The position numbers were made by a program, and so were the translations under genes. Below are positions 1 through 64,000 of a stretch of DNA of 64,000 nucleotides, one piece after another (positions within the stretch are counted from its first letter, which is position 1; each line of letters starts with the position of its first letter). This DNA comes from Naegleria gruberi (Eukaryota). Where the stretch lies: NCBI GenBank assembly GCA_000004985.1, contig GG738861.1; one strand, given 5' to 3'. A model generated the notes under the pieces. It did no database searches. It saw only the letters and a list, made by a program, of their open reading frames with translations, and was not told where the DNA came from.

Positions 1-938
1 CCTTCACGAGTTCCACAAACTTGTACACCATTATTTTCCATCAAATCTTCCAACCACTTTGGATTTGTCCATGATTTTTCTTCATCTGGATTACAATATT
101 GAGATTTATCCAAATTAGATCTAATAAGGGAAATTACTTTCAAATCAATCTTATTAGGAAGAGCAAATTTCAAAACATTTTCAAATTCATCCTTATTGTA
201 ATCTCCCAAACTATAATTAATTTGAACTCTATAGCCATGCTCTTTCAATAGGACCATATTTTTCATTACTTGTTCAGCACCTGCATTAATTCCAAGATAT
301 TTCTTGAAATCAGATTCTCTAGTTGTGTGCAATGAGGCATAAATTGCATCAACTTGTGGAACTTTAGGCGCTCTCAACAATCTCTCAGCAAGAAGCACAT
401 TTGAATTGAGAACAACTATTTCCAAAACAGTTCATGATAATTACATTTTCACACAAAACAATTTGTACATACCTCTAGTATTCTTCTTATCAATTGATTT
501 TAACACATCAACAATATCCTTTCTCACCAATGGTTCTCCTCCTGTAATATTCAATTGAGTACCACCAAGATCACAAAAATCATTCATCATTCTAACCAAT
601 TCTCCAACCGGAAATGGTTCCTTTCCTTGTTTTTTAATTGGTGTTTTATCACCCAATGAACGTGGATTTTCCATTCCTTCATTATGACAGAAAAAACAGT
701 TCATATTACAAGTATTCACAACAGCCACTCTAAACTTGGCATTCAACTTGTTGTAAATTTCAAAGGAATCCAAATATTCTTGTGGATATTTACCAACATG
801 TTTATTATTGGTACTATTAGTGGAATATGACATTGTATTATTGAATTGATGAGATAGAACAGCTGATGTAGCTGAGGAGGATGCCGATCTATGCAAAGAT
901 GCAGCTGCTGATGCGAAATTACAAATAGCTCTCTTCAT
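1..938 (-). CDS. MoaA/MOCS1A-like radical SAM protein (partial; continues past window start); exons 473..938 and 1..415
   Basis: Minus-strand ORF from ATG at 938. CX3CX2C cluster (VVNTCNMNCFFCHNEG). Motif ITGGEPLVRKDIVDVL resembles MoaA LTGGEPL. After a GTATGT..AG intron (416..472) the frame continues with SLHTTRESDF...VQINYSLGDYNKDEFENVLKFA, matching the MoaA second half. N-terminal S/A-rich presequence. Confidence 0.6.
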
Positions 939-1190
939 TGTTGTGAATATTTTTTTTGGTTGATGTTGAAATGCTTTCTAGCTCAAACTTTTATTTGGTA
1001 GTTGTTGCGAAGTTCTGTGATCATACAAGTAGGTCATTTTGTAAACAAAATAATTTTGATTGAGGCCTTGCTTGAGCAATGCAGAGTTGAAGTGTGAACA
1101 TTTATTAATTTGTCGTAGTATTGTAATAGTTTAATAGTTTAATAGTATTAAATTGTACATATTTATTACAATTTAAATATTCAAAAAAAA

Positions 1191-1631
1191 ATGGGAAGAA
1201 CCAAGCAAAGAGCCCGCAAAAACATGGGAAAAGGATGGTCCCAGAAACTCAAAGAGAAGGAACTAGCTGCTAAGGGTGGTGGCGGTGCAAGTAATAATAA
1301 TACAACTGAAGAAGAAGTTCAACCATCATCATCGGAACAACAATTAAATAATAATAATATTAATAATAATAATACATCATCAACACCTCAACAACATGAT
1401 GTTGATAATAAGAAGAAGAGAAAGGGAACAGAAAACAAGAAACAAAATAAGCAGAAGAAGAAAAAGATGGACGCCAAAAAGCAAGATCTTAAAAAGGAAA
1501 ATAAAGCAGCTGATGAGAAGAAGGAAGTAAAGGAAGTAAAGGAAGATGGAGAACAGGTTGAAATTAAAACAACAAGTACAGATGGAAAAACTAAGGATGA
1601 AGAAAAACAAGAACCTGAAAGTACAGAGTAA
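1191..1631 (+). CDS. K/E-rich low-complexity small protein (hypothetical)
   Basis: ATG in A-rich context, 146-aa ORF, lysine/glutamate-rich, no recognisable domain. Confidence 0.3.
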   Translation: MGRTKQRARKNMGKGWSQKLKEKELAAKGGGGASNNNTTEEEVQPSSSEQQLNNNNINNNNTSSTPQQHDVDNKKKRKGTENKKQNKQKKKKMDAKKQDLKKENKAADEKKEVKEVKEDGEQVEIKTTSTDGKTKDEEKQEPESTE

Positions 1632-1791
1632 ATATTAAAGAAAGAATTATCATCGGAATTTGAATTTGATATTTTGAATGTTGGAATTTAATCTTCAAGT
1701 TTTAAACACATCATGAGTTATTTACAATGAACTAGATATTAATAAGATATCTGAGGAAAAGAGAATGTTAACTATGTGAAATTGGAAATAT

Positions 1792-4159
1792 TTAATCATC
1801 TTTTTTACAACATTTGATTTTTTGTGTAATTTCATGATATTTCAACAGAATCCATTGAATAATTCTCTCTCCTTGATATTTAATACTAAAACATAGAGAA
1901 TCTGGACATGATTGCCAAATGACCAAAGCACCAATGAAATAGAAAACAAAGGCAAAACTCAAAATCATGGAAATGTAAAAATTATCCAACTCTCTCACAT
2001 ATCCCTTCAATGAAATTGACTTTTCAAACATGTTATTATAGTGAGCAATTTCATGAACATAGAGCAATTCATTGAGATATCTCAAAAATGATAAATAAGG
2101 TAAAAATGGAAATGGTAATGGCATTCCAGAAAGTTCTGGAAGTGAAGGAGTCAAACCAGCAAACATGTAATTAATAAAAATAAATACTACACAAGTAATT
2201 TGTGCAACACTTTCACTTAATAGAGTTGAAATGATATATCCAATTGGAAATGTTGTAAACATTGCTAAAAATGTAAATGAAAAATAGAATCCAAATGTTT
2301 CTCTTGGTTTTACAATGAAATAAAAAGCCAATGTAAAGAATAAAGCATCAAGTACAATGTAAATCAATGAATAGATGCATTTGGTAAAATAATATACCAT
2401 GGTGTTAATTCCACTTTCAATTTCCCTTTTTCGGAAATTAACTTTCTCAGCACCAAATATTTTCAATGAACTCATAATTGATGTCAAGCTCATGGCCAAA
2501 ACAAGAGTTCCAGTAAATCCTGTAATACTATCAACATTTGGTTGTCCACAAATTTCTTTCATTTGAGATGGACATGAATCGTATATGGATTTAGAACTTT
2601 GTCCTTGGAAAACTAAATTTCCAGAAAATAAAGCAGCAATAATGAAACCACCAATAGCATTTAAAATTAAATCACCCAATAAGGTAGTCAATTGGTGAAT
2701 AGTTTGTAAGAAACATCTCAATAAACATGCAACAGCTTGAACATAGAATGGCACATGACGTATTACAATATTGCTATTACTGTTTCCAATATTAGTAGTA
2801 AAGCTATTACTAGAATTAGCAGCAATATCACTGGTAGCTAAAAGTTCTTGTTGTGATTGACTGCCATTAGTTATTGCCATCACATTCGAAAGTGAACAAA
2901 TAAAATTATACTTATTATTCGACATACCATCCACTAAAAATAGAAAATTAAATTCCAAATAGGAAATTTCCATAAATGTAAAATTAAAAAATAATTTTGT
3001 TTAATTCTTACCTCTTTCCCATGACTGCAGTAAATGATTTTGCAGGAATAAAACCTGAAACATTTTTCAATAATGTTCTTTTTGGTCCACTCACTTTAAG
3101 ATTTTTAAAAACAATATTAACACCTGAAGGTTTTTCAGACTTTCCAAAATAGGTAACTATGGAAAGCCAAGAAAATAAAAATTCCTGATAATTCACTGGA
3201 TCAAAATTAGAAATTGATTCATGAATATAAAAACAAGCCACACAACATATAATAATCTGCACCACTGTAATCCAAAATATTTTTAACATGTCATTTAAAA
3301 TTGAAGTTTGAGAATCGTCGACAAGTAAGTGAAATAGTCCACTAATATTCTTGACAGATTCAAAATTTGATGTTTTAATTCTAATGGCAATAGTATAAGT
3401 TTGATTAAATATTTGACTAGTATTAGTACTAGTTGTTGTGAGGGTAGTGTTTGTAATAGTTAATGTTCCATTATTGGTAGTATTATTTCCATTTTTGGTA
3501 TTATTTAAAATAATTGTTTGATTATATTGAGTAATAATTGTTTGATTATTTCTAAAATCATTACTAGTCAACCGCCATTGTTTTGTAAAAAATCCTGAAT
3601 AAGTTTTTTCCACATTTGTAACATCTGGTGTATAATAATCCAAACTTCCATTTATAGATTGATTATATTGCTGAAATAATGAATAATCCTTGAAAAATAT
3701 TAAATTAGTTTCCACATTCATTGCATATAAAAATAGCAATACATTTGAATCACTTGGTTTCGTCTTGTTTATCACAGTTTCTAATACATTCGTCTTGTTT
3801 CTATCCAATGGATTAATTCTCACTTGTTTAAACCAAAAATTTCTAGTAGAATTATTGGTAATATCAGAAAAGGAAACACTTTCGATATTTCTAGAAAATT
3901 CCCTAACTTTTTCCATTGAAACATTAATAATAATTAGAGAGGCAATTAAATTAAATGTGAAAAAGAAAAGAACGAGAATTGTGAGAAACCAAAATGATTT
4001 CACAATTGTTAGAAACCAGTATGAATTATTCGAAACTACTTTCTGGAAGAGAACTTTTCTATTTTGAAAAATGGCATTGATGATGGCTAGCAGTGGTGCA
4101 ATCAGTGCACATGTGAAGAAAATAACGAGGGAGATGGAGGTTAGTGCATCCCACAACAT
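1792..4159 (-). pseudogene. ABCG-like gene lacking the nucleotide-binding domain (degenerate paralog of the 4631..7554 gene)
   Basis: 5' ORF (3008..4159) encodes TM - N-glycosylation-rich ~250-aa segment - TM, then NLKVSGPKRTLLKNVSGFIPAKSFTAVMGKR (start of an ABC NBD) ending at a GTAAGA donor. The next ORF (1792..2973) encodes only the ABC-2/ABCG-type 6-TM domain. No Walker A lysine, Q-loop, LSGGQ or Walker B anywhere between them. Confidence 0.45.
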
Positions 4160-4630
4160 GTTGTTTCGAATAGAGAGTGAAGAGTGCGTTTTTTTTAATG
4201 ATGATATGTATTAAAATTAATTGGTGCAATGTTTAGTTGACACCTTCTTGTTGTTAACTGTTGATACTATCACGTTTTAAATTGGTGCACAAACAGATTC
4301 TTATTCGAATGTCAATATCAAAAAGGCCAGTTTCTAATAAAAATATGAAGAAATTATTGAACCGTTCAATGTTATTTTGTATACTAGTTCTAAATGTATC
4401 AAGAAATCAAAATGTGAAAAGGCATGTCAATTTAAAGATGCAACACTTCAGGTAAAAACGTGATCACAATAATATCACGTTTTGATTTCCAACAACAACA
4501 GTAACTGCATCATCAATATTGAACACAAAGACCAACAAGAAGAAGGTGTCAACCTAACTTTCAAAATGTTATTCTAAACAATATTCGAACATGTCACTAT
4601 TAGTGTTCATATCAATATTATAAAAAAAAA

Positions 4631-7554
4631 ATGACATATTACTATCAATCAAATTCCAAGCGGTGTGGTACCATCCTAGCCGTTCTCTTTGTCCTCTCCA
4701 TTTATGCCATGTTTGCCATTGCCACCATTGTTTTCATTCTCGTTCAATGTATTTCTATTGGAAACTCTGCTCAACAATTTAACTTTAACATTACCGAGTC
4801 AATGTTTCAATCAGCCCTAACATGTGAAGAAAAATGGTTTCTCATCAAGGAAACTCAACAACCAATCAGAACTTGTTACATTCAGAGAACTTATCAAGTC
4901 AATTCGTCCCTCCTGATTGGTGATGAACATTTGGTGAGTGTTTTTTACTCGAGTGCAGTACCATTTGATTTGTATTATTTCAAGGGAGTGGTGGCATTTT
5001 CATTGTTTAATGCTAGTGGAGTTATTGATCCATTTTCTGTGAATTATTTTCTATCGACAAGAGTGAGATCTGGTTTTAAACAATTGGATTTGTCATTGAA
5101 GGATGATTTGGAGATTCCTGTACCGTTTTTAATACCTGGAATGGATTTGCCATCGACAGAGGGTCTTCAATTTGCTGTTCGATTGTATACTTTTAATGAT
5201 AATAGTACTACTAATTATGGAAAATTTAAAAATAATTTACCTTCCAAAAATAGTAGTTTGGATACCATTACAGAATTGGAATTAAAAGACAGATATGTGC
5301 CATTATCTGAAATTACATTCCCTCTCTCCATTTCCCTTTCATACTATATAGAAACAAGCTCAATGGAGAAGAGTATTTACATTCTCGTCTCCATTCTCTG
5401 TCTCTTCCTATTATTCCTCTTCACATTAACTTGCATGACAAGATTTAAACGATTGGTTTCTTCCAGTGGTGAATTAATTGATTTTCTACCAATTACCTTA
5501 CAGAGAGTATTCAGAATTTATAGTAATAGAACAAATGATTTTGATTTTTGGATTCAATTTAATGATTTGTCATTTAAGAGTTTTGAGACAGCTGAAGATT
5601 CACTCTCTTTGAAAACTATATTACATCCTGTGAGTGGAGTTATTCCTCCTGGAAGTTTTGTTGCCATTATGGGTGAAAGTGGAAGGTTTGTAAATTATTT
5701 TTTTAACACTTTACAAAATATTATTCATATTATTTATTGAAATATTAATATAGTGGTAAAACAACATTTATTAATTGTCTAACCAAACGTATAACAGGTG
5801 GTATTTCCAAAGGTACTGTTTCCATATCAGGATTTAAGGTAGATTCTGAATCAATGAAGAGACTTTTTGCAGTTGTTCCACAATCAGATATTATCCATCC
5901 ATTCATGACACCAAAACAATCTTTTTTGGTTAGTTCCATGATTAAAAATGTTGGTGCAAGTCATTCCAAGATTGTCGAAACTGTTTTGGAAGTTTTACAA
6001 TTGGAACAACATGCAAATACTTTGAATGAGAAATTGAGTGGTGGTCAAAAGAAGAGAGTTAACATTGGTTTGGAATTGGTTACCATTCCTAAAATTCTCA
6101 TTTTGGTAAGTAATTTATTTTTGTAATATTTTTACAATAATATTTAATAATATTTAAATATTGCATTTAATATGAAATATTGAAAACAATTTAAATAGGA
6201 TGAACCTACTACTGGTCTAGATGTTACCACAGCCAATGAATTATGTCGCTCACTAAGAGATTTTGCCACTTACAAGCAAAACAAAACTGTCATGGCTGTC
6301 ATCCATCAACCTTCCTTAACTGCCTTTAATTGTTTCACACATTTAATGCTATTCAAAGAAGGCAAATTATTAAGATTCGACTCGCTTGACAGAATCAAAC
6401 ATGAAATTGCCAGCAACCATCAATACTATATTAGTCCCGACAATATCTCCGCCGACCAAGTCATGCAATATATTTATTCGAAACATGAAAAGAATCACTT
6501 TGTCCTTTCTCAATATTCAAGTCCACATGCTGCCAAAATCTATCCTCAATCAGTTTCTACCTTCCTCGTCCAATCCCTTGCAATCATGTACAGAACTTTC
6601 ATTCAAATGAGAATTGATTGGTTCTATTTCATTGTTGACATTCTTTTGAATGCAGTTGCAGGTTTATTAATTGGAATTCTATTTGTGAATAATAGAAATC
6701 ATTTATATGTTGGATCACCTAATAAGGATATTGCTTTAAATTGTCCAGTTGAAAAGATGTTACAATGCTCATCACCACAAATGGATCATATTTCATCAGT
6801 GACTAGTTTACTAGTTTTGGGAATTAGTTTAACATCTTCAATGAGTGCTTTGAGAGTTTTTGGAAGAGAAAAGTTGAATTTTGATAGAGAATCTCAATCT
6901 GGTTTGAATTCACTTGTTTATTTTATTGTAAAGGATGTGTTGGCATTCTCTCAGATGGTTTTGGTTTCTTTATCTTTTACTAGTTTGTTTTATTTGATGG
7001 TATTGCCAAATATGGATTTTGGATTTTATTTTGGAATATTACTATGTTTATCAATTATTAGTTTTCCAATTGGATATAGTATTTCAATAATATTAAGAGA
7101 TGAATTAACACAAATTACAACAGCAGTTGTTATATTCCTGTTTTATATGTTTTCAGGAGCTTCTGTTAGTTTACCATCACTCAGTGATATGAGTCAACCA
7201 TTTCCTTTATTACCATATATATCCTATATTAGATATATTAGGGAAATTTTATTTGTTTATGAACTAAATACCAATGCAAATGATTATTACATTAATAAGA
7301 GTTTAAATCAATTGGGTTATTCATGGAATAACAAATGGTTTTTATTTATCATTTGTTCTGTATTTGCAATTGGTTTGAGATGTATTGCTTATTTACTTTT
7401 ATGGCAATCGAGACCTCAATCATTTACAAAGAGAATTTCAAATCTTTGTACTTCATTGTGGAAGGTTATGAAACAACCATTCGATTTGGTCATTTCAAAA
7501 GTTAAGGAATTAATTAAGAAAATGTTAAAAAAAATGTGTTGCTGTTTTAAATAA
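4631..7554 (+). CDS. ABCG-family half transporter (NBD-TMD) with N-terminal TM/lumenal/TM extension; exons 4631..5685, 5754..6105, 6199..7554
   Basis: Exon 1 ends VAIMGESG|; exon 2 begins sGKTTFINCLTKRITGG (Walker A split by the intron) and contains LSGGQKKRVNIGLEL. Exon 3 begins DEPTTGLD (Walker B), followed by a 6-TM ABC-2 domain. GT..AG introns, frames verified. Confidence 0.75.
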
Positions 7555-7685
7555 ATTTTAAATTATTTTAATTCAATTCATTTTAAATAAATTAATAATA
7601 CTTCTATTTTGTTTTAATAATATTAAATAATAAAATTAACAAAATTAATGCAAAAGTATTTAAAATAATTGAAATTTTATTTTTA

Positions 7686-8717
7686 TTAATAATTTGATCT
7701 TTTAATTCTATAAATAAAAAAGCAACAACATCCACAAACAACACAACAACACAAAAATGGAATGAAATACACAAAAATAATCAATGAATTCACAGCACCA
7801 CTTCCACCATCCAAAATTATAGAATTTGATATTGTAGTAGCAATTGAAAATTTGTAAGTTTCGAATGGATAATGATCTCTTTCATTATTTTCACCTCTAA
7901 CGACAACTCTAAAAGGTTCAAAGAAGGAAATATCACTACTTCCTAAATTAGTAGCAGCTCTAGTAGTACTCAAGGTTTGATTTTTACCTCTATTCACAAC
8001 CGCAATATATTTTCTCGATCCTAAATTAAGTGAAACTTTAGTATCATTCAATCTATTATTATAAATGGTATTGTCACTGTAATTTGGACTTGGGAATTCC
8101 TGAGAATAAAATTCAAATCCAAAATCCAAACCTCTCTCAATGATAATTGATTGATCTGATGATGATAATGATGAAATTATTGATGAAGATGGAATAATTT
8201 GATAGAATGCCCAACTGCCAACTGTCAAAATAGTAGATGTGATTGATTTTCCTGAATTAATACTTATTAAATAATCTGATGGAAAAGTATATCCTGTAAT
8301 ACCATAAGAATAGTAAGTATTTCTTTGAGCTGCAACTGCGATATATAACGTCTGATAAGTAAGTGATGAATTTCTACTTGTATAAGTATTTGAGAAATAA
8401 CAAGTTCTGCATTCATATCTATCATCATAACTTGTTTGTGTTGGTACGGAATTTAATTTGAAATAAACTGTCAAACTATCAGAACTGCCAACATCTACTT
8501 TGACAAGAGCATTTTTTGGAATAATCAAATAGTAAAGATCATAATATCCATATTTAGGTGATGAATAGCTTTGAAAAACTGCAGATTCAAGTTGTTTTTG
8601 ATTACGAAGTGTTTGTCCATTACATGTGGAAAGGAAAGTAAAGCAACAGAACAGTAGAAGTAGAAGTGTTAACAGTGCCTTCTTTGATTTTAACATTTTT
8701 TTTTCGTGATATGACAT
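7686..8717 (-). CDS. Type I membrane glycoprotein, unknown function
   Basis: Signal peptide (MLKSKKALLTLLLLLFCCFTFLSTCNG), S/T/N-rich ectodomain, C-terminal TM followed by a Cys-rich tail (CCCVVCGCCCFF). Confidence 0.45.
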   Translation of the reverse strand: MSYHEKKMLKSKKALLTLLLLLFCCFTFLSTCNGQTLRNQKQLESAVFQSYSSPKYGYYDLYYLIIPKNALVKVDVGSSDSLTVYFKLNSVPTQTSYDDRYECRTCYFSNTYTSRNSSLTYQTLYIAVAAQRNTYYSYGITGYTFPSDYLISINSGKSITSTILTVGSWAFYQIIPSSSIISSLSSSDQSIIIERGLDFGFEFYSQEFPSPNYSDNTIYNNRLNDTKVSLNLGSRKYIAVVNRGKNQTLSTTRAATNLGSSDISFFEPFRVVVRGENNERDHYPFETYKFSIATTISNSIILDGGSGAVNSLIIFVYFIPFLCCCVVCGCCCFFIYRIKRSNY

Positions 8718-9280
8718 TTGAATTATCTATTTGAAATAGTATTGTCCATTCAAGAGTTGGCACATTCCGAAACGTGATTGAACTGTAGTGTGTTATTTTT
8801 CTGAATTGCACCAATTACAAAATTTACATCACGTTTTTTTCATCATTTACCCTTAGAAATTTATTATTTAGTTTAGCACTGATCCGGTCAACAACAAGAT
8901 TATGATGGTAAGGGCAATGTATTGAAGAGTGAATAGTGGATATTTATCTCTATTGAATATCATGCTTCCATCATTTAACGTAATTTTTTTTGGCAACATT
9001 TAAGGATGAACCTAATGGTGATGATTCTCTCTGCATCAGCACCATCATCATCATAAGGCTGTAAAAGAAAAACATTTTCTTGTTCTTAATAGAGATCATG
9101 AGCACAGAGATTATGAACATCTATTATTATTGCATCTACTCGTTTTTAACGGCCACTTTGATATAATATGAACAAGAGAAATTATAAGAAAAAAAGCCTT
9201 GATATTAATCATCGTTATATTCTGTTTGGTTTGATTTGATTATTAATCAACTAACATTAAGAATCATCATCTTCATCATA

Positions 9281-11040
9281 ATGAGTTATAATAGAACAAC
9301 CAATAATAATACTAACAACAATGAGGATAAATCCATCCGAGTTGGAAATAGACTCAATGCAAAGGTGGGTAAAATAGCATCAATGTACAATGCTCTTGAT
9401 AATGACTCTCACGCTACTATTAAGAGAAGAAATCCAATTAGTGGAACCACATCATCCAATGTAACAACCAAAGTTGTTTCAAGCACTGTGCAGACGAGAA
9501 CAGTGGCTAAGAAACCAACCCCAACCACACATCATTCTACTGTAAATTCAATGAAACCCTCTGCAGTTACGAATACAAACAAATCGAGAAATGTTGGTGC
9601 AGTTTCAAAACCTGTGGTAAAGACAACAACAAAAACAAGTACTGTGACAAGTAATATTGATAAGAGAGATGCCAATGATAGGAAAGCTGTTGAAAGGAAG
9701 GAGGTGAATGATAAGAAAGCAGAAGTAACAGTTGTCAATAATCATCAGAATAAGTATTTTGATAACTTTAAACCACAACCATTTCAATGTGATGCTTCAA
9801 GAATTAGAAAATATGAACCTAATTATTCTGAAATAGATAAGAGAGCTAGGAATACACCTAAATCTGAGGAAGCTTCTATTGAGAGACTTGCTCAATATTT
9901 AACTTCTCCCTACAATACTGTGGAAGAAAAAGCTAGGTCACTTTACATTTGGATTACATATAATATTGACTATGATGTAGATGGTCTGTATTCTGGAAAT
10001 GCACATTATACTGCAGACACATCCTTTAAGAGTAGAAGAGCTGTGTGCAGTGGATATTCTGATATTTTGAAAAAGATGTGTGACTGCTGTAAAATGGAGT
10101 GTGTTACAATATCAGGTTGTGCAAAAGGAGCTGGTTATGTGATTGGTGCGCCAGTAGCTTCAAATCATGCATGGTCTGCCATCAAAACTGAAGATGGTCA
10201 ATATAGATTGATCGAGTCAACTTGGGGATCAGGCTATCTTGCACCAAACAGTAGCTCAAAATGGGGATCAGCCTTTGAAAGAAGATTTGTGGATAGGTAC
10301 TTCTTTATGAGTCCATATGAATTCATTGCAGAGCATTTTCCAGACGATTCCAAGTGGCAACTCTTACCAAAAACTGTAACCAAGGAAGAATATGAAAAGA
10401 GAGTTGCTATTAAAGGCAACGGGTTCAGCAATGGATTGAGTTGTGTTTCCCATCCCTATGGGCTTTATACTTTAACTGATTCAAATGTTTGTGAAATTGT
10501 GATGAAAGTTTTTCCAGGAACTGAATCCTTGATCAATCTCTGTGAGGAAAAGAATGGAACAGCTCTCTGGGATGCTGTCAATGTCACATATTCTGACAAT
10601 AAGGACACAATTACAGCAAAGATTTGTTTCCCAAAAAAGAATGTAAAATATTCTGTCAGAGTGTTTGTTGGAGAAAAGGGAAGTAAATTAGAATGGGTTT
10701 GGAGCAAATGTTCACGGTGAGTCCATCAGCTAAGGTTGATGATAGAGGTTTTCCAACGATGTATTCAGACTTTGGTTCCCTTAATCTTTCCTTGGTCACT
10801 CCTAATTTTGGTAAATTATCTAAAAACTCAACATACACTCTAGAAATTGCAACCAAAGGAATGCCTATTGATTTAATGATAACAGGAACTAACTCTGGCA
10901 CTACAATGCACAGTCATAAGGGAGGAGGTAATTGTAAATGTTCATTCACAACCGGTGTTGACCCTAACGTTACTGTTTTTGGAAAAACTGATCCAAACAC
11001 AAGAAATTACAAAGGATTACTTGTTTATAAAGTTGGTTAA
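9281..11040 (+). CDS. Transglutaminase-like (papain-fold) domain protein with S/T/N-rich N-terminus; apparent -1 frameshift near 10687-10718
   Basis: CSGYSD ... NHAWSAIK ... ESTWGSG is a Cys/His/Asp-type transglutaminase-like core. The ORF frame changes by -1 between 10687 and 10718, and the downstream ORF 10693..11040 continues the protein. Confidence 0.55.
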
Positions 11041-12179
11041 TTCTTGAAATCAATTTCCTTACATATCCAATTCAATTTTTTGTTTAAATCTTCATCCATT
11101 GTTGAATAATCGTTCACATCTCTGAAATAAAAGTACACCTTCTTCTCAAAAGCATCAACTATTACAATGGATTGACTTTTAGACTTCCAGTTTGTAAATC
11201 TGGACTTGTAGTGTACAAACACTTCGTTAATAGTGCTTCTATCATAAAGATGAATATCAATCTTCCTTTCAAGACTATACTTCTCAGTAAGGTCTGTACA
11301 TGTTCTATATTTTTGAACTAGTTCGACTAATTCCTCGCTAAAATTATGGAGTGTCATATATTCATCCGTGAATAAATGAGCATCTTCTATTGAAATGAAG
11401 TTATTCTCATATTTGTTAATATTCCTTATATTTAAAAGACTGCTTAAGGTTTCCACAACCTGATCAGGAGTTTTATCATCTGTTACCATTTCTTTGCATA
11501 TTTGGTTTGTTCCCTCTTTAAGGCTTTTTACTTTTTGCCACAGATTATCATTTAAAAATGAATTTGAAATACAATGAGTCGAATTTTTGTCTAAACTTTG
11601 AATGATCAGTTTGTCTTGCAACTTTTCAGGCCATTGAGACAATGGTTTTCCCATTTCATTTCTAGCGAAAATTCTATTTGTAAAATAAATCAAGTCCTTA
11701 TTCATGTCAAACAAATTTCCACAAATAATTATAAAACCCTTTGTTTTTAGCCAATCCTTCTCGCATTCATTAATATGATCCATCAAATCATTATGCTTTA
11801 GTAAATCGATTAGGAGTTTGCTCCTAATTATTTTAGCTGGTTTTTTAGTTTCAGTAACACATTCCTCAGTTGCTACTAATTGATTATTTACATCCTTATT
11901 ATACAATTCTAGTGTTGGTTTGTTCGTTGAGTAATCATCATCCACGTTAGTTAGAATAGCCATATTTCCATTATCAATATTTATCCCCATCCAAGTATTT
12001 CCATACACCAAATCAGTAATACAGCAAATGCAATCATCAATTAATGAAAATGAAGAGGAAGTCGGTCTATCATATTCTTCATCTCGATTCGCCAACATAA
12101 TGAACGGATATCTTGCAGATGAAGTTGCTGCATCACAACAATTTGAACCAGTGGTAGTATGAAGAGCAACAATACACAT
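11037..12179 (-). CDS. TANGO2/NRDE-family protein
   Basis: Starts MCIVAL (N-terminal Cys after Met). ANRDEEYDRPT, NTWMGIN and AILTN match TANGO2 ANRDEFYSRPS, GGTWLGI and AALTN. Single exon. Confidence 0.7.
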   Translation of the reverse strand: MCIVALHTTTGSNCCDAATSSARYPFIMLANRDEEYDRPTSSSFSLIDDCICCITDLVYGNTWMGINIDNGNMAILTNVDDDYSTNKPTLELYNKDVNNQLVATEECVTETKKPAKIIRSKLLIDLLKHNDLMDHINECEKDWLKTKGFIIICGNLFDMNKDLIYFTNRIFARNEMGKPLSQWPEKLQDKLIIQSLDKNSTHCISNSFLNDNLWQKVKSLKEGTNQICKEMVTDDKTPDQVVETLSSLLNIRNINKYENNFISIEDAHLFTDEYMTLHNFSEELVELVQKYRTCTDLTEKYSLERKIDIHLYDRSTINEVFVHYKSRFTNWKSKSQSIVIVDAFEKKVYFYFRDVNDYSTMDEDLNKKLNWICKEIDFKN

Positions 12180-12772
12180 TTTTTTCAATTTTGATTTTGC
12201 AATCCCGAGTTCATCACATGTTCATTGTTCTTTAAATAATATAAAGCAGAACAAGGTTCATCATGATTCTTTACAATTTGTATTCTTTGGCAAATCTTAA
12301 GAAGATTATTTTATATTTATCAACACTTAATACATTAAAGAAGTTACAACATCTGTTGTTCCTAGTTGAATTCCTTAACTTTTGTTTGGAAAATATTAAG
12401 GATGTAATAGTTGTTCGTTGAAGATGAACATGTTCATCATCACTCTCATCTTAATATTTTCCAAATTATAAGTATCAGTTGCCTCGATTCCATAAGAGAT
12501 ATAGTAAGATTTTTTCTCATCAAAAGTTCGCAAAGAATCTGTGTACATTTTGCTCTCGATTGCAACCAACACTGGTTCCTAATCGAGACTTTTTTGGATA
12601 CCTGTAAGACTTTTTAGTGTAGAGGTGTAATGGGTCCTTTGAAAATAAACTGTAAAATTGAGGCAAGCCTTAACGAACTCTCTTCTACAATAGAGCGCCA
12701 AGTCTCTCCTAATAACAAACCACAAAAAAAGATACTAAGGCTGAAGGGAATATATTGAAAATTTTTATCATC

Positions 12773-14797
12773 ATGCCTTCTAATATTAATAATCGTGGTC
12801 ATAGTGAAGATGATAGTGATGAGAGGTTGATAAATTCAAGCCTTTCATTGGCTAAACCATCTAATAGAGCAGGTATTCAAACTGATGAGGATTTTGATGT
12901 TACAAGTCTTCATGAAACACAGGAAGCCATCAAAAAGAAATTGTTATTAGCAAAAATGGACTCACAGTATATGGACGACGATGATGATGTTGATAGTGAA
13001 GTAAAGTTTGAAAAGTTATCAACCAAGGGAAGAAGAAACCCAACAAAACTTGCAGAAATGAATTCCGCCTCAAATATGAGTCAAACTTCGTCATTCCAAA
13101 GAGGTGAAAAAAGAAGAGGTATTAGTAGAAGATTTGCCTCAACAATGAACTCTCGTAAAGGTCTAGATACTGGTAGTCAAATGGATACATCAAGCAATTA
13201 TAGTGATGATAACTCTGATACCCAAAGTCAACTTACCTCCGACAGTGGTGCCGATAGATCAACCTTAGATGATGAAGTTGCCTTCACTCATCAAGACGAC
13301 TTTGTACAGTTAAATAATTTGATCTCACAATTTAATATGTGTGGATTCCCAGTTTTAATCTTTGATAATTATGCAACAATAGAATATTTGAATCGAGAAG
13401 CAGAAGACCTCTTTGGTGTATTCTCCTTCTCTGTTTTGGGAGAACACGTAAGTGAGCTGTTCCTTGAAGATTCAGTTTGTGAAGTACAACAAGTCATTGA
13501 AGATTTTACAGGAAAACCAATCTTCAACAATTCTGATGGTGCATCTGTTACATCAATCAGTAAGGAAGTTGGAGCTGAAGAATTAAAAAAGAGAAAGGAT
13601 ACACTAATGAAAATCAGAATATTGAAAGGAAAAGCAACAATACTTAAAACATTTTTCTCTGTTAAAACAAGATTCATTACGATTCAAAAATTGGGAGTTG
13701 AACATTTTGTAGCATATATGGAAGTGATACAAGACAGTATTGAAGAAAAGAAAGAAATGGCTTTGAGAAAGGTTTACGAAGCCATCACAGATTTGTCAGT
13801 CATTCCAATTATTTCAATTTCTCAACAAGGTATTATTCAAACATTCAATACTGCATGCACTGCAACATTTGGATACTTGAAGAAAGATGTTCTAGGTAAA
13901 AATGTGAAAATGTTATGCAATGAAAAGGATAGACAAAAACATGATTACTATCTTCAAAGATATTTGAAAACAGGAGAGAAGAGAGTAGTAGATAAGACAA
14001 GATTTTTGAAAGCTAAAACAAAGAAGGCTAAATCAATCAAGATTGAATTAAGAGTTTCCGAAATTATTGATGTAGGAAGTAGTTCTTCATCATTTGTTGG
14101 TTTTATCAGAGATGTGAAGAACATGGTAACTAAGGAAGAACAATTGACAAGACTTGCAGACAAGATTTTCCCTAAGAATGTTGCTCAACGTATCAGTATG
14201 GGTCAACAAGTTATTGATATTTTCGAAATGTGTAGTGTGTTGTTCTGTGACATTGTGGGTTTCACAAAGATGTCGAATGGTAAAAGACCAGAAGAAGTTG
14301 TCTCAATTCTCCATGAAATTTTTGGTAGCTTTGATGATGTCTGTACAGCTTTCCAATTAGAAAAGATCAAGACAATTGGTGATTGTTACTTTTTAGCTAG
14401 TGGTGTTCCAAAATTCGTTCCTGAACATGCTGATAATATTGTAAAGGGAGGTTTAGCCATGATTCGTGTGATTCAACAATTTTGTAAAAAAGAAACCACT
14501 GTAGACCTAAAAGTAAGAATTGGTATTCACAGTAGTTGTGATATTATTGCTGGTGTTGTCGGTAAGACTAAACAAACCTATGACTTGTTCGGTAAAGGCA
14601 TAGAGGTTGCAGAAATTGTCGAATCAACAGGTAAAACCAATCAAGTGCAAATTAGTAACTCTACCTATCAATTACTGCAATCGGAGAAGCTTAAGAGTTT
14701 GTTTAGTGTTCATTATGAAGAAAAGGAAGAATTGCTTCTTGAAAAGGTTGGCAAAGTTGTTATTCCAGAAAGAACGTGGATTACCGATTTGCAATAA
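12773..14797 (+). CDS. PAS-PAS-class III nucleotidyl cyclase homology domain protein
   Basis: C-terminus carries FCDIVGFT ... KIKTIGDCYFLASG ... IGIHSSCDIIAGVVG ... YDLFGKGIEVAEIVES (cyclase homology domain). Two PAS-like segments lie upstream. Acidic S/D-rich N-terminus. The first true ATG is at 12773 (the track ORF starts at TTG). Confidence 0.7.
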   Translation: MPSNINNRGHSEDDSDERLINSSLSLAKPSNRAGIQTDEDFDVTSLHETQEAIKKKLLLAKMDSQYMDDDDDVDSEVKFEKLSTKGRRNPTKLAEMNSASNMSQTSSFQRGEKRRGISRRFASTMNSRKGLDTGSQMDTSSNYSDDNSDTQSQLTSDSGADRSTLDDEVAFTHQDDFVQLNNLISQFNMCGFPVLIFDNYATIEYLNREAEDLFGVFSFSVLGEHVSELFLEDSVCEVQQVIEDFTGKPIFNNSDGASVTSISKEVGAEELKKRKDTLMKIRILKGKATILKTFFSVKTRFITIQKLGVEHFVAYMEVIQDSIEEKKEMALRKVYEAITDLSVIPIISISQQGIIQTFNTACTATFGYLKKDVLGKNVKMLCNEKDRQKHDYYLQRYLKTGEKRVVDKTRFLKAKTKKAKSIKIELRVSEIIDVGSSSSSFVGFIRDVKNMVTKEEQLTRLADKIFPKNVAQRISMGQQVIDIFEMCSVLFCDIVGFTKMSNGKRPEEVVSILHEIFGSFDDVCTAFQLEKIKTIGDCYFLASGVPKFVPEHADNIVKGGLAMIRVIQQFCKKETTVDLKVRIGIHSSCDIIAGVVGKTKQTYDLFGKGIEVAEIVESTGKTNQVQISNSTYQLLQSEKLKSLFSVHYEEKEELLLEKVGKVVIPERTWITDLQ

Positions 14798-14921
14798 ATT
14801 TAATTTCATCATCTAGATATTATTGAATTTGAACTATTTGAAAGATTTTTCCGAATATCATCACAATAAATTTTTTAATTTAAATATTATTATTTTCGGT
14901 TTAACTTAGCACCAAAACGAT

Positions 14922-15218
14922 TTATTGTTGAGCAACTTGTTCAGTCTTTTCCTTTTCTTGGAATTGTCTGACGTAGATCTTTCTGGCATTGAATTCAGAT
15001 TCGTTGAACATGGTGATAGCCTTAGCAGCAGCTTCAGCAGTATCGAATTCAACAAAACCAATACCCTTGGATCTCTTAGTTTGAGCATCAGTGAAGATTC
15101 TAGCGTAGGTAACGTTACCAGCAGCAGAGAAGTGTTCCTTCAAAGCAGACCAGTTGGTTCTGTATGGCAAGTTAGAAACAAAAACCTTGGTGTCAGATGG
15201 TGCTTGGGTGGTGGACAT
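14922..15218 (-). CDS. Small single-RRM RNA-binding protein
   Basis: MSTTQAPSDTKVFVSNLPY...KGIGFVEF is an RNP-2/RNP-1 pattern. Codon usage is biased to C/T-ending preferred codons. A-rich start context. Confidence 0.7.
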   Translation of the reverse strand: MSTTQAPSDTKVFVSNLPYRTNWSALKEHFSAAGNVTYARIFTDAQTKRSKGIGFVEFDTAEAAAKAITMFNESEFNARKIYVRQFQEKEKTEQVAQQ

Positions 15219-16686
15219 TATGTTTGATGTATTTTTTTTCAACAAAAAGAGATTCAAAATATTCTTTTACACTCGCGAGTCAACGCAAGCAAACTTGCCG
15301 TGTTTGACTCAGAGCTTAACGGTGTCGTGTTCAACTCTCTCGTTTGATTGGTTGGAGATTAAACAGGGCGTTTGTTACTCATCTGATGGTGTACAAGCTC
15401 TCTTTGAAGAACAACGGTTGCTATTACAGCAACATTGTTTATTTGGATATCTACACAGCATGGGAGAGAGAGGTGAGCGAATAGAATATTAAAATAATGT
15501 GCATCACTGATATTGAATCATGAAATTGAATTTTAAAATTGATAATCAATTATTAAATGTATTTTAAATTTTCCAAGTGGTTCATCATGTCCAATAATTT
15601 TATACATTTCGACAATTTTAAAGGAAATTATCCAAAAGAACCTTAAGCTAAAGAAGATATCAATAACAAATAATTAAAAATCAAATAGATACTCTCGATT
15701 GAATATTTGAAAAATTCAGTAGATAGTAATGGCGGTTTTGATTAGATAAGACAATTTCCATCATTATTTGCCCATCCCGAAAGAGTACAAATTCAATCTT
15801 ATCCTCTCCATTCGGGACGCACCAGTCGATCAAATAGGCGCAATTATTGTCTTTGTCCACTCTCTTCTATCAATACAACTTCTTTGGAAGAAAACAAGTG
15901 AAAAAAAACAATCTATTTGCAATGTCTTATCTGAGAAGGAATATTAACAAGTCTCTTATTCCGATATTGATTGCCGGAAGCTATTATGCTAATTCATTAA
16001 GAACTCAATCAACATCTTCTTTTAATAAGAAGGAATTGGAATCAATTTCTTCCAACAATACTCAATCAACAAACAATATACAATCATCATCCTTCGCACC
16101 AACAATTCGGCCTTCTAATATACAATCCCTATCAGTGGAAAATCTACGTGAATCCATTCATAATGTTCTCACAACCATTCTTCATACCTTCATGAAGGTG
16201 CATTAAATTTTAGTCTCGCGCATCACACACTTGTAAATAAACACTTCAGAATGTAAATAAACACACACAGAATATTATACCCAACAACAATAATATTGCA
16301 TCAGATAAATATTAGTATTGAATGAGTCAAGCCACAGGATTGATTACAATTTCTATTGAAACTTCATCCTTGCCTTTTCCGAGGACCATCAAGGAGTGCT
16401 TAAATTTCGATTGACCTTCAAGTCCTTATCCATTTCCCTCCCAACAATACATCAACAACCATCACAAGTTACTTCCCTGAAGTTGCAAATGATCCATAAA
16501 TTACAAAGAGGAGGATCTTCCATCATGCATCACAACTTAAAAATCTCAACAAAAAAAAAAACTCTAGATATCAAAAGCCTTTTGTGCAAAAATCATTTAA
16601 AATTTTTAAACAAGTTCAAAAGAATCAATTTTTAAACGTTACCCAGACAAAAATACAAAGAAGAAATTACACAACTGCCGATCAAA

Positions 16687-19363
16687 ATGAGTGACACCAT
16701 CAATAATGATACTTCAATTACTGTTGAATCTGACTCTCTCCATCACCAGGATCAGGATGTAAAGAATGATCAGCAAACCAATGCAATTTCGTCATCGGTT
16801 AGTACAACTGATGAAACCTTGGTACAAATGGCAGAATCATCACTTTCGTCAAGTGTGAGTGGTGACGTGTCTCACTTGGATGTTACTCTTGATTTTGTTC
16901 CTCATCAGGCAACTTCAATCAATGAAGTTATTCCAGAATCTGTAATTAATGTTGAAAGTCAATCTAGTGATGATAATCAAGTTAAAGAATATTTTGTAAA
17001 GAAAGAACCAACTGTATTTATTAATGAAAGAGATGTTTTAAAAGAATATAACATTCCTCACAAGCCATACAGCTATCAGTCATTGGTCACAAGAAACATC
17101 AAACAAATTGTGCCTAATCAAACTGTCGTTGTTGGAAATGCAAACGAAACTGGAGAAGGAATTGAACCTTCACCAATTAGAAGAAGAGCCGATTTTAAAG
17201 ATGGACTCGTTTCTGGTTGTACATTTAATGACAAGACTCCAACAACTTGTTATGAATCTTTTAAATTTGCTGCTGAGAAATTCCCAAATCGTCCTTGCTT
17301 GGGTAGAATTGATACAATTGCAAGCAGTTCCACTCCAAATGCACCTCCACAATTGGGTGTTAAATTTGAAACTTATTCACAAGTTCAAGAAAAGGTTCTC
17401 AATGTTGGTTCTGCACTTGTAAATACTGGTCTTAAACCACATTATCACGTTGCAATTTATTCAAAGAATAGACCTGAATGGCAAGTTGTTTCTGAAGCTT
17501 GTCATACTCAATCACTTGTTACAATTGCCTTGTATGATACATTGGGAGAAGAATCATCTGTATATATTATGAATCATGGTGAAGTTGTCACTTTATTTGT
17601 TAGTGGTGATGATGTATTTTCAAAGAATGTTATGAAATGGGTTAATCAATGTGAATATTTGAAACATGTTGTCTTGTTTGATAATTTAGAAAATGCTAAA
17701 TATGCAGAACAAGTTCAAACATGGAAGGAAGAATTCAAAAACAAGACCAAAGACTCTGTCAAATTATATACATTCAGTGAATTCTCTGCATTAGGTGCTG
17801 GTGATAAGAGAGTTAATCCAACTCCACCAAGAGCTATTGATATTTCATCTATTATGTATACTAGGTAAGTTCATTATTAACAATATTCAAAGATTAATAT
17901 TTCAATAGTGGTACAACTGGTATGCCAAAAGGAGTAATTTTGACTCACTTGAATATTGTTTCGACAATTTCAGGTGTAATTGGTAATTTGATTCACATTT
18001 CAGAGCAAGATAGAGTTATTTCATATTTACCACTTGCTCACATCTTGGAAAGAGTTGCTGAAATGGCTTTCATTCAAGTTGGTGGTAGTATTGGGTAAGT
18101 TTCAGTTCTTTCAATGTTAATTTACAAAAAATAACAAAGTTATTGGAGAGGTGATGTTAGAAAACTTAAGGATGATATTGCAATTGTTCAACCAACTTTG
18201 TTCCCTGCAGTTCCAAGAGTTTTGGATCGTCTCTATGATGGTATCAGAGATCAAATCAAACAAAAGAAAAAGTTTGCCCAAATGATTTTCCAAAAAGCTT
18301 ACAATTCCAAGCTGAAGGCCATTGAAACTAATGGTATTGAAGTTAAGAACCCAATTCTTGATATGTTGGTTTTCAACAAATTGAAAGCTGCTGTTGGTGG
18401 TAAATTGAAGGGTATCTTATCCGGAGGTGCACCTTTAAGAAAAGAAGTACAGCAATTCATTTCAGTTGCTTTCGGATGCCCAGTTGTTCAAGGTTATGGT
18501 TTAACTGAAACGTAAGTATTATTGAAATTGTGTAACAATTATTGAAACTTTTCATAGATGTGCCGGTTCTACAATTCAATTGCCATATGACTTCTCAACT
18601 GGTCATGGTGGCTGCTTATTGCCTTGCTTGGAAGTCAAATTGGTTGACGTTCCAGACATGAATTATTCCAATAAGTCCAATAACAGTGGTGAAGTTTGTA
18701 TCAGAGGTCCAAATATTTCACTTGGCTATTATAAGGAAGAAGAAAAGACTCGTGAAGTTTATGATACAGATGGTTGGTTCCATACTGGTGATATTGGAAG
18801 GTTAGTATTTAATTTAGTATTATAACTGATTCATTATTTTCAATAGATGGTTACCATCTGGTCAATTAGCAATTGTTGATAGAAAGAAGAACATGTTTAA
18901 ATTGGCTCAAGGTGAATATGTTGCTGCTGAAAATGTTGAAGGTAAATTGAGTGAAGCCAATTATGTTTCTCGTTTGTGGGTTTATGGTGATAGTTACAAG
19001 ACATTCCTTGTCGGTTTTGTTGCTGTTAATGGATTGAAATTATTGGATTGGGCTTTACAAAATCAAAAGTTAGCAAACGTCACTGCCATTTCTCAACTTT
19101 CAGAATCTCAACAATTGGAACATTTGGAAAAATTATGTGCTGATGAATCAGTAAATAAGATGATTCTCAAAGAATTGGAAAGAGTTGGAAAGGAAAAGAA
19201 ATTATTAGGGTTTGAAATGGTTAAGGCCATCAAATTGCTTCCAAGAGATTTTGAATTCTATCCTGGATGTACAACACCAAAATTGAGTCTTGTTAGAAAC
19301 AAGCTTAGAGATTTGTTCCAAAAGGACATTGACGAAATGTATGAAAAGACTGATGTTAAATAA
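16687..19363 (+). CDS. Long-chain fatty acyl-CoA synthetase (AMP-binding); exons 16687..17864, 17909..18094, 18140..18511, 18558..18800, 18847..19363
   Basis: IMYTS|[13 protein letters not shown] is the AMP-binding motif split by intron 1. It also has [22 protein letters not shown] and [15 protein letters not shown]. Four GTAAGT/GTTAGT..AG introns with consistent phases. Confidence 0.8.
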
Positions 19364-19377
19364 ATTATTTATTCTTA

Positions 19378-21049
19378 TTAAGTGAAAACTATGGCATGTG
19401 CCATCTTTGTTAATAGTTCTACTCCTGCATTTGTGAGATTATTATTCATAATGCTTAGTCTAGTCAACTGTTTCATATTACTGATGTGTTTTGCTCCTTC
19501 GTAACCAATATTACACTTGTAGGCAATTAGAGTAGTCAACTGCGTCATACCACTTACATATTGGGCGCCTTCATCTCCAATATTATTGCAACTAATATTG
19601 AGGTCGCTCAACTCTGGAATTTGGCAAATTAATTTCACTCCCTCACTTGTAATACCAGTGTTTAACAGGTCAAGTTGTTTCAAATTCTTCATGGATGAAA
19701 TAATAGATGCACCTTCGTCCTCAATTTGGTTTTCATTAAGTGAAAGATTAGTTAATTGCTTCATGCATGACAAAATTTTGGCCCCTTCTGCTGTGAGTTG
19801 AATATCGCAAATAGATAGGTCTGTTAGGTGGCACAATTCAGTGATGTATCTTATTCCTTGATCTCCAAGTCTATTATACATAACTTCAAGTGTTGTTAAT
19901 TTGTTTAATTGAGCAATAGCTGTCAAATTGGTAATCCTATTAGCGCTGATTTTTAGAGTGGTCAGGTTCTCAAGGTTAGATAACGAATCGACACCTTCGT
20001 CACCTATGCTATTAGAATTCAAATTAAGTTCAGTCAATTGGTTTAATTGTCCTATGTAACTGGTTCCTTCCCATCCTAAAGAATTATTAATAAGTACCAG
20101 GGAAGTTAATTGCTTCATTTCTCCTATTGTCTTTGCTCCTATTGGGTCAATTCCACATCTATAGGCATGAATGGATTTGATTTGCTTTAGTTCACTAAAA
20201 TATTGAACTCCTTCGCTTCCAATTGAGTTTCCATCAATATCAAGAAATTTCAAATTGGATAATTTTGAAATGAACTTGCAACCTTGTTCATTCAATGAAG
20301 AATCTTTGCAAGAAAGATGAGTTAATTTTGTAAGTTTGGTTATTGAATTAATTCCTTCATAACTAAGTTTTTCGCTATCCACCTTAAGTGACGTTAATTC
20401 TGACAATTGACTTATGGATTCCATTCCATCATTAGTTAATCCTGTTCCAGAAATGCTTAAACTAGTTAATTTTTTCATATTTCCAATACATTTAGCTCCT
20501 TCATCTCCAATCTTATTCCAATTAACATTTAATTCGGTCAATTGATCCAATTCACTTATTCCATTAATAGTATTTTTATCAAGTCTGCAGCAAGCAACCT
20601 CAAGACTAGTCAATTGTCTCATTCCATAAATAATTTTCAAAGACTCTTCTGAAATCCAATTCCAACCAGTGTACAGTCTTTTTAAATTTTGCATTTTCAT
20701 CAAAACTTTAAATAATTTCACATCAACAAGCTCTGTATCACTTTTGTTAAATTCAATACTTTCAATATTTTGTAAAAATTCACTTCTTGTTAAATATTTA
20801 ATATTTTCGGTTGTAATTTCTTTAGAAAATTTGAAGGAAAGTTTCGAATGTGATTTAATGACTTTTAAAAATTGATATGAAATTAAACTACAAGTTGTGA
20901 TGATAAACGAAGGCTCCAAATAATTAACAATTTCCAAACAAATTTCATTAGGAAATAAATTGTTTCGATTAATTCTACTTTCCACTATTTTCGAATATTC
21001 AACAAGGTCATAACAAATGAAACTACTTACTCTTTCCGAAATCAAGCAT
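19378..21049 (-). CDS. F-box-like / leucine-rich-repeat (RNI-type) protein; probable 46-nt 5' intron (20985..21030)
   Basis: N-terminal LFPNEICLEIVNYLEPSFIITTCSLISYQFL is F-box-like, followed by about 16 RNI-type LRRs (LTSLxIxxNxIGDEGA). The body ORF has no ATG, but an upstream ATG (MLDFGKS) joins in frame through GTAAGT..AG. Confidence 0.55.
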
Positions 21050-21893
21050 CTTGTTGTTATTAGAAAAGAAGGAGGTGATCAAACCTTTGATTTTTTGCAT
21101 TTTTTTGATTTTAAAATTCCTGTTCAAACCTAAACAAACTAACCACACACTAAATATTGATCTCAGATCATCTGAGTCAATTTTCCATTCGTAAGCATCC
21201 AATAAAGAAGCATCTTCAATCACAACATCTTCAAAATGGAAATCGTTTCTTTCCCCTCTGTAATCATTATCCAAAGAAGAGCATGTATGGAATTTCAGAA
21301 TATGAATTCCATCTCATTGAAAACTGTAGGTATTTTACATACTATGCAAACATTTTAAGGTGAATGGATCTACAAATGCCACTTTGTTTCTGAGAAAGAA
21401 CGAAACAACTAGATTTTGCACTAACTGTGAGTCTTCCTTCAGAAATCCAATTTCATGCTTCTCAAGGTCATTGCATTCAACTGGCATGGATAAGGTATGG
21501 TTTTCGGATTAATAAAAAGACTACAGCACCACAGGTTCCCAAGTTGTCTCCAACCTCAGTACTGATGTGGCTCGACGATGCTTAACTTCTCAAATCGGAC
21601 GGGATGAGGTGCATTCATCGTGATATGGCCGTAGCCATCAATCGTCTTAAACTGTGTCTTTTCAATTAAACATCACTTCAATAAGGTCAAGTGTTCACAA
21701 GCAGCGAGTCTTGTTAAGACACATTAAGTAAATATTGCCAATTAATGAGTTAAAGAATTTTGGATAGGATTTCTTTAAAAACCACTGAAATTTCCAATTA
21801 ATTAAAGTCCGTTCCATTCTCCAAAAATGTCTCAAAAGAACATTTCAGTTGAATCCATATGAATCCATCCACAAGAAGACGCAACACAAAAAA

Positions 21894-23110
21894 ATGGAAT
21901 CATCACTTCTTCATCTATTATTGATGATATCCATAACCATTACAATTTTGCATAGTGCTCATAGTAAAGGTTTGTAATTTTAAAAATCATCATCATGCCT
22001 TAAACTACCTTACCTTCCCATTATAGTTATGGCCTTACCTACATGTTTTGGTAAATTAAGCTCCGATACAGCTAATGTTTGCAGTGGAAGAGGTACATGC
22101 ACTGGGCCAGATATATGTCGATGTGATGAGCCATCATTATTCGGAGGTTCAGAGTGTGAAATTGCATTATGTGGAGGATTACTACCAACAGATCCAAATG
22201 TTTGTAGTGGAAGAGGTGTATGTAGTGTTGTGTCAGGTTCTTTTGCAACATGTTCATGTGTTGATGATTCCAATTTCTCCCCATCAAATTCATATGTTGG
22301 AATGTTTTGTGAAATTCCAACATGTCTTGATTATGATCTTGTGGATTACTTTCATGATAAGTCAAATATTTGTAGTCTGAGAGGAAAATGTGTTGGTTTG
22401 AATACTTGCAATTGTGATAGAAATTCAACATTGCCTTTGGAGGATTTTCGTGTGAAAAGTCTGGATTTTCCTGTTTTGGAACACATGCAGAAAATTCACA
22501 ATCTTGTTCAGGAAATGGAATTTGTATTGATGCAGATGTATGTCAATGTGATAAGAATCATGTTGGATTTGACTGTTCCATACCAAAATGTTTCAATATT
22601 TCTGCAACAGATTCGAATGTTTGCACTTCAAAGGGAAAGTGTACGAATGTTGATACATGTCAATGTAATAGTGGATATGTTGGAAATTCATGTGAATATT
22701 ATCAATTATCTTCATCAGAAACAACCAACGTAACAATTTTGGTTAAGAGGTTGAATTTTACTTGTTTTGGAATTGAAAAGACAAGCGCTCTAGTTTGTTC
22801 TGGAAAAGGAAGCTGTGAACATTCAAATGTTTGGACATGTTTAGACGGATATTTTGGAGAAAACTGTGAACAGACATCTTGTTTTGGAATTCCAGCAAAT
22901 AATTCTCAAACTTGCAATTCAAGAGGAATTTGTAAAGATTACAATCAATGTGAATGTTTAATTATTTCAAATAATACTCTATTGAATGGTAGTGATTGTT
23001 CACAATTGTATTGTCAGGGATCTGATAATCAATTTCATCTTTCCTCAACTCCAGAATCTTGTTCTGGAAATGGAAAATGTACCATGAATGGATGTAAATG
23101 TCATGGTTGA
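21894..23110 (+). CDS. Secreted protein with Dictyostelium-type EGF-like Cys repeats; intron 21970..22026; -1 frameshift in T-run at ~22436
   Basis: Signal peptide MESSLLHLLLMISITITILHSAHS. Repeats of C..G.C.....C.C....G..CE (for example NVCSGRGTCTGPDICRCDEPSLFGGSECE). The repeat pattern is restored if cctttgg (22434-22440) is read as ccttttgg. Confidence 0.55.
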
Positions 23111-23254
23111 CTATGAAATTGGAACAGATAACAAATTAATTGATATTTCTAAAGAGTTTGAATGGGTTTATGAAAGTATTGAAATCTTTCCTCAATTGGT
23201 TGCTGTAGTAGACAATATCTTGCTCAGTGACTCAATATTTTTAAGGAATTTGAA

Positions 23255-23318
23255 TACCGTGTAGTCCAATGGCTAGGATACCTGGCTTTCACCCACGGGT
23301 TCAATTCCCGCATGGGAG
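23255..23318 (+). tRNA. tRNA-Glu(UUC)-like element, ~8-9 nt too short (pseudo-tRNA?), followed by a TTTT terminator at 23322-23325
   Basis: TACCGTG TA GTCC AATGGCTA GGAT A CCTGG CTTTCAC CCACG GGTTCAATTCCCG CATGGGA G. Acceptor pairs 6/7. D-arm and anticodon arm fold, with a TTC anticodon in a CTTTCAC loop. The T-loop TTCAATT is present, but the variable loop and T-stem are truncated. Confidence 0.3.
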
Positions 23319-23990
23319 GATCTTTTCGACTTTAATACTTGTTGATACACCACCTCCGTTGGTTTCAGAAAGGAGCTCCAATGCAGGCACAATGCTAATT
23401 TTGCAACATTTATTCAAAGTGGGATGCTCAAGCTTCTTAAAAAATAAATATTTCTACTCAGAAATGGTGTCTTGTTTTTGAGATAGAAGAGTTTACAATT
23501 AGTTTACAATAAGTTTACAACCATAGAATATTTCTTTAGACATTATGAAAAATAACAGAATTTTATCAATAGTTTAAATTTCACTATTTCATAAAAGTTA
23601 AACATTTTTCAGTCATTAAATTTTCATCAATTTCACTCACAGAGCAATGAATCGTTGCACTCAATCCATTCAATTTTTCCTTAACAGTTTTGACTGTTGA
23701 GGTTGACTGTTCTGGTTCCTTCTCTGATGCCACTGTTTTCGTTGAGTTTCGAAATGCCAACTCGAGTGTTTTTTGGAGGGAGATTGGTGGTCAATTCATC
23801 CAATGAGGAGAGTTTAGTTAATTCTTGATCGATTTGAATGGATGCATTTTCAAGACTAGGAGCGTTTTATCCTTGTTGGCTCCCTTTCCCATTCTCATTT
23901 CTTCATAAGATTTGCTAATTTCGGCGCAAGCAGATGATAACATAAGGAAAGTCATTTCGGATTTATTGCTCTTCTATTTCAGATCAAATA

Positions 23991-24957
23991 ATGACTGGAC
24001 TGTGGGTACTTGCTTCATGTCAAATTCATTCAACCATTTCTGATGACGACTTGATGCTGTCAAATCACTCGCTCAGCAAATTCACAACATTCCAGATGCC
24101 TTCATAATTGTTTTGACAGGTGCTGGATTGTCAACTTCATGTGGCATTCCAGATTTTAGAACTCCAGGTAAAGGACTCTTTGTAAATGGCTCACTCGGTA
24201 AGTTTCAAGTCAAAGATCCAACATCAATATTCGAAATTGGTTATTTCAAAGAAAATCCAATTCCATTTTTTGAGAGAATGAAGAATTTCATTGCCACCGA
24301 TTACAAACCATCGAAAACTCATTTCTTTATCAAGCTATTGCAAGATAAGGACAAGTTAATGAGATTGTACAAGCAAAATATTGATGGATTGGAGAGAAAA
24401 AGTGGAGTTTCAGATGACTTGTTGGTGCATTGTCATGGAAAATTGTACACCTCTCATGGCATGCATTGTAAAAAACAATTTACTTTACAATATTTAAGAG
24501 ATGAAATTACAAGTAAAGGTGAGAAGTTCAAATTCCCAAATGCAATGTTTGTGGAAATATTGTAAAACCTTATGTAGTTCTGTACGGAGAGTTGATTTAC
24601 CAGACAAATTTGGAGAATGTGTTTTTCAAGATTTGAAAAAACACAAAAATTGTAAACTATTCATTGTGATTGGAACCATTTTACAAGTTTATCCAGTTGC
24701 CCTCCTTCCAGAATACGTACCTCATGGAACGATGAGAGTTTTAATCAATAGAGATCGATGTGGAGGATTTTACAATATTCAATCAGCCATTAGAGAATGT
24801 GATGTGAAGAATAATCATTTGGATTTATATTTATATATTTATATTTGGGAGGAGCTGATCAACCATTGATGGATGTGTGGAATTGTTAGTGAGAGAATTG
24901 GGATGGGAAGATGAATTGATGGAAAATTCCACTTTGGTGGGCATGAATAATTTGTAA
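23991..24957 (+). pseudogene. Sirtuin (SIRT2-like class I) gene with at least 4 single-nucleotide frame disruptions
   Basis: IIVLTGAGLSTSCGIPDFR, QNIDGLE, HG..YTSHC, C..C, VKPxVVLYGE and LFIVIGTILQV form a sirtuin core spread over 4 reading frames. Shifts occur near 24041, the A-run at 24538-40, the T-run at 24622-26 and the CC at 24863-64. Confidence 0.55.
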
Positions 24958-25104
24958 AACCAAAAATCAAATCATTCCTCATAGGATTTCTCTGATTTAG
25001 AACTCTCTTTAAGCTTAATAAACTTGATAAGATGGTTTATCTCAATATAAAAACTATTACACATCCAATAATACTCACAAATTGTTGTTTATATATATAC
25101 ATAA

Positions 25105-26388
25105 TTAATTTTGGAGAGTGCGTGCACCACAAACCATTGTTAAGATCTCCTTCTCTGGTTTTACTTGTTCAGCTACCATATCCCACTTTTTTGCAGCATA
25201 GCGTAATTGATTAACAGGTTTACTGACCTCATGACGCTCAAACTCTGTTTGAAAGTAAGTTTTCCACTTTAACTTTTGCAAATAAGCTATTTTTGCAGGT
25301 GCATTTTGACTATGGAGATCAATAACCTCAAACAATCGATTGGCAATGTCAACAAAATCTGGTGAATGTCCTTCGACTGTTACAATGGCATGCAATAGGA
25401 GGGTACGAGCATATTCACTAACTGCCTGCAACAAAGTGACTGAATTATATTCAGTGAATTCTGCAGTAGCTTCCTTAAAAGCACTTGCAAGGGCATCATA
25501 ATAAGCGCCTGTAAACACCTCTGATAAGAAGGGGCCCTCTTCCTCACCCTGAGAAATTTTGTAATCATTATCAGCCTTACGGAGATAACCAGGCATTCCC
25601 AATGAAATACCAAATTCCTCAGCCAAGTTAGAAGCAAAGTTGTTTGCTGAAGCATGAAGGTTACCCAATGTTAAATTAATTAAAGCTCTAGCCATGGCAT
25701 CATCAGCAAATACGAAACTTAAGGCAGAAATATCACCAAATGCTTGATGAAGACTACCAGTTTGCACATTTCTAGAATCATTGAATTCTGGACGCAAATG
25801 ATCCAGTACATAATGTCCAGTTTCATGAGCAACAATGTCAGATGATTGACATGTGTAAATTGTATCTCCTTTGTCATCAGTGAAATAACCAAACTTTAGT
25901 TCAATACTACCATTACCACGAGAATAATAAGAATTCTTTTCGTCTTCCAAACCATATGGACTGATTTGGAGAGTACCACTTGGCATCTTATTCCAGTATT
26001 CAGCTGCCTTACTCAACTTTTTATCATCAGGGAATGTTTTTCTCAATGCATTGACAGTGTCTCGCCACATATTTGCAGTCAACTTGGCAGCTGTGAAAGT
26101 ATGTAACATATCAAATCCTGGAGTACGTGGAATTAACTTGTCAATCTGAGACATTTTAATCTTTCCACCAACAATACTCATCTCAGCATCTTGAGGACCA
26201 TCTTTAAAGACTTGGGGGACGTAACATTTCTCTATCATTTCGAGGAGAGGTTGGTTTCGTGTAACGCTAATATCCTGAGGGTAAAATCTCAAAACAGTGC
26301 CCTCCTCCTCAGAGGTAGCTGAAGCAGTAGCATTGATGGGTTTGTTTGTACGTTGTTCTGGCAGATTTTTTTGGATTTGAGATGACAT
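25105..26388 (-). CDS. Putative zinc metallopeptidase (HExxH)
   Basis: 427-aa ORF with VAHETGHYVLDH (HExxH). Single exon. First ATG at 26388. Confidence 0.5.
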   Translation of the reverse strand: MSSQIQKNLPEQRTNKPINATASATSEEEGTVLRFYPQDISVTRNQPLLEMIEKCYVPQVFKDGPQDAEMSIVGGKIKMSQIDKLIPRTPGFDMLHTFTAAKLTANMWRDTVNALRKTFPDDKKLSKAAEYWNKMPSGTLQISPYGLEDEKNSYYSRGNGSIELKFGYFTDDKGDTIYTCQSSDIVAHETGHYVLDHLRPEFNDSRNVQTGSLHQAFGDISALSFVFADDAMARALINLTLGNLHASANNFASNLAEEFGISLGMPGYLRKADNDYKISQGEEEGPFLSEVFTGAYYDALASAFKEATAEFTEYNSVTLLQAVSEYARTLLLHAIVTVEGHSPDFVDIANRLFEVIDLHSQNAPAKIAYLQKLKWKTYFQTEFERHEVSKPVNQLRYAAKKWDMVAEQVKPEKEILTMVCGARTLQN

Positions 26389-27002
26389 TTTCAACTTTTT
26401 TTATATGAAAAACTTTGAATGTTTTGAGTATTTATTGTTGAATTATATGAAATATTGGACGAATTTGGAATGATTCCATTTTAGTAATACCAAGTTAGGT
26501 TAGTGCTGAATTTTTACTTTTTCCTTTGCAGATTTTTAAATTGGAAAATAGTAGAAGATATTTCGAAATACAAATTATCCATAGCTCTTATTAGATGGAT
26601 ATTTATTGTTACAAAGTGTCCATAGCTCTGTTCAAAATTTTTGATTGGAATATTGCAGTTGTTTGCAAACAACTCAACGCTCACATGAAATATCAAACAG
26701 TCTTTATCAGCACTTCATCATATATTTCTAATGTTTGCAGTAATTGAACTATTGGTGGTTGGAATTTTGTTAAATCTGTGAAATATTAGCACAATCATCT
26801 AATGAATAGGAAGTTAAGTTGGTGACAAAAGTTGATAAAAACATTAAATCGCTCCTCATGGAGTGAAACTTCTCATTTTCGTGACTTGTAAAAACGTGTT
26901 CCATATCAAACTTTCATATTATTGTAAACTCTCAATGTTTTCGAACCTGTTGTCTCATTGTTTTTACTATAAATAAATAACATTATATTTTATTTTTTTC
27001 AT

Positions 27003-27749
27003 TTGAAAAATCAGTCTGACTTTGGCAAGTTTGAACCAATTCAAAAATCAGCAGAGTTTTTACCTGCCACTTTTCTAGTCCAGGCTGGACTTGTGACTAT
27101 TCGACACGATAACCAAATGATAATGTTGGATATACCAAACGACGAAATTATGTTAGCATTTTGTGAAAGATTAATCTCGAAATCTCTACCAAAAAGTTTA
27201 TTATTTCAACATGCAGAAAGATGTACCACTCACATTAATAACAATGACCCACGAGCAACTTTCAAGTTTTTTAGCATGTATTCCCTTTTCGTCAATGGAC
27301 ACTATTGCTAAATATGAGGTTTATTATCACACATGCATTTTTATGTTAATGTCTTTGATGGACTTTGATGTGACTTGTCAAGATTGGACAAACACTGGAA
27401 TAATAGACCTTGTTGTGATTGAAGAAACATTTATTTGGATAATTGAACTCAAGGTAGACAAATATGTAGGTTCTTGATTGAACCGATGATTCAAAAGCAA
27501 AAGCAGTATTTTGAAAAATATAAGAATTTCAATAGACAGATCGAATATATGGACATTATTATTAACAAAAGAACTTTTGAATGTGAAACCTTACCACAAA
27601 ATGAAAATATATCATTGTGCAAAGATCGTGAAGGAATTGTCGCTCCATCACCATCAAAACAAGTCATAATCAAACCAACTCTAAAAAGAGCTCAAGGAAT
27701 TCTAACCATTGGAAATGTTTCATTAGATAAAGGTAATCCAAAGAGTTGA
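27003..27749 (+). pseudogene. Fragment of a DUF1703/PDDEXK_9 (PD-(D/E)xK nuclease-fold) protein, frameshifted and lacking the AAA-ATPase-like N-terminal half
   Basis: IPNDEIMLAF ... EVYYHTCIFMLMSL ... TNTGIIDLVVIEETFIWIIELKV ... QKQKQYFEKY matches the PDDEXK_9 pattern (E.YH motif, G.GR.D(I/L) hhhh ... hIIE(F/L)K, C-terminal KkYyeky). No ATG. Three consecutive ORFs in frames 0/+1/0. Confidence 0.4.
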
Positions 27750-28330
27750 ACTATGGAACAAATCCGAATGGTATTATTGGACAATGGGTTGAATGAAGAA
27801 GATATACTAAACAACTTGAAAGGATTTGTTTTGGAAATTATTGTCGATGCATTGATTAATTTTAACGGTGACATGCAAGCTAAAATCAAACATGTTTGTA
27901 GTATATTATCTGAGATGCAATATTCTTTTGTTATTGCACAGTCTCTTGTTAGGTGGTCCTTTAACAACTTGGTTGAGTATAAATGCTCAAAGAAAATCTA
28001 AGGAAAGATCATATATGAAGTGAGTTTGAGGAATTTTAATCTTAAAATCCCTTAACAAATTGTGATGAACTCCACGATCAGTCTGCTTTTTTTGCTGTAT
28101 TGACTTTGAAAAAAATACTTTACGGAACAAGGCTTTGTTGTTGATGATGGAACATCAAGAATTGTTTGCGATATTCGATCAGAAAAAACCGCAGCTATCA
28201 TTATCATCGTAATGGAGGTAAAACCTGAAGAAGGTTGGTATTTTCTCATAATAACAATAATAATTAATGAAATGAATTGCTAATTAATAGAGAATATTAT
28301 ATTTTCGGATGATGTTTGTTTTGAAATTAT

Positions 28331-28672
28331 TTGCATGATTCGTGGTTTATTTTGAATAATTGTTCTTTAATTTCAAAACAATGGTTTAATGTGATCAAGG
28401 AACGTTCAAAACTTGTTATTCAATTTAAAAAACAATTTACAGAAAATAGAATTGAATTGTTAATGAAAAGTCAATTCATGAATAGTATTGTAAATATTAA
28501 GTTTTCTAATAGGTTGCTTAACTCTCCAGATAAAGTTAAATTCATAAGTGAAATGAAACAATTAACATCACTTAATATTGCTAACAATCAAATTGGTGTA
28601 GAAGGATCCAAATTCATACATGAAATGAAACAATTAACATCACTTTATATTGGTGCTATTAGCGTAGAATAA
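28331..28672 (+). pseudogene. Truncated paralog fragment of the F-box/LRR gene family (no start codon)
   Basis: CSLISKQWFNVIKERSKLVIQFKKQF...MKQLTSLNIANNQIGVEGSKFI is similar to the N-terminus of the 19378..21049 protein. Stop 6 nt upstream and no ATG. Confidence 0.45.
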
Positions 28673-28901
28673 AACGTGAAACTTTATTAATGTCTCGTAT
28701 CAATAACAGCCTGAGACCAAATCTTTAGACTAACTAAGATTCTTGGTTTTGATTCGTTGTCTTATCACTAAATAGGATGCTCCGATAGTGCTTTAATATA
28801 GTCTTTTCATCTTTACAATAATTTTAAAGTTCAAATTTCTCCCAAAAAACCTTCCAAGTCTGGATATTACGACTGTTCAATCTTTTAATATCTTTAAAAA
28901 A

Positions 28902-29898
28902 ATGTCATCACTTTCTGATGTTTACCACTCACCCGATATTCTCTCTCATGTCTTCTCCTTTTTACCACTGCCCAGTATTGCCATTATGGAGAGATCTAGC
29001 AAATATTTTGCAGAAATGTTGAGAGCAGATTATTTTGATAAGACAATTTACAATGACACTATTTGTAAACTATTTAAAATTGATGCAAGGTTTATGAGAG
29101 AGGAAATGCCATTGCACAATTTTAATCAGTTTTTAAGAGGAGAGAATTGTAGAGAATTATTGAAAGAGTTTTATCAAGCACCATTCATAGGTGGTTATCA
29201 ATATGTTGACTTTGCAAGTATGGATTCCTATTCGGATAAGGGAGGTGTCATTGATTTTAGTTTGTATAGTCCTTGTAAATTATTGAAGTGTGTTAAAACA
29301 TTGTAGATTTGATTTGGATGACTATCTTAGGAGAAAACTGCATAAATTTGTGTTAATTGCTGCAGTTTCTAGGTGGGATTTGGATGAGAAATCGAAATTT
29401 CAAATTGGAATACCAGATAGAGAGTTGGCATTCAATTTCGATGAAAGGGATTATTCAGCTGATTCGTTTCCAGTCACTCAATACTCAATGGGAAAGGGTT
29501 TAGTAATGATGTTCAATGATTTTAAAGAGATTGAATCCACTCATTCCATTGCCATTTCAGCATCAGGAATAGAAGATAGTGTTGCTTTCTATTCTGAAAT
29601 ATTAAGAAATGCTAAACCAAATGAAATGTGGTCTGACATCTTTGCTAAATGTTCAAATCCACCCTATGGGTTGAGAATTAATACAACTGAGGACATTGCA
29701 AACCTAATCACTGAATATTACAATGATCATGATGGAAGTTGTGAAAATTATTGTTGGGATGAGTATTTATTAGAAGGAAATAGCTCATGGTCATTATATT
29801 GGCTTTCTGGTGCAGAGTGGTGGGGATGCTATTCACTCACTTCGTACGATTTCACAAAGGAGAGATTTGTCGTGGCCACTGCTTCCACTACTGATTAA
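28902..29898 (+). CDS. F-box-like domain protein, unknown C-terminal domain; +1 frame change near 29290-29306
   Basis: ILSHVFSFLPLPSIAIMERSSKYFAEML is F-box-like. The two overlapping ORFs (28902..29306 and 29290..29898) are contiguous in sense. Confidence 0.4.
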
Positions 29899-30045
29899 AA
29901 CTTTTCAAAAAGCAAGTAAATTTGATTAAGACCATTCATTATTGAAACACTTGGAAAACCAAATCACATTAAAAGATTGAGATACGAGTGATATTGAGAA
30001 TTATTGGTGGTTTTTATTACACATCATCAAAAGAATTAACTGATC

Positions 30046-31655
30046 TTAAACCAAATTGTGAGTTGGCAAATTTGTTGCACTAACAGTACATGGTGTAGTA
30101 TCTGGAGTGACGTAGGTATTAGTAGTGAATTTCAATGGAGTCAAAGAGACACCACCAATAGTACTATCAAAGGTCAATTCAACCATAGCAGCAGTCCATC
30201 CACTTGTTGGATTATTAATTAAAACTTGCCATTCGAGTGATTTAGTTTCAATTAAGGTTTGATTTTGCCAAACATTGGATCCAATGGTGGTAGTTCTGAA
30301 ATCGTGTGCAGTTGGATTGGTGGCGTACCAAACTTTAACACTGGATGGCTTAATTCCATTACTAACTGAAACATAAATGACAACACCTGCATTCACATAT
30401 TCATGAGAGAAACTGTACTTTGGAAGAATTTGATTATTCAATCTGGAAGTGTAGAATGTTCCAAGAACAGCAAGAACATCAGTGTTGAGCATGTAGTGAC
30501 CAGTGTTTGGAAGGAAACGAACATACTTTTCACCCTTAATCTTTGAATAGGAAAGTGCATTAAGATCTCTATACATTAAGGTGAGATTAAATTATGAAAT
30601 TATGAAAGAAAACTTACGGAGCAAAGAATTCATCACCCATAGAAAGTATTTGATACTTTGGAATAGTTTGCAATCTAACATAATTAGCTGGATCAACAAT
30701 ATCTGTCAAACTGTCAAAAACATCATTGAAAAGATAATCAATGACACCTGCAGAAACATAATCATGGAAAGCAAGAGGCCAAGCACATAAATTATTATAA
30801 GTTCTCAAAATGAAATCTCTTGTTCCAAATACAGGAATAACCATTGGAGCAATTGCAGAAACTCTTGAATCAACTGCAGCCAACAACAAGGTGGTCCATC
30901 TGATATTCAATAGGAGGAGATTAGTTAATATATTATTCGAATGGTTAATAATGAAAGTGATGAAAAAGAACTTACCCTCTCTTTGAAGCACCACTAACAA
31001 AGAATGTTTCAACATTATGATTAACTTGTTTCTTAACAAAAGCAACAACAGCATCCATTGCCATCTTACTTCCCTTAACTTGAGGTAATTGAGTAACATA
31101 CAATAAATTAGATGGATCACTTGTATTACTCATGAAACGATTCCAACCGAATCCAATAATAGCATCTTCAGTTCTACTAGTATGAGTAGAATCAGAAGCA
31201 TAGGTAATTGGTTGATTTGGTACAATATATACAATAGCAGTAATACTCTTTGTGGTAACTGCAAGATTATAAGTGAAGGAAGGAACATAAATTGGTGAAG
31301 CTGATGAATCAGTTGCTCCAGGAACATCAGCATTGGTATTACCATTTGTGATAAAGAAGAAACTTTCATGATTATTCTTATTCAATTCATTTGGAATTGT
31401 AATTTCCAAATAATGGAACCAGGTGTGAGCTGAGCCAACCTCTGATTCAGGCAACCAAGTGAGAGAGGTAACATTCAATGTGTAGATGGTAGCACCAGTG
31501 ATGGTTCTACTACTGATTAATTTGTAGGCATAAACACTTTCTGGTAAATTAACATAGTTTCCCAAAGATTGTTTGAAATTGACTGAAGTTGAGTGGACGA
31601 AACTGCACAAACAGACCATGAGAATGGCCATAATCACAATATTTAACTTGTTCAT
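30046..31655 (-). CDS. PhoPQ-activated pathogenicity-related (PqaA)-family alpha/beta hydrolase, secreted; exons 30976..31655, 30618..30899, 30046..30568
   Basis: Signal peptide MNKLNIVIMAILMVCLCSFVHS. Nucleophile elbow VSGASKRG|WTTLLLAAVD is split by intron 1. Two GTAAGT..AG introns with consistent phases (2, 2). Confidence 0.6.
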
Positions 31656-32619
31656 TGTTAAATAGTATTGTTTTGTTTTTTTAAAGTTTAATACATAGTG
31701 TTTGCTCCAGCACAATGTTTTTATTGTGTTGGAGCATTTATTTAATTATGGCATTTGATTGACAGTTTTGGTTTATTATGCGCTTAATTTTCCTTCATGT
31801 GTTGTGTGTTTACAACTTTTCGCAACTATTGCATTAACACTTTAATAATAATAGAGTAATAGATCTATTTATGGAAAGTTTCAATAGTTTTCAGAACTCG
31901 TAAAACAAGCTTTAAGGTATAATAACAATGCTTTTGCTGACAATCAATATTATGTTTTTGGCTAAGATGATACACTAAAGGAATTCTTCTGTTTAGAGCA
32001 ATGCGTAATCATTAGTTAATAGTTAAGACGAAATATTTCCAATAACTGCGTCTCGTCAAGCAGAGTCTGTGCATGGTATGCAAAACTGTAGTGGTATCTT
32101 TTGTAATATACCTTAATCATGAATACATTAATGGCAGACGATCTTAACCTTAATAATTTCTATTCAAAAAACAATTTACCTATGAGTAATTCCTTATTAC
32201 AATTTGAACTGTTTAAGAAATTCAATGCAATAAACAACAGCTTCAAATTCATCTTGTTTTCCTCTTTCCAATATCTAAAAGATCATTTAGTTAACTTTCC
32301 TCACCTTCCTCCTACAGAGGAGCAAGGGAGAAACGAATATTGAAATCTCTTCCTCTTCATTGAATACTCTCAACACATTGCCCTCCAGTAAAATTTGTGA
32401 AATCAAAAGACCCTGGAAAATTCTCAAAGGATAAAAAATTAAGCAACAAGTTGAATTGGATTATGTGAATGTTTAGCAAAGAGTACCATTTAGGAAATAG
32501 TATTACTTTGCAAATACCACCCATTATAATAATCATCATCTCTGTTCTAATGATTATAATGGGTGGTCACTAACACAATTTTCAAATGATTAGTGACAAA
32601 TCAACACAATTAAAAAAAA

Positions 32620-34388
32620 ATGAGAGTCCACCAACACAAATGTTCAGTTTGTCTTGAAGATGACGATGAAGAATTGGCACTCTATTCCTGTGTTCAATGT
32701 AATGTCAAATTATGTGATTTCCACAAGAAGAAACACTCAAAAAAATATTCCACTCATGAAATTAGTCCACTTTCAGATCAAATTTGTCCTCAACACAATT
32801 TAGCCATAAATATTTATTGTAGAACTTGTGAGAGTTTGGTTTGTCCAACGTGTGGTTTTACAAAGGAACATAAAGGACATGATTGTGCTCTGATAGATGA
32901 TGCAAGTGAAGAGGAACGAATCTTATTGCCGAAACTAGTGGATGAACTAACTTTGAAAATTGAAGAATGGCATAAGGAGAAGGGTAGTTCACAAGATGAA
33001 GATTTAAAAACAGAGTTGAGTGTTATTGAAAAGAAGAAAATGGATTTGAAAGAACAAGTTTGTCATGAAATTGAAAAGATGAAACAAAAATTGGAATTGA
33101 GAAAGGAAGAATTGAATAGGGAAATTGATACAAAATGTAATGAAAAGAGTTCTATTGTGAATAATCTGATTTCCTTCAAGGAAAAGACTCTAGATTTGGA
33201 ACGAACTTTTAAGGAAATTGACAATATGTCAAATTTTGAAATGATGTTTGCCAAGGTTGTTAAATACAATCAAGTTAAGAAGGATTTCAAATTGGCAACT
33301 GAAAAGGAACTATTCACTCACTTATCAGATCTTCATAACATTGATCTCATTAACTTTTACACAATTGTCAGTCAGGTAATTACCGTCGTTGAGAAAATGG
33401 GAAAGATTAAAGCAGAATCCATTCAAAAGAAAGATTTAAAAGTGGAATTCACCAATCTAGGAGCAGAAGGAAGAACTGGTCCCACACAGATTGGGAATTT
33501 TTACAATAACAATCTTCACATGAAAGATAAGGTCACTCTCATTAACAGTGGAATTCAACAGTGGACAGTTCCATTCACTGGAAAGTATAAAATCATTGCT
33601 GCAGGTGCATGTGGTGGATCAAATCCTTCCAATGGAAAGAGAGGAGGTTACGGAGCTATCATTTCAGGTGATTTCACTTTGGAAAGGAATACAATTTTAC
33701 AAATACTTGTTGGTCAGCAGGGAAGTTCTGCTATTGGTGGAAGTGGTGGTGGTGGTGCAGGTGGTGGTGGTGGAACATTTATTTGCTCAATTGGTAATAA
33801 TAGCAGCAAGAAAATTGAGAATTCTTCTCCAATCTTGTTAATTGCAGCAGCTGGAGGAAATGGTGCTAGTTGGAGTAGTTGGAAAACGAATGGACCTGGT
33901 GGTAGATTACCAAAAGCTCAAGATGCTTCACTCTCAATTGGAAAAGCTGGTAGAGGAAGTGGTGGTGCTGGATGGATTAATGATGGAGAAATGGATAAAA
34001 CTTCCACTAATGGATTTGGTGTCAGTTTCTGTAGAGGTGGTCAAGGTGGTAGTTATAATGGTTCTTATGGAGCCAATGGTGGATTTGGTGGTGGAGGTGG
34101 TAAGTTACTTCAATTCCACATTTATTTACAAATATTTTACAATTATTTTACAATTATGAATATATTCATATTATTATGATTTTAATTTCAAATTAATTTA
34201 AATAAGCTTCTGTACATGAAGGTGGAGGTGGTGGAGGTTATATTGGTGGATCATGTGTTCCTGAGAATAAGTATGATATACCATTTCCTGATTATGGAGC
34301 TATTTCATTTAATGGAGGAATTAATCAAGATGGAAAGGAAGATGCTAATAGTACACATGGATATGTAACTATTCAATTACTTCAATAA
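32620..34388 (+). CDS. B-box zinc-finger / coiled-coil protein with C-terminal glycine-rich (polyglycine) domain; exons 32620..34099, 34222..34388
   Basis: Two Cys/His B-box-like clusters (CSVCL..CVQCNVKLCDFHKKKH; CPQHN..YCRTCESLVCPTCG..HKGH), a K/E coiled coil, then GG/GGG-rich C-terminus (GSGGGGAGGGGGTF ... GGFGGGGG|GGGGGYIGGSC). GTAAGT..AG intron, phase 1. Confidence 0.6.
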
Positions 34389-34552
34389 TAAAATGATTTA
34401 CAATATTATTATCCACCATTCAGATTTTCTATAAAGTTAATGTGGTTTCAAGAGAATTGTCAATACTGATTGTCTTGTTGTATCTCAATGTTGGGAGAAT
34501 CTATTTTCCAAACTAAACTTTAAACTTATTCGAAATGTCATATTAAAAAAAA

Positions 34553-36505
34553 ATGGTCTCAAAAATAGGTATGGATTCAAGAAACTTTCCAACTTTTCTA
34601 ACACAATGAATCTGTCATCATCATTCACAATATATATTTACATATAATATTACTAACAATACTAATAATATTATAATACTTGATAATATTTACAAAAACA
34701 ATATTATAGGACAATATCAATTATATCAAACACTTGGTAAAGGAAACTTTTCCAAAGTTAAATATGGACAAGATATGAATGATGGAACAACGTGGGCTAT
34801 TAAAATCATTGATCGTAAAATGATTCAACAGGAAAATTTGGAATCTCAACTGAGACGTGAAATTGCCATTATGAAATTATTATCACATCGACATGTTATT
34901 AGATTACGTGAAGTTTTACAATCACCTAGTAATATTTATATTGTTTTAGAATTGGTTACTGGTGGTGAATTGTTTGATCGTAGGTTTTTTTAACAATGTA
35001 TTTCATCATCATTATCATTTTAATTATTTATTTAATTATTATTATTATTTTGTATGATGATCATTTTCATTCCGATGATGATCATCATCATGAATATTTT
35101 ATTTATTGATGTGATGAAAATATTAAACAAATGATAACTATCGGATATGATTTACTAATTAAATTAATAATAATTAATAATAATTAATCATAATAATAAT
35201 TATGAATACATATGATAATAATATATAATAGGTATTGTAAAGGCTAAAAGATTTGATGAATGTCAATGTAGAAAATATTTCCATCAACTCATTTCAGGAA
35301 TTCACTATTGTCATGAACAAGGTGTATCACATAGAGATTTAAAACCTGAAAATTTATTATTGGATGATAAGGATGTTTTGAAAATTAGTGATTTTGGTTT
35401 GAGTGCTTTATGTGTTGGAGCAGGTGATTCAAAAAAGATGTTAACTACTACATGTGGTACTCCAAATTATGTTGCACGTATGTAATATTTATTATTTTAA
35501 TAATTAATTATTGAGATTTACAATAATATTTAATATAATATTTTCATTTACAAACATATTTCAATTGTCGTAACAAAAAAACAGCTGAAGTATTAATGGA
35601 AAAAGGGTATGATGGTAAAAAAGCTGATATTTGGTCATGTGGTGTAATATTATATGTCATGTTGTCTGGTCACTTTCCTTTTTCAGCTGATTCCATACAA
35701 GGTAAGCAGTTTTGAATTCAAAACATTAATCTATTTATTTTTCTTAAAAGAATTATTTAAAAAGATTAAGAATGGAGAATATAATCCATTTCCTGAATAT
35801 TTTTCATCGGATGCTAAAGATTTAATTAGAAGAATGTTGGTAGTTAATCCAGATTTTAGAATTTCAACAGAGAGTGTACTGAAACATCCGTGGTTTACTC
35901 AGGAGGAAGAATACAATTTATCATCATCATCATCACCAACATCAAGTTTAATTTCTACTGAAGGTTTAATTTCTGAAAATTTAACACAGGAACAAATTGA
36001 TAGTTCAGTTAAGGAGTGTGCCAATGAATCTGTTCTATCATCTGAACCAAATTTGGTAGAAAAGAAAGTACTATTGAATGCATTTGATTTGGCTAGTATA
36101 ATGATGAGTGGTATTGTTAATCCACTCGTTCAAAGAGTTACCACTAATCAAGTAACTATTAGACGTGAAACTAGATTTATTGCAGGAGGAGATAAGCATT
36201 CAGTTTTGGAAAAAATCAAATCAACTCTATCAGATGTTTTACAAGTTAAAGTTTCAACGACACACTTAGGTGATTCTAAACTTTCACAACAAAATAGTGA
36301 TCATAATTTTGCAGATTTGAAATGTTTTGCTACTATTCAACAAGTTGGATTAACTTTTAGTGTTAAAATTGAAGCTACTCAAGGCGGTTTTTGTCTGGTG
36401 GAATTTAGAAGAGGAAAAGGAAGCATTATTGATTATAATAACTTGTACAGACAAATTTTGAATGCTCTCCCTGATTTGGTAATGTCACAATCATCAGAAC
36501 AATAA
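34553..36505 (+). CDS. SNF1-related / CIPK-like Ser/Thr kinase with NAF-like motif; exons 34553..34568, 34710..34979, 35232..35477, 35585..35701, 35751..36505
   Basis: [48 protein letters not shown]. The C-terminus has [14 protein letters not shown] (NAF/FISL-like) and a KA1-like end. Four introns; phases check. Confidence 0.7.
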
Positions 36506-37083
36506 TTATTCCAAATCAGCTCCATGTAATTCCAATAATTTTACTAGTGCTGAATTTCCCTTCTTTACTGCCCAAAACATTGCTGTCTAAATTGTTATTT
36601 TGTAAACTATACCAAATTATAAATACTTACTTGCTATTTTTGAAATATTAGAAATTAAAATATACTCATTCTACTTACACCATTCTTATTCTTCATATTC
36701 GGATCCATTCCTGATTGTTCCAACCATTCCTTTACTAATTCAATTTTACCAAGGCGAGCAAGATCCACAAATGAATCTGCCATCATTTCCTTTGAGACTT
36801 TATCCTTAATCTTTTCAAATTCATCTTGAATTGTTTTTGTTAAAAAGTTTCCTTGCTCATCCGCAAAGGCAAGACTGTCCTTCCTCGTTCTAATAAAGTC
36901 TCTAGTAGATTGAGGGGAAATATCGAGAGGATTGTCAAAATTAGGTGTTCTTGGTCGGGAGGCACTCTTTGGTCTTGTTGATTCATTTTGTGTTCCAAAT
37001 TTGAAGGCTTCCAATGATGATGAGGCTGAATCAGTGTTATTGATTGTAGTTATTGGAGATTTGCTTAATGGTGGTTGTTGCAT
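36506..37083 (-). CDS. Small ankyrin-repeat protein; exons 36679..37083, 36506..36586
   Basis: ARLGKIELVKEWLEQSGMDPNMKNKNG|TAMFWAVKKGNSALVKLLELHGADLE is ankyrin-repeat-like. GTAAGT..AG intron. The stop codon abuts the stop of the convergent kinase gene. Confidence 0.5.
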
Positions 37084-37245
37084 TTTTTATTTTTAAAAAC
37101 CTCAACAGCCATCAAATATATATTGAGCGGTAAAATGTTCATCCAAAGAGTTCTTTCATCTCTCATTGATATTTTCTTAATAGTTTTTTTATGAAATATT
37201 GCAAATACAATTCATTCTTTTGACACAATACATGTATGTCATTTA

Positions 37246-37922
37246 GGATATCCCTTCCACCCGATGCTGGTTTGGATTTGTTCAAAATCGAAAATTTTTT
37301 GGCCTGGATTTTTCAGATTGCCACAAGCGAAAAACGGGAAATGGTCTTCTAATTCAACTTCTATTTGGAACATCAAATGAATAATAAAATTAAATCATGA
37401 TGACAGTAAATTCTCAACGAATTACTTTCATAATGGGACATATCTGTATCAAACACTATGTGCTGTATGGTGTATTGAGTTAATCCTACTACAGCCATGC
37501 ATTTTGGTAGGTAGGCCTACCATTACAGCTTATTACATCATCATTTCATAGATGTTGATAATTGACTAGGTGATTGTTGCTGTCTCAAATCTTGAGATGA
37601 ATTTTGTCGATCAAGTGCATCAAAAAATTCATTATATCATAAGTACCTTGCCCATAAGTTGATACTTTACTTCTTCCATCATCTCAAGTCTAAATCATAA
37701 CTTTGATCTCATCATTTTGAGAAATAAATATCTTCGTGTAACGGTTTTTCGAAGCGCCAATAAATTGGAAAAATATTATTTTTTATTCATTTGATGAACC
37801 AAATAGAAGTTGAATTAGAAGACCATTTCCCGTTTTTCGCTTGCGCCGATACTGAAGGGTCTGAGCGTGGCTGATGAACAAAAAGTCTGAGCATCGGGTG
37901 GAAGGGATAATTTAGGATATCC
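37246..37922. repeat. Inverted-repeat element (MITE-like / foldback), ~677 bp, non-coding
   Basis: Ends GGATATCC (37246-53 and 37915-22). Perfect inverted blocks: 37250-37268 vs 37890-37908 (19 nt), and 37325-37368 vs 37799-37842 (44 nt). About 420-bp AT-rich centre with no ORF. Confidence 0.6.
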
Positions 37923-37978
37923 ACATTAATTATTTTTTAAATATTTTAAAATTTCTATTTTAATTATTAGTAAAAAAA

Positions 37979-38491
37979 ATGAACGTACGTAGAGCTAGAG
38001 TTGCCGACTTGTTCGCAATGCAAAATTGCAACTTGAGTTGTCTTCCAGAAAATTATCAAATGAAATATTATTTATATCATGCCTTGTCTTGGCCACAATC
38101 ACAATATATTGCTGAAGATCGACCAGGTCATCTTGTCGGATATGTCATGTCTAAAATGGAGGAAGAATATGATGAAAAGTTTGATTATCCTCATGGTCAT
38201 ATTACAAGTCTTTCAGTTCTCCGATCACATAGAAAATTAGGTATGGCTAAAAGATTGATGAATATGGCACAAGGAGCTATGCAAGATTCATATGGAGCAG
38301 CCTACGCTAGCCTTCACGTAAGAAAGAGTAATAATGCTGCCATTTCATTATATCATAATACATTAGGATTTGAAGAGTTTGAAATTGAAAAGGGATATTA
38401 TGCTGATAAAGAAGATGCCATTGATATGAGGAAGAAATTCCGAAGTGATGTTGATTTTAATAAGAAGAAACAAAGTAAAAAGAAAAAGTAA
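37979..38491 (+). CDS. N-alpha-acetyltransferase 10 (NatA catalytic subunit, ARD1 homolog)
   Basis: [40 protein letters not shown]...[23 protein letters not shown] is a near-canonical NAA10 GNAT core. Single exon. Confidence 0.8.
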
Positions 38492-38828
38492 ATTAATGAA
38501 TTTATCAACCTTATTATAATATTACTATAATATTACTATCATCGTTTTACATTGATCATAACATGAACATAATCACGTTTTTCTGTGTTGTTCCATATGA
38601 CTTTCAGTATTGATTCAAAGTTGGGGAGTTTCTATTGGGAGAGAAATACGGAGTTTAAAAAAATTAAAAAATCTTTCAAAGGCTTTGCTACTAGTACTCA
38701 TCACTACTGACCATTTGAAAGTCAATACGAAGAAGAAGAAGGATTTTAAATTGATTGGAATTATATATAATCTCTCTGTGTATTTTAAAATAACAACAAC
38801 AATAACAACAATAACAAATAATAACGAG

Positions 38829-39959
38829 ATGGAAGACGATGAAATTTTACATTATAGTACAACTCATGATGAAGTTCTTGATCCAACTTTATCAATGAAT
38901 ACCATCGGTGGTGGTAGCAGTAGTAGTGGTGGAAATGGTATAATGATGATGAATGGAGATGTAACAACACAATCCAATCAACCAAGTAACAAGACTAATA
39001 ATCACCTCTATAAAGTACTTGTTGTTGGTGATTATGCTGTTGGAAAAACAAGGTAAATTTATTTAAATTAATATTGATAATCTCATGATGAGGAAATTAG
39101 TTTGATTCGGAGGTATTGTACAGGAGAGTTTACAAGCAATTATCGTATAACTATTGGAGTTGATTTTTGTTTAAAACATATAGATTGGAATGAAAATACA
39201 TCAGTTTCTTTACAATTATGGGATATTGCTGGACATGAAAGATTTGGGGTAAATATATTCAATTATATATTCAATTTTATATTCTAAATATTTAAATTCA
39301 ATCAAATTGATTATTTGGAATATTTTCAAAATATATTTAATCATAATAATACATAATCATAATCATAATAATAGGGTATGTGATTGTTAATTATTATTAG
39401 TATAATAATAATGATAATAATTGAAATATATTAGCCATGACAAGAGTTTATTATAAATATGCTATTGCAGCAGTTGTTTGTTTTGATATTTCAAGACCTT
39501 CAACTTTGGATAATGTTAAAAAGTGGAGAGATGATATTAATTCTAAAGTAGTTTTACCAGATGGAGTTACACCAATACCAATGATTTTGTTAGCTAATAA
39601 GTGTGATTTACCAGAAATTACAATCGATAAAACAAAGATGAATAAGTTTGCAAAGGAAAATGGATTTATTGCTTGGTTTGAAACATCAGGTAAGTGCATT
39701 TAGTGACTTTTTTATTTTGAAACTTTACATAGCAAGAAAGAATGTGAATATTGACACTGCATTCCACTTTTTGGTTTCTCATATCATGAAAATTACAAAA
39801 AATATGACACTTCAAACACAAGGTCAAAATAATTTAGGAGATCATAAAAAAACAGAACTGAACGTGGTTGGAGCAACACAAAACAGTAATTTTGATAAGA
39901 ATGATAAAGATAAGGAAAATGAAACAACTTCATCAAACAAGAAGGGATGTTGTTACTGA
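38829..39959 (+). CDS. Rab32/38-subfamily small GTPase; exons 38829..39052, 39101..39248, 39435..39689, 39733..39959 (exon 2/3 junction out of phase by 1 nt)
   Basis: LYKVLVVGDYAVGKT|S LIRRYC...WDIAGHERF ... MTRVYYKYAIAAVVCFD...LLANKCDL...ETSA. The WDIAGxERF variant is diagnostic of the Rab32/38/29 group. C-terminal GCCY. The G-run at 39246-39249 makes the exon 2 to 3 phase inconsistent. Confidence 0.7.
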
Positions 39960-40086
39960 GCTCTGTAAATAAAACAATTTATCAAAAATTGAAGTTTTCC
40001 AATTTCCTCAATCAGCAAACCTATAACATGTGATCAAATATTATTTTCAATATGAATTAAAGCAAATGACTGAACTTAACAGAAAT

Positions 40087-43000
40087 TTATCTATTTAAAA
40101 ATTCTGAAATGATACGTCTATGTGCAATATCTCCAAAATGATGTCGATCAGATCCATTATAAATTGTAATAAATCTGGTTGTTAAGAGTTCAGAAGGATT
40201 CATTCTATCTACTGGATTCTTTTCTAAACATGCCTTAANNNNNNNNNNNNNNNNNNNNNNNNNNNNNNNNNNNNNNNNNNNNNNNNNNTGAATAAACATC
40301 ACAAGGGAAACTATGACTTGTATCTGAACAAATTAATCTTTCTGGACTCATATAACTAGCAGTACCTTGAAATGTATTTGCATGTGTTTTGTTTTTCAAT
40401 ATTGATGCCATCCCCCAATCGGCTAATTTAACAAAGCCATCTGAATTGAGTAGAATATTTTCAGGTTTAATATCTCTATGAAGTATATTCTTGTTATGAG
40501 CAAATTGTAAACCCATTAATAATTGACAAGCAGCTAAACTTAAAATATTTTCTGGTATTTTATCATTAATACTACCTTTTAAACAATCTTTAAATGTTCC
40601 TCTATCCATAAATTCCAATAAAATATAAAGAGTTTTATCTTCAATGAAATGATAACTATCAATTATACTACAAATATATGGACAAATTTTACATTCTACA
40701 AGACAATTAAATTCTGCTTCAATCATTTTAGTTGAATTTTTATCATCATTCTTATCTAATTTAATTTGTTTTAAAGCATATAATTGTCCTGTTCTATTAT
40801 TTGAACATTTTATAACTGAAGATGAAAATCCACTTCCTAATTCTTCCATTATTAATAAATCATTCCAATTAATATTCTTATTAAATTTTGTAACTCGTTT
40901 CTTTGATTTTGATGTATTTGATGATGATATAATTGAAATGAAATGATTAATAGATTTTCCACTTAAACTTCTATTTGAATTAGATATAAAATTTAAATGA
41001 TTAACAGATTTTGTATTATTATTATTATTATATAATTTTGAAGAATTATTATTAGAAATAGTACCAATGGGTGATGGTGATGTATTATCTAATATTTGAA
41101 CAACTCCATTTTCATTACATTTAAATTTATCAGATATTAAATAACTTCCACTTTCAGTATAATTTGATTGAAGTTTAAATTTAATACTTGCTTGCTGTTC
41201 TTGTTGAATGATGGATGGTTTTGGTTCATTATGTTTTTCTAATACTAAATTTCCAACCATGTGTTTTTTTCTATTCTTTTTCTGTTTTGTTTGTTTTTTA
41301 CTAGTATTACTAGTTGTTGTTGTTGTTGAATTATTATTATTATCATTATCATTATTATTAGTAATAGTAGTGGTAGTAGTTAAAGTGTTATTATTATTAT
41401 TAGTAGTAGTTTCAGAAGAAAATGATTGATTGGATGATTTTGAATGTTTTGGAGTGGTACTTGATTGTTTGGGTATTGAAAATAAATCATCATCTTCATT
41501 TCCATCATCATCAGCACTGATATCAAACATGTTATCTGATTGAAGTGTTGTAAAAGTGTTGTGATCTTCTTGTTTAGTTTGTGGAATATTAAATATATCA
41601 TCATCATTAACATCACATTGTAATGATGTTAATGATGATTTCTTTTTCTTAGATGGAGTACTAGTTGTTATTGAAAATATATCATCATTTAAAAGATGAT
41701 TTCCAGATGGAATATCAAATATATTATCAGATTCAATTCCTTTACAAGATTTTGAAGATGGAATATCAAATATATTATCAGATTGTAAATTATTACTACT
41801 TGATGGAAAATCAAATAAATCATCTGATGATTGTAAATTATTTAAAGTAGATGAAACATCAAATATATTATCAGATTGTAAATCACCTTCTCTACTACTT
41901 GATGGTATATCAAATATATCTTCAGATTGTAATCCTTCAGATGAACTTGTCGTCGTCGTCGTTGTAGGTGTTATATATTCCGTTACATTTTCATCACCTC
42001 CATTACCACCATCACCACCAATACCACCACCACCACTATTATTCCAATTTATATTCCTATTCGAATTCGAATTCAAATTATTAGAATTATTAATATTGAA
42101 AATATCTTGCATTGCATCTTTTGTATTTCTTACAGTAAAATCATTATCATCATATTCTTTAATTGGAGTATTGAAATGAATATTCTGTGGAGGTTTAGGT
42201 TGAGACATTCTTTGAAATTCAATAATTTGTGAAGGTTTTAATCCATCTTCATTTGAACTATTTGAATAATTTGAATAAGATCTCTTTCTTTGGAAGGTAA
42301 CTTCTTGTTTTGGTATTGAAAAGAAATCATCATCTTGAACCACAAATCTTTTACTAGGCGTTGTTGGTTCATCAAATATATTTGAATTAATAGAATTATT
42401 ATTATTAGAAATATTACTATTCTTATTATTACTATTACTATTACTATTATTAGAAATATTACTATTTTTAAAATTATTCTTAAATCTATTCGAAGGCTTG
42501 AAATAAGAATCCTCTTCAACACTCGACCTAGAAGTATCAAATATAATTTCATTAGTTGCTGCAATTTCATTATCACTCGATGCTATTATTAATTGATTAT
42601 GATTTCCTTTTCTTTTAGATCGTTGTTCTTTATAAAATCTTTTAGCCTTCTTTTCATACTTTTTCTTATGAAAATTATGTTTCTTCTTATTTCGTATTAT
42701 ATTTACATTATTCTTTGGAGATGATGAAAGTAGTGTACAATTTTGTTGTTGTTGTTGATGTTGATTATTATAATTAGGATTTAAATATTGTTGTTGTTGT
42801 TGTTGTTGATGATATTGATGATGATGAGTATCATAAATCTTCTTTTGTATTTGATTTTGAATCATCATATGAAGGAGTGGAGATGAAGACATTGGAGAAG
42901 TTGAAATATTATTATTATTATTACTATTAATTCTCTTATTGGTATTGGTATTATTAATAATTGAAATGTTTCCAGTTGTTGTTATTGGTGGTGGTGAAGA

Positions 43001-43486
43001 TGATAATGGAAGAGGAGTATAAATAATACCGGGACTATTAAATAATCTATTATTTGTATTACTAATAGTGCTAGTACTAGTACTATTACTACTATTAGTT
43101 AAAGTATTACTATAATCTTCAATTATATCTTCATAATTATCATCATTGAGTGAAGTAAATGATGAAACTCCAACAGGATTAATATTAGGAACACTGAACA
43201 AGTCACCACCATCTTCCTCATCAATTACTGTAATTAGAACTGGATTCGGAGGTGTTATTTGTTGTTGTTGTTGTTTGTTCTTTCTATATTGTCTTGAACG
43301 TTGTTTTTTATACCATCTCCTCTTTGTATGAATCATGGCATGTTGATGATGTTGATGATGTTGGTGACCATTGTGATGATGATGATGATTTAATCTATTA
43401 CTTGAAGATGATTGATTAATTGGAGGTGATGTTTCATTGTTCGTTGAATAATCATGATCGAAAAAATCGTTGGGTGGAAGAAGCAT
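40087..43486 (-). CDS. MAP kinase kinase (STE7/MEK)-like kinase with ~780-aa low-complexity N-terminal region; interrupted by assembly gap
   Basis: Kinase domain at the C-terminus: LGSGFSSSVIKC...YALKQI, HRDIKPENILLN, DWGMASILKN...TFQGTASYMSPERL (MAP2K activation-loop style). N-terminus is N/S/T/Q/H-rich. Ns at 40239-40288 fall in the kinase domain. Confidence 0.6.
40239..40288. other. Assembly gap (50 N)
   Basis: Run of n characters. Confidence 0.95.
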
Positions 43487-44010
43487 ACGTTTTTTTTAAA
43501 TATATAATATTATTATTTGAATTTAAAGTGTAAGTAATAATAACATTCAGATTGTAACAATAAGAAATATTGATGTTTGTTTGTTATTTCCAACTCAATT
43601 CAATAGTGAATTGTTCTATTTATTAGTTCCAGAATTGTAAATCTGAATACACAAACAATACTGCTCCAGATTGGTTGTGGATGAAGATGGATTATGGAAA
43701 GTGTGTGGTGAAAAATTAACATCCAAACAATGTGATGCAAAGATTGATTGTTTAGGGATTCCATAAGCAAATATCATATTCTATTATTCCATGGACATTA
43801 CAATCCTGTAAAACAAATCACACACAAGCTGCAACTTGAAAAAATGATTTCAGAATAAGGGTTCTGAATTTGAGAATTGCGTTTCTTACTTAAATTGTGT
43901 TCTACACAGTAAAAGTTTAGATAACTACTGCAATAATATATGTCAAGTTATTTTTTGAAAATGTTTATTCAAGTACTTATTGAATTATTTAATTTACAAT
44001 AATTTTATAA

Positions 44011-47000
44011 TTATTGAGGTTTCTTATTAATGTTTACATTCAAGTCAATACGAACAGGTCTTCTTCTACCACCACCACTACCAATATCTTCTCTATATTG
44101 AATTGGACGTTGTCTTGGTGCACTAGTATAATTACGAACAATTGGTTGTTGTTGTTGTTGTTGTTCTTCAACTGGTTGTGGAGTAGTAGTTGGTTGTTGT
44201 TGTGATGGTTGTTGAGTAGTAGGTTGTTGTTCTTGTTGAGCTGGTTCAGTACTAGTTGGTGTCATATCTTTACCAGTATCAGATTTAATTAATTTAACAA
44301 GTCTTGAACATAAATGTTTGTAATTTGAACAAATCCAATTAACAATAGCTTGATTACCTGATTTGTAAATAGAAATTGGAATCTTTTCTAAAACTCTTGT
44401 TCTAATTTGAAGAATTTCTTCAGGTAAATTTCTCAAATATTCAATTCCAACTTGTTCCATTACTGATTTTGGTAATCTCTTTTGTAAAACTTCAGTTGAC
44501 CAAACATGTGTAAATGCACTTTTAGGTGGATTGAAATCAGTCTTCTTATTATATCTATTTGGTAAATGTTCAATGAAATGTTTCAAATCTTCAGGTGGAA
44601 CTGTTAAGATTTCATTTGGAATTTTAGCTCTATCTTCCATCTTTAAATGGAAATATTCATCAGGTAAATGTCTTAATTTTTCAATTCCAACTTTTTCTAA
44701 AACTTCTTGTGGAACATGTTCTCTTAAAAATTCACTTGTCCATGCTTTGACTTTTTGAGTAGTGACAGGTCTCTTTAAACTTTGCTTACTTGGTTTTGGT
44801 GGTTTACCTCCTGAAAGTGGAATTCTTTCAGCTTTAGGTCCAAACATTGACTTGTATTGACTTGTCTTTTTAGCCCAATCTCCAACTCCCTTCTCTTGAG
44901 CAATCTTTTGTAATTCTTCAGGTGAATCAACTTTAGATTTCAAATTGGCAAGTTCAGGAATATTATTTTGATAACCTTCTGGATTTTTAGCTGCACTTTC
45001 TGCTTTTTGTTGTTGTTCTTCCATTGTTGGTTGTTGTTGTTCTTGTTGTTGTTGTTGAGATGATTGATCATTTGAATTAGTAGCATCTGATGATGGTTGT
45101 TCTTGTTGTTGAGATGATTGATCATTTGAAGGAGATCTTTGTGAAGTGAATTCTAATTTCTTTGAATCATTATCAGATGGTTTATAATTACCAGCACCAA
45201 TACATTTTTCAAATAATGTCTTGACGTAACCTTTAGTTTGTTGTCTGAAGAATTTCCATTCCTTCTTCCATTTCATAAAGGCAGCAGTTAAACCAACATC
45301 AAATGTAACACCATCTAATTTATGTTGTAACATGGCACATAAATTACATTTTTCAAAGGCTAAACGTGGAACAATTCTATAAGTAATAGTTGCTTTCAAA
45401 TAGACTCCTACTTTAGCAACTGGAATACCTACATTGGCACTACCTGTTACACTTAATGAAATGTATGGTTCTACACTTGCACTAGCTTCTAACTTTTCAA
45501 CACAAACACCATATCTTAATTCAACTCCCATATTTAATGCAACATCTATTTTTAATTTAATTTAAATTAAAATTAAATATTAAAAAAATTAAAATTAAAA
45601 TATTAATAAATTAATAAATTAAATTAAATTAAAAAACATACTAAAATTGAAATTAACAGGAATAGGACCAATACTAAATTGATAATGATAATCAACAAGT
45701 TTAGGGAATCTCTTTTCAATGAGTGGTTTAGTTTCACTGAAACATGCTTCAATAATCTTTCTAATACGTTCAGGTACAAAATTAGTATTAATAAATGTAG
45801 TTTGAAATACTTTAACATAAACATTATCATTAATTGGTTGATCAGGTCTTTTTGTTAACTCTGCACTTGCATCAATAACAACTAATTCCTTCTTAAATAA
45901 TTTAGCATACATATTAGCTTTAGCAAGTAAAACAAAATCAAATCCTGTCTTTTCTGCACTACATTCAAATGATGCACCAGCATATACTAATATTATTGTA
46001 ATAAATTAAATATATTATTAATAAATTTTAATAATATAATAAATATATTAAATATATTAATAAATTAAAATATTAATAAATAAATTAATTAATAAAAATA
46101 AAACAAACCTAAAAATCCCATATACATATGTACAGCATTAGTTCCCAATAATTTTTCAAATGAAAAATGTTTAGCCTTCTTAATATTACTTAAATCACCT
46201 TGTTTTCTAACAAATTCAATCATACCAGGATGATACAAACACAATTGATCATCAGATTTAACACTCACTTGCATACAGGCTTTTTGATTTTCAAATTTAG
46301 CAGCTGAAAAGTAATATTTAATCTTTTCAACAATCTTTTTAACTGCATTAATAGCTGCAAGTATTTTATCTTTAATCCAATTAACTGCTTTAACAACTCC
46401 CTTGGCTATATTTTAATTATTATTATTATTATTATTATTTTAATATTATATTGTAATATTGTAATGTTATGATATTGTAATGATATTGTAATGAAAAGTG
46501 TTAAAATTTAGAATAAACATACCAACTGCTTTAGCAATTCTACCAATGGAACGACCAACTTTACGTGCAATATTCTTAATTCTAGAACCGAGTCTTCTCA
46601 AATGACCACCCACACGTCTAGCAGCTCTCCTAATAGCAGAACCAACTCTACGGAAAGCTCTTCCCAATCTTCTAAAGAATCTTCTGAATAGAACATTTTG
46701 TTCAACATCATGAATTGAATCCAATAATTCCATATCATCTTCTGATAATAAATTAGATAGAGTATTACTAGCATGTTGTTTTTTCAATGATTGTTGATAT
46801 AATTTCTTCATTGATTGTTTCTTATTTGGTCGAGAGAGTTTTAACATTTTAGCTAATTCATCACCTGCTTGATCTGTACCAACAGTGTATAGATAATTTC
46901 TGATGGAAGTTCTAATTTCTTCATTCTTTGATTTTCTATGAAGTGAAACAACATGTGGAATGGATTGTCCTCTTCTCAAATGTTTCTCTCTCTCAGATTG

Positions 47001-49136
47001 AGCATTAATTAATGATGATTTCAATGTTGGACTATATCCTGTTGATCCAAGAATGGAATGAACCATTTCATCTAATTCATTTTCATCTTTTAAACGTTTC
47101 TTTAAATTTTCAACAATGAGAGTTTTAATGGTATCTGGAATTCTATCATCCTTCAAGAATACTTCCAATATTTCAACTTGAACTGCTTTACCTGCATTAT
47201 TTAATGCATGGAAATTAGTAGTCAATTCAGTTAATGTTGTTGATTCACCAATTCTAGTAATAATTTCCTTAACTATTTCTCTTTGAATTTTAACAGAACG
47301 AATTCTACTTGCTAAATCAGCATAGGCCATGAATGCATTCTTTTTAACATCTTGATTATTAATTTCATCTTTCAATTGTTGTTGTGAATTTTCTAATTTT
47401 AATCCCTTTGATTTCAATGATTTTAATAAACCAAATGAATGTTCAGTTGGATATGGAATTACAATTGAAGCATAAATGAAATTATGTGTCAAATATGGAT
47501 GCATACTTGATAATTTAACCAATGAATTTTGAATACGTTGTGATTTGATAGTTGCTACTAAATTTTGAATACTTTCTAAATAATTCTTCAATGATAAACG
47601 TTCTTCTTTTGATTTCTTTGAATTATTTGAATTATCATTTGATTTCTTATTATTATCTTTTGATTTCTTATTATTATCATTATTATCATTAATCATCATC
47701 TTATTTAATTGTTTAATTCCCTTTTCTAATTCATTTAATAAAATATCACCTGATTTGATTGGATGTAATTTACTATATTTAGCAAGTGCAGCTAATAAAA
47801 TATTTGAATTTCTAGATAGAGATGGATCTTGTTTACAACCATTCAATAATCTATTAAAATATTTTGATGAAAATTCTCTTCTCTTTAAACTCATCATTGA
47901 TTTTTTATCAAATTTGTTAATAGAAAATGAATTTTCAAAAGTAAATTCATTACCTAATTTAGCAGAACGACCATTCTTTTCTAAATTAATAATAGTTTCT
48001 TGAATTTCCTTTTCAAGATTTAATTTAACATTTTTAACTTGTTTCAATTCAATTTTACCAATAAATAAAGTTTCTAATTCACTTGTTGCATCTTGTTCTG
48101 GAAGTTTATCTTTTTGTGAAGATTTTGTTAATTTTTCAAATTCTTTAAAAGCATAATGTTTTTCATTTCCAATTTTGGAAGGACCAAATGTGAAATGAAT
48201 TTTCATTAAAGAATTTCTAATTAAATTCTTTCTAATAGAAACATTAACAATATGTGTTCCTTCATAATGTAAATGTCTCTTATTCACTGGAAGTGCTGTA
48301 ATAAAATCATCTTGATTATATTTTTGATGAATATTCAATGTACGTCTATTTTTAGTTAATTTACCAATTTGATAATTTCTATTATAGGATTTATGATAAC
48401 GACCTCCAAATCCATCAGTTTGTGAACGAGCTCTCTTTCTAGTTTCAGTTGTTAACATTCTAATAATACCTTTCTTAATAGAACGAATATAACGTTCTTC
48501 AGATTGTTTAAAAATTAAATTTTGAACGTGTCCACTTTGTGATTGTGTGAAAATGAATGGTTTCTTATTTAATTCACTTGTTAAATCTTTTCTAGCATCT
48601 AATTTACGATATTTCTTATTTGTACTAGTTCTACCTCTAAATTGATTAAATGTTACTTGATTAAATGTAACAAGAATAATATTCTTCTTCTTATTATCTT
48701 GTTGATCATTTAATTGAGTAGTTGTAGTAGTAGATGGATCAATAGATAAAGCCTTGTTTCTAATAGATTTTGAAGGACATGTTAAAATAATAGAACCAGA
48801 TATAATAGTTTCAGAACGACCTGATTGTCCTCTGTGAGATCCCTTCTTTGAAATACCACTATTACCAATTAATGTTGTTGTTTTAAATTGATATAATAAA
48901 CTCTTATTAGGTGGACATTTAATTGGAATGTAATTTTCATCCTTCTTTGAGATCGATTCGGTTACTTTCTTATTATTAGAGGTAGTAGTGATAGTTGCAG
49001 CGCTATTATTTCTACTTCTACTTCTACTACCATTAATTACTTTACTCTCAGCATTGAATATAACAATCATCAATATAAGAGCTAACATCAAGATGTAGTT
49101 CATCTTGTATTTACTCTTCCAAGTAATTGTTGACAT
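44011..49136 (-). CDS. Large (~1596 aa) secreted protein, unknown function; exons 46523..49136, 46109..46405, 45642..45986, 44011..45545
   Basis: Signal peptide (MNYILMLALILMIVIFNAES). 880-aa helical N-terminal exon ending in an R/G amphipathic repeat (RRVGSAIRRAARRVGGHLRRLG). Three phase-1 GT(A/T)TGT..AG introns checked. C-terminal exon has Q/P-rich linkers and a two-fold internal repeat (EVLEKVGIEKLRHLPDE / SVMEQVGIEYLRNLPEE). Confidence 0.55.
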
Positions 49137-49956
49137 TGTCAAGAGTGTCCGTTTGTTAATTTTTTAAAAAGATGAAGAAGAGTGTGTGATGAAATGATGT
49201 TGTTGTTGCATCAGTGAATGATGTTGTTGTATTGTGAAATGATAATGAAGAGATGATGAAATGCAGTCATGTCACTTGAGTGACATGTGACCCATGAATT
49301 TAAATTTAGCTTCAGTGAGGGCTAGAAATGTGAATTGGGTACTAGCAATAGTATTTAAAGTTCTCACCATTGTCTGAACTTTAAATACTATTGCTATCCG
49401 ACCGTATGGGTAAAATGTTGCATTGAATAATATTTAAAAATGTTAAAGTCAGTTGAGAGAATTTTCGTATAATTAATTTGCTGATGATATCTAATTAGGA
49501 AGGTGAAGAAATCAATTTTCAACAATAGTATTTGCTTAAATTTAATAAGGATTAGATTGGTATTGCTTAGAATATTAATGTGAATAGGTTTGTAGAAAAT
49601 TACTAAGTATTTGAATCGATTGTAAACGTTCCAAATAAGATGATAAATATTTCAATTTATCATAATTGTACTGTAAATGCATTGTCAGGAGTGTTCAAGA
49701 AATTTGGTTGGATGCTTGAAGGTCTATTGTAGTTCTTCCATGCATGACTTTGCCCTTGAGGGAATATTGAACAACAATGACCACAGCGCAAGTGGATGCA
49801 GCAAAATTCCGCATGTAAGAGACCACATTGAATGCTCATAATATATTACTAAAGAACATCTGTGGTTGTTGGCAAAAGTGTAGAGATATTAAGGAAGGCT
49901 TGTTGTGGCGTTGGCGCGTAAAATCCAAGGGTTGCAACTTTGCTTAGTGGCGCAGC

Positions 49957-49974
49957 GTTGTTGACGTCAACAAC
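49957..49974. promoter_or_regulatory. Perfect 18-bp palindrome GTTGTTGACGTCAACAAC containing a CRE-like TGACGTCA core, ~105 bp upstream of the cofilin ATG
   Basis: Exact reverse-complement symmetry, read directly from the sequence. Sits in a GC-richer block unusual for this genome. Confidence 0.3.
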
Positions 49975-49996
49975 AACATCCAGCAGCACCAAACAA

Positions 49997-50010
49997 CACC
50001 TGCGCAGGTG
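49997..50010. promoter_or_regulatory. Perfect 14-bp palindrome CACCTGCGCAGGTG (paired E-box-like half sites)
   Basis: Exact palindrome ~70 bp upstream of the cofilin ATG. Confidence 0.25.
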
Positions 50011-50080
50011 CCTTATTGCTTGGGAGTGCCGTTAACGGAGAACCTTATTACAATTAACAACACAAAAAAATACAGCAACC

Positions 50081-50536
50081 ATGGTTGACGCAGGAGTTGT
50101 AGTTGATGATAATTGCATTGAGCAATTCAAAGCCTTCCACCAAAAGTCTTCAAACGTTAGATTGATTGTCTTCTCTATCAATGAAGTAGGTGATAAGGTT
50201 GAAGTCGCCAAACAAGTAGAAAAGGGAGGTGATTGTGATACCTGGGAAACTTTGTGTACCAACTTGCTCGGCACTGAATATGCTGAAAAGTCATGTTGGG
50301 TTGTTTACAATTTGGAAATGACGAAGGAAGACCAAGGTGTAGAAAGACAAATCTCCAAGCTCATCTTCCTCCACTGGGTTCCATCCAAGACTAAGCTCAA
50401 GTTTAAGATGTTGATGTCTTCAACCAAGCAAACTCTCTTCACTAAGCTCGGTTGTTCTATGGTTAACATTGAAGGTACTCACCTTTCTGACATTTCTGAA
50501 AAGAACATTTTGGACAAACTCAAGAGTTCTATCTAA
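50081..50536 (+). CDS. Cofilin/ADF-family actin-depolymerising protein
   Basis: ADF-H domain. SKLIFLHWVPSKTKLKFKMLMSSTKQTLFTKL matches cofilin S-KiifI-WsPd-a-v-sKMlYasSKdal-kkl. Single exon. Confidence 0.8.
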   Translation: MVDAGVVVDDNCIEQFKAFHQKSSNVRLIVFSINEVGDKVEVAKQVEKGGDCDTWETLCTNLLGTEYAEKSCWVVYNLEMTKEDQGVERQISKLIFLHWVPSKTKLKFKMLMSSTKQTLFTKLGCSMVNIEGTHLSDISEKNILDKLKSSI

Positions 50537-50812
50537 ATCATTTTCACCTTGTATAACATTACTAAATAAAAAATTTCATTATTTTTGTAACTTAAATAGT
50601 ATGATGCATCATTATTATCTGCATCATGGTTTTCTTCGGTGCCCTATCAATATTAGATTATTGAATGATTGTGTGAGATTAAATTGAGAGAGATTAAAGC
50701 CTTAATAAAAAATATTCGCTCATTATCACCATTGAATGTAATAGTAGAGTGGTTAATCATCATCCATCGGAACATTCCTTGAACATTTAATCATCAGAAC
50801 CTGAATATAAAA

Positions 50813-51250
50813 ATGCAAAATATTAAAACAGTAATTGATGAAAATGAACAATTAAAACATGATAATTTTGATTTACAATTAAAATTATTTCATGCAACCA
50901 ATAATCAATTAATTAATAATTCATCATCATCTAATAATAATTTAATAATTAATAATAAAGAATTAAATAATATAATATGTAATAATCATGAAACAATAAT
51001 AGATAAAGAATTACCTTTAAATAAAAATATAAATGAAATTATAAATAATAGATTAGAATATTCAAATCAAGAATTAATTAAAATAGTACAAAATCAACAA
51101 TTAGAATTAAAACAATTAAATTTAAAATATTCAAAATCAAAACAAATAATTAAAGAATTAAATCAACAATTAAATCAATATAAATTACAAAATGTTCAAT
51201 TAAATAGAGAATTAATTAAATTAAAAGTTATGAATCAATCAAAAGAATAA
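50813..51250 (+). CDS. N/Q-rich coiled-coil small protein (hypothetical)
   Basis: 145-aa ORF, low complexity with heptad-like L/I spacing. Weak. Confidence 0.3.
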   Translation: MQNIKTVIDENEQLKHDNFDLQLKLFHATNNQLINNSSSSNNNLIINNKELNNIICNNHETIIDKELPLNKNINEIINNRLEYSNQELIKIVQNQQLELKQLNLKYSKSKQIIKELNQQLNQYKLQNVQLNRELIKLKVMNQSKE

Positions 51251-51662
51251 AATTGTAATATTTATTGTAATAATTCAATAAAATGTTTTCCATGAGAAGA
51301 ATGAACTATTCTATTTTTAAAATGTCATTCCTCTCTAAGTATGACGGTTGAGTCTAGAATTGAAACAACATAATATATTCATAAAAATTAGATCAATTTT
51401 GTATTACCACACAAAAGCCATTTGTTGAGTTCTTTGAATCGGACCAATTTTTGTATTCTACTTCTAATAATAATAATACTACTTGTATTTCATCAACAAT
51501 AACAAATTTTTGTATATAATTGTATCATAATATCATCAACTATTACTAGAGTTAATAATTTCATCATCAGTATCATCCATTAACACATTCACTGAATAAT
51601 TATTCACTAACATATCAATAACATATATTCAATAACATATTCATAATAATAATAATAACAAA

Positions 51663-52626
51663 ATGAAATTTAAAGTATCACTTCCAATTAATAATTCAAC
51701 AATTGTAATGGATTTTCCAACATTAACATCAAGTAAAACATTGGATGAATTTGTAAATTTAATATTATTACATGATCAATTACCTCTTTCATTAAAAACA
51801 TGTGCATTATCATTAAAAATTGGATTTCCACCAACAAAATTAGATTTAGACTCACAATCACAAAAAACTTTACAAGAATTAAAAATTTCAAATGGTGAAA
51901 AATTAATTATTGAAGAAGATACTGGTAATAATACAAATAGAATTATTAAAGGTAAAACTATTGGTCCATATGTACCTCCTTCAAATAATCAAGGTTTGTT
52001 TTTTATATTTTTATTAATTTTATTAATAATAATTTTAATAATAATTTTATATATAATAATTTAAATAATAATTTTAATTAATTTTAATAATAATAATTTA
52101 AATATTATTAATAGGATATTTTGTTAGAAGAAAACAACCATCTGATAATTCATGTTTATTTCATAGTTTATCCTATGTATTAGAACAAAAAGATAATACT
52201 AAAGTTCATCAATTAAGAGAATTATGTGCTAATTATGTAGCAGAGAATCCTAAAAGATTTACAAAAGAAGTATTAGAAATGAGACCAATTGAATATGCTA
52301 ATTGGATACTTCATGATCAAACATGGGGAGGTGCCATTGAAATTTCCATTCTATCTGAACATTATAAAGTTAGAATTGTTGCATTTGATACAACTACATG
52401 TAGAGAGGATGTTTATGGAAGTGATCATGATGAATATAATGCAATGGCTTTAATTATTTATACTGGTAATCATTATGATGCTCTATCTTTAAATCAATTT
52501 GGTGATAGTGGTTCATCTGATAAGGATATCACTCTATTTCATATTAAGGATACTGTTATTATGAGTAAGGCAAGAGCCTACGTTGAAGAAGAACATAAAA
52601 GATATTTATCAAATAATAGAAAATAA
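51663..52626 (+). CDS. OTU-domain deubiquitinase (OTU1/YOD1-like) with N-terminal ubiquitin-like domain; exons 51663..51993, 52115..52626
   Basis: N-terminal UBX/Ub-like fold (MKFKVSLPINNSTIVMDF...KISNGEKLIIEE). OTU core: DNSCLFHSLSYVL (catalytic Cys), GGAIEISILSEHY, GNHYDAL (His). GTTTGT..AG intron, phase 1. Confidence 0.7.
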
Positions 52627-53154
52627 TAAATATATTATTATTATAATTATGAGTATATTATTTTAATACATGTAATTATTGTATTGAATAATATTGAGAA
52701 TCTAATTTACAGTAATTAAAAGTATTAGTGGTGTGTGATTAAATTTTAAGGTTGGTGGTACCACCAAATTTCAAAACCAAAATAGTTTAATTTACCACAA
52801 ATATTATTACTCCGATAAGGACCAATTATCCAATTAACACTTGCAACTATTCAAAATCACACCATTCAGGTTCCATTGTGATTCAAGTGTTGCACACAAT
52901 CATTGCTTACTCCTAGAAAACAAAAAGTAAAAACGCGAAATCACAATCGTCTCTTTGTGTGTTACATTGTTCTAATTTATTTTAAAATAACAGTTGATTC
53001 TTCTTGGATTGAAATATTATTAAAAAGAAACACAACTTTGTAACCATCAATTTAACCATCATCACCCGATCTATATTATATTTCTATCTGAAATCTCTCT
53101 TGTTGTCAACCACTTTTACTGTTTTTAATATAATATAAAATTATTTGTAATAAT

Positions 53155-53952
53155 ATGATAAATAATCATCAACAACAAAATTCCATACCACTATTAGAAT
53201 CTGATCATCAAAGAAGATCATCAGTTGATAATGGTGAAGTACACATTTCGGAATCAACCTATTATACACAAATGATACAATTAGATGATCAAAATCAACA
53301 TCAACAAGATGAATTAAAATCATCAGATTTAATGAGTTTATCAAGTACATTACCTGATATTAATCAAAATCAAAATCAAAAATTAACAAGAAAACAATTA
53401 ATATTTAAATATTTAAATTTAATTAAAAGATTTACATTTGGTAATAGAAGATTAAAATCCTATATAATGACATGTGCTAAATTCTTTAGTATTACATTTA
53501 CACAAGCTAATAATTTATTTGAATTAGATAAAACAAATACAGATGTAGCACTTATAAAAAGTATTGAAATAATATCATATACATTTATGGCATTATTATT
53601 ATTATCATTTACAGAAAGATATATTAGGGAATGTTATTGTGCAGCTAAACAAATTAATTTAAATGTTATTATTAATTATATTGAAGCTGGTATTTTCTTT
53701 TTATATTTTGCATTTTCAAGTGTTACAGCTATTATTCATTTAGTTTTTATTGGTAGGGCTGCAAATGATCCAATTAAACCATATGATTCTACTAAAATTG
53801 GTTTGGGTATTTTTGCTATTTTAATTAATTATTATATTATTATGGAAAAGGCTTGGATTTATTTTAAGGCTTCAAAGGCTTCTGTTAGTTTATATTTAGC
53901 TAAAGGTACTCCCATTCCAAATCCAAATTCAAAACATTTTAAAAAAAAATAA
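53155..53952 (+). CDS. Multi-pass membrane protein, unknown function
   Basis: 265-aa ORF with Q/N-rich N-terminus and 3-4 hydrophobic helices. Confidence 0.35.
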   Translation: MINNHQQQNSIPLLESDHQRRSSVDNGEVHISESTYYTQMIQLDDQNQHQQDELKSSDLMSLSSTLPDINQNQNQKLTRKQLIFKYLNLIKRFTFGNRRLKSYIMTCAKFFSITFTQANNLFELDKTNTDVALIKSIEIISYTFMALLLLSFTERYIRECYCAAKQINLNVIINYIEAGIFFLYFAFSSVTAIIHLVFIGRAANDPIKPYDSTKIGLGIFAILINYYIIMEKAWIYFKASKASVSLYLAKGTPIPNPNSKHFKKK

Positions 53953-54109
53953 ATTAATTACTCTGATTTTCAAATATTATAATAGATTAAAAATAATACG
54001 TGAGACTTAAATTTAAAAAGCATAAAAATTATTGAATAATCAAGACATTCCACCCGAATACATTTTTTGCAGCTATTTTTCCGCAGCCAAGTAGGAGCCA
54101 ATAGTGTGG

Positions 54110-54340
54110 ACAAGGCATTCAACTTTTAAAAGTTGGTGGCTAGTTAGCACCCAACTTTCGCTTCTTAGGTGTGAAAGTTATGTGTAAACTAGTTGGGGGC
54201 TAACTTTTTCCTCAACTTTTATAAAGTGGACAGTAAAAGTTGGGTGCTGTCTTTAAATTAGTTAAGGGTTATCTTTTAAGGCTCACTTTTCACTTCTTTT
54301 TTCACACAGTACTCACACAAGACCAACTTTGAAATTCAAA
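54110..54340 (+). repeat. Dispersed repeat copy A (~230 bp), related to copy B at 56090..56300
   Basis: Shared colinear motifs with B: gttagcacc, ggct(a/c)actttt, aaaagt(t/g)ggtgctg(t/a)cttt. About 65-75% identity by eye, same orientation. Confidence 0.4.
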
Positions 54341-56089
54341 TAAATAAACTTTATTGTAATAATTATACTTTAACTGGTAAATATATTAACCAAGCTGAAT
54401 GATGTCACACATTGTAAATATAACAGAGTTACGATAATTAAATTATAATTAATCTAATTAATTATAAACCATCAATAGTATTGCTAATAGATTTGAAATT
54501 AGATTGTTAATTATGAATAGATTTGAAACTATGGATATTTAGCAAGTGGTATCGTAAATTCCACAAATAGAAACATAAAGTAGAATAGTAGTAGAGAACA
54601 TAAATGACAATATTAGTAATAAATTGATAATGTAGTTGTAACAATTACTGTAATAGAATAATAATTCTAAATAAATATGAATAGTATCATTGAGAATAAA
54701 TATGTAGTGGTGAATAACCAGTAGATTTTCCACATCTTTTATCAATAACAACAAGTATGATTAATATGAGAAAAATTAATAACAAACCTATTTCAAAAGA
54801 ATGGAAGGACGCTTCAACATTCTAGTGAAGGAAGATATGACATCTGTATGAAATGATCTCAATCATTATTCAATATACTTACTCTGAATTGATGGCTGCA
54901 ATTTTACCATCTCTGGCACGTTTGACGATTGAGGTGTTTCCAATTCTCATGAATTAGGAGCTTGTTATTGATGAAATGTGTGTGATAACACTAACTACTA
55001 ACCTGCTTGAATTTAACCAACCTGGAAATAATATCAACATTTCTTTCTGTCTCTGTGATGAATTAGAGACATTCAATAGATTAAGCTTGCGACTATTGTA
55101 GTCTCCGTTTCAAAGTGTTGGAAGCATCTTTGTACAAAGGCTTGTTTTCTTCTCCCCACATTTTTCAATATAATTCCTCAACCCTCATCATATCTTGATG
55201 TTGTTACTACTATCGGCATCTTCCATTGAAATGTCTAATCCCCCGATCTCTTCACTTCCATTTAATTCTTCATCACTCTCCTCCGAATCATCACTCTCCG
55301 AAAAAACAATCTTTTTCTTCTTGGTTATCCTCTCTTTCATACACAAGCATTCTTATTCTTCCACCATCTTTTCCTATTATCTTTATGTAGAACTGTGAAA
55401 GGTCTTCTGATTAAGACATTTTTTTAAAATACAAAAAATCAAATGGCGGGAAGTAAAAAAGCAAACAAAAAAATGTCCATACAAGAAGACCCTTTCTGAA
55501 TCTATCTCAGCCTTCATCATCTTCTGAGAAGCTCTCAGCTACATCTAAAAAGACGTCATCTCAAAACAAAAACCACCAAGAATCAACAAGGTGAAAAAGA
55601 GGCTTCGAGTAAAGAACCTTTCAACCCAAAATTGTATTTCGAATTCAAGCTAATGTTTGTTGAGATGCTGAGAAAGGTGAGCAGGTAGCCTTCAAAGTTT
55701 ATTGGAAAAGAGATTGTTACTGAAAAGTTAGATTGCAAGATGCAATTATTTGAACAATATTCTTGGAATACTGCTTGTCGTGGAGACATTTACTATAGAA
55801 AAACAATATCATTGGAAGAGTTGAAAAGAAAGGCCAAGCATGAGATGATGAAACCCCAAAAAGTGCTATGTACTAGTTCAGATTCAAATCCATCCAAGAG
55901 AAAGAAGTCTAATCATCAAGAATCTGATGGAGAAATTGAGGAAGATGGCAATGGAGAGCAGCTTAATGAGGAAGAAGATTCACAAAATTAATTCTAATAG
56001 TAAAAATTGTAATATAATAAAGAAGGTTAAATCATATATTCGAATCAATTGAATATACCCAAGTCAACCTTAATTGAACTGGAAAAAAT

Positions 56090-56300
56090 TTTACAAGTCG
56101 GACTGCCTCCTTGTTAGCACCTTACTTTTACACCTAACTTTTCCAAAATTAAGGATGCAAGTTGAGGCTTAAAGTCGGTGGCTCACTTTTGATATCATCT
56201 TTTCAAAAGTGAGAGTAATATATGGAGGCTAAAATGTTTGGTGCTGACTTTCACTGCTCACTTTTAAAAACTCAGAGCATTTTAGTTTATTCGGGCAAGT
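56090..56300 (+). repeat. Dispersed repeat copy B
   Basis: See copy A. The two flank ~1.8 kb of moderately GC-rich, non-intergenic-looking sequence containing only broken ORFs. Confidence 0.4.
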
Positions 56301-57888
56301 TGAATGATGTTCTTCTCTCTTGATTTTCTTGGAAATGAGTAAACAATAAATTCACTAGCTCTAGGCGCCAAATCCTTAATTAAATAAGCACATGTCATCA
56401 GGGAGGATCAAAAAAGTCGAGATGAGCTTTGATTTTTTTTTTATGAATAGAAATACAACATATTTACAAATGTTTTGTTCCTTGTCTCAATACCTTACAA
56501 TTACTGTTCCCACTTTTTTGATTCCACAAGACAAAATTCTGCCTTCATCATTCCAAAAAATAAAAATCTCCTTCAAACTTATATAAACTGTCACATTTAA
56601 ATTATCCAAATTATGATACTAAGTATGCAATCAATATGGGTTGATTCAGAAAGAATGGTAACCTTCAATGGTTCTTCTACCATCTCTTACAGAATGTTAG
56701 TGTGGTGAATCTACTAGGCGTTTCCAAATACCACATAATAACAAAATATAATGTAAGTATACAACAAATATATCCAACACTGAAAGTTTGAATTATGGTA
56801 ATATTAACATAGAGACGGAATTTAAAATGTAACACCGCTAGTAAAATGATATAGTATTGTATCATTGGAAACATCGGGTCACTAGTTTTTACAAAGCATA
56901 TTTCGTATATTATACTGGAGTAGCATAAAAATACATTTATCATTTCTTAAGCGTCTGTTATATACATACGTATTCCCTTACCGAACATATCTTTCATTCT
57001 TGCGCAAATGTGTGGATCGCAAAGTAATAAAATTCAACATGTAATCGTCAAAGTTCGGTTGAATTATTAACATCTTAGATATAGGTAATAGAGGTCATCA
57101 CTAAAATATCCCAATCTCTGCACTGTGGTCAGAACAGTGACCGCCACATTAATAATTGTGAAAATTGTAACAATATTCACAAAATAACTTTTTGAATTTA
57201 CCAATCATCGCTAAATGTTTCCACAAATACAAGTAACAAACCAAACAATGATAGTCATGACTTGAATATCCACTGAAATTACGTAAACTGTAATTTGTTA
57301 TTATACCACAAGAATGTTTAAGAAACACTTTTACTTTTGCCCCAATCAAGGTGTGTAGAATTATTTATTCACAGTTTGGTTTTGTGGAATATTTCTCTAA
57401 GTTTCTGAATTATAAACTAAATTTCCTTTCTTGTTAATACCTTTCAAATAAAGAACAAAAGTCAAGAAAATGAATCTAATATCACACTTTGTGAGATCTC
57501 AACTAATGAAGACTATTTTTGATCGTTGGCCAATGAGAAAGTTTGGAACCATGTTCCATATTTTAGAAAAGGAAAGACAGCTCATACTTATTCGAAAATT
57601 GAGTGTATTGTGGTCCAACATTACAAAATATCTGAAAAGGTTATTCAGCATGGTAGAGTTTAATGAAACTGCAATTATTTAGGCTCAACAGATCAGTGAT
57701 ATGACTAACAACTGTATTAAGATCCATCTTGGAGTATTTCATCTATTTCAACAATCTAGAACCAGTTGTCTTGAAGTTTACAATTTTATTAATTTACAAT
57801 TCAATTTCATCATTGTTTTCTTCTTCAATTACTTTCATTTTTGGATGAAATATTGGAGATGATTCACATTCATTATTATCATCATCTT

Positions 57889-59928
57889 CTAAATATTCAA
57901 ATGTCTGTTGAATGTTGTTGGTTCATCTTGTTGTGCTTTGATATCATCATTAATATCATTGGTAGAATTTCCAATTATATTTGAATCAACTAGTGTTGAA
58001 GAATCTATAAAATCATCAAAATTCAATCTTCTTCTCACTTGATAAATATTGTCATCATTTCTATTTTCATTTAAATTATCATTTAAATTATTATCATTTA
58101 AATTAAATGATGAAAAATGATGAATCTTTTTCTTTTTTCTTTTAATTAAAGTAGGTGATTCTAAATTATCACAATTTCTCAAATCAACATGTTTCAAAGA
58201 TGAACATTTTAAAATTGGATTTTGTAAATGATGAGCACCTTGAAATGAAATGAATTGTAATGAATTAGATTGTATAGTTGGATTAATTAAATTATCACAT
58301 GTATTAACAGATAATTCTCTAATGGATGGACATGTTTCTACTATTTTAGTTAAATTATCATCATCTATTTTAGTCCATCCTAAATTAACTCTCTTTAATG
58401 ATTTTTTACTTAAATCAATTAATGAAAGAGATGAAATATTATAACAACCATGTAAATCTAAATCTTCTAATGAATAAGATGTAATTTTAGGATTATAAAT
58501 TAATTTACATTTCTTTGCTGATAATTTTGTAATTGGTGGTGGTGTTTTTAATTCATTAAATCCTATAAATGGTTGTGGTAAATTAAATATTCTTTCAATT
58601 GATTTATCATTAATTTTAGTATAATTTAATGATAATTTATCAAGTGATGGACAATTATTAGATGGAATATTAACATCTTCTAAATATGAACAAAAATCAA
58701 ATGATATACTTGTTAACATTTGACAATTACCAATTATAGGTTTAATTAAATTTTTACAATTTTCTAATTTTAATTCTTTTAATTGATCTAATTTTTGTTC
58801 ATTGGTTAATGATTTAATAGAATCATCATTTATATTAGTATAACTTAAATCTAATTCTTCTAATTTAGGTAAAACATTACAAACTTGTTTAATTGGTAAA
58901 TGAAATTGTTTAAAATTTTTACATCTTTGTAAATTAATTTTGTTTAAATTAATCATCTTTTTAGAAATTGAAATATTTGAAAAATCTAATAAATTAAATA
59001 AATTAATTGTTTTTAAAGTATTTGAATTTCTATCAATTAAATTACTAATAAATCTTTCATTAATACAAGGTGTACTTGTTATATTTAAATGTTCAAGTAA
59101 ATAACAATCTAATTTAATACCACCTGAACATTCTTGAATTGATCTACAATCTCTAATTTCTAATCTTTTTAAATTTTTACAAACTTGCATTGGATATTCA
59201 ATTTTAATAGAATATAATGATGAACAATGAATAATTGTTAATATTTCTAAATGTGTAAACTTTTCAAGAATTTTACAAAGTGTTTTAGAATCAAGTGCTT
59301 TACAAAATTCTAAACTTAATTCTGTAATTTTAGAAAATGGTGTTAATAATTTTATGAGTGGATTAATTTCTTCTTCTTCTTCAGGTTGATAATATAGATC
59401 ATTGAGTGAAGATGGAACACTTGATGAATGTAATCTTGTTGTTGTATTAGTATTAGTATTAGACATGGAATTATTATTAGTTGTATTATTAGTATTATTA
59501 TTAGTATTATTCAACTTGTTTAATCTTCTCATAGTTGACATTCTAGAAGCATAAGATAAATTTCTTAATGCTGGTTTGTTGTATGTTGATATTGGACTCA
59601 TCAGCCACTTGTCATCTTCAGAGTAAGCAACTCTATTTACAGTATTATTATTATTACATGATGTTGTTGTTGTATTATTATCAATACCTAATAATTTTAG
59701 GCTTTTAATAGATTTATAAATTGGTGATTGTAATTGTTTAGATATTAAAATCAAGTTTAAAAGCTTTTCACTTGTTGGAAAGAATGAAAAGATTTCAATC
59801 CATAAATCTTCAGGTAAGCTAGAGAAGGAATTAATTGTTGAGGTCTTGTTAGTAGTAGTTGACCATTGATGATTCGTAGATACTTGTTGTTGATTCAAGT
59901 CTTCATCAAATTCGAATAGTTGGAACAT
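57889..59928 (-). CDS. F-box-like / LRR protein
   Basis: LPEDLWIEIFSFFPTSEKLLNLILISKQL is F-box-like. N/T-rich linker. C-terminal Cys-containing LRRs (LxxLxLxxCxxI). Confidence 0.6.
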   Translation of the reverse strand: MFQLFEFDEDLNQQQVSTNHQWSTTTNKTSTINSFSSLPEDLWIEIFSFFPTSEKLLNLILISKQLQSPIYKSIKSLKLLGIDNNTTTTSCNNNNTVNRVAYSEDDKWLMSPISTYNKPALRNLSYASRMSTMRRLNKLNNTNNNTNNTTNNNSMSNTNTNTTTRLHSSSVPSSLNDLYYQPEEEEEINPLIKLLTPFSKITELSLEFCKALDSKTLCKILEKFTHLEILTIIHCSSLYSIKIEYPMQVCKNLKRLEIRDCRSIQECSGGIKLDCYLLEHLNITSTPCINERFISNLIDRNSNTLKTINLFNLLDFSNISISKKMINLNKINLQRCKNFKQFHLPIKQVCNVLPKLEELDLSYTNINDDSIKSLTNEQKLDQLKELKLENCKNLIKPIIGNCQMLTSISFDFCSYLEDVNIPSNNCPSLDKLSLNYTKINDKSIERIFNLPQPFIGFNELKTPPPITKLSAKKCKLIYNPKITSYSLEDLDLHGCYNISSLSLIDLSKKSLKRVNLGWTKIDDDNLTKIVETCPSIRELSVNTCDNLINPTIQSNSLQFISFQGAHHLQNPILKCSSLKHVDLRNCDNLESPTLIKRKKKKIHHFSSFNLNDNNLNDNLNENRNDDNIYQVRRRLNFDDFIDSSTLVDSNIIGNSTNDINDDIKAQQDEPTTFNRHLNI

Positions 59929-61180
59929 AATGTTAAGCTTAATGTGTAAGAGAGAGTAATTGACAACTAATGTTGTTGTTTCTTTTTTTTTGTAGTAGTA
60001 TAGATTAAAATTGTTGTGTGTGTAGAGAGTGTGTTGACAATGCTTTAGAATAAAATGTTGAAAGTGTTGTTGGTGTTGAAAATTGTAGTTTTTGGAGGGA
60101 AAATAGTTGTTGTATGGAGTGTGGTTAAAAATATTACAAAAGGAAGGTTATTGTATTAATATGGTACAATGGAATGTGTTGATAATTGACACAAATAGAG
60201 AATGGTAATATTCTGTATATTTACAATTATTATTAGCTTTCTTAGTTGTTACAAGATGATATCAATAGTTAGATCTAGATTATTTACAAAATATATTACA
60301 AGATGAAAGAGATGCTGATGAGTTTCCAATATAAATTAATTGTGTGTGATTACAACAAGGTCAGTAAATTAACGTCTTTTTTTTGATTTTGATTCTGCTA
60401 ATGTGTAACGGTCGTGACAGTTTGAATTTCTAACTGACAAAAATAGATTAGTTTTCTTATGAATATTAATTGGATCTTGTTGAATTTCCATACAACCGTT
60501 ACAAATCATTTTGATTTTTTAATATTCTCCAAATTTTTCATATTTTAAACTCCGAATCAACAAGTTATGCTTGTTATAATATGCATATGCTGTCTCCTTT
60601 TCATCATAATACGTCTTAATTAAATATTTAAATTCTCGACAAAGCATTTAACTGTTGTACAATATGATCATCTTTTCACAATTAATACATTAATAAATAT
60701 AATTCTAATTATTCATGCTATTCATAATGAAACCCTCTTCAAATTACAAATGATGAGAGAATGATGATGATTTACAGTGAAAGTTCCTCGCACACTTTAA
60801 TTTTACAACTTGTTGGATCCTTCCATTGAAGAGAGAAGCGAAATTTTCCAACGTTCATATTTATTGAAAAGAAAGAGCAACAACACAATAACACCTCCTG
60901 CTCTCTTTGTATTATCTATTTTACATCATTATTATCCTCTTCAATAGAGTGTGTTGAGAGTACCAATATAACTGTTTTTGTATTGATACATTCCTAATTC
61001 ATGATCTTGTAATAATTCATTCGGATCATCTAATTTTAACTAGTTGAAAAAGCTCTCCTTTTCATCATCAAGCCTTCATACTATTATTATACAAACACAC
61101 TAACTTAACAACAAACAATAACATAACAATTAAATACAATTAAATACAATTAAATATAATTAAATTAAATATATAAAAAA

Positions 61181-62248
61181 ATGGATAATCCAATATATAT
61201 AAAATTATTACAATTTAATAAAGTGATGGATACATTATCAGGTAGAGATAAAGTAACAAAAGCACTTCAATATGGAGCTAAAATAATATCCTATTCACTT
61301 GATTTAAAAAAACAATCAATTTTATCAAATTTAAATTCATCAAATATTTCAAATTTATTAGAAAATGAATTACTTGATTTGGATAAACAAAAAATATTTT
61401 ATACAAGATCTTTAAAAAGAGTTTCAAATTTTGAATCTTCTATCTCAGATGCTAGAAAAGTATTTAGATTTGCAAAATCAATTGGAAGTTTATTAGATGT
61501 TTATAAATTTATTATTAATTTATATAAATTTTATTTAAAAAAATATTTATTTAAAAATAATTTAAATAATAATAATAATTTAAATGAATTAAATAATTTA
61601 AATAATTTAAATGAATTTAAAGTTAAATGGATTGATTTTATAAGAATATTACAAAAATTCTTATTATCTATATATATATTATATGATCATGCTAGTTGGG
61701 CAGCTAAAGTTCAATTATTTTCAGATGTTAATGAATTAAATGCTTCACATTTATATCAAAAATTATTTAATAATTCACGTGCTAAAAATTATTCTGAAAC
61801 TTCATGTAAAATGTGGTTTATTGGAACTTTATTAACTTTAATTTCTGATTTTTATGATTATTTTGATATTTTTAATCAGGAAATTTCCATTTTAAGAGAA
61901 AAGAGTAATTCCATTTCACAATTAAATGAAGGTTTTATAAATTTAAATGATTTTATTGATCATGATAAAAAAACAAGTGCTGAAATTGCAATACCTTCAA
62001 ATAATAATTTAAATAATAATAATTCAACAATAACAAGAATTTCACAAATTGATGAACGTTTAAAAAAAGTTCAAGATAAAAAAGTTCAAATTACAAGAAA
62101 TTTAATGAAAAATACAGCTGATTTAATGGTTGCAGGTAATGGTGGATATAAAGTATGGTCATTGAATAATGGTATTATTGGTTTATGTGGTTGTATTAGT
62201 TCTTTTATTGGTTTATATGAAAGTTGGCCATCAAATGTTGTTAAATAA
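61181..62248 (+). CDS. Peroxisomal membrane protein PEX11-family
   Basis: N-terminus LQFNKVMDTLSGRDKVTKALQYGAKI (PEX11 signature region) and C-terminus ADLMVAGNGGYKVWSLNNGIIGLCGCISSFIGLYESW. Confidence 0.65.
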   Translation: MDNPIYIKLLQFNKVMDTLSGRDKVTKALQYGAKIISYSLDLKKQSILSNLNSSNISNLLENELLDLDKQKIFYTRSLKRVSNFESSISDARKVFRFAKSIGSLLDVYKFIINLYKFYLKKYLFKNNLNNNNNLNELNNLNNLNEFKVKWIDFIRILQKFLLSIYILYDHASWAAKVQLFSDVNELNASHLYQKLFNNSRAKNYSETSCKMWFIGTLLTLISDFYDYFDIFNQEISILREKSNSISQLNEGFINLNDFIDHDKKTSAEIAIPSNNNLNNNNSTITRISQIDERLKKVQDKKVQITRNLMKNTADLMVAGNGGYKVWSLNNGIIGLCGCISSFIGLYESWPSNVVK

Positions 62249-62306
62249 TAATTAAAATTTAATATAAAATTAATAATAAAATATTAAAATTAAAATAAAA
62301 TTAAAA

Positions 62307-63516
62307 TTATTTTCTATTAATTTTTTGAGCAATTTCTAAAACTTGTTTAAATCTTCTATAAACAGGCATATCAACCATTCTACCTTCAACTTGACAACTT
62401 CCACGATTATTTTCCTGAGCAGCTTTTTCATAAGCATCAACAATTAATTTTGCTTCTTTAATTTCCATTTCTGATGGACCAAATATTTCATTTAAAATTG
62501 GAATTTGATTTGGATGAATTGCGAATTTACCTTTCATTCCAATATTTCTAACTTCAATAGATTCTTCTTTTAATCCTTCCATATTTTTAAAATTAACATT
62601 TGGTGTATCAAATGATGGTATATTAGCTGCTCTAGCTGCTACCTATTAATAATATAAATTAAATTACAATAATATATATTAAATTAAAATTAAATATTAA
62701 TAATATTATTAAATATATTAATAAAATAAATATATTAATAAAATAAATTAAATATAAAAAAAAACATACAGCAATTGTAGATCTAACATAAAATAATTCC
62801 TTTTCAATAGATTGAGAAGTATTTCTAGTAAAACCCAAATCATGAGCATAATCATCAGCACCAAAAGCAACACCAATAATTCTATTTGGTAAACAACTAC
62901 ATATTTGGTAAGCATGTACTAATCCAATTGCAGATTCAATAGATGGTATAATTTTAAAAGTATATTGTTGTACTTTTAAATTATCTTCAATTCTAGTTAA
63001 AATTTCATCAATTTTAAAAATATCTGCAATTGAACTTGTTTTTCCAATATTAATTGCATGTACTATATTTGGTATACAAATAGATTCACAATCAATTTCT
63101 AAAAATTCATCTTCACTATTAACACGTGGTATTATTTTCATATTATTAGCATTATTATCTTGAGTATTAAAAGATAATAAAAATTCTCTAACCATCTTTC
63201 TAGCCTTTTCCTTTTCATGGTATGGAACTGAATCTTCTAAATCTGGAACAAATACATCTGGTTTAATAGAGAGTGAATGAATTTTAGATAACATTTTTTC
63301 ACTATTACCTGGAATGTATAATAAACTTCTCATAATTGGAATGTTATGTTGTTGTTGATGATCAATTGTTGTATTATTTAATGTTATTGTATTGGTTGTA
63401 GAAAAAAGTCTTCTTGATGTATTGTTATTATTAATGATGATACTATTCATAATTGATGAAGGCTTGTTGTTAATAATAGCCTTCGGAAAGGCTTGTTGAA
63501 AAAGAGGCTTGAACAT
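62307..63516 (-). CDS. Citrate lyase beta-like (CLYBL)/HpcH-HpaI aldolase-family protein, mitochondrial; exons 62769..63516, 62307..62642
   Basis: MRSLLYIPGNSEKM, DLEDSVP, IIPSIESAIGL, GADDYAHDLG, and a C-terminal exon with KFAIHPNQIPILNEIF. GTATGT..AG intron phase 0. N-terminal presequence. Confidence 0.75.
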
Positions 63517-63677
63517 TTTTTTGATTACATAATAATATTTGTGTAATGAACATAAATGGACTTCTACTTGATCAACTTTAGGTGTGCGTTCATGAGTTGT
63601 AAATTAAATGCTTAATGGAATGTGTACTTAGAACTATTCTCATCAATCACAAATATATAATAAATAATAAAAAAAAA

Positions 63678-63935
63678 ATGTCATCATCATCAATATCGGA
63701 ATTAAATTCATCATTTCTCAATTTACCATTAGAAATACTATCAGAAATTGCAAAATATTTAAAAGTAAAAGAATATCATGAAACAATGTTACTTTGTAAA
63801 CAATTATTTAAAATACTTTCAAGTGATTTGTGTTATTCTTATTTATTTAAAAAGGAAATTAATTTATTAACAAAAGTTTATTATTTTAATAATGTTGATT
63901 TTCCAATATGGAAAATCCAATTACTTCTCATATAG
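63678..63935 (+). CDS. F-box-like small ORF (possibly partial)
   Basis: MSSSSISELNSSFLNLPLEILSEIAKYLKVKEYHETMLLCKQLFKIL is F-box-like. Reaches the ORF stop near the window end. Confidence 0.3.
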   Translation: MSSSSISELNSSFLNLPLEILSEIAKYLKVKEYHETMLLCKQLFKILSSDLCYSYLFKKEINLLTKVYYFNNVDFPIWKIQLLLI

Positions 63936-64000
63936 AAATTATATATTCTAAATATAAAGATATAAATTCTAATTATAGAATTCATTATTAGAATTAAAAA

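What the first reader, a model, noticed from the sequence alone, without database searches (positions are those of the whole stretch)
1792..7554. Head-to-head ABCG-type paralogs with an unusual N-terminal TM/lumenal/TM module; one copy has lost its entire ATPase core
Both genes start with a TM helix, a ~250-300-aa N-glycosylation-motif-rich segment and a second TM helix before the NBD begins (VSGxIPxxSFxAxMG). This is not the canonical ABCG NBD-TMD layout. The plus-strand copy is intact, with Walker A split by an intron plus LSGGQ, Walker B and a 6-TM ABC-2 domain. The minus-strand copy goes from ...AVMGKR| (GTAAGA donor) directly into the 6-TM domain ORF. No Walker A lysine, signature or Walker B is present anywhere in the locus. 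The only in-frame acceptor I can find (ACCAG at ~2858) would delete about 220 residues. This is either a decaying duplicate or an NBD-less TMD protein. The lumenal modules of the two copies are not obviously similar to each other.
Basis: seen in the sequence. Interest (0 to 1): 0.5.

Follow-up and report, generated by a model that had tools for sequence, protein, structure and literature searches.

The report
Naegleria ABCG gene pair, one gutted
Two divergently transcribed Naegleria gruberi ABCG-type transporter genes carry a lineage-specific extra membrane-anchored outer domain, and one copy has lost its whole ATP-burning engine, most likely as a very recent gene-killing deletion rather than a new kind of transporter.

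Summary
My plus-strand model is 100% identical to NAEGRDRAFT_79337 (920 aa): TM, beta-rich lumenal domain, TM, intact ABCG-type NBD, ABC-2 TMD.

The minus-strand copy has the same N-module and the first ~40 NBD residues (to AVMGK). It then has a 78-nt intron-like stretch and continues, out of frame, into an intact TMD ORF. About 225-230 residues are missing, including Walker A lysine, signature, Walker B and H-loop. No NBD lies elsewhere in the 64 kb. The public annotation splits this copy into two predicted proteins (66288 and 66287).

N. lovaniensis and N. fowleri have the same head-to-head pair, and their minus copies keep full NBDs. The loss is therefore specific to the gruberi lineage.

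Both gruberi ORFs are open. The TMD keeps all 42 family-invariant residues and shows no rate acceleration. So either the deletion is very recent (no more than about 2.5% neutral divergence) or the remnants are still used. No transcript data could be reached.

The N-module occurs only in Naegleria and Willaertia among 1.84 billion representative proteins. The modules of the two copies are homologous. Interest is modest.

The parts
4631..7554 (+). Intact paralog NAEGRDRAFT_79337 (920 aa). Exons 4631-5685, 5754-6105, 6199-7554; introns 5686-5753 and 6106-6198.
   Evidence: My model is 100% identical to the public protein P0001. Pfam ABC_tran plus ABC2_membrane_7.
4661..5449 (+). N-module of the plus copy: TM helix (aa ~10-47), beta-rich lumenal domain (~aa 47-242), second TM helix (aa ~243-279).
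   Evidence: Hydropathy. AlphaFold2 with a 7-sequence alignment, pLDDT 72.7: helix, beta domain, helix. Profile hits only in Naegleria and Willaertia.
5528..6381 (+). NBD of the plus copy (interrupted by both introns): Walker A GESGSGKTT, LSGGQKKR, ILILDEPTTGLD, VIHQPS.
   Evidence: The best PDB sequence matches are ABCG/PDR NBDs: Cdr1 2e-43, AtABCG25 1e-34, ABCG1 5e-32.
6544..7431 (+). ABC-2 type transmembrane domain of the plus copy.
   Evidence: PF19055 hit at aa 675-871. Alignment with family members.
4160..4630 (.). 471-bp shared intergenic region between the two start codons (presumed bidirectional promoter). It holds three ATCACGTTTT copies (two forming a palindrome, 4455-4483) and two AATTGGTGCA copies.
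3008..4159 (-). Minus copy, ORF-A. Two N-terminal hydrophobic segments, an N/T-rich lumenal domain, TM2 (aa 286-317) and the NBD stub. It ends ...AVMGK at the donor AG|GTAAGA (last exon base 3012); the read-through stop is at 3008-3010. Publicly annotated only from the internal Met at 3916 (NAEGRDRAFT_66288, 302 aa).
   Evidence: It is 30% identical to the N. lovaniensis minus-copy N-module.
3014..3133 (-). Remnant of the NBD: the first beta-strands up to the residue before Walker A (GVNIVFKNLKVSGPKRTLLKNVSGFIPAKSFTAVMGK).
   Evidence: tblastn shows 47% identity to residues 1-36 of the N. lovaniensis minus NBD. Family alignment.
2934..3011 (-). 78-nt intron-like stretch (GTAAGA...TTTTTAG), two codons upstream of the position of the Walker-A intron of the plus copy. 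Splicing it gives ...GKSGWYVE followed by a stop at 2915-2917.
   Evidence: Sequence. Enumeration of in-frame alternatives.
1792..2973 (-). Minus copy, ORF-B (393 codons): a ~60-aa leader with no significant match to any NBD part, then an intact ABC-2 TMD (about 1897-2754). Publicly annotated from the Met at 2880 (NAEGRDRAFT_66287, 362 aa).
   Evidence: The TMD keeps all 42 family-invariant residues.

Best explanation
The locus is a divergently transcribed pair from a subfamily of ABCG half-transporters restricted to Naegleria and Willaertia. In this subfamily the usual NBD-TMD unit is preceded by a TM helix, a beta-sandwich lumenal/extracellular domain and a second TM helix. The plus copy is a complete, presumably working transporter subunit.

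The minus copy suffered a deletion, in the N. gruberi lineage, of about 225-230 codons. The deleted part runs from Walker A to the end of the NBD and is not a multiple of three. With the canonical 78-nt intron removed, the message terminates six codons later. The gene is therefore most likely a very young pseudogene. It may be a deletion allele of one haplotype, or a change specific to the long-cultured reference strain. Its two halves have not yet had time to accumulate stops.

Shown:
- the anatomy;
- the absence of any NBD core;
- the presence of the NBD in the N. lovaniensis and N. fowleri counterparts;
- the frame break;
- the intactness and conservation of the remnants.

Inferred:
- that the remnants are non-functional;
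- that the event is recent.
For: NBD core is absent from the minus copy:
- Pfam finds ABC_tran only in the plus copy.
- No NBD-like sequence beyond the 36-residue stub is found in 64 kb.

The counterparts are intact:
- N. lovaniensis (L001) and N. fowleri (L002) have the same head-to-head pair, and their minus genes carry ABC_tran with all motifs.
- The TMD tree groups the gruberi minus copy with those two in 100% of bootstraps.

The reading frame is broken:
- The best splice signals (GTAAGA ... TTTTCTATTTTTAG) give a frameshift and a stop.
- The public annotation could not make one gene of it and calls two fragments.

The event must be recent if it is neutral:
- Under neutrality the chance of both ORFs staying open falls below 5% at K of about 0.025 substitutions per site. 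A pseudogene must therefore be very young, which fits the lack of any rate acceleration.

Context:
- Naegleria is described as a mainly heterozygous diploid. Most of its ABC transporters (22 of 33) are accessory genes in the pangenome (PMC9928731), so gain and loss in this family is common.
Against: - Both remnants are perfectly open (383 and 393 codons in DNA of about 28% GC).
- The NBD stub, TM2 and TMD are as conserved as in the intact relatives. There are 6-7 unique changes at otherwise invariant TMD sites, against 13 in the intact N. lovaniensis minus copy.
- At outgroup-conserved sites the gruberi copy has 16 unique changes and the lovaniensis copy 22.
- Several GT/AG combinations would join the two ORFs in frame, for example CAG|GTTTTA at 3055 to the same TTTTTAG acceptor, giving 748 aa.
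- Catching a pseudogene within about 2.5% neutral divergence of its birth needs some luck.
- No expression data of any kind could be obtained.
Confidence: 0.5

Rival explanations
1. The minus copy still makes functional NBD-less protein. One route is a single fusion of about 740 aa (N-module joined to TMD through an in-frame alternative splice). The other is two separate membrane proteins, as annotated. The TMD part would pair with an NBD-bearing relative, such as the co-regulated neighbour 79337 or paralog 66992, and act as a regulatory or dominant-negative partner. Alternatively it would recruit an NBD in trans, as bacterial-type split ABC systems do.
For: - Both ORFs are open. The TMD retains all 42 invariant residues and shows no rate acceleration.
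- The NBD stub and TM2 are conserved.
- In-frame splice options exist.
- The copy shares a 471-bp divergent promoter region with the intact paralog.
Against: - The best splice signals give a frameshift.
- ABC catalysis needs two NBDs forming a sandwich dimer (established knowledge), and no ABCG is known to work with an NBD-less partner.
- No stand-alone NBD gene lies in the window.
- The otherwise length-invariant intracellular motif (F-x-RE-x-x-G-x-N, presumably NBD-facing by analogy with other ABCGs; not mapped to a structure here) has a unique one-residue insertion and substitutions in this copy only: FRKREIESGIN against FxRESQSGxN. That fits loss of its partner surface.
- There is no transcript or protein evidence.
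Confidence: 0.3
2. The deletion is an assembly or sequencing artefact. The real N. gruberi gene would then be intact, or at least in frame.
For: The remnants look exactly like a living gene with a piece cut out. The frame break would vanish with a 1-nt error near the junction. The reference is a single draft assembly of a heterozygous organism (PMC9928731).
Against: - There are no Ns or repeats at the junction.
- The junction carries a well-formed intron and a ~60-aa leader unrelated to NBD sequence (30 of 300 and 18 of 300 shuffles score as high). A simple collapse would not create these.
- Losing about 700 bp cleanly inside a unique gene is an unusual assembly error.
Confidence: 0.1
3. The NBD of the minus gene is encoded by exons elsewhere (distant exons or trans-splicing).
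For: None beyond the presence of a good donor site at 3012.
Against: tblastn with the orthologous NBD and the paralogous NBD finds nothing else in 64 kb at E up to 10. ORF-B begins within 40 nt of the intron's acceptor. Family introns are 68-125 nt.
Confidence: 0.03

Closest known systems
ABCG (White/WBC) half-transporters, e.g. human ABCG1/ABCG2/ABCG5-G8 and Arabidopsis ABCG25
   Same: Reverse order, with the NBD before an ABC-2 type six-helix TMD. The NBD of the plus copy matches ABCG/PDR NBDs best among solved structures. Pfam gives ABC_tran plus ABC2_membrane. Paired Cys residues sit between the first two TM segments of the TMD (Q-C-P...C).
   Different: About 300 extra N-terminal residues form TM / beta-sandwich ectodomain / TM, giving 8 rather than 6 helices per subunit. 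The TMD sequence is too diverged for any PDB sequence hit. The minus copy has no NBD at all.
Long half-size ABCGs with an N-terminal extension before the NBD (plant ABCG24/ABCG28 class, about 1040-1112 aa; metagenomic example L004)
   Same: An extracytoplasmic N-terminal domain anchored by an extra TM helix directly upstream of the NBD. L004 encodes a ~900-aa Cys-rich ectodomain, a TM, an NBD and a TMD in one ORF. The lengths of maize ABCG24/28-like proteins are listed in PMC9409143. The architecture of the plant proteins is from my own recollection and was not tested here.
   Different: The Naegleria module is a different domain, bracketed by two TM helices rather than a signal peptide plus one TM. 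Its sequence family is confined to Naegleria and Willaertia.
GOLD domains of p24/TMED cargo receptors
   Different: No sequence similarity (8-10% identity). No Pfam GOLD hit. No Foldseek match reaches E 0.001. The model has only moderate confidence, and the Naegleria domain is about twice as large.
Split, bacterial-type eukaryotic ABC systems with a stand-alone TMD protein (e.g. rice STAR2 with the NBD protein STAR1; own knowledge)
   Same: If ORF-B is expressed alone it would be a TMD-only ABC protein needing an NBD in trans.
   Different: Those systems are ancestrally split and have a dedicated NBD partner. Here the split is a recent deletion in a fused gene, and no partner is evident.

Membership tests
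ABCG half-transporter | ABC ATPase domain with Walker A, Q-loop, signature, Walker B and H-loop | tested here: met
   Plus copy: PF00005 2e-23 and all motifs read in the sequence.
ABCG half-transporter | ABC ATPase domain present (applied to the minus copy) | tested here: not met
   No PF00005 hit in ORF-A or ORF-B. Only a 36-residue N-terminal stub remains.
ABCG half-transporter | Reverse domain order (NBD N-terminal to an ABC-2 type TMD) | tested here: met
   Plus copy: NBD at aa 331-474, TMD at aa 675-871. Minus copy: the NBD stub precedes a PF01061 TMD.
ABCG half-transporter | NBD closer to ABCG/PDR than to other ABC subfamilies | tested here: met
   Top PDB sequence hits are Cdr1/Pdr5, AtABCG25, ABCG1 and ABCG5. 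ABCA and ABCB score lower.
Naegleria/Willaertia N-module ABCG subfamily (defined here) | Match to the TM / lumenal / TM module profile upstream of the NBD | tested here: met
   Both window copies match (1.9e-126 and 2.3e-92, though both were in the profile). Independent hits: N. fowleri 1e-99, N. gruberi 66992 cluster 2.5e-48, Willaertia 2e-10. Nothing else real was found among 1.84e9 representatives.
GOLD domain (p24/TMED type) | Sequence-family membership (Pfam GOLD/EMP24) | tested here: not met
   No Pfam family matches either N-module at E up to 0.1.
GOLD domain (p24/TMED type) | Fold similarity | tested here: inconclusive
Pseudogene | Loss of an essential part and a broken reading frame relative to intact orthologs | tested here: met
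   About 225-230 residues are missing, and canonical splicing gives a stop after 6 codons.
Pseudogene | Relaxed constraint (extra stops, accelerated substitution at conserved sites) | tested here: not met
   No internal stops in 383 + 393 codons. 42 of 42 invariant TMD residues are kept. No relative-rate excess.
Pseudogene | No productive transcript or protein | not testable with these tools
   Neither the exact ORFs nor near-identical proteins occur in any read-derived assembly on record. No paper mentions the gene ids.

The most novel reading that the evidence does not exclude
The NBD-less copy is a living gene. It would be a membrane protein keeping the lineage-specific ectodomain and the ABCG transmembrane domain but no ATPase. 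Co-expressed from a shared divergent promoter with its intact paralog, it would form an asymmetric complex with it or titrate it. That would be the first ABCG-type assembly with a naturally NBD-free subunit, and a natural experiment on what an ABC-2 TMD can do without its own motor.
Probability: 0.2. Interest if true: 0.6.

Novelty: new variant of a known kind. Interest (0 to 1): 0.32.

Why it matters
There are two modest points.

First, Naegleria and Willaertia have an undescribed ABCG subfamily in which a two-helix-anchored beta-sandwich ectodomain precedes the NBD. All members carry only automatic labels such as 'predicted protein' in public databases. ABCG proteins commonly move lipids and sterols, and the pathogen N. 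fowleri has two intact members. An outward-facing domain fused to the transporter could act as a substrate acceptor or a sorting signal, which makes it worth a look.

Second, the gutted copy is a clean, datable example of how an ABC gene dies, or is repurposed. The three-species comparison fixes the direction of change. The remnants are so well preserved that a single RNA-seq alignment would decide between pseudogene and NBD-less protein.

The finding also corrects the public annotation. NAEGRDRAFT_66288 and 66287 are two halves of one former gene, and 66288 probably starts at 4159, not 3916.

Tried and rejected
- A homology search with the concatenated minus ORFs returned nothing. The N/T-rich low-complexity stretch swamped the word index, so the search was wasted.
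- A TMD-profile search through the same index found only the gruberi protein itself.
- Exact-sequence look-ups of the two minus ORFs and of the N. gruberi proteins in the contig index failed: N. gruberi is not on record there. No transcript-derived contigs could be reached.
- Literature searches for Naegleria ABCG and for the locus tags or UniProt ids gave nothing relevant. The ABCG28 paper is not held.
- Single-sequence AlphaFold2 of the 920-aa protein failed (pLDDT 36.5). The AFDB library was unavailable.
- The metagenome scan gave only distant ABCGs at 27-31% identity and no N. gruberi relatives.
- Flanking synteny between the window and the N. lovaniensis and N. fowleri loci: none beyond the pair itself.
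- Ka/Ks was not attempted. Protein identity of 37-44% between copies implies saturated synonymous sites.
- A possible match of the ORF-B leader to the D-loop region after Walker B (TNGSQSQQELL against TSGLDSKQALL) is not significant: 30 of 300 and 18 of 300 shuffles score as high.
- The dictyostelid origin is rejected.
Full report
**What is there**

The window is Naegleria gruberi. My three-exon model of the plus-strand gene (4631-5685, 5754-6105, 6199-7554) is 100% identical over 920 aa to the public 'predicted protein' NAEGRDRAFT_79337 / D2VBP6. The AT-rich, short-intron look misled it.

The plus protein reads as follows.
- A hydrophobic helix at aa ~10-47.
- About 200 residues with five N-x-S/T sequons.
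- A second helix at aa ~243-273.
- A complete ABC ATPase: GESGSGKTT, LSGGQKKR, ILILDEPTTGLD, VIHQPS (Pfam ABC_tran 2e-23).
- An ABC-2 transmembrane domain (PF19055 8e-17).

By sequence the NBD is closest to ABCG/PDR NBDs among solved structures: Cdr1 2e-43, AtABCG25 1e-34, ABCG1 5e-32.

**The minus copy**

The minus copy starts 471 bp away, at 4159.
- ORF-A (382 codons to the donor) encodes two hydrophobic segments, a lumenal segment packed with sequons and carrying a long N/T-rich insert, a further helix (aa 286-317), and the first ~40 residues of an NBD. It ends ...FTAVMGK at AG|GTAAGA.
- A well-formed 78-nt intron-like stretch ends in TTTTCTATTTTTAG. Splicing it yields ...GKSGWYVE and a stop.
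- One base out of frame, ORF-B (393 codons, 2973->1792) runs through a ~60-residue leader into an ABC-2 TMD (PF01061 1.3e-14).
- Neither ORF has an ABC_tran hit. tblastn with the paralogous and the orthologous NBD finds only the short stub and nothing else in the 64 kb.
- The 3012 donor has in-frame acceptors at 2860, 2830, 2809 and further on. Other donor/acceptor pairs, such as 3055 to 2933, are also clean. So the sequence alone does not decide splicing.
- The public annotation gives two fragments. NAEGRDRAFT_66288 (302 aa) runs from an internal Met to the read-through stop and lacks the first helices. NAEGRDRAFT_66287 (362 aa) is the TMD only.

**Comparison with relatives**

N. lovaniensis (L001) and N. 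fowleri (L002) each carry the same head-to-head pair, and in both the minus gene has a full NBD. Willaertia magna has a single family member at the locus examined, with no partner gene beside it.

A neighbour-joining tree of the TMD gives these groupings:
- The gruberi minus copy groups with the two intact minus genes (100% bootstrap).
- A second gruberi gene on another scaffold, NAEGRDRAFT_66992, groups with the lovaniensis and fowleri plus genes (100%).
- The window's plus gene is sister to that clade (85%).

The window pair is therefore either a fast-evolving positional ortholog of the L001/L002 pair or an older paralogous pair. Two facts bear on this. The plus-plus and minus-minus distances are equal (0.53), against 0.35 for 66992. 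There is no flanking synteny. I could not resolve the question. Either way the ancestor of the minus lineage had an NBD, and the gruberi copy lost it. Its relatives have 284-285 residues between AVMG and VPFY, where gruberi has about 60 unrelated ones.

**Dead or alive**

Arguments for decay:
- The catalytic core is gone.
- The deletion is out of frame with respect to the best splice sites.
- No partner NBD is nearby.
- The otherwise length-invariant F-x-RE-S-Q-S-G-x-N motif of the TMD carries a unique insertion and substitutions in this copy only.

Arguments against long-standing decay:
- Both ORFs are open.
- The TMD keeps all 42 residues that are invariant across the eight family members.
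- It has only 6-7 private changes at otherwise invariant sites, against 13 for the intact lovaniensis minus gene.
- A relative-rate count shows no acceleration, 16 against 22.

From the codon content of the two ORFs, neutral evolution would leave both open with less than 5% probability once K exceeds about 0.025 substitutions per site, before counting indels. So either the deletion is very young or the remnants are still under selection.

Naegleria is reported to be a mainly heterozygous diploid with a largely accessory ABC repertoire (PMC9928731). The reference is also a long-cultured axenic clone (own knowledge). I therefore favour a recent deletion allele (about 0.5) over a functional NBD-less product (about 0.3), an artefact (about 0.1) or distant exons (about 0.03). 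No transcript evidence could be reached with the tools.

**The N-terminal module**

A profile-profile comparison gives 96% probability and E 4e-9. It aligns the FY-S-x-V-P-x-D-L-Y-Y-F-K core of the lumenal domain as well as TM2 and the NBD start.

An exhaustive HMMER search of a three-sequence module profile against 1.84 billion representative proteins found only N. gruberi (three genes), N. fowleri, two Naegleria-like environmental fragments and Willaertia magna. There was also one spurious TPR hit. The lovaniensis and fowleri minus modules were themselves missed, so sensitivity is limited.

An N-terminal ectodomain anchored in front of the NBD is not unique to this family. A metagenomic ABCG (L004) has a ~900-aa Cys-rich ectodomain and one TM before its NBD. 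Plant ABCG24/28-type proteins are similarly long (their architecture is from memory). The Naegleria domain itself is new.

**Verdict**

The finding is a lineage-restricted variant of the ABCG architecture plus a freshly gutted paralog. It has modest general interest and is easily settled by one RNA-seq alignment and one read-level check.

Noticed in passing
window 4219-4483 and 8807-8837 (also 38572): ATCACGTTTT occurs 5 times in the window (0.17 expected). Three copies lie in the 471-bp divergent intergenic region, two of them as a palindrome AAAACGTGAT-N9-ATCACGTTTT at 4455-4483. AATTGGTGCA occurs 3 times (0.21 expected), twice in the same region. Both motifs recur together upstream of the next gene, at 8807-8837. 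N. lovaniensis and N. fowleri share a conserved ATATCACGAATCAT element in their equivalent intergenic regions. This is a candidate shared promoter element.
   Followed up: partly
window 3916-4159 (minus strand): The public model NAEGRDRAFT_66288 starts at an internal Met (3916) and omits two hydrophobic segments that the open frame supplies from the ATG at 4159. Without them the lumenal domain would have no signal anchor, so the annotated start is probably wrong.
   Followed up: partly
N. gruberi paralog P0131 (NAEGRDRAFT_66992, other scaffold): N. gruberi has a third family member. It is much closer to the N. lovaniensis and N. fowleri plus genes (distance 0.35) than the window's plus gene is (0.53). 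The window pair may therefore be an older paralogous pair rather than the ortholog of the L001/L002 pair. Whether 66992 has its own minus-type neighbour could not be checked.
   Followed up: partly
L001 13445-13625 (N. lovaniensis P0002 C-terminus): The annotated N. lovaniensis plus protein ends in ...SAEKSWYTHSTKDARTIRRLELPSTRFLSYFVCRG..., which is unrelated to the last TM helix present in N. fowleri, N. gruberi and Willaertia. This is likely a missed intron or frameshift in that annotation, or a real C-terminal truncation.
   Followed up: no
L004 821-5281: A metagenomic contig (35% GC) encodes a single-ORF ABCG. It has a ~900-aa N-terminal ectodomain rich in CPxGxYC-type repeats and one TM helix before the NBD. 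This is a different solution to the same 'ectodomain in front of the NBD' layout.
   Followed up: no
window 3420-3560 (minus strand, ORF-A aa ~200-250): An N/T-rich low-complexity insert (NNQTIITQYNQTIILNNTKNGNNTTNNGTLTITNTTLTTTSTNTS) is absent from the N. lovaniensis and N. fowleri minus copies. It supplies about ten of the sequons and falls where the plus-copy model has a low-confidence loop.
   Followed up: no
window 1-938, 7686-8717, 9236-10720, 11037-12188: Neighbouring genes are a radical-SAM protein (minus strand, runs off the window start), a 343-aa protein with a hydrophobic N-terminus, a hydrophobic C-terminal tail and no Pfam match, a transglutaminase-core protein and a TANGO2 homolog. 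None is syntenic with the N. lovaniensis or N. fowleri loci.
   Followed up: partly

What the first reader, a model, noticed from the sequence alone, without database searches (positions are those of the whole stretch)
10687..39249. Recurrent frame breaks in coding sequence: sequencing artefact versus pseudogenisation
Frame shifts were found in the transglutaminase-like gene (10687-10718, -1); the EGF-like gene (T-run 22436-22438, -1); the sirtuin (near 24041, -1; A-run 24538-40, -1; T-run 24622-26, -1; CC 24863-64, +1); the F-box gene (29290-29306, +1); a possible 7-A run at ~55479-55485; and the Rab32 exon 2/3 junction (GGGG 39246-49). At least six of these could be repaired by changing the length of a homopolymer run; the runs flanking the 24041, 29290-29306 and 10687-10718 breaks were not identified. 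Other long ORFs in the window are clean (cyclase 2 kb, ABCG, acyl-CoA synthetase, LRRs). The errors are therefore clustered. Clustering would fit either local low coverage or relaxed selection on specific genes.
Basis: seen in the sequence. Interest (0 to 1): 0.5.

Follow-up and report, generated by a model that had tools for sequence, protein, structure and literature searches.

The report
Decayed gene duplicate plus isolated frame breaks
The frame breaks in this Naegleria gruberi window have two causes: a truly dead, decaying duplicate of a sirtuin gene (next to dead cofilin and tRNA copies), and four isolated single breaks in otherwise healthy genes that are either small errors in the draft Sanger assembly or very recent mutations. 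Both causes are ordinary.

Summary
The window is Naegleria gruberi NEG-M, a 507-kb scaffold from a Sanger draft assembly. Frame breaks are real in five genes, but they are not one phenomenon.

(1) Sirtuin, 23991-24954. Compared with an intact copy, it carries 4-nt, 4-nt and 1-nt deletions, a 2-nt insertion, a 14-nt tandem duplication and a 9-nt in-frame deletion. None is a homopolymer miscount.
- It has 21 private amino-acid changes, against 2 and 0 in the functional copies. These include lost catalytic and zinc-binding residues.
- It lies in a segmental duplication beside a shredded cofilin copy and a tRNA remnant.
- The next gene, about 150 bp away, is intact.
- Verdict: a genuine unannotated, unprocessed pseudogene.

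(2) Transglutaminase-like, EGF-like, F-box and Rab32 genes. Each has a single lesion in an otherwise conserved frame.
- Transglutaminase-like gene: GGG where GGGG is needed.
- Rab32: GGGG where GGGGG is needed. The public Rab32 protein is already the in-frame product.
- F-box gene: probably a lost TG.
- EGF-like gene: the lesion cannot be localised within 20 nt.
- None of the three breaks inside coding sequence can be a real intron.
- Draft error versus a recent or heterozygous mutation cannot be settled without reads.

The 55.48-kb A-run claim is unsupported. "Repairable at a homopolymer" is close to what chance gives. Interest is low.

The parts
9281..11037 (+). Transglutaminase-like gene in two frames (9281-10717 and 10687-11037). 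A single -1 lesion is pinned to the GGG run at 10695-10697, where homologues require W-G, i.e. TGGGGT.
   Evidence: Pfam Transglut_core. The public model NAEGRDRAFT_57719 stops at the premature stop. The N. lovaniensis homologue and two metagenome homologues align through the break to the end of the second frame. DNA reading.
21894..23107 (+). Secreted EGF-repeat gene. It has a signal-peptide exon 21894-21969, an intron 21970-22026 and a main exon from 22027. One -1 break lies within 22419-22438. A cysteine of the CxC motif is replaced by W in repeat 6, and the last repeat ends abruptly at the stop.
   Evidence: Pfam EGF_2/Teneurin EGF. The public model NAEGRDRAFT_66295 skips 22218-22420, which is in-frame EGF coding sequence, as a false 203-nt intron. 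Sequence reading.
23255..23318 (+). Degenerate tRNA remnant with a Glu-UUC-like anticodon loop and no T-arm.
   Evidence: Rfam tRNA at 20.5 bits, below the gathering score of 29. ARAGORN finds no tRNA.
23585..23935 (-). Cofilin/ADF pseudogene remnant. Relative to the intact copy it has deletions of 3, 56, 8, 13 and 7 nt, and the start region is lost.
   Evidence: The intact counterpart on L002 hits Pfam Cofilin_ADF at 8.6e-23, and the window copy hits nothing. Alignments.
23991..24954 (+). Sirtuin (Sir2 family) unprocessed pseudogene with five frame-shifting lesions and one in-frame deletion. No public gene model covers it.
   Evidence: Pfam SIR2 at 8.8e-32 on the largest fragment. The repaired composite is 90% identical to the N. 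gruberi sirtuin XP_002672516.1 on another scaffold. Lesion map. There are 21 private replacements against 2 and 0.
25108..26388 (-). Intact neighbour gene of the duplicated block, NAEGRDRAFT_48255, 427 aa, no Pfam domain. It serves as the control for local sequence quality.
   Evidence: Exact match to the public model. It is 89-91% identical to two paralogues on the 327-kb and 747-kb scaffolds. It has no frame-breaking indel against L002, and pairwise dN/dS is 0.27.
28902..29895 (+). F-box gene in two frames, with the break in 29287-29303. The best fit is loss of one TG from a TGTGTG at 29288-29291. The alternative is one extra A in the AAAA run at 29295-29298.
   Evidence: The public annotation splits it into NAEGRDRAFT_66297 (134 aa) and NAEGRDRAFT_66298 (136 aa). 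The paralogue NAEGRDRAFT_63529 (61% identical, 335 aa) and more distant homologues span the break with a four-residue xLLx linker.
38829..39957 (+). Rab32/38-like gene with four exons: 38829-39052, 39101-39248, 39435-39689 and 39733-39957. The exon 2/3 junction is one base short at the GGGG run 39246-39249.
   Evidence: Splice reading. With one added G the product aligns without gaps to human Rab38/Rab32. That product is exactly the public protein XP_002678585.1.
40239..40288 (.). Run of 50 N, an assembly gap. It cuts the 3' end of a protein kinase gene and shows that the scaffold is an unfinished draft.
   Evidence: The Pkinase match stops at profile position 182 of 263.
55467..55473 (+). There is no evidence that it breaks a gene.
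   Evidence: Only 55689-55988 has coding-like composition.

Best explanation
There are two unrelated causes.

(A) Positions 23.25-24.95 kb are the decaying part of one copy of a segmental duplication ordered cofilin(-), sirtuin(+), gene Y(-). In this copy only gene Y stayed under selection. The sirtuin and the cofilin became redundant with intact copies elsewhere in the genome and are being eroded by small deletions, a tandem duplication and unconstrained substitutions. These are genuine unprocessed pseudogenes and account for five of the roughly nine frame breaks.

(B) The transglutaminase-like, EGF-like, F-box and Rab32 genes each carry one small indel in an otherwise open, conserved frame.
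- My best reading for the two breaks that homology pins to a single base (transglutaminase-like GGG, Rab32 GGGG) is a one-base undercount of a G-run in the unfinished Sanger consensus.
- The F-box break (probably a lost TG) and the EGF break (which also has a lost cysteine and a truncated last repeat) are more likely real, recent lesions in dispensable members of gene families.

Shown: the lesion maps, the parent copies, the asymmetric substitution pattern, the absence of credible introns at the three in-exon breaks, and how the public annotation handled each break. Inferred: the cause of each single lesion.
For: Identity of the window:
- Seven ORFs match N. gruberi NEG-M models on a 507,294-bp scaffold exactly.
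- The assembly is Sanger (PMC9928731 Table 1).

Sirtuin:
- An independent Illumina metagenome contig, L002, carries the orthologue of the functional locus. Its sirtuin is 99.4% identical to XP_002672516.1 and its gene Y is 97.4% identical to NAEGRDRAFT_72400.
- L002 aligns to window 24031-26402 at 90.5% nucleotide identity.
- Against L002 the window sirtuin shows lesions of -4, -4, +2, +14, -1 and -9 nt.
- There are 21 private amino-acid changes against 2 and 0 in the functional copies. They include TQNID T>K, the first zinc cysteine C>G, KPD D>Y and GTS S>I, all invariant in 8 heterolobosean homologues.
- The homology search returned no N. gruberi model for this locus.

Cofilin and neighbour:
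- The cofilin remnant has deletions of 3-56 nt.
- The adjacent gene Y is intact.

Single-lesion genes:
- Homologues span all the breaks.
- The only frame-keeping GT..AG candidates at the three in-exon breaks have weak splice sites, are 57-70% AT and would remove conserved coding sequence. Almost all other tested junctions in the window have GTAAGT/GTATGT...YAG introns of 72% AT or more.
- The in-frame Rab32 product equals the public protein. On the assembled DNA this needs a non-canonical intron end; with one more G it becomes a canonical G|GTAAAT...TTAG| intron.
- G/C runs are only 6% of homopolymer runs of 3 or more, yet both single-base-resolved breaks are G-run undercounts.
Against: - No reads, traces or transcripts could be examined, so the cause of the four single lesions is not demonstrated.
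- Pairwise dN/dS of the sirtuin (0.38-0.48) is only moderately above that of its neighbour (0.27). The stronger argument is the polarised replacement count.
- The G-run argument rests on two events. From my own recollection (not checked here), G-runs are also reported to be intrinsically more mutable than A/T runs.
- The public Rab32 model may have been forced into frame by a curator or by homology-based software rather than by cDNA evidence.
- The F-box lesion could instead be one extra A in an A4 run.
Confidence: 0.7

Rival explanations
1. All the frame breaks are sequencing or assembly artefacts from a locally low-coverage stretch of the draft.
For: The assembly is an unfinished Sanger draft with a 50-N gap in the window. 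Four breaks are single small indels. Two of them are G-run undercounts.
Against: - The sirtuin lesions are 4-, 4-, 2-, 14-, 1- and 9-nt events outside homopolymers. They come with 21 private replacements, including lost catalytic and zinc residues.
- The cofilin remnant has deletions of up to 56 nt.
- A 1.3-kb gene about 150 bp from the sirtuin is intact.
- About 5.4 kb of window coding sequence cross-checked against independent Illumina contigs shows no frame-breaking difference.
Confidence: 0.03
2. All the breaks are genuine. Strain NEG-M, a long-cultured and presumably heterozygous diploid laboratory strain, carries real null or heterozygous frameshift alleles in the transglutaminase-like, EGF-like, F-box and Rab32 genes as well as the older sirtuin pseudogene. 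The consensus happened to pick the broken haplotype.
For: - All four genes belong to families with other members or relatives: an F-box paralogue at 61% identity, other EGF-repeat proteins, and many Rab relatives among solved structures.
- The EGF gene also has a lost cysteine and a truncated last repeat.
- The F-box lesion fits a dinucleotide slip better than a base-call error.
- Naegleria is described as a heterozygous diploid (PMC9928731).
Against: - The downstream frames are still fully open and conserved for 117, 203, 229 and about 160 codons, with no second lesion. Any inactivation must therefore be very recent.
- The public Rab32 protein is the in-frame product.
- If four of roughly 25 genes were truly broken, the same rate genome-wide would be implausibly high.
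Confidence: 0.2
3. The breaks are not defects. They are very short or unusual introns, or sites of programmed ribosomal frameshifting, that give full-length proteins in vivo.
For: - A 29-nt GTGAGT...AG segment (10717-10745) would restore the transglutaminase-like frame.
- Re-reading one G after the Trp codon at 10694-96 would give the homologue-like W-G product.
- On the assembled DNA the Rab32 model needs a non-canonical intron end.
Against: - The best-scoring candidate introns in this window are 43-298 nt (most 43-127 nt) and at least 72% AT, most with GTAAGT/GTATGT donors.
- The candidates at the breaks are 57-70% AT and would delete residues that are conserved in homologues.
- GGGTTTG at the transglutaminase-like site is not in the X_XXY_YYZ register of the zero frame (my reading).
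- The public annotation truncates, splits or skips these genes rather than joining them.
Confidence: 0.03

Closest known systems
Unprocessed (duplicated) pseudogenes arising from segmental duplication
   Same: The sirtuin and cofilin copies keep their genomic neighbours and orientation. They have an intact, closely related parent locus (90% amino-acid and about 95% nucleotide identity). They carry multiple frame-shifting indels and show unconstrained replacements at invariant residues.
   Different: The indel load is high for the divergence: six indels in 0.9 kb at about 5% substitution, and deletions up to 56 nt in the cofilin. One gene of the same block stayed intact. Lack of expression was not tested.
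Consensus indel errors in unfinished Sanger whole-genome shotgun drafts
   Same: The four isolated breaks are single small indels, two of them one-base undercounts of G-runs. Their density is about 1 per 16 kb, in a scaffold that still has an N gap. The public annotation shows the usual symptoms: a truncated model, a split model, and a false intron placed over coding sequence.
   Different: No quality values or reads are available here. One break fits a 2-nt TG loss better, which is not a typical base-calling error.
Sir2 family NAD-dependent deacetylases (SIRT2/3-like; Pfam PF02146)
   Same: The pseudogene's parent is a typical cytosolic-type sirtuin with GAGxS, TQNID, HG, a zinc ribbon and GTS motifs. 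The pseudogene still scores 110.9 bits against the family profile.
   Different: The window copy has lost the T of TQNID, the first zinc cysteine, the D of KPD and the S of GTS. It cannot be translated in one frame.

Membership tests
Unprocessed (duplicated) pseudogene | Clear homology to a functional parent gene in the same genome | tested here: met
   The frame-repaired composite is 90% identical over 100% of its length to N. gruberi XP_002672516.1, which lies on a different (327-kb) scaffold.
Unprocessed (duplicated) pseudogene | Copied as genomic DNA with its flanks (no poly-A tail, neighbouring genes co-duplicated) | tested here: met
   The order cofilin(-), sirtuin(+), gene Y(-) is the same in the window and in L002. 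Homology runs from 23588 to 26402, including intergenic DNA. The parent gene has no intron, so intron retention could not be used as a criterion.
Unprocessed (duplicated) pseudogene | Disabling lesions (frameshifts or stop codons) | tested here: met
   Five frame-shifting indels and one 9-nt deletion in the sirtuin. Five deletions of 3-56 nt, plus loss of the start region, in the cofilin.
Unprocessed (duplicated) pseudogene | Relaxed selective constraint compared with the functional copy | tested here: met
   There are 21 private replacements against 2 and 0. At least 15 are polarised as derived by outgroups, and several fall at residues invariant in 8 homologues. Pairwise dN/dS of 0.38-0.48 is only moderately raised.
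Unprocessed (duplicated) pseudogene | No functional product (not translated as a full-length protein; usually little or no expression) | not testable with these tools
   No transcript or proteome data for NEG-M could be reached. The homology search returned no public gene model at the locus.
Spliceosomal intron of this genome (as an explanation of the transglutaminase-like, EGF and F-box breaks) | GT...AG ends with a strong donor (GTAAGT, GTATGT or GTTTGT), an acceptor ending in YAG, at least 72% AT, length of 43 nt or more, and not coding in homologues | tested here: not met
   The best frame-keeping candidates at the three breaks score 7-8 against 9-11 for nearly all other junctions tested. 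They are 57-70% AT and would remove residues aligned in homologues. The public model's 203-nt 'intron' in the EGF gene encodes in-frame EGF repeats.
Sanger consensus indel error | A single-base length error in a short run, with the rest of the gene intact | tested here: met
   Transglutaminase-like gene: TGGGT where W-G needs TGGGGT. Rab32: GGGG where GGGGG gives a canonical splice and the public protein. This is inconclusive for the EGF gene (lesion not localised within 20 nt) and for the F-box gene (TG loss preferred).
Sanger consensus indel error | Low coverage, low quality, or disagreement among the underlying reads at the site | not testable with these tools
   No traces or reads are available. 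Metagenome and exact-protein look-ups for an independent copy of the broken sites found nothing.
Programmed -1 ribosomal frameshift site | Slippery heptamer X_XXY_YYZ in the zero-frame register, followed by a stimulatory structure | tested here: not met
   At the transglutaminase-like site the zero frame reads UGG GUU UGG, so GGGUUUG is out of register (sequence reading). No such motif is present at the EGF or F-box sites. Downstream RNA structure was not examined.

The most novel reading that the evidence does not exclude
The assembled bases are all correct. NEG-M would then carry real single-base frameshift alleles in several family genes. The Rab32-like gene would still be expressed in frame through a non-canonical intron end (TA...AG or GT...TA at 39249/50-39433/34), that is, tolerated non-canonical splicing in Naegleria.
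Probability: 0.07. Interest if true: 0.4.

Novelty: new member of a known kind. Interest (0 to 1): 0.15.

Why it matters
Mostly housekeeping for users of the N. gruberi reference.
- An unannotated sirtuin pseudogene, a cofilin pseudogene and a tRNA remnant should not be counted as genes.
- Three public gene models need correcting: the truncated transglutaminase-like NAEGRDRAFT_57719, the split F-box pair NAEGRDRAFT_66297/66298, and the EGF model NAEGRDRAFT_66295, which has a false intron and lacks its signal-peptide exon.
- The case also shows that "a nearby homopolymer could fix it" is a weak criterion in AT-rich genomes.
- No new biology is implied.

Tried and rejected
- I first suspected a dictyostelid genome from the composition. 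The homology search showed Naegleria.
- Positions of N. gruberi NCBI genes are not indexed, so the parent locus on the 327-kb scaffold could not be fetched. I used the orthologous metagenome contig L002 as a proxy instead and validated it.
- A chimeric transglutaminase + F-box query returned only transglutaminase hits. The F-box part had to be redone with the representatives search.
- Listing every GT..AG pair around the breaks did not discriminate. I replaced it with a scored comparison against the window's other junctions.
- Contigs L003 and L004 (77% identity) belong to other species and do not reach Rab32.
- Two JGI metagenome word scans (the transglutaminase break, the Rab32 exon 2 end) found no N. 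gruberi relative. The four Rab32 hits are unrelated organisms.
- Exact look-ups of the ORFs downstream of the transglutaminase and Rab32 breaks were empty.
- The N. gruberi genome paper (Cell 2010) is not held in the library. Literature searches for N. gruberi pseudogenes or assembly quality gave nothing specific.
- A broken gene at the 55.47-kb A-run was considered and dropped for lack of any homology or coding signal.
- Programmed frameshifting and mini-introns were considered and rejected (see the rival explanations).

Full report
Source of the window. The window is AT-rich (22-35% GC) and eukaryotic. A frame-repaired sirtuin query found Naegleria proteins. Seven window ORFs are residue-for-residue identical to N. 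gruberi NEG-M gene models that all lie on one 507,294-bp scaffold. That assembly was made by Sanger sequencing, and Naegleria is regarded as a heterozygous diploid (PMC9928731, Table 1 and text). A run of 50 N at 40239-40288 shows that the scaffold is an unfinished draft.

Are the breaks real, and could they be introns? The best-scoring candidate introns joining the window's other ORFs are easy to recognise. Most have GTAAGT, GTATGT or GTTTGT donors and YAG acceptors, all are at least 72% AT, and they are 43-298 nt long (most 43-127 nt). Such introns join the acyl-CoA synthetase, PhoPQ-related, ABC and other multi-ORF genes cleanly. At the transglutaminase-like, EGF-like and F-box breaks the two open frames overlap. 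The only frame-keeping GT..AG candidates there have weak sites, are 57-70% AT, and would delete sequence that aligns to homologues. These three are true frame breaks in the assembled DNA. At the Rab32 exon 2/3 junction the only plausible donor (GT at 39249) and acceptor (AG at 39433-34) leave the frame one base short.

The sirtuin is a genuine pseudogene. Its best relative is the intact N. gruberi sirtuin XP_002672516.1, on a different (327-kb) scaffold, at 90% identity. I could not fetch that locus. However, an Illumina metagenome assembly (ERZ929261) contains a Naegleria 97.4-98.6% identical to NEG-M (contigs L001 and L009). Its contig L002 carries the orthologue of the functional locus: the L002 sirtuin is 99.4% identical to XP_002672516.1, and the L002 neighbour gene is 97.4% identical to NAEGRDRAFT_72400.

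Aligned to L002, the window sirtuin (95.2% identical over 904 aligned nt) has these lesions:
- a 4-nt deletion at 24045|46;
- a 4-nt deletion at 24521|22;
- a 2-nt insertion at 24592-93;
- a 14-nt tandem duplication at 24823-36;
- a 1-nt deletion at 24861|62, a G in CAGAC;
- a 9-nt in-frame deletion at 24912|13;
- a diverged 5' end.

None of these is a homopolymer length change. At the protein level the window copy has 21 private replacements, against 2 in the NEG-M functional copy and 0 in the metagenome copy. At least 15 are derived according to outgroups. They include residues invariant in eight heterolobosean sirtuins: T>K in TQNID, the first zinc-ribbon Cys>Gly, D>Y in KPD and S>I in GTS. 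Pairwise dN/dS is 0.38-0.48, against 0.27 for the neighbour gene. The homology search returned no public gene model for the locus.

The sirtuin sits in a decaying block:
- Upstream, 23585-23935(-) is the remnant of a cofilin/ADF gene. That gene is intact in L002 (Pfam 8.6e-23). In the window it has deletions of 3, 56, 8, 13 and 7 nt and has lost its start.
- At 23255-23318 there is a tRNA-like remnant without a T-arm (20.5 bits against a gathering score of 29).
- Downstream, gene Y (25108-26388, NAEGRDRAFT_48255) is intact, matches its public model exactly, and has two 89-91% identical paralogues on other scaffolds.

This is one copy of a segmental duplication in which redundant members are eroding while one member is kept. 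The intact 1.3-kb ORF about 150 bp from the sirtuin argues against poor local sequence as the cause.

The four single-lesion genes:
- Transglutaminase-like gene. N. lovaniensis and two metagenome homologues (443-612 aa) run through the break and align to the end of the second frame. All have W-G at the junction. This needs TGGGGT, and the window has TGGGT (GGG at 10695-97). The public model simply stops at the premature stop.
- F-box gene. The N. gruberi paralogue NAEGRDRAFT_63529 (61% identical, 335 aa) and more distant homologues span the break with a four-residue xLLx linker. This fits loss of one TG from TGTGTG (K-C-V-L-K-H-C) better than one extra A in the AAAA run. The public annotation split the gene into two models.
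- EGF-like gene. The repeat pattern (CxC...FGGxxCE) places a -1 lesion anywhere in 22419-22438. The public model jumps from 22217 to 22421 and so discards 203 nt of in-frame EGF repeats. It also lacks a signal-peptide exon at 21894-21969. A CxC cysteine is replaced by Trp in repeat 6, and the last repeat ends abruptly. These hint at real decay. There is no close paralogue.
- Rab32. With one extra G the spliced product aligns without gaps to human Rab38 and Rab32, giving ERFG-x-MTRVYY. That product is exactly the public protein XP_002678585.1. On the assembled DNA this product requires a TA..AG or GT..TA intron. With GGGGG the intron would be a canonical G|GTAAAT...TTAG|.

Weighing artefact against mutation for the four singles. 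In all four genes the downstream frames remain open and conserved, for 117, 203, 229 and about 160 codons. Any inactivation is therefore very recent, or not real. Four indels in 64 kb (about 1 per 16 kb) lies within what I would expect from an unfinished 8x Sanger draft; that expectation is my own knowledge and was not tested here.

The two breaks that homology resolves to one base are both G-run undercounts, although G/C runs make up only 6% of runs of 3 or more in the window (258 of 4150). This points to a G-specific process. Sanger compression is the simplest candidate. But there are only two events, and from my own recollection (not checked here) G-runs are also reported to be intrinsically more mutable than A/T runs.

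The cross-check against independent Illumina contigs covers only about 5.4 kb of window coding sequence. It found no frame-breaking difference, which is too little to bound the error rate. Attempts to find an independent copy of the broken sites failed.

My estimates are as follows:
- Rab32 and the transglutaminase-like gene: about 60% consensus error.
- F-box and EGF-like genes: about 55-60% real lesions.
All four need reads to settle.

Other points. "Repairable at a homopolymer" carries little weight, because 62-86% of random 15-31-nt windows of clean coding sequence here contain a run of 3 or more. The A7 run is at 55467-73, not 55479-85, and nothing supports a broken gene there.

Verdict. 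The finding is real but ordinary. It consists of one unannotated unprocessed pseudogene cluster plus four isolated small indels of undetermined origin (draft error, or recent or heterozygous mutation). The public annotation handled those four by truncating one model, splitting one, inserting a false intron in one, and forcing one splice junction.

Noticed in passing
window 40239-40288: A run of 50 N (scaffold gap) abuts the 3' end of a 1083-aa protein kinase ORF (40238-43486, minus strand). Its Pkinase match stops at profile position 182 of 263, so the gene is cut by the gap.
   Followed up: partly
window 23255-23318 (+): Degenerate tRNA-like sequence with a Glu-UUC-like anticodon loop and no T-arm. 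It scores 20.5 bits, below the Rfam gathering score, and lies between the EGF gene and the cofilin remnant.
   Followed up: partly
window 25108-26388 (-); proteins P0125, P0126, P0127: Gene Y (NAEGRDRAFT_48255) has no Pfam domain. It exists as three 89-93% identical paralogues on three scaffolds (507, 327 and 747 kb), so the duplicated block has at least three copies. Whether the third copy keeps a sirtuin or cofilin is unknown.
   Followed up: partly
L001, L002, L009 (ENA ERZ929261 / ERR1078381, PRJEB11402): A public metagenome assembly contains short contigs of a Naegleria 97.4-98.6% identical to NEG-M. All 14 indels between L001 and window 11667-16534 are intergenic. This could serve as an independent check of the reference wherever contigs exist.
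   Followed up: partly
window 21894-22026: The EGF-like gene has an unannotated first exon encoding a signal peptide (MESSLLHLLLMISITITILHSAHSK), followed by a 57-nt GTTTGT...TTATAG intron. The public model starts downstream at 22029.
   Followed up: partly
window 39231-39248; L005, L006, L008: The Rab32-like protein has His in place of the usual catalytic Gln (WDIAGHERFG). The same AGHERFG variant occurs in unrelated metagenome Rab32-like genes, so it is probably a lineage variant rather than decay.
   Followed up: no
window 32620-34176 (+): A 519-aa ORF combines a B-box zinc finger (7.8e-09) with an ALK/LTK-type glycine-rich domain (2.3e-09). This is an unusual pairing for a protist protein.
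   Followed up: no
window 12773-14794 (+): A PAS-PAS-adenylate/guanylate cyclase protein (NAEGRDRAFT_66293). The metagenome relative encodes a protein of the same length in the same 90%-identity cluster.
   Followed up: no
window 50081-50533 (+): An intact cofilin gene (XP_002678586.1) lies in the same window as the cofilin pseudogene remnant. It is only 29% identical to the parent of the remnant, so it is not the source copy.
   Followed up: yes

What the first reader, a model, noticed from the sequence alone, without database searches (positions are those of the whole stretch)
12773..14797. Orphan PAS-PAS-cyclase with intact metal/substrate residues but substituted transition-state Asn/Arg
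The C-terminal cyclase homology domain keeps both metal-binding Asp (FCDIVGFT; KTIGD). It also keeps the adenine-type specificity pair, the Lys of KTIGD and the Asp of YDLFG. By analogy these are K938/D1018 of mammalian AC C2. In the YDLFGKGIEVAEIVES segment the positions equivalent to N1025 and R1029 (the D+7 and D+11 positions of the canonical YDIWGxTVNxASRMES) are Glu and Ile. A homodimeric class III cyclase lacking both transition-state residues would be expected to be inactive or to need a complementing partner. A 2x PAS + CHD architecture of 675 aa does not match the classical Dictyostelium cyclases I know of (ACA, ACG, ACR, GCA, sGC).
Basis: partly seen in the sequence, partly recalled or inferred. 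Interest (0 to 1): 0.6.

Follow-up and report, generated by a model that had tools for sequence, protein, structure and literature searches.

The report
Half-site haem-PAS adenylate cyclase, Naegleria
This Naegleria gruberi gene joins a bacterial-type haem oxygen-sensor domain to a cyclic-AMP-making domain that carries only half of the catalytic residues, and a sister amoeba encodes a twin protein with exactly the missing half, so it probably works as one subunit of a two-part gas-sensing enzyme.

Summary
ORF 12773-14797 (+) encodes a 674-aa PAS-PAS-cyclase with D493, D537, K533 and D604 intact. The Asn/Arg equivalents are E611 and I615, shown by pairwise, multiple, HMM and profile-profile alignment.

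The gene is Naegleria gruberi NAEGRDRAFT_66293, not Dictyostelium, and it is not an orphan. N. gruberi has at least five paralogs, and N. fowleri, N. lovaniensis and Willaertia have orthologs. All members lack Asn/Arg and also the beta7-beta8 Lys in register. All keep the two metal Asp (one divergent N. lovaniensis member has Glu at the first), K533 and D604.

It has the proximal His390 and both pocket arginines.

Key new result: Willaertia magna encodes a protein of the same architecture with the reciprocal defect. Both metal Asp and the beta4 Arg are replaced, while Asn, Arg and Lys are kept.

Best reading: a C1/alpha-like, metal-donating subunit of a haem-PAS-regulated heterodimeric adenylate cyclase, analogous to soluble guanylate cyclase (sGC) alpha/beta. 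The N. gruberi partner, haem binding and activity are untested. New variant of a known kind; no description found.

The parts
12773..14797 (+). Single-exon CDS including the stop codon. It encodes 674 aa = N. gruberi NAEGRDRAFT_66293 / XP_002678578.1 / UniProt D2VBQ0.
12773..13282 (+). Low-complexity, poorly conserved N-terminal region (aa 1-170), predicted disordered.
   Evidence: alignment; pLDDT about 30; the model is poor overall
13112..13144 (+). Conserved basic/Ser motif RRGISRRFAST (aa 114-124) inside the disordered region. It may be a phosphorylation site (inference only).
13295..13732 (+). PAS1 (aa ~175-320). It is divergent and carries a ~30-aa insertion. The CGFP motif (aa 190-193) is invariant in the 10-sequence alignment. 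The ligand is unknown.
   Evidence: (PAS_4/PAS_8, partial), (no informative PDB relative; PAS-like secondary structure, low confidence)
13763..14122 (+). PAS2 (aa 331-450), a FixL-type haem-PAS domain. It is 36% identical to the RmFixL haem domain.
   Evidence: (E 1.1e-18 to 1d06)
13940..14002 (+). Haem-pocket segment HDYYLQRYLKTGEKRVVDKTR. H390 aligns with the proximal His (RmFixL H194 / BjFixL H200). R396 aligns with BjFixL R206 and R410 with BjFixL R220.
   Evidence: this segment aligns without gaps; H390 and R396 invariant, R410 at least 90%
14129..14212 (+). Helical linker / cyclase-transducer-like element (aa 453-480, EEQLTRLADKIFPKNVAQRISMGQ). Its Pro467 is invariant.
14222..14788 (+). 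Class III cyclase homology domain (aa 484-672). It scores better against the C1 half of tmAC than against the C2 half.
   Evidence: E 2e-44; 107 against 63 bits
14249..14251 (+). D493, first metal-binding Asp (retained).
14381..14383 (+). D537, second metal-binding Asp (retained). K533 (14369-14371) is the adenine-type Lys.
14516..14518 (+). R582, the beta4 triphosphate-positioning Arg (retained).
   Evidence: residue role from PMC2576301
14582..14584 (+). D604, adenine-type Asp of YDLFG (retained).
14603..14605 (+). E611, at the position of the ribose-orienting Asn (AC2 N1025). The Asn is lost.
14615..14617 (+). I615, at the position of the transition-state Arg (AC2 R1029). The Arg is lost.
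14741..14785 (+). Remodelled beta7-beta8 hairpin EKVGKVVIPERTWIT. E657 aligns with the canonical VKGKG Lys (K1065 equivalent). K658 lies one position downstream, and a 4-5-aa insertion follows.

Best explanation
The gene encodes a soluble sensor-cyclase of Naegleria gruberi. It consists of a disordered N-terminus, a divergent PAS1, a FixL-type haem-binding PAS2, a helical transducer linker and a class III cyclase domain.

The cyclase domain carries only the 'monomer A' half of a class III active site:
- Present: both metal-binding Asp (D493, D537) and the beta4 Arg (R582).
- Lost: all three 'monomer B' catalytic residues. Asn is E611, Arg is I615, and the beta7-beta8 Lys is E657.

The protein is therefore most likely the C1/alpha-like, metal-donating subunit of a heterodimeric adenylate cyclase. 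The missing Asn/Arg/Lys would come from a second haem-PAS cyclase subunit of C2/beta type, or from a canonical one. The resulting dimer would have one complete ATP site and one degenerate pseudo-site. O2, or another diatomic gas, binding to the haem of PAS2 would be relayed through the linker helices and set the cAMP output.

Shown here: the architecture, the residue pattern, its conservation across the family, and a reciprocal partner-type protein in Willaertia.

Inferred: haem binding, the identity of the gas, heterodimerisation, the presence of a partner in N. gruberi, and ATP as substrate (from K533/D604 here and the K/D pair of the Willaertia protein).
For: 1. Residue pattern. D493, D537, R582, K533 and D604 are retained. 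N is E, R is I and K is E, in four kinds of alignment. Residue roles are taken from PMC2576301.

2. The state is old and under selection.
- In the HMM alignment every heterolobosean family member has no Asn, Arg or Lys at the three monomer-B positions.
- These members come from N. gruberi, N. fowleri, N. lovaniensis, Willaertia and one environmental contig.
- Paralogs are 43-50% identical to the query and orthologs 58-65%.
- All keep D537, K533 and D604.
- D493 and R582 are kept in all but the divergent N. lovaniensis P0204, which has Glu and Lys there. One N. fowleri gene model has a gap over D493; the full-length model has Asp.
- The family is monophyletic in 200 of 200 neighbour-joining (NJ) bootstraps.

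3. The cyclase domain scores 107 bits against AC9 C1 and 63 bits against AC9 C2.

4. Reciprocal protein. Willaertia magna KAL9654048.1 (P0309) has the same PAS1, FixL-type PAS, linker and cyclase architecture. Its site pattern is G-E-K / K-D / N-R-K: both metal Asp and the beta4 Arg are replaced, and Asn, Arg and Lys are kept. Willaertia also has the ortholog of the window gene (P0005), with conserved neighbours (RRM and TANGO2 genes).

5. The same reciprocal patterns appear in the two-domain cyclases recovered in the same search, for example DDR-KD-TH against SSR-KD-NRK.

6. Haem-PAS. PAS2 hits the RmFixL haem domain at E 1.1e-18 with 36% identity, and its haem-pocket segment HDYYLQRYLKTGEKRVVDKTR aligns to RmFixL without gaps. 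H390 and R396 are invariant and R410 is near-invariant.
Against: - No C2-like partner has been shown in N. gruberi itself.
- P0309 is a single sequence from one genus. It groups with the canonical Percolomonas-type clade, not as sister of the C1-like family.
- K533 and D604 are invariant across the family. A pure C1 role does not require that. It could instead mean that both faces still bind nucleotide in a homodimer.
- Haem binding, dimerisation and activity are all untested.
- The AlphaFold model was poor (mean pLDDT 54) and gives no structural support.
Confidence: 0.55

Rival explanations
1. Pseudo-cyclase. The protein forms homodimers, or dimers with its equally deficient paralogs, that bind metal-ATP but do not cyclise it at a useful rate. 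It would then act as a haem/gas-dependent nucleotide-binding module, a scaffold, or a dominant-negative regulator of other cyclases.
For: - All three monomer-B catalytic residues are lost.
- All five N. gruberi paralogs found share the defect, so they cannot complement one another.
- K533 and D604 stay invariant together with the metal Asp. That pattern fits nucleotide binding on both faces of a symmetric dimer.
- No partner was found in N. gruberi.
Against: - Metal-binding residues usually decay in pseudoenzymes. Here they are conserved across the family.
- A protein with exactly the reciprocal defect exists in Willaertia. It would be equally functionless unless the two pair.
Confidence: 0.2
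2. Non-canonical but active homodimeric adenylate cyclase. Catalysis would proceed without the Asn/Arg pair, using other residues such as E611 or the shifted K658, or would simply be slow.
For: - The full substrate- and metal-binding set is conserved on one chain.
- K658 is near-invariant one position from the canonical Lys.
- From my own recollection of the mutagenesis literature (AC2 C2 N1025/R1029; Rv1625c N372/R376), single mutants at these positions lose activity strongly but not absolutely.
Against: - The Arg position is always hydrophobic or small (I/L/M/S).
- The Asn position varies (E/A/T/S/L), so no conserved substitute residue is evident.
- I know of no natural class III homodimer that is active without both residues (own knowledge; I made no systematic literature check).
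- All 252 fully canonical cyclase domains in the set keep N, R and K.
Confidence: 0.12
3. One reading: an orphan, atypical Dictyostelium cyclase.
For: Only the low G+C content (about 33%) and the amoeba-like low-complexity N-terminus.
Against: - The protein is 100% identical to a Naegleria gruberi protein on a 507-kb scaffold.
- The family has members in three Naegleria species and in Willaertia.
Confidence: 0.01
4. PAS2 is not a haem sensor. It would be a FixL-like PAS fold that has lost its cofactor and serves only for dimerisation or for another ligand.
For: - Haem binding was not measured.
- The H-NOX domain of sGC alpha is a precedent for a cofactor-less twin (PMC2576301).
- Two paralogs (P0008, P0009) have deletions just after the His.
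Against: - The proximal His and both pocket Arg are conserved across the family, and the His and both Arg are also present in P0309.
- The haem-pocket segment aligns with FixL without gaps.
- PMC10468136 reports the F-alpha His as the primary determinant of haem binding in the FixL/DosP cluster.
Confidence: 0.12

Closest known systems
Soluble guanylate cyclase alpha1/beta1 (animal NO receptor)
   Same: - Two homologous subunits, each with a sensor domain, a PAS-type domain, a helical linker and a class III cyclase domain.
- The catalytic residues are split between the subunits, giving one active site and one pseudo-site.
- A haem senses a diatomic gas.
   Different: - The sensor here is a FixL-type haem-PAS, not H-NOX. 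Pfam finds no H-NOX domain.
- The base-recognition pair is K/D (adenine), not E/C (guanine).
- Both putative subunits keep the haem His.
- The lineage is Heterolobosea. The cyclase domains nest among haem-PAS cyclases of protists, so the split appears to have arisen independently.
Mammalian membrane adenylate cyclase C1 domain (for example AC9 C1, PDB 7pd4; AC5 C1, 1cjk)
   Same: - It is the best-scoring solved relative.
- It keeps the two metal Asp, the beta4 Arg, and the K and D positions.
- It lacks Asn/Arg: T/H in AC2b C1. The AC9 C1 alignment shows Asn kept and Arg replaced by Leu.
   Different: - In tmAC, C1 and C2 sit on one polypeptide with 12 transmembrane helices and are regulated by G proteins.
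- Here the domain is alone on a soluble PAS protein, so any partner must be a separate gene product.
FixL (Sinorhizobium/Bradyrhizobium) and DosP/EcDOS haem-PAS O2 sensors
   Same: - PAS2 is 34-36% identical to the FixL haem domains.
- It has the proximal His, the propionate Arg and the distal Arg.
   Different: - The output is a class III cyclase, not a histidine kinase or an EAL/GGDEF domain.
- The host is a eukaryote.
HemAC-Lm, the globin-coupled O2-sensing adenylate cyclase of Leishmania (Sen Santara et al. 2013, cited in PMC7719234)
   Same: - A eukaryotic (Discoba) soluble adenylate cyclase.
- It is controlled by a haem O2 sensor.
   Different: - The sensor there is a globin, not a PAS domain.
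- To my knowledge that enzyme is catalytically self-sufficient.
Engineered complementing mutants of the mycobacterial Rv1625c homodimer (Guo et al. 2001; own knowledge)
   Same: A metal-Asp mutant and an Asn/Arg mutant are each inactive but regain activity when combined. This is the same logic as the natural C1-like and C2-like pair proposed here.
   Different: Those are laboratory mutants of one gene. Here the two states are natural, conserved paralogs.
Canonical haem-PAS cyclases of other protists: Percolomonas cosmopolitus A0A7S1KT32, Andalucia godoyi ANDGO_07835, diatom Conticribra weissflogii KAL7466838
   Same: - FixL-type PAS domain(s), linker and class III cyclase domain.
- The Percolomonas-type proteins belong to the same wider clade as the Naegleria family; the Andalucia and diatom proteins fall outside it.
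   Different: - They keep the full D-D-R-K-D-N-R-K set and are predicted to be self-sufficient homodimers.
- None appears to have been characterised.

Membership tests
Class III nucleotidyl cyclase catalytic domain (Pfam PF00211) | Significant match to the family profile | tested here: met
   151.7 bits against a cut-off of 21.9, E 2e-44. hhalign probability is 100% against a canonical profile.
Class III nucleotidyl cyclase catalytic domain (Pfam PF00211) | Two metal-binding Asp and the beta4 triphosphate Arg (monomer-A residues) | tested here: met
   D493, D537 and R582 are present. They are conserved across the family except in the divergent P0204, which has Glu at the first Asp and Lys at the Arg.
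Class III nucleotidyl cyclase catalytic domain (Pfam PF00211) | Ribose-orienting Asn and transition-state Arg in helix alpha4 (monomer-B residues) | tested here: not met
   E611 and I615 occupy these positions.
Class III nucleotidyl cyclase catalytic domain (Pfam PF00211) | Lys of the beta7-beta8 loop (VKGKG) | tested here: not met
   E657 sits in the Lys column. K658 lies one position downstream and the hairpin carries an insertion. A one-residue shift cannot be excluded.
Class III nucleotidyl cyclase catalytic domain (Pfam PF00211) | Cyclase activity | not testable with these tools
   Needs a recombinant enzyme assay.
C1/alpha-type subunit of a heterodimeric class III cyclase | Monomer-A residues present and monomer-B residues absent | tested here: met
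   The site pattern is DDR-KD-EIE, against DDR-KD-NRK in 252 canonical domains.
C1/alpha-type subunit of a heterodimeric class III cyclase | A complementary (C2/beta-type) subunit encoded in the same genome | tested here: inconclusive
   It was found in Willaertia magna (P0309, pattern GEK-KD-NRK). It could not be searched for in N. gruberi. The window has no second cyclase domain.
C1/alpha-type subunit of a heterodimeric class III cyclase | Physical heterodimer with one active site | not testable with these tools
   Needs co-expression or a multimer model.
FixL-type haem-binding PAS domain | Sequence relationship to solved FixL/DosP haem domains | tested here: met
   E 1.1e-18 to 1d06. All FixL and DosP entries rank above other PAS domains. 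Identity is 34-36%.
FixL-type haem-binding PAS domain | Proximal His on the F-alpha helix | tested here: met
   H390 aligns with the FixL proximal His and is invariant in the family. PMC10468136 names this His as the main determinant of haem binding.
FixL-type haem-binding PAS domain | Pocket arginines (BjFixL R206 and R220) | tested here: met
   R396 is invariant and R410 is at least 90% conserved. The residue roles come from my own knowledge of FixL structures.
FixL-type haem-binding PAS domain | Haem b binding and a ligand-dependent switch | not testable with these tools
   Needs spectroscopy of the recombinant domain.
Soluble guanylate cyclase (H-NOX type) | N-terminal H-NOX domain and a guanine-type E/C pair | tested here: not met
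   Pfam finds no H-NOX match. The base-recognition pair is K533/D604, the adenine type. The protein works like sGC but is not a member.
Dictyostelid cyclases (ACA, ACG, ACR, GCA, sGC) | Encoded in a dictyostelid genome or orthologous to one of these | tested here: not met
   The protein is 100% identical to a Naegleria gruberi protein.

The most novel reading that the evidence does not exclude
Heterolobosean amoebae, including the pathogen N. fowleri, independently evolved an sGC-like two-subunit gas receptor. It would be built from FixL-type haem-PAS domains and a split class III active site. A multigene set of alpha-like sensor subunits (at least five in N. gruberi) would share beta-like or canonical partners, giving combinatorial O2-, NO- or CO-dependent cAMP signalling. 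This would be the first FixL-type haem-PAS cyclase system described, and a direct O2-sensing route in a facultatively anaerobic eukaryote.
Probability: 0.4. Interest if true: 0.75.

Novelty: new variant of a known kind. Interest (0 to 1): 0.6.

Why it matters
- Direct haem-based O2 sensing coupled to cyclic nucleotides is known in eukaryotes only for H-NOX guanylate cyclases and the Leishmania globin-cyclase.
- A FixL-type haem-PAS cyclase family, with naturally split catalytic residues, would be a third solution that evolved independently.
- It would also be a clean natural example of how obligate heterodimeric cyclases arise from homodimers by reciprocal loss.
- Naegleria moves between oxic and micro-oxic habitats and between amoeba, flagellate and cyst forms. 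N. fowleri carries orthologs, so the system could be physiologically and medically relevant.
- The prediction is directly testable with two recombinant proteins.

Tried and rejected
- AlphaFold2 on the 10-sequence family alignment gave mean pLDDT 54 and pTM 0.34. I judged it too poor for fold searches or residue-level claims and did not use it beyond secondary structure.
- I looked for a partner next to the gene.
  - tblastn of the protein against the window found no second cyclase domain.
  - The 10-kb flanks of the Willaertia ortholog and of P0309 hold no cyclase.
  - The flanks of the environmental ortholog L002 hold none either.
- N. gruberi paralog loci P0008 and P0011 are not indexed.
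- Metagenome scans gave nothing useful.
  - The scan with P0309 found nothing.
  - The PAS-linker alignment returned 12 loci with FixL-like PAS domains but no cyclase domain.
- The word-indexed homolog searches proved lossy. One search missed three Naegleria paralogs and P0309, probably because the low-complexity N-terminus swamped the candidate list. Absence from those lists is therefore not evidence of absence.
- PAS1 on its own has no informative solved relative.
- Literature searches for the locus tag and accessions, for Naegleria with FixL, and for haem-PAS with cyclase found no description. The N. gruberi genome paper is not in the held library.
- I looked for a family-specific basic residue that could replace the Arg. 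K608 is not conserved, and K600 is also present in canonical domains.
- tRNA and tandem-repeat scans of the window showed nothing relevant.
Full report
**What is there**

An uninterrupted ORF runs from the ATG at 12773 to the TAA ending at 14797 on the + strand. It encodes 674 aa. The product is 100% identical to the annotated Naegleria gruberi protein NAEGRDRAFT_66293 (XP_002678578.1, EFC45834.1, UniProt D2VBQ0), which lies on a 507-kb scaffold. The window is therefore Naegleria, a heterolobosean, and not Dictyostelium. Its G+C of about 33% fits.

Pfam finds three things:
- a class III cyclase domain at aa 484-642 (E 2e-44);
- a strong PAS at aa 335-448;
- a weak, partial PAS at aa 187-239.

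The first ~170 residues are low-complexity and unconserved, apart from an RRGISRRFAST motif. The flanking genes are a TANGO2 homolog (11037-12188, - strand) and a small RRM protein (14922-15257, - strand). The same two gene families lie beside the Willaertia magna ortholog, which supports orthology.

**The catalytic residues**

D493 (FCDIVGFT), K533 and D537 (KTIGD), R582 (VRIGIH) and D604 (YDLFG) are all present.

- phmmer aligns YDLFGKGIEVAEIVES without gaps to YDIWGDTVNIASRMDT of AC9 C2.
- A MAFFT alignment of 134 cyclase domains gives D-K-D-R-D-N-R for about 120 nearest bacterial homologs. All ten family members give D-K-D-R-D-[E/A/T]-[I/L/M].
- hhalign of the family profile against the canonical profile has 100% probability and no gap in this segment.

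The third residue normally supplied by the same face, the Lys of the beta7-beta8 'VKGKG' loop, is also gone in register. E657 sits in its column, K658 follows it, and the hairpin carries an insertion.

Winger et al. (PMC2576301) divide the class III active site between two monomers. Monomer A supplies the two metal Asp and the beta4 Arg. Monomer B supplies Asn, Arg and the loop Lys. In those terms the window protein has a complete A face and an empty B face. Consistently, it scores 107 bits against the C1 half of AC9 and 63 bits against the C2 half.

**Not an orphan, and not decaying**

The first homolog search found:
- orthologs in N. fowleri, N. lovaniensis and Willaertia magna, plus one environmental contig (58-65% identity);
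- paralogs at 43-50% identity.

An exhaustive phmmer search added two further N. gruberi paralogs, NAEGRDRAFT_48447 and 72607, and a divergent N. lovaniensis member. N. gruberi thus has at least five: 66293, 82217, 50144, 48447 and 72607.

Every member lacks Asn and Arg. The replacements are E/A/T/S/L and I/L/M/S. Every member keeps D537, K533 and D604. D493 and R582 are also kept, except in the divergent N. lovaniensis P0204, which has Glu and Lys there. One N. fowleri gene model has a gap over D493, but the full-length model P0427 has Asp.

The family is monophyletic in 200 of 200 NJ bootstraps. The loss is therefore ancient, predates the Naegleria/Willaertia split and several duplications, and coexists with strong conservation of the metal site. 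That pattern is not what a dying enzyme looks like.

**The sensor**

PAS2 on its own hits the haem domains of FixL first. The scores are E 1.1e-18 for RmFixL (1d06) and 2e-15 for BjFixL. DosP/EcDOS follow, and all rank above any other PAS domain. Identity is 34-36%.

The haem-pocket segment aligns without gaps: KHDYYLQRYLKTGEKRVVDKTRF against [23 protein letters not shown].
- H390 is the proximal His.
- R396 and R410 match the two pocket arginines. By my own knowledge of FixL structures these are BjFixL R206 and R220.
- H390 and R396 are invariant in the family, and R410 is at least 90% conserved.

A large survey of PAS domains reports this F-alpha His as the primary determinant of haem binding in the FixL/DosP cluster (PMC10468136). 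PAS2 is therefore very probably a haem-binding gas sensor.

PAS1 is divergent. It carries an insertion and an invariant CGFP motif, and it has no informative solved relative. Between PAS2 and the cyclase domain lies a helical element with an invariant Pro, RLADKIFPKNVAQR. It aligns with the linker of bacterial class IIIa/b cyclases.

**Wider family**

The exhaustive search shows that FixL-type-PAS plus cyclase fusions exist in several protists with a fully canonical catalytic set:
- Percolomonas cosmopolitus (Heterolobosea);
- Andalucia godoyi (a jakobid);
- the diatom Conticribra weissflogii, with seven PAS domains;
- several unnamed environmental sequences.

One environmental eukaryote-like contig carries two tandem members that also lack Asn/Arg.

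In an NJ tree the Naegleria/Willaertia family, that tandem pair and the Percolomonas-type canonical clade form one group (184 of 200 bootstraps). The ancestor was therefore probably a canonical homodimer.

I found no paper describing any of these proteins, the locus tag, or a haem-PAS cyclase. The held library is limited, however, and the Naegleria genome paper is not in it.

**The reciprocal protein**

A search seeded with the Percolomonas protein returned Willaertia magna KAL9654048.1 (P0309, 644 aa). Its architecture is the same: a PAS1 with the C-x-P motif, a FixL-type PAS (KHNWYVQRYIKTGVKRVVDKTR), the linker and a cyclase domain. Its catalytic pattern is the mirror image.

| Position | Window protein | Willaertia P0309 |
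|---|---|---|
| First metal Asp | D493 | Gly (MFCGIENFT) |
| Second metal Asp | D537 | Glu (KTIGENYM) |
| Beta4 Arg | R582 | Lys (IKVGIATG) |
| Adenine-type Lys and Asp | K533, D604 | K and D kept |
| Ribose-orienting Asn | E611 | Asn kept (YDVWGSTVNFASRMQST) |
| Transition-state Arg | I615 | Arg kept |
| Beta7-beta8 loop Lys | E657 | Lys kept (VKG) |

Willaertia thus encodes both an A-only protein, the ortholog of the window gene, and a B-only protein. Neither can form a complete site with itself, and together they form exactly one. Two-domain cyclases recovered in the same search show the same reciprocal signature, for example DDR-KD-TH against SSR-KD-NRK. P0309 groups with the canonical Percolomonas-type clade (136 of 200 bootstraps). 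This suggests that the two deficient lineages arose on either side of an old duplication.

**Mechanism proposed**

NAEGRDRAFT_66293 is the C1/alpha-like, metal-donating subunit of a heterodimeric adenylate cyclase. ATP is inferred as substrate from the K/D pairs. A C2/beta-like or canonical haem-PAS subunit would supply Asn, Arg and Lys. Gas binding at the PAS2 haem would be relayed through the linker helices. I put this at about 0.55.

The main weakness is that no partner has been demonstrated in N. gruberi.

Two rivals remain open:
- The family may be a non-catalytic nucleotide-binding pseudo-cyclase. The invariance of K533 and D604 is somewhat more than a pure C1 role demands.
- It may be a slow, non-canonical homodimeric enzyme.

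**Verdict**

It is a new variant of known kinds (haem-based gas-sensor cyclases and split-site class III cyclases). It appears undescribed and is readily testable.

Noticed in passing
proteins P0139-P0186 and others; no window coordinates: Giant proteins of 1.7-5.5 kaa from unnamed Logan/ENA assemblies match the FixL-type PAS2 query 13 or more times in tandem. The two checked with Pfam also have an N-terminal TPR_TmcB region. Bodo saltans P0012 carries four such domains, whose His/Arg motif I did check. The organism and function of the giant proteins are unknown.
   Followed up: partly
N. gruberi NAEGRDRAFT_82220 (P0011), on the same scaffold as paralog NAEGRDRAFT_82217: This protein has the same PAS1 and PAS2-like module. 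It is followed by a GH5 cellulase-like region (Pfam E 8e-7) instead of a cyclase domain. It is either a gene-model fusion or a PAS-regulated glycosidase.
   Followed up: partly
window 13112-13144 (+): A conserved RRGISRRFAST motif sits in the otherwise unconserved, low-complexity N-terminus of the family. It looks like a basophilic-kinase phosphorylation site.
   Followed up: no
window 11037-12188 (-) and 14922-15257 (-); L001 13517-16547: A TANGO2 homolog and a small RRM protein flank the cyclase gene. The same two gene families lie next to the Willaertia ortholog, so microsynteny is kept across genera.
   Followed up: yes
L003 536-6056: An environmental eukaryote-like contig with RasGEF genes carries two tandem haem-PAS cyclases, P0211 and P0231. 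Both lack Asn/Arg (E,E and I,E). A PAS-only gene lies between them.
   Followed up: partly
window 40000-64000: The right-hand part of the window is markedly more AT-rich (G+C 22-30% against 31-35%) and holds most of the AT-rich tandem repeats.
   Followed up: no
window 14309-14311 (H514): The family has several sequence signatures next to the lost residues:
- His replaces the canonical Asn in the alpha2 'LN(E/D)xF' motif (LHEIF).
- Phe replaces the canonical Trp in YDLFG.
- There is a one-residue insertion in GIHSSxD.
   Followed up: no

What the first reader, a model, noticed from the sequence alone, without database searches (positions are those of the whole stretch)
27003..28001. Bacterial-type DUF1703/PDDEXK_9 nuclease-fold gene fragment in an amoebozoan genome
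Three to four consecutive ORFs in shifting frames spell the C-terminal half of a PDDEXK_9 (former DUF1703) protein. The IPNDEIMLAF block, the E-YYH motif (EVYYHTCIFMLMSL), the G-x-G-R-like TNTGIIDLVV strand and the IIELKV (E-x-K) catalytic strand are all there, followed by the family's ..QKQKQYFEKY.. tail. Full-length members carry an N-terminal AAA-ATPase-like domain (PF09820, as I recall). That half is absent here: the upstream sequence is promoter-like AT-rich DNA and the fragment has no ATG. This family is mostly bacterial (Bacteroidetes) and patchy in protists. A decayed copy next to an F-box/LRR fragment suggests an old horizontal-transfer or transposon-associated insertion that is now a pseudogene.
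Basis: partly seen in the sequence, partly recalled or inferred. Interest (0 to 1): 0.6.

Follow-up and report, generated by a model that had tools for sequence, protein, structure and literature searches.

The report
Decayed bacterial-type nuclease gene in Naegleria
This is a dead, front-truncated remnant of a bacterial-type ATPase-nuclease gene (DUF1703/PDDEXK_9) in the nuclear genome of the amoeboflagellate Naegleria gruberi, joined in frame to a small uncharacterised helical module that is itself knocked out by a stop codon; it is a modest curiosity about gene transfer, not a working system.

Summary
Three colinear segments in shifting frames (27063-27590) match the last ~185 residues of ~520-aa AAA-ATPase_like + PDDEXK_9 (DUF1703) proteins. 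The Pfam PDDEXK_9 hit scores 38.2 bits against a cut-off of 25.5, and the E, D and E-x-K catalytic residues are all present. The AAA-ATPase half is absent from the whole 64-kb window. Two frameshifts interrupt the remnant, so the pseudogene reading is supported.

Three corrections:
- The genome is Naegleria gruberi (Heterolobosea), not an amoebozoan. A window ORF is identical to XP_002678698.1.
- The family homology stops at ~27590. The rest of the third ORF and the whole fourth ORF (27597-27998) are a different conserved module. Its only relatives are two environmental contigs that lack any PDDEXK_9 part. It shows purifying selection (dN/dS about 0.35) and carries TGA where both relatives have Trp.
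- I found no transposon features.

The nearest relatives found are all prokaryotic and only 27-43% identical, roughly equally so for the Bacteroidota and Proteobacteria/Methanospirillum groups. An old horizontal acquisition is likely, but the donor is unresolved. No closer homologue appeared in a 1.84-billion-representative protein search. Interest is low to moderate.

The parts
26395..27002 (+). Upstream spacer where the missing N-terminal two thirds of the gene (AAA-ATPase_like domain) would be expected. It is stop-rich in all three frames.
   Evidence: Three-frame translations. The full-length family HMM and tblastn with 11 full-length homologues find nothing at HMM positions 1-332 anywhere in the 64-kb window. 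GC is 0.275.
27003..27210 (+). Segment 1 (frame 0): remnant of the helical linker between the ATPase and nuclease domains (FLVQAGLVTI...IPNDEIMLAF). Family homology begins at about 27063.
   Evidence: HMM positions 333-410, E 3e-9. The residues Q, G, P-N-x-E that are invariant in the family are present.
27200..27275 (+). Zone of frameshift 1 (frame 0 to frame 1). The exact base cannot be fixed, because both frames keep weak family similarity across the overlap.
   Evidence: The alignment to full-length homologues runs straight across it, with only a 4-5 residue gap.
27211..27474 (+). Segment 2 (frame 1): the PD-(D/E)XK nuclease core. Motif I Glu is at 27316-27318 (YEVYYH), motif II Asp at 27406-27408 (GIIDL), motif III Glu at 27445-27447 and Lys at 27451-27453 (IELK).
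   Evidence: Pfam PF08011 34.8 bits for this segment alone. HMM 400-474, E 7e-24. E106, D136, E149 and K151 sit in invariant columns. The motif definitions come from PMC1913061.
27447..27474 (+). Zone of frameshift 2 (frame 1 back to frame 0). The two open frames overlap by only 27 bases.
   Evidence: A plain frameshift gives 19 residues between the Lys of IELK and the conserved Tyr, against 17 in the family.
27474..27590 (+). Segment 3 (frame 0): C-terminal helix and strands of the nuclease domain (MIQKQKQYFEKY...IIINKRTFECETL). It ends where family proteins end, but no stop codon follows.
   Evidence: HMM 484-514, E 3e-4, with 0 of 406 shuffles reaching the score. The Pfam match extends to profile position 99 of 105 when this segment is added. 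K168 and Y170 are invariant.
27597..27998 (+). Separate conserved C-terminal module in frame 0, continuous with segment 3 and predicted all-helical. It is not part of the PDDEXK_9 family.
   Evidence: 59% identity over 135 aa to P0001 (E 3.5e-38) and 51% over 109 aa to the contig that encodes P0060. These two proteins were the only hits. Neither of their contigs (L001, L002) has any DUF1703 similarity. dN/dS is about 0.33-0.36. There is no Pfam, NCBIfam or PDB sequence match. The AlphaFold model has pLDDT 66 and five helices. No significant fold match was found.
27747..27749 (+). In-frame TGA inside the C-terminal module, at a position where both relatives have an invariant Trp (TGG in L001).
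   Evidence: Alignment (KGW in P0001 and P0060 against KS* here). The L001 DNA shows 'ggttgg'.
28282..28672 (+). Truncated paralogue of the local F-box-like/LRR_6 gene family: an N-terminal part plus about two LRR units, then a stop.
   Evidence: blastn 67% over 233 nt and tblastx 44-61% to the gene at 19378-21045(-), which has strong LRR_6 hits. A 43-nt direct repeat at 28538 and 28610 marks the LRR units.

Best explanation

What is shown:
- Only the last ~185 codons survive, at 27063-27590.
- They are broken by two frameshifts.
- The ATPase two thirds of the gene are gone.

What is inferred:
- The gene came from a prokaryote long ago. It has only 27-43% identity to anything known, and its base composition matches the host.
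- It was probably kept in working order for some time. All catalytic residues survive, and each segment is still free of stop codons.
- It then died fairly recently through 5' truncation and small indels.
- The remnant runs without a stop into a separate, conserved helical module of unknown function (27597-27998). That module carries a TGG-to-TGA nonsense change. The most likely history (about 50-60%) is that the two parts once formed a single chimeric reading frame.

Today the locus most likely does nothing. By published prediction only, never tested, intact family members are ATP-controlled Mg2+-dependent nucleases. In them the Glu of motif I, the Asp of motif II and the Glu-x-Lys of motif III form the active site.
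For: Family identity:
- Pfam PDDEXK_9 at 38.2 bits against a 25.5 cut-off.
- Colinear HMM matches in three frames.
- Alignment to residues ~335-519 of ~515-525-aa proteins that carry PF09820 + PF08011.

Truncation:
- No match to HMM positions 1-332 in any frame of the window.

The frameshifts are real, not introns:
- At frameshift 2 the open frames overlap by only 27 nt.
- The GT..AG pairs that would restore the frame (27223-27274 and 27454-27497) have donors GTACCA and GTAGAC. Two real introns nearby both start GTAAGT.
- Each candidate intron would delete conserved family residues.

Host and integration:
- A window ORF is identical to N. gruberi XP_002678698.1, which lies on a 507-kb contig.
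- GC is 0.323 and GC3 0.29-0.32, within the range of host genes.

Prokaryotic affinity:
- Every named or context-checked relative is bacterial or archaeal.
- The literature describes the family as bacterial plus Methanospirillum (PMC1913061, PMC3424549).
- No closer relative exists among 1.84 billion representatives: 0 hits below 1e-10, and a best identity of 43%.

Recent death:
- Each open segment is far longer than chance allows, with P(no stop) between 5e-4 and 3e-3.
- All 15 columns that are invariant in the alignment are kept.

C-terminal module:
-.
Against: - No transcript data, so low-level expression or an unusual spliced product cannot be excluded.
- The rest of the N. gruberi genome and other Heterolobosea could not be searched at the DNA level. 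Intact or unannotated paralogues may therefore exist.
- The exhaustive protein search used only the 88-aa ORF2.
- The horizontal-transfer inference rests on taxonomic distribution, not on a phylogeny. The relic is about equally distant from all prokaryotic groups sampled.
- The in-frame junction with the C-terminal module would arise by chance about one time in three. Both relatives of that module lack a DUF1703 part, so the former-fusion idea is only moderately supported.
Confidence: 0.8

Rival explanations
1. Two unrelated relics lie side by side. A 3' fragment of a DUF1703 gene landed immediately upstream of, or inside, a resident gene that encodes the C-terminal helical module. The two were never one protein, and the shared frame is a coincidence.
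For: The two known relatives of the module (P0001 on L001, P0060 on L002) have different N-terminal sequences, and their contigs show no DUF1703 similarity in any frame. Continuity of frame has a one-in-three chance. A third truncated gene piece (F-box/LRR) sits 300 bases downstream, so the area collects fragments.
Against: The family's natural stop, expected at about 27590-27600, is missing. The homology to the module starts within 2-3 codons of the end of the nuclease homology, and there is no stop between them.
Confidence: 0.35
2. It is a live gene. The frame changes are short introns or assembly errors, and the TGA is an error or is bypassed. If so, a truncated nuclease-plus-module protein, or at least the 82-aa ORF 27753-28001 with its own ATG, is made.
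For: GT..AG pairs of 52 and 44 nt with the right length class exist at both frame changes. Real introns nearby can be as short as about 49 nt. The catalytic residues are intact. The module shows purifying selection when compared with its relatives. ORF4 starts with an ATG two codons after the TGA.
Against: The candidate donors (GTACCA, GTAGAC) do not resemble the GTAAGT of the two real introns examined. Splicing would remove EQLSSFLA and the helix between E-x-K and the conserved Tyr, both of which align to the family. No start codon or ATPase domain is present. No annotated N. gruberi protein matches any part of the interval, although the N. gruberi proteome is in the database searched.
Confidence: 0.07
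3. It is cargo or debris of a transposable element, as the first reader suggested as an alternative.
For: Three unrelated gene fragments are clustered within 1.7 kb.
Against: No terminal inverted or long direct repeats flank the interval. The best inverted pair is 25 nt at 84% and lies inside it. There is no other copy in 64 kb and no transposase or integrase similarity. Scans of viral and metagenome contigs found no close relative.
Confidence: 0.05
4. It is bacterial contamination or a chimeric assembly.
For: The family is overwhelmingly prokaryotic.
Against: It is embedded between typical N. gruberi genes on a 507-kb scaffold. Its composition matches the host. It is at most 43% identical to any prokaryotic sequence. 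It is followed in frame by a module that is 73% identical in DNA to other AT-rich environmental contigs.
Confidence: 0.01

Closest known systems
DUF1703 family: AAA-ATPase_like (PF09820) + PDDEXK_9 (PF08011) proteins of Bacteroidota, Proteobacteria, Methanospirillum and intracellular bacteria such as Cardinium, Simkania and Rickettsia
   Same: The order and spacing of the helical linker (LLFQTGYLTI / PN-x-EV), motif I Glu, motif II Asp, motif III E-x-K and the K-x-Y tail are the same. The Pfam score is above the gathering threshold. The alignment covers residues ~335-519 of full-length members. Fragmented copies of this family also occur in bacteria (L003; PMC6387759).
   Different: It lies in a eukaryotic nuclear genome. 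It lacks the whole ATPase module and has two frameshifts. It is only 27-43% identical to any member. The Gly-Arg before the Asp is Gly-Ile, a variation that some members also show. Instead of a stop codon, it runs on into an unrelated module.
Environmental proteins P0001 (ENA ERZ27254754, contig k141_2812008) and P0060 (ENA ERZ4903137, contig k141_94932)
   Same: They share the C-terminal module LKRAQGILTIGN-SLDK...W..EQ...VLLD...GL-EE...VD-L..F-GD...KI-H...V-W-F..L at 50-60% amino-acid identity. L001 is 73% identical in DNA, and GC is similarly low at 31-32%.
   Different: Their N-terminal parts are unrelated to each other and to DUF1703. Their module is intact, with Trp where the window has TGA.
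UBA domain (PF00627)
   Same: There is a faint similarity between EIVVDALYFFNGDVEAKIEH in P0001 and the second and third UBA helices (E=0.035, 14.4 bits). The module is predicted to be helical.

Membership tests
PDDEXK_9 (PF08011) | Score above Pfam's gathering threshold | tested here: met
   38.2 bits (frame-corrected) and 34.8 bits (ORF2 alone) against a cut-off of 25.5.
PDDEXK_9 (PF08011) | PD-(D/E)XK active-site motifs I (Glu in the first core helix), II (Asp) and III (Glu-x-Lys), as defined by Knizewski et al. 2007 | tested here: met
   E106 (YEVYYH), D136 (GIIDL) and E149/K151 (IELK) all fall in invariant columns of alignment A1. Definitions come from PMC1913061.
PDDEXK_9 (PF08011) | Motif IV Gln in the second core helix | tested here: inconclusive
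   In alignment A1 the conserved Gln column meets Pro162. In alignment A6 it meets Gln165. The Gln is one residue off the usual spacing to the conserved Tyr, just downstream of frameshift 2.
DUF1703 full architecture | [quoted passage not shown] | tested here: not met
   No match to HMM positions 1-332 and no tblastn hit with 11 full-length homologues in any frame of the 64-kb window. The upstream 600 bases are closed in all frames.
DUF1703 full architecture | Helical linker between the ATPase and the nuclease (LLFQTGYLTI ... PN-x-EV) | tested here: met
   HMM 333-410, E 3e-9. Q27, G29, P45, N46 and E48 are invariant.
DUF1703 full architecture | A single uninterrupted reading frame with start and stop | tested here: not met
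   Two frame changes, no start codon, and no stop at the family's usual C-terminus.
DUF1703 full architecture | ATP-dependent nuclease activity | not testable with these tools
   The activity is only predicted for the family (PMC1913061). There is no solved structure of a sequence relative and no match to a known defence system.
UBA (PF00627), considered for the C-terminal module | Pfam score above threshold, or a three-helix UBA fold | tested here: not met
   14.4 bits against a 22.4 cut-off, and only for P0001. Fold searches returned no UBA. The model is of moderate quality (pLDDT 66).
F-box/LRR_6 family of N. gruberi (neighbouring fragment 28282-28672) | Similarity to a bona fide LRR_6 gene | tested here: met
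   67% nucleotide identity over 233 nt and 44-61% by tblastx to 19378-21045(-), which scores 118 bits on LRR_6. The fragment itself gives no Pfam hit at E<=0.001.

The most novel reading that the evidence does not exclude
Before it decayed, this was a working eukaryotic chimera. A prokaryote-derived DUF1703 ATPase-nuclease was domesticated in the Naegleria lineage and fused at its C-terminus to a heterolobosean-specific helical module. That would be a eukaryotic reuse of a bacterial NTPase-nuclease, perhaps in defence against the intracellular bacteria or giant viruses of amoebae. Intact versions might still exist in related species.
Probability: 0.2. Interest if true: 0.5.

Novelty: new member of a known kind. 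Interest (0 to 1): 0.3.

Why it matters
It adds one documented case of a prokaryotic DUF1703 ATPase-nuclease gene that entered a free-living heterolobosean amoeba, took on the host's base composition, and then died. That is relevant to inventories of bacterium-to-protist gene transfer in Naegleria. It also warns annotators that this 1-kb interval mixes two unrelated homologies. In addition, it exposes a small conserved module of unknown function, known so far only from this locus and two environmental contigs. Nothing here suggests a new mechanism.

Tried and rejected
- Word-indexed protein search with the frame-corrected peptide found only P0001, through the C-terminal module.
- A search with a family alignment was swamped by about 7,600 Bacteroidales proteins and said nothing about eukaryotes.
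- Exact look-ups of nine other window ORFs, the kinase ORF and the neighbouring 427-aa ORF found nothing, so the official annotation around 27-28 kb could not be read.
- Two JGI metagenome scans found no relative of either part.
- A viral scan for the module found nothing. A viral scan for the nuclease found only family members at 24-29% identity, on phage-like contigs.
A scan with P0012 only showed that this hit comes from Methanospirillum, with relatives in Chromatiaceae, Sphaerotilus and Geobacter.
- tblastn against plasmids gave 26-29% identity, including the Simkania plasmid pSn, so no donor signal.
- PADLOC, NCBIfam and PDB sequence searches gave nothing useful.
- The structure prediction of P0001 was unusable (pLDDT 40).
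- The afdb50 fold library was unavailable.
- The intron explanation for the frame changes was examined and rejected.
- The exhaustive search would not accept the reconstructed peptide, so only ORF2 was searched.

Full report
**What is in the sequence.** The interval 27003-28001 contains four ORFs on the + strand: 27003-27311 (frame 0), 27211-27477 (frame 1), 27474-27749 (frame 0) and 27753-28001 (frame 0). A single TGA at 27747-27749 separates the last two. Joining the first three across the frame changes gives a peptide that hits Pfam PF08011 (PDDEXK_9). The hit has E=1.5e-9 and 38.2 bits against a cut-off of 25.5, and covers profile positions 1-99 of 105. ORF2 alone scores 34.8 bits.

**Test of the three-frame reading.** I built an HMM from 11 full-length relatives and scored each frame separately:
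- ORF1 matches HMM positions 333-410 (E 3e-9).
- ORF2 matches 400-474 (E 7e-24).
- ORF3 matches 484-514 (E 3e-4; none of 406 shuffles reaches its score).

The three pieces are therefore colinear with one ~519-residue protein. Each open segment is also much longer than the local base composition would allow by chance, with P(no stop) between 5e-4 and 3e-3.

**Family and anatomy.**
- An exhaustive HMMER search of 1.84 billion cluster representatives with ORF2 returned 42 hits below 1e-3 and none below 1e-10. Identity was 25-43%.
- The full-length hits (512-578 aa) carry AAA-ATPase_like (PF09820) followed by PDDEXK_9.
- The reconstruction aligns to their residues ~335-519, straight across both frame changes.
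- All 15 invariant columns of that alignment are kept. They include the linker residues (Q-x-G, P-N-x-E), motif I Glu (YEVYYH, 27316-27318), motif II Asp (GIIDL, 27406-27408), motif III Glu-x-Lys (IELK, 27445-27453) and the K-x-Y tail.
- Motif IV Gln is present but offset by one residue, and its placement depends on the alignment.
- These motifs are the ones Knizewski et al. used to define the family (PMC1913061).
- The ATPase two thirds of the protein are absent. Neither the HMM nor tblastn with 11 full-length proteins finds anything for positions 1-332 in any frame of the 64-kb window. The 600 bases upstream are closed in all frames.

**Frameshifts or introns?**
- At the second frame change the two open frames overlap by only 27 bases.
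- GT..AG pairs of the right length class do exist, at 27223-27274 (52 nt) and 27454-27497 (44 nt).
- Their donors (GTACCA, GTAGAC) differ from the GTAAGT of the two real introns I could read in the PhoPQ_related gene at 30046-31715(-).
- Splicing them out would delete residues that align to the family: EQLSSFLA, and the helix between E-x-K and the conserved Tyr.
- A plain frameshift at the second site leaves 19 residues between that Lys and Tyr, against 17 in the family.

I conclude that these are true indels and that the locus is a pseudogene.

**Host.** The 679-aa ORF at 57889-59928(-) is identical from first to last residue to Naegleria gruberi XP_002678698.1 (NAEGRDRAFT_79342), which lies on a 507-kb contig. 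The neighbouring genes are typical of that organism: PAS-adenylate/guanylate cyclase, LRR_6, EGF, B-box, kinases and PhoPQ_related. So the genome is heterolobosean, not amoebozoan. The relic's GC (0.323) and GC3 (0.29-0.32) match the host genes, which rules out contamination.

**A second homology inside the interval.**
- From 27597 to 27998 the sequence is not PDDEXK_9. It is 59% identical over 135 aa (E 3.5e-38) to P0001, a protein from an ENA metagenome contig, and 73% identical to that contig in DNA.
- A profile search found one more relative, P0060.
- The alignment runs across the TGA, which sits where both relatives have Trp; in L001 the codon is TGG.
- Neither relative's contig shows any DUF1703 similarity in any frame, and their N-terminal parts are unrelated to each other.
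- Pairwise dN/dS values of 0.33-0.36 between the window and each relative indicate a real coding module under purifying selection.
- The module has no Pfam, NCBIfam or PDB sequence match.
- A faint UBA similarity (E 0.035) was not borne out. The AlphaFold model of ORF4 (pLDDT 66, five helices) gave only non-specific helical matches.
- In the window the module follows the nuclease remnant in the same frame. Its homology starts within 2-3 codons of the point where family proteins normally end, and no stop intervenes.

This last point favours a former fusion gene, but only moderately. A chance in-frame junction has a probability of one in three, and the relatives lack the nuclease part.

**Origin.**
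- Every relative that could be named or placed by gene context is prokaryotic. These include Muribaculaceae, Methanospirillum, Clostridium, a Bacteroidota-like contig with a tandem array of intact and broken copies, and plasmids of Moraxella, Simkania and Calditerrivibrio.
- The literature describes the family as bacterial plus Methanospirillum. It also reports expansions in intracellular bacteria, including Simkania, which is associated with protozoa (PMC6387759).
- The relic is about equally distant (27-34% over ~185 aa) from the Bacteroidota and Proteobacteria/Methanospirillum groups, so no donor can be named.
- No annotated N. gruberi protein, and no protein in the collections searched, is a close relative.
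- Horizontal acquisition followed by a long residence is the most economical reading, but it is an inference from distribution, not from a tree.
- The surviving catalytic residues and long open segments suggest that inactivation is much younger than acquisition.

**Surroundings.** No inverted or long direct repeats flank the relic, there is no second copy in the window, and nothing resembles a transposase. About 300 bases downstream lies a truncated paralogue of the F-box-like/LRR_6 gene at 19378-21045(-). The 26.4-28.9 kb stretch therefore holds three gene fragments in a row.

**Verdict.** This is a 5'-truncated, twice frame-shifted DUF1703/PDDEXK_9 pseudogene in Naegleria gruberi. It runs in frame into a separate conserved module that is disabled by a nonsense codon. 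The host assignment, the extent of the homology and the transposon suggestion are not. It is a new, dead member of a known family in an unusual host, of low to moderate interest.

Noticed in passing
window 25105-26394 (- strand): A 429-aa ORF with an HExxH zinc-metallopeptidase motif (HETGHYVLDH). It has no Pfam family and no PDB relative, only a faint NCBIfam M36 match (E 0.007). Its GC of 0.388 is higher than that of the neighbouring genes. It ends 600 bases from the nuclease relic, and I could not find it by exact look-up in the protein collection.
   Followed up: partly
window 30046-31715 (- strand): The PhoPQ_related (PF10142) gene is split over three ORFs by two short introns with GTAAGT donors (about 76 nt at 30975-30900 and about 49 nt at 30617-30569). 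I used them as a local reference for real N. gruberi introns.
   Followed up: partly
L003 2383-8553 (ENA ERZ28669879, 864-kb bacterial contig): A tandem cluster of one intact AAA-ATPase_like + PDDEXK_9 gene and at least five fragments that carry only one of the two domains. Breakage of this family into pieces is therefore common in bacteria too.
   Followed up: no
window 40235-43486 and 57889-59928 versus 12755-14797, 19378-21045 and 25105-26394: Third-codon-position GC differs about threefold between host genes in the same window (0.09-0.10 against 0.26-0.29). Overall GC falls from about 0.33 to 0.22 beyond 58 kb.
   Followed up: no
L001 1665-2066 and L002 697-1038: The helical module LKRAQGILTIGN-SLDK...W..EQ...VLLD is known only from this window and two short AT-rich environmental contigs of unknown organism. 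It has no family assignment.
   Followed up: partly
window 24113-24565 (+ strand): A 150-aa ORF that covers only positions 1-129 of the 180-position SIR2 profile. It is presumably one exon of a sirtuin gene.
   Followed up: no
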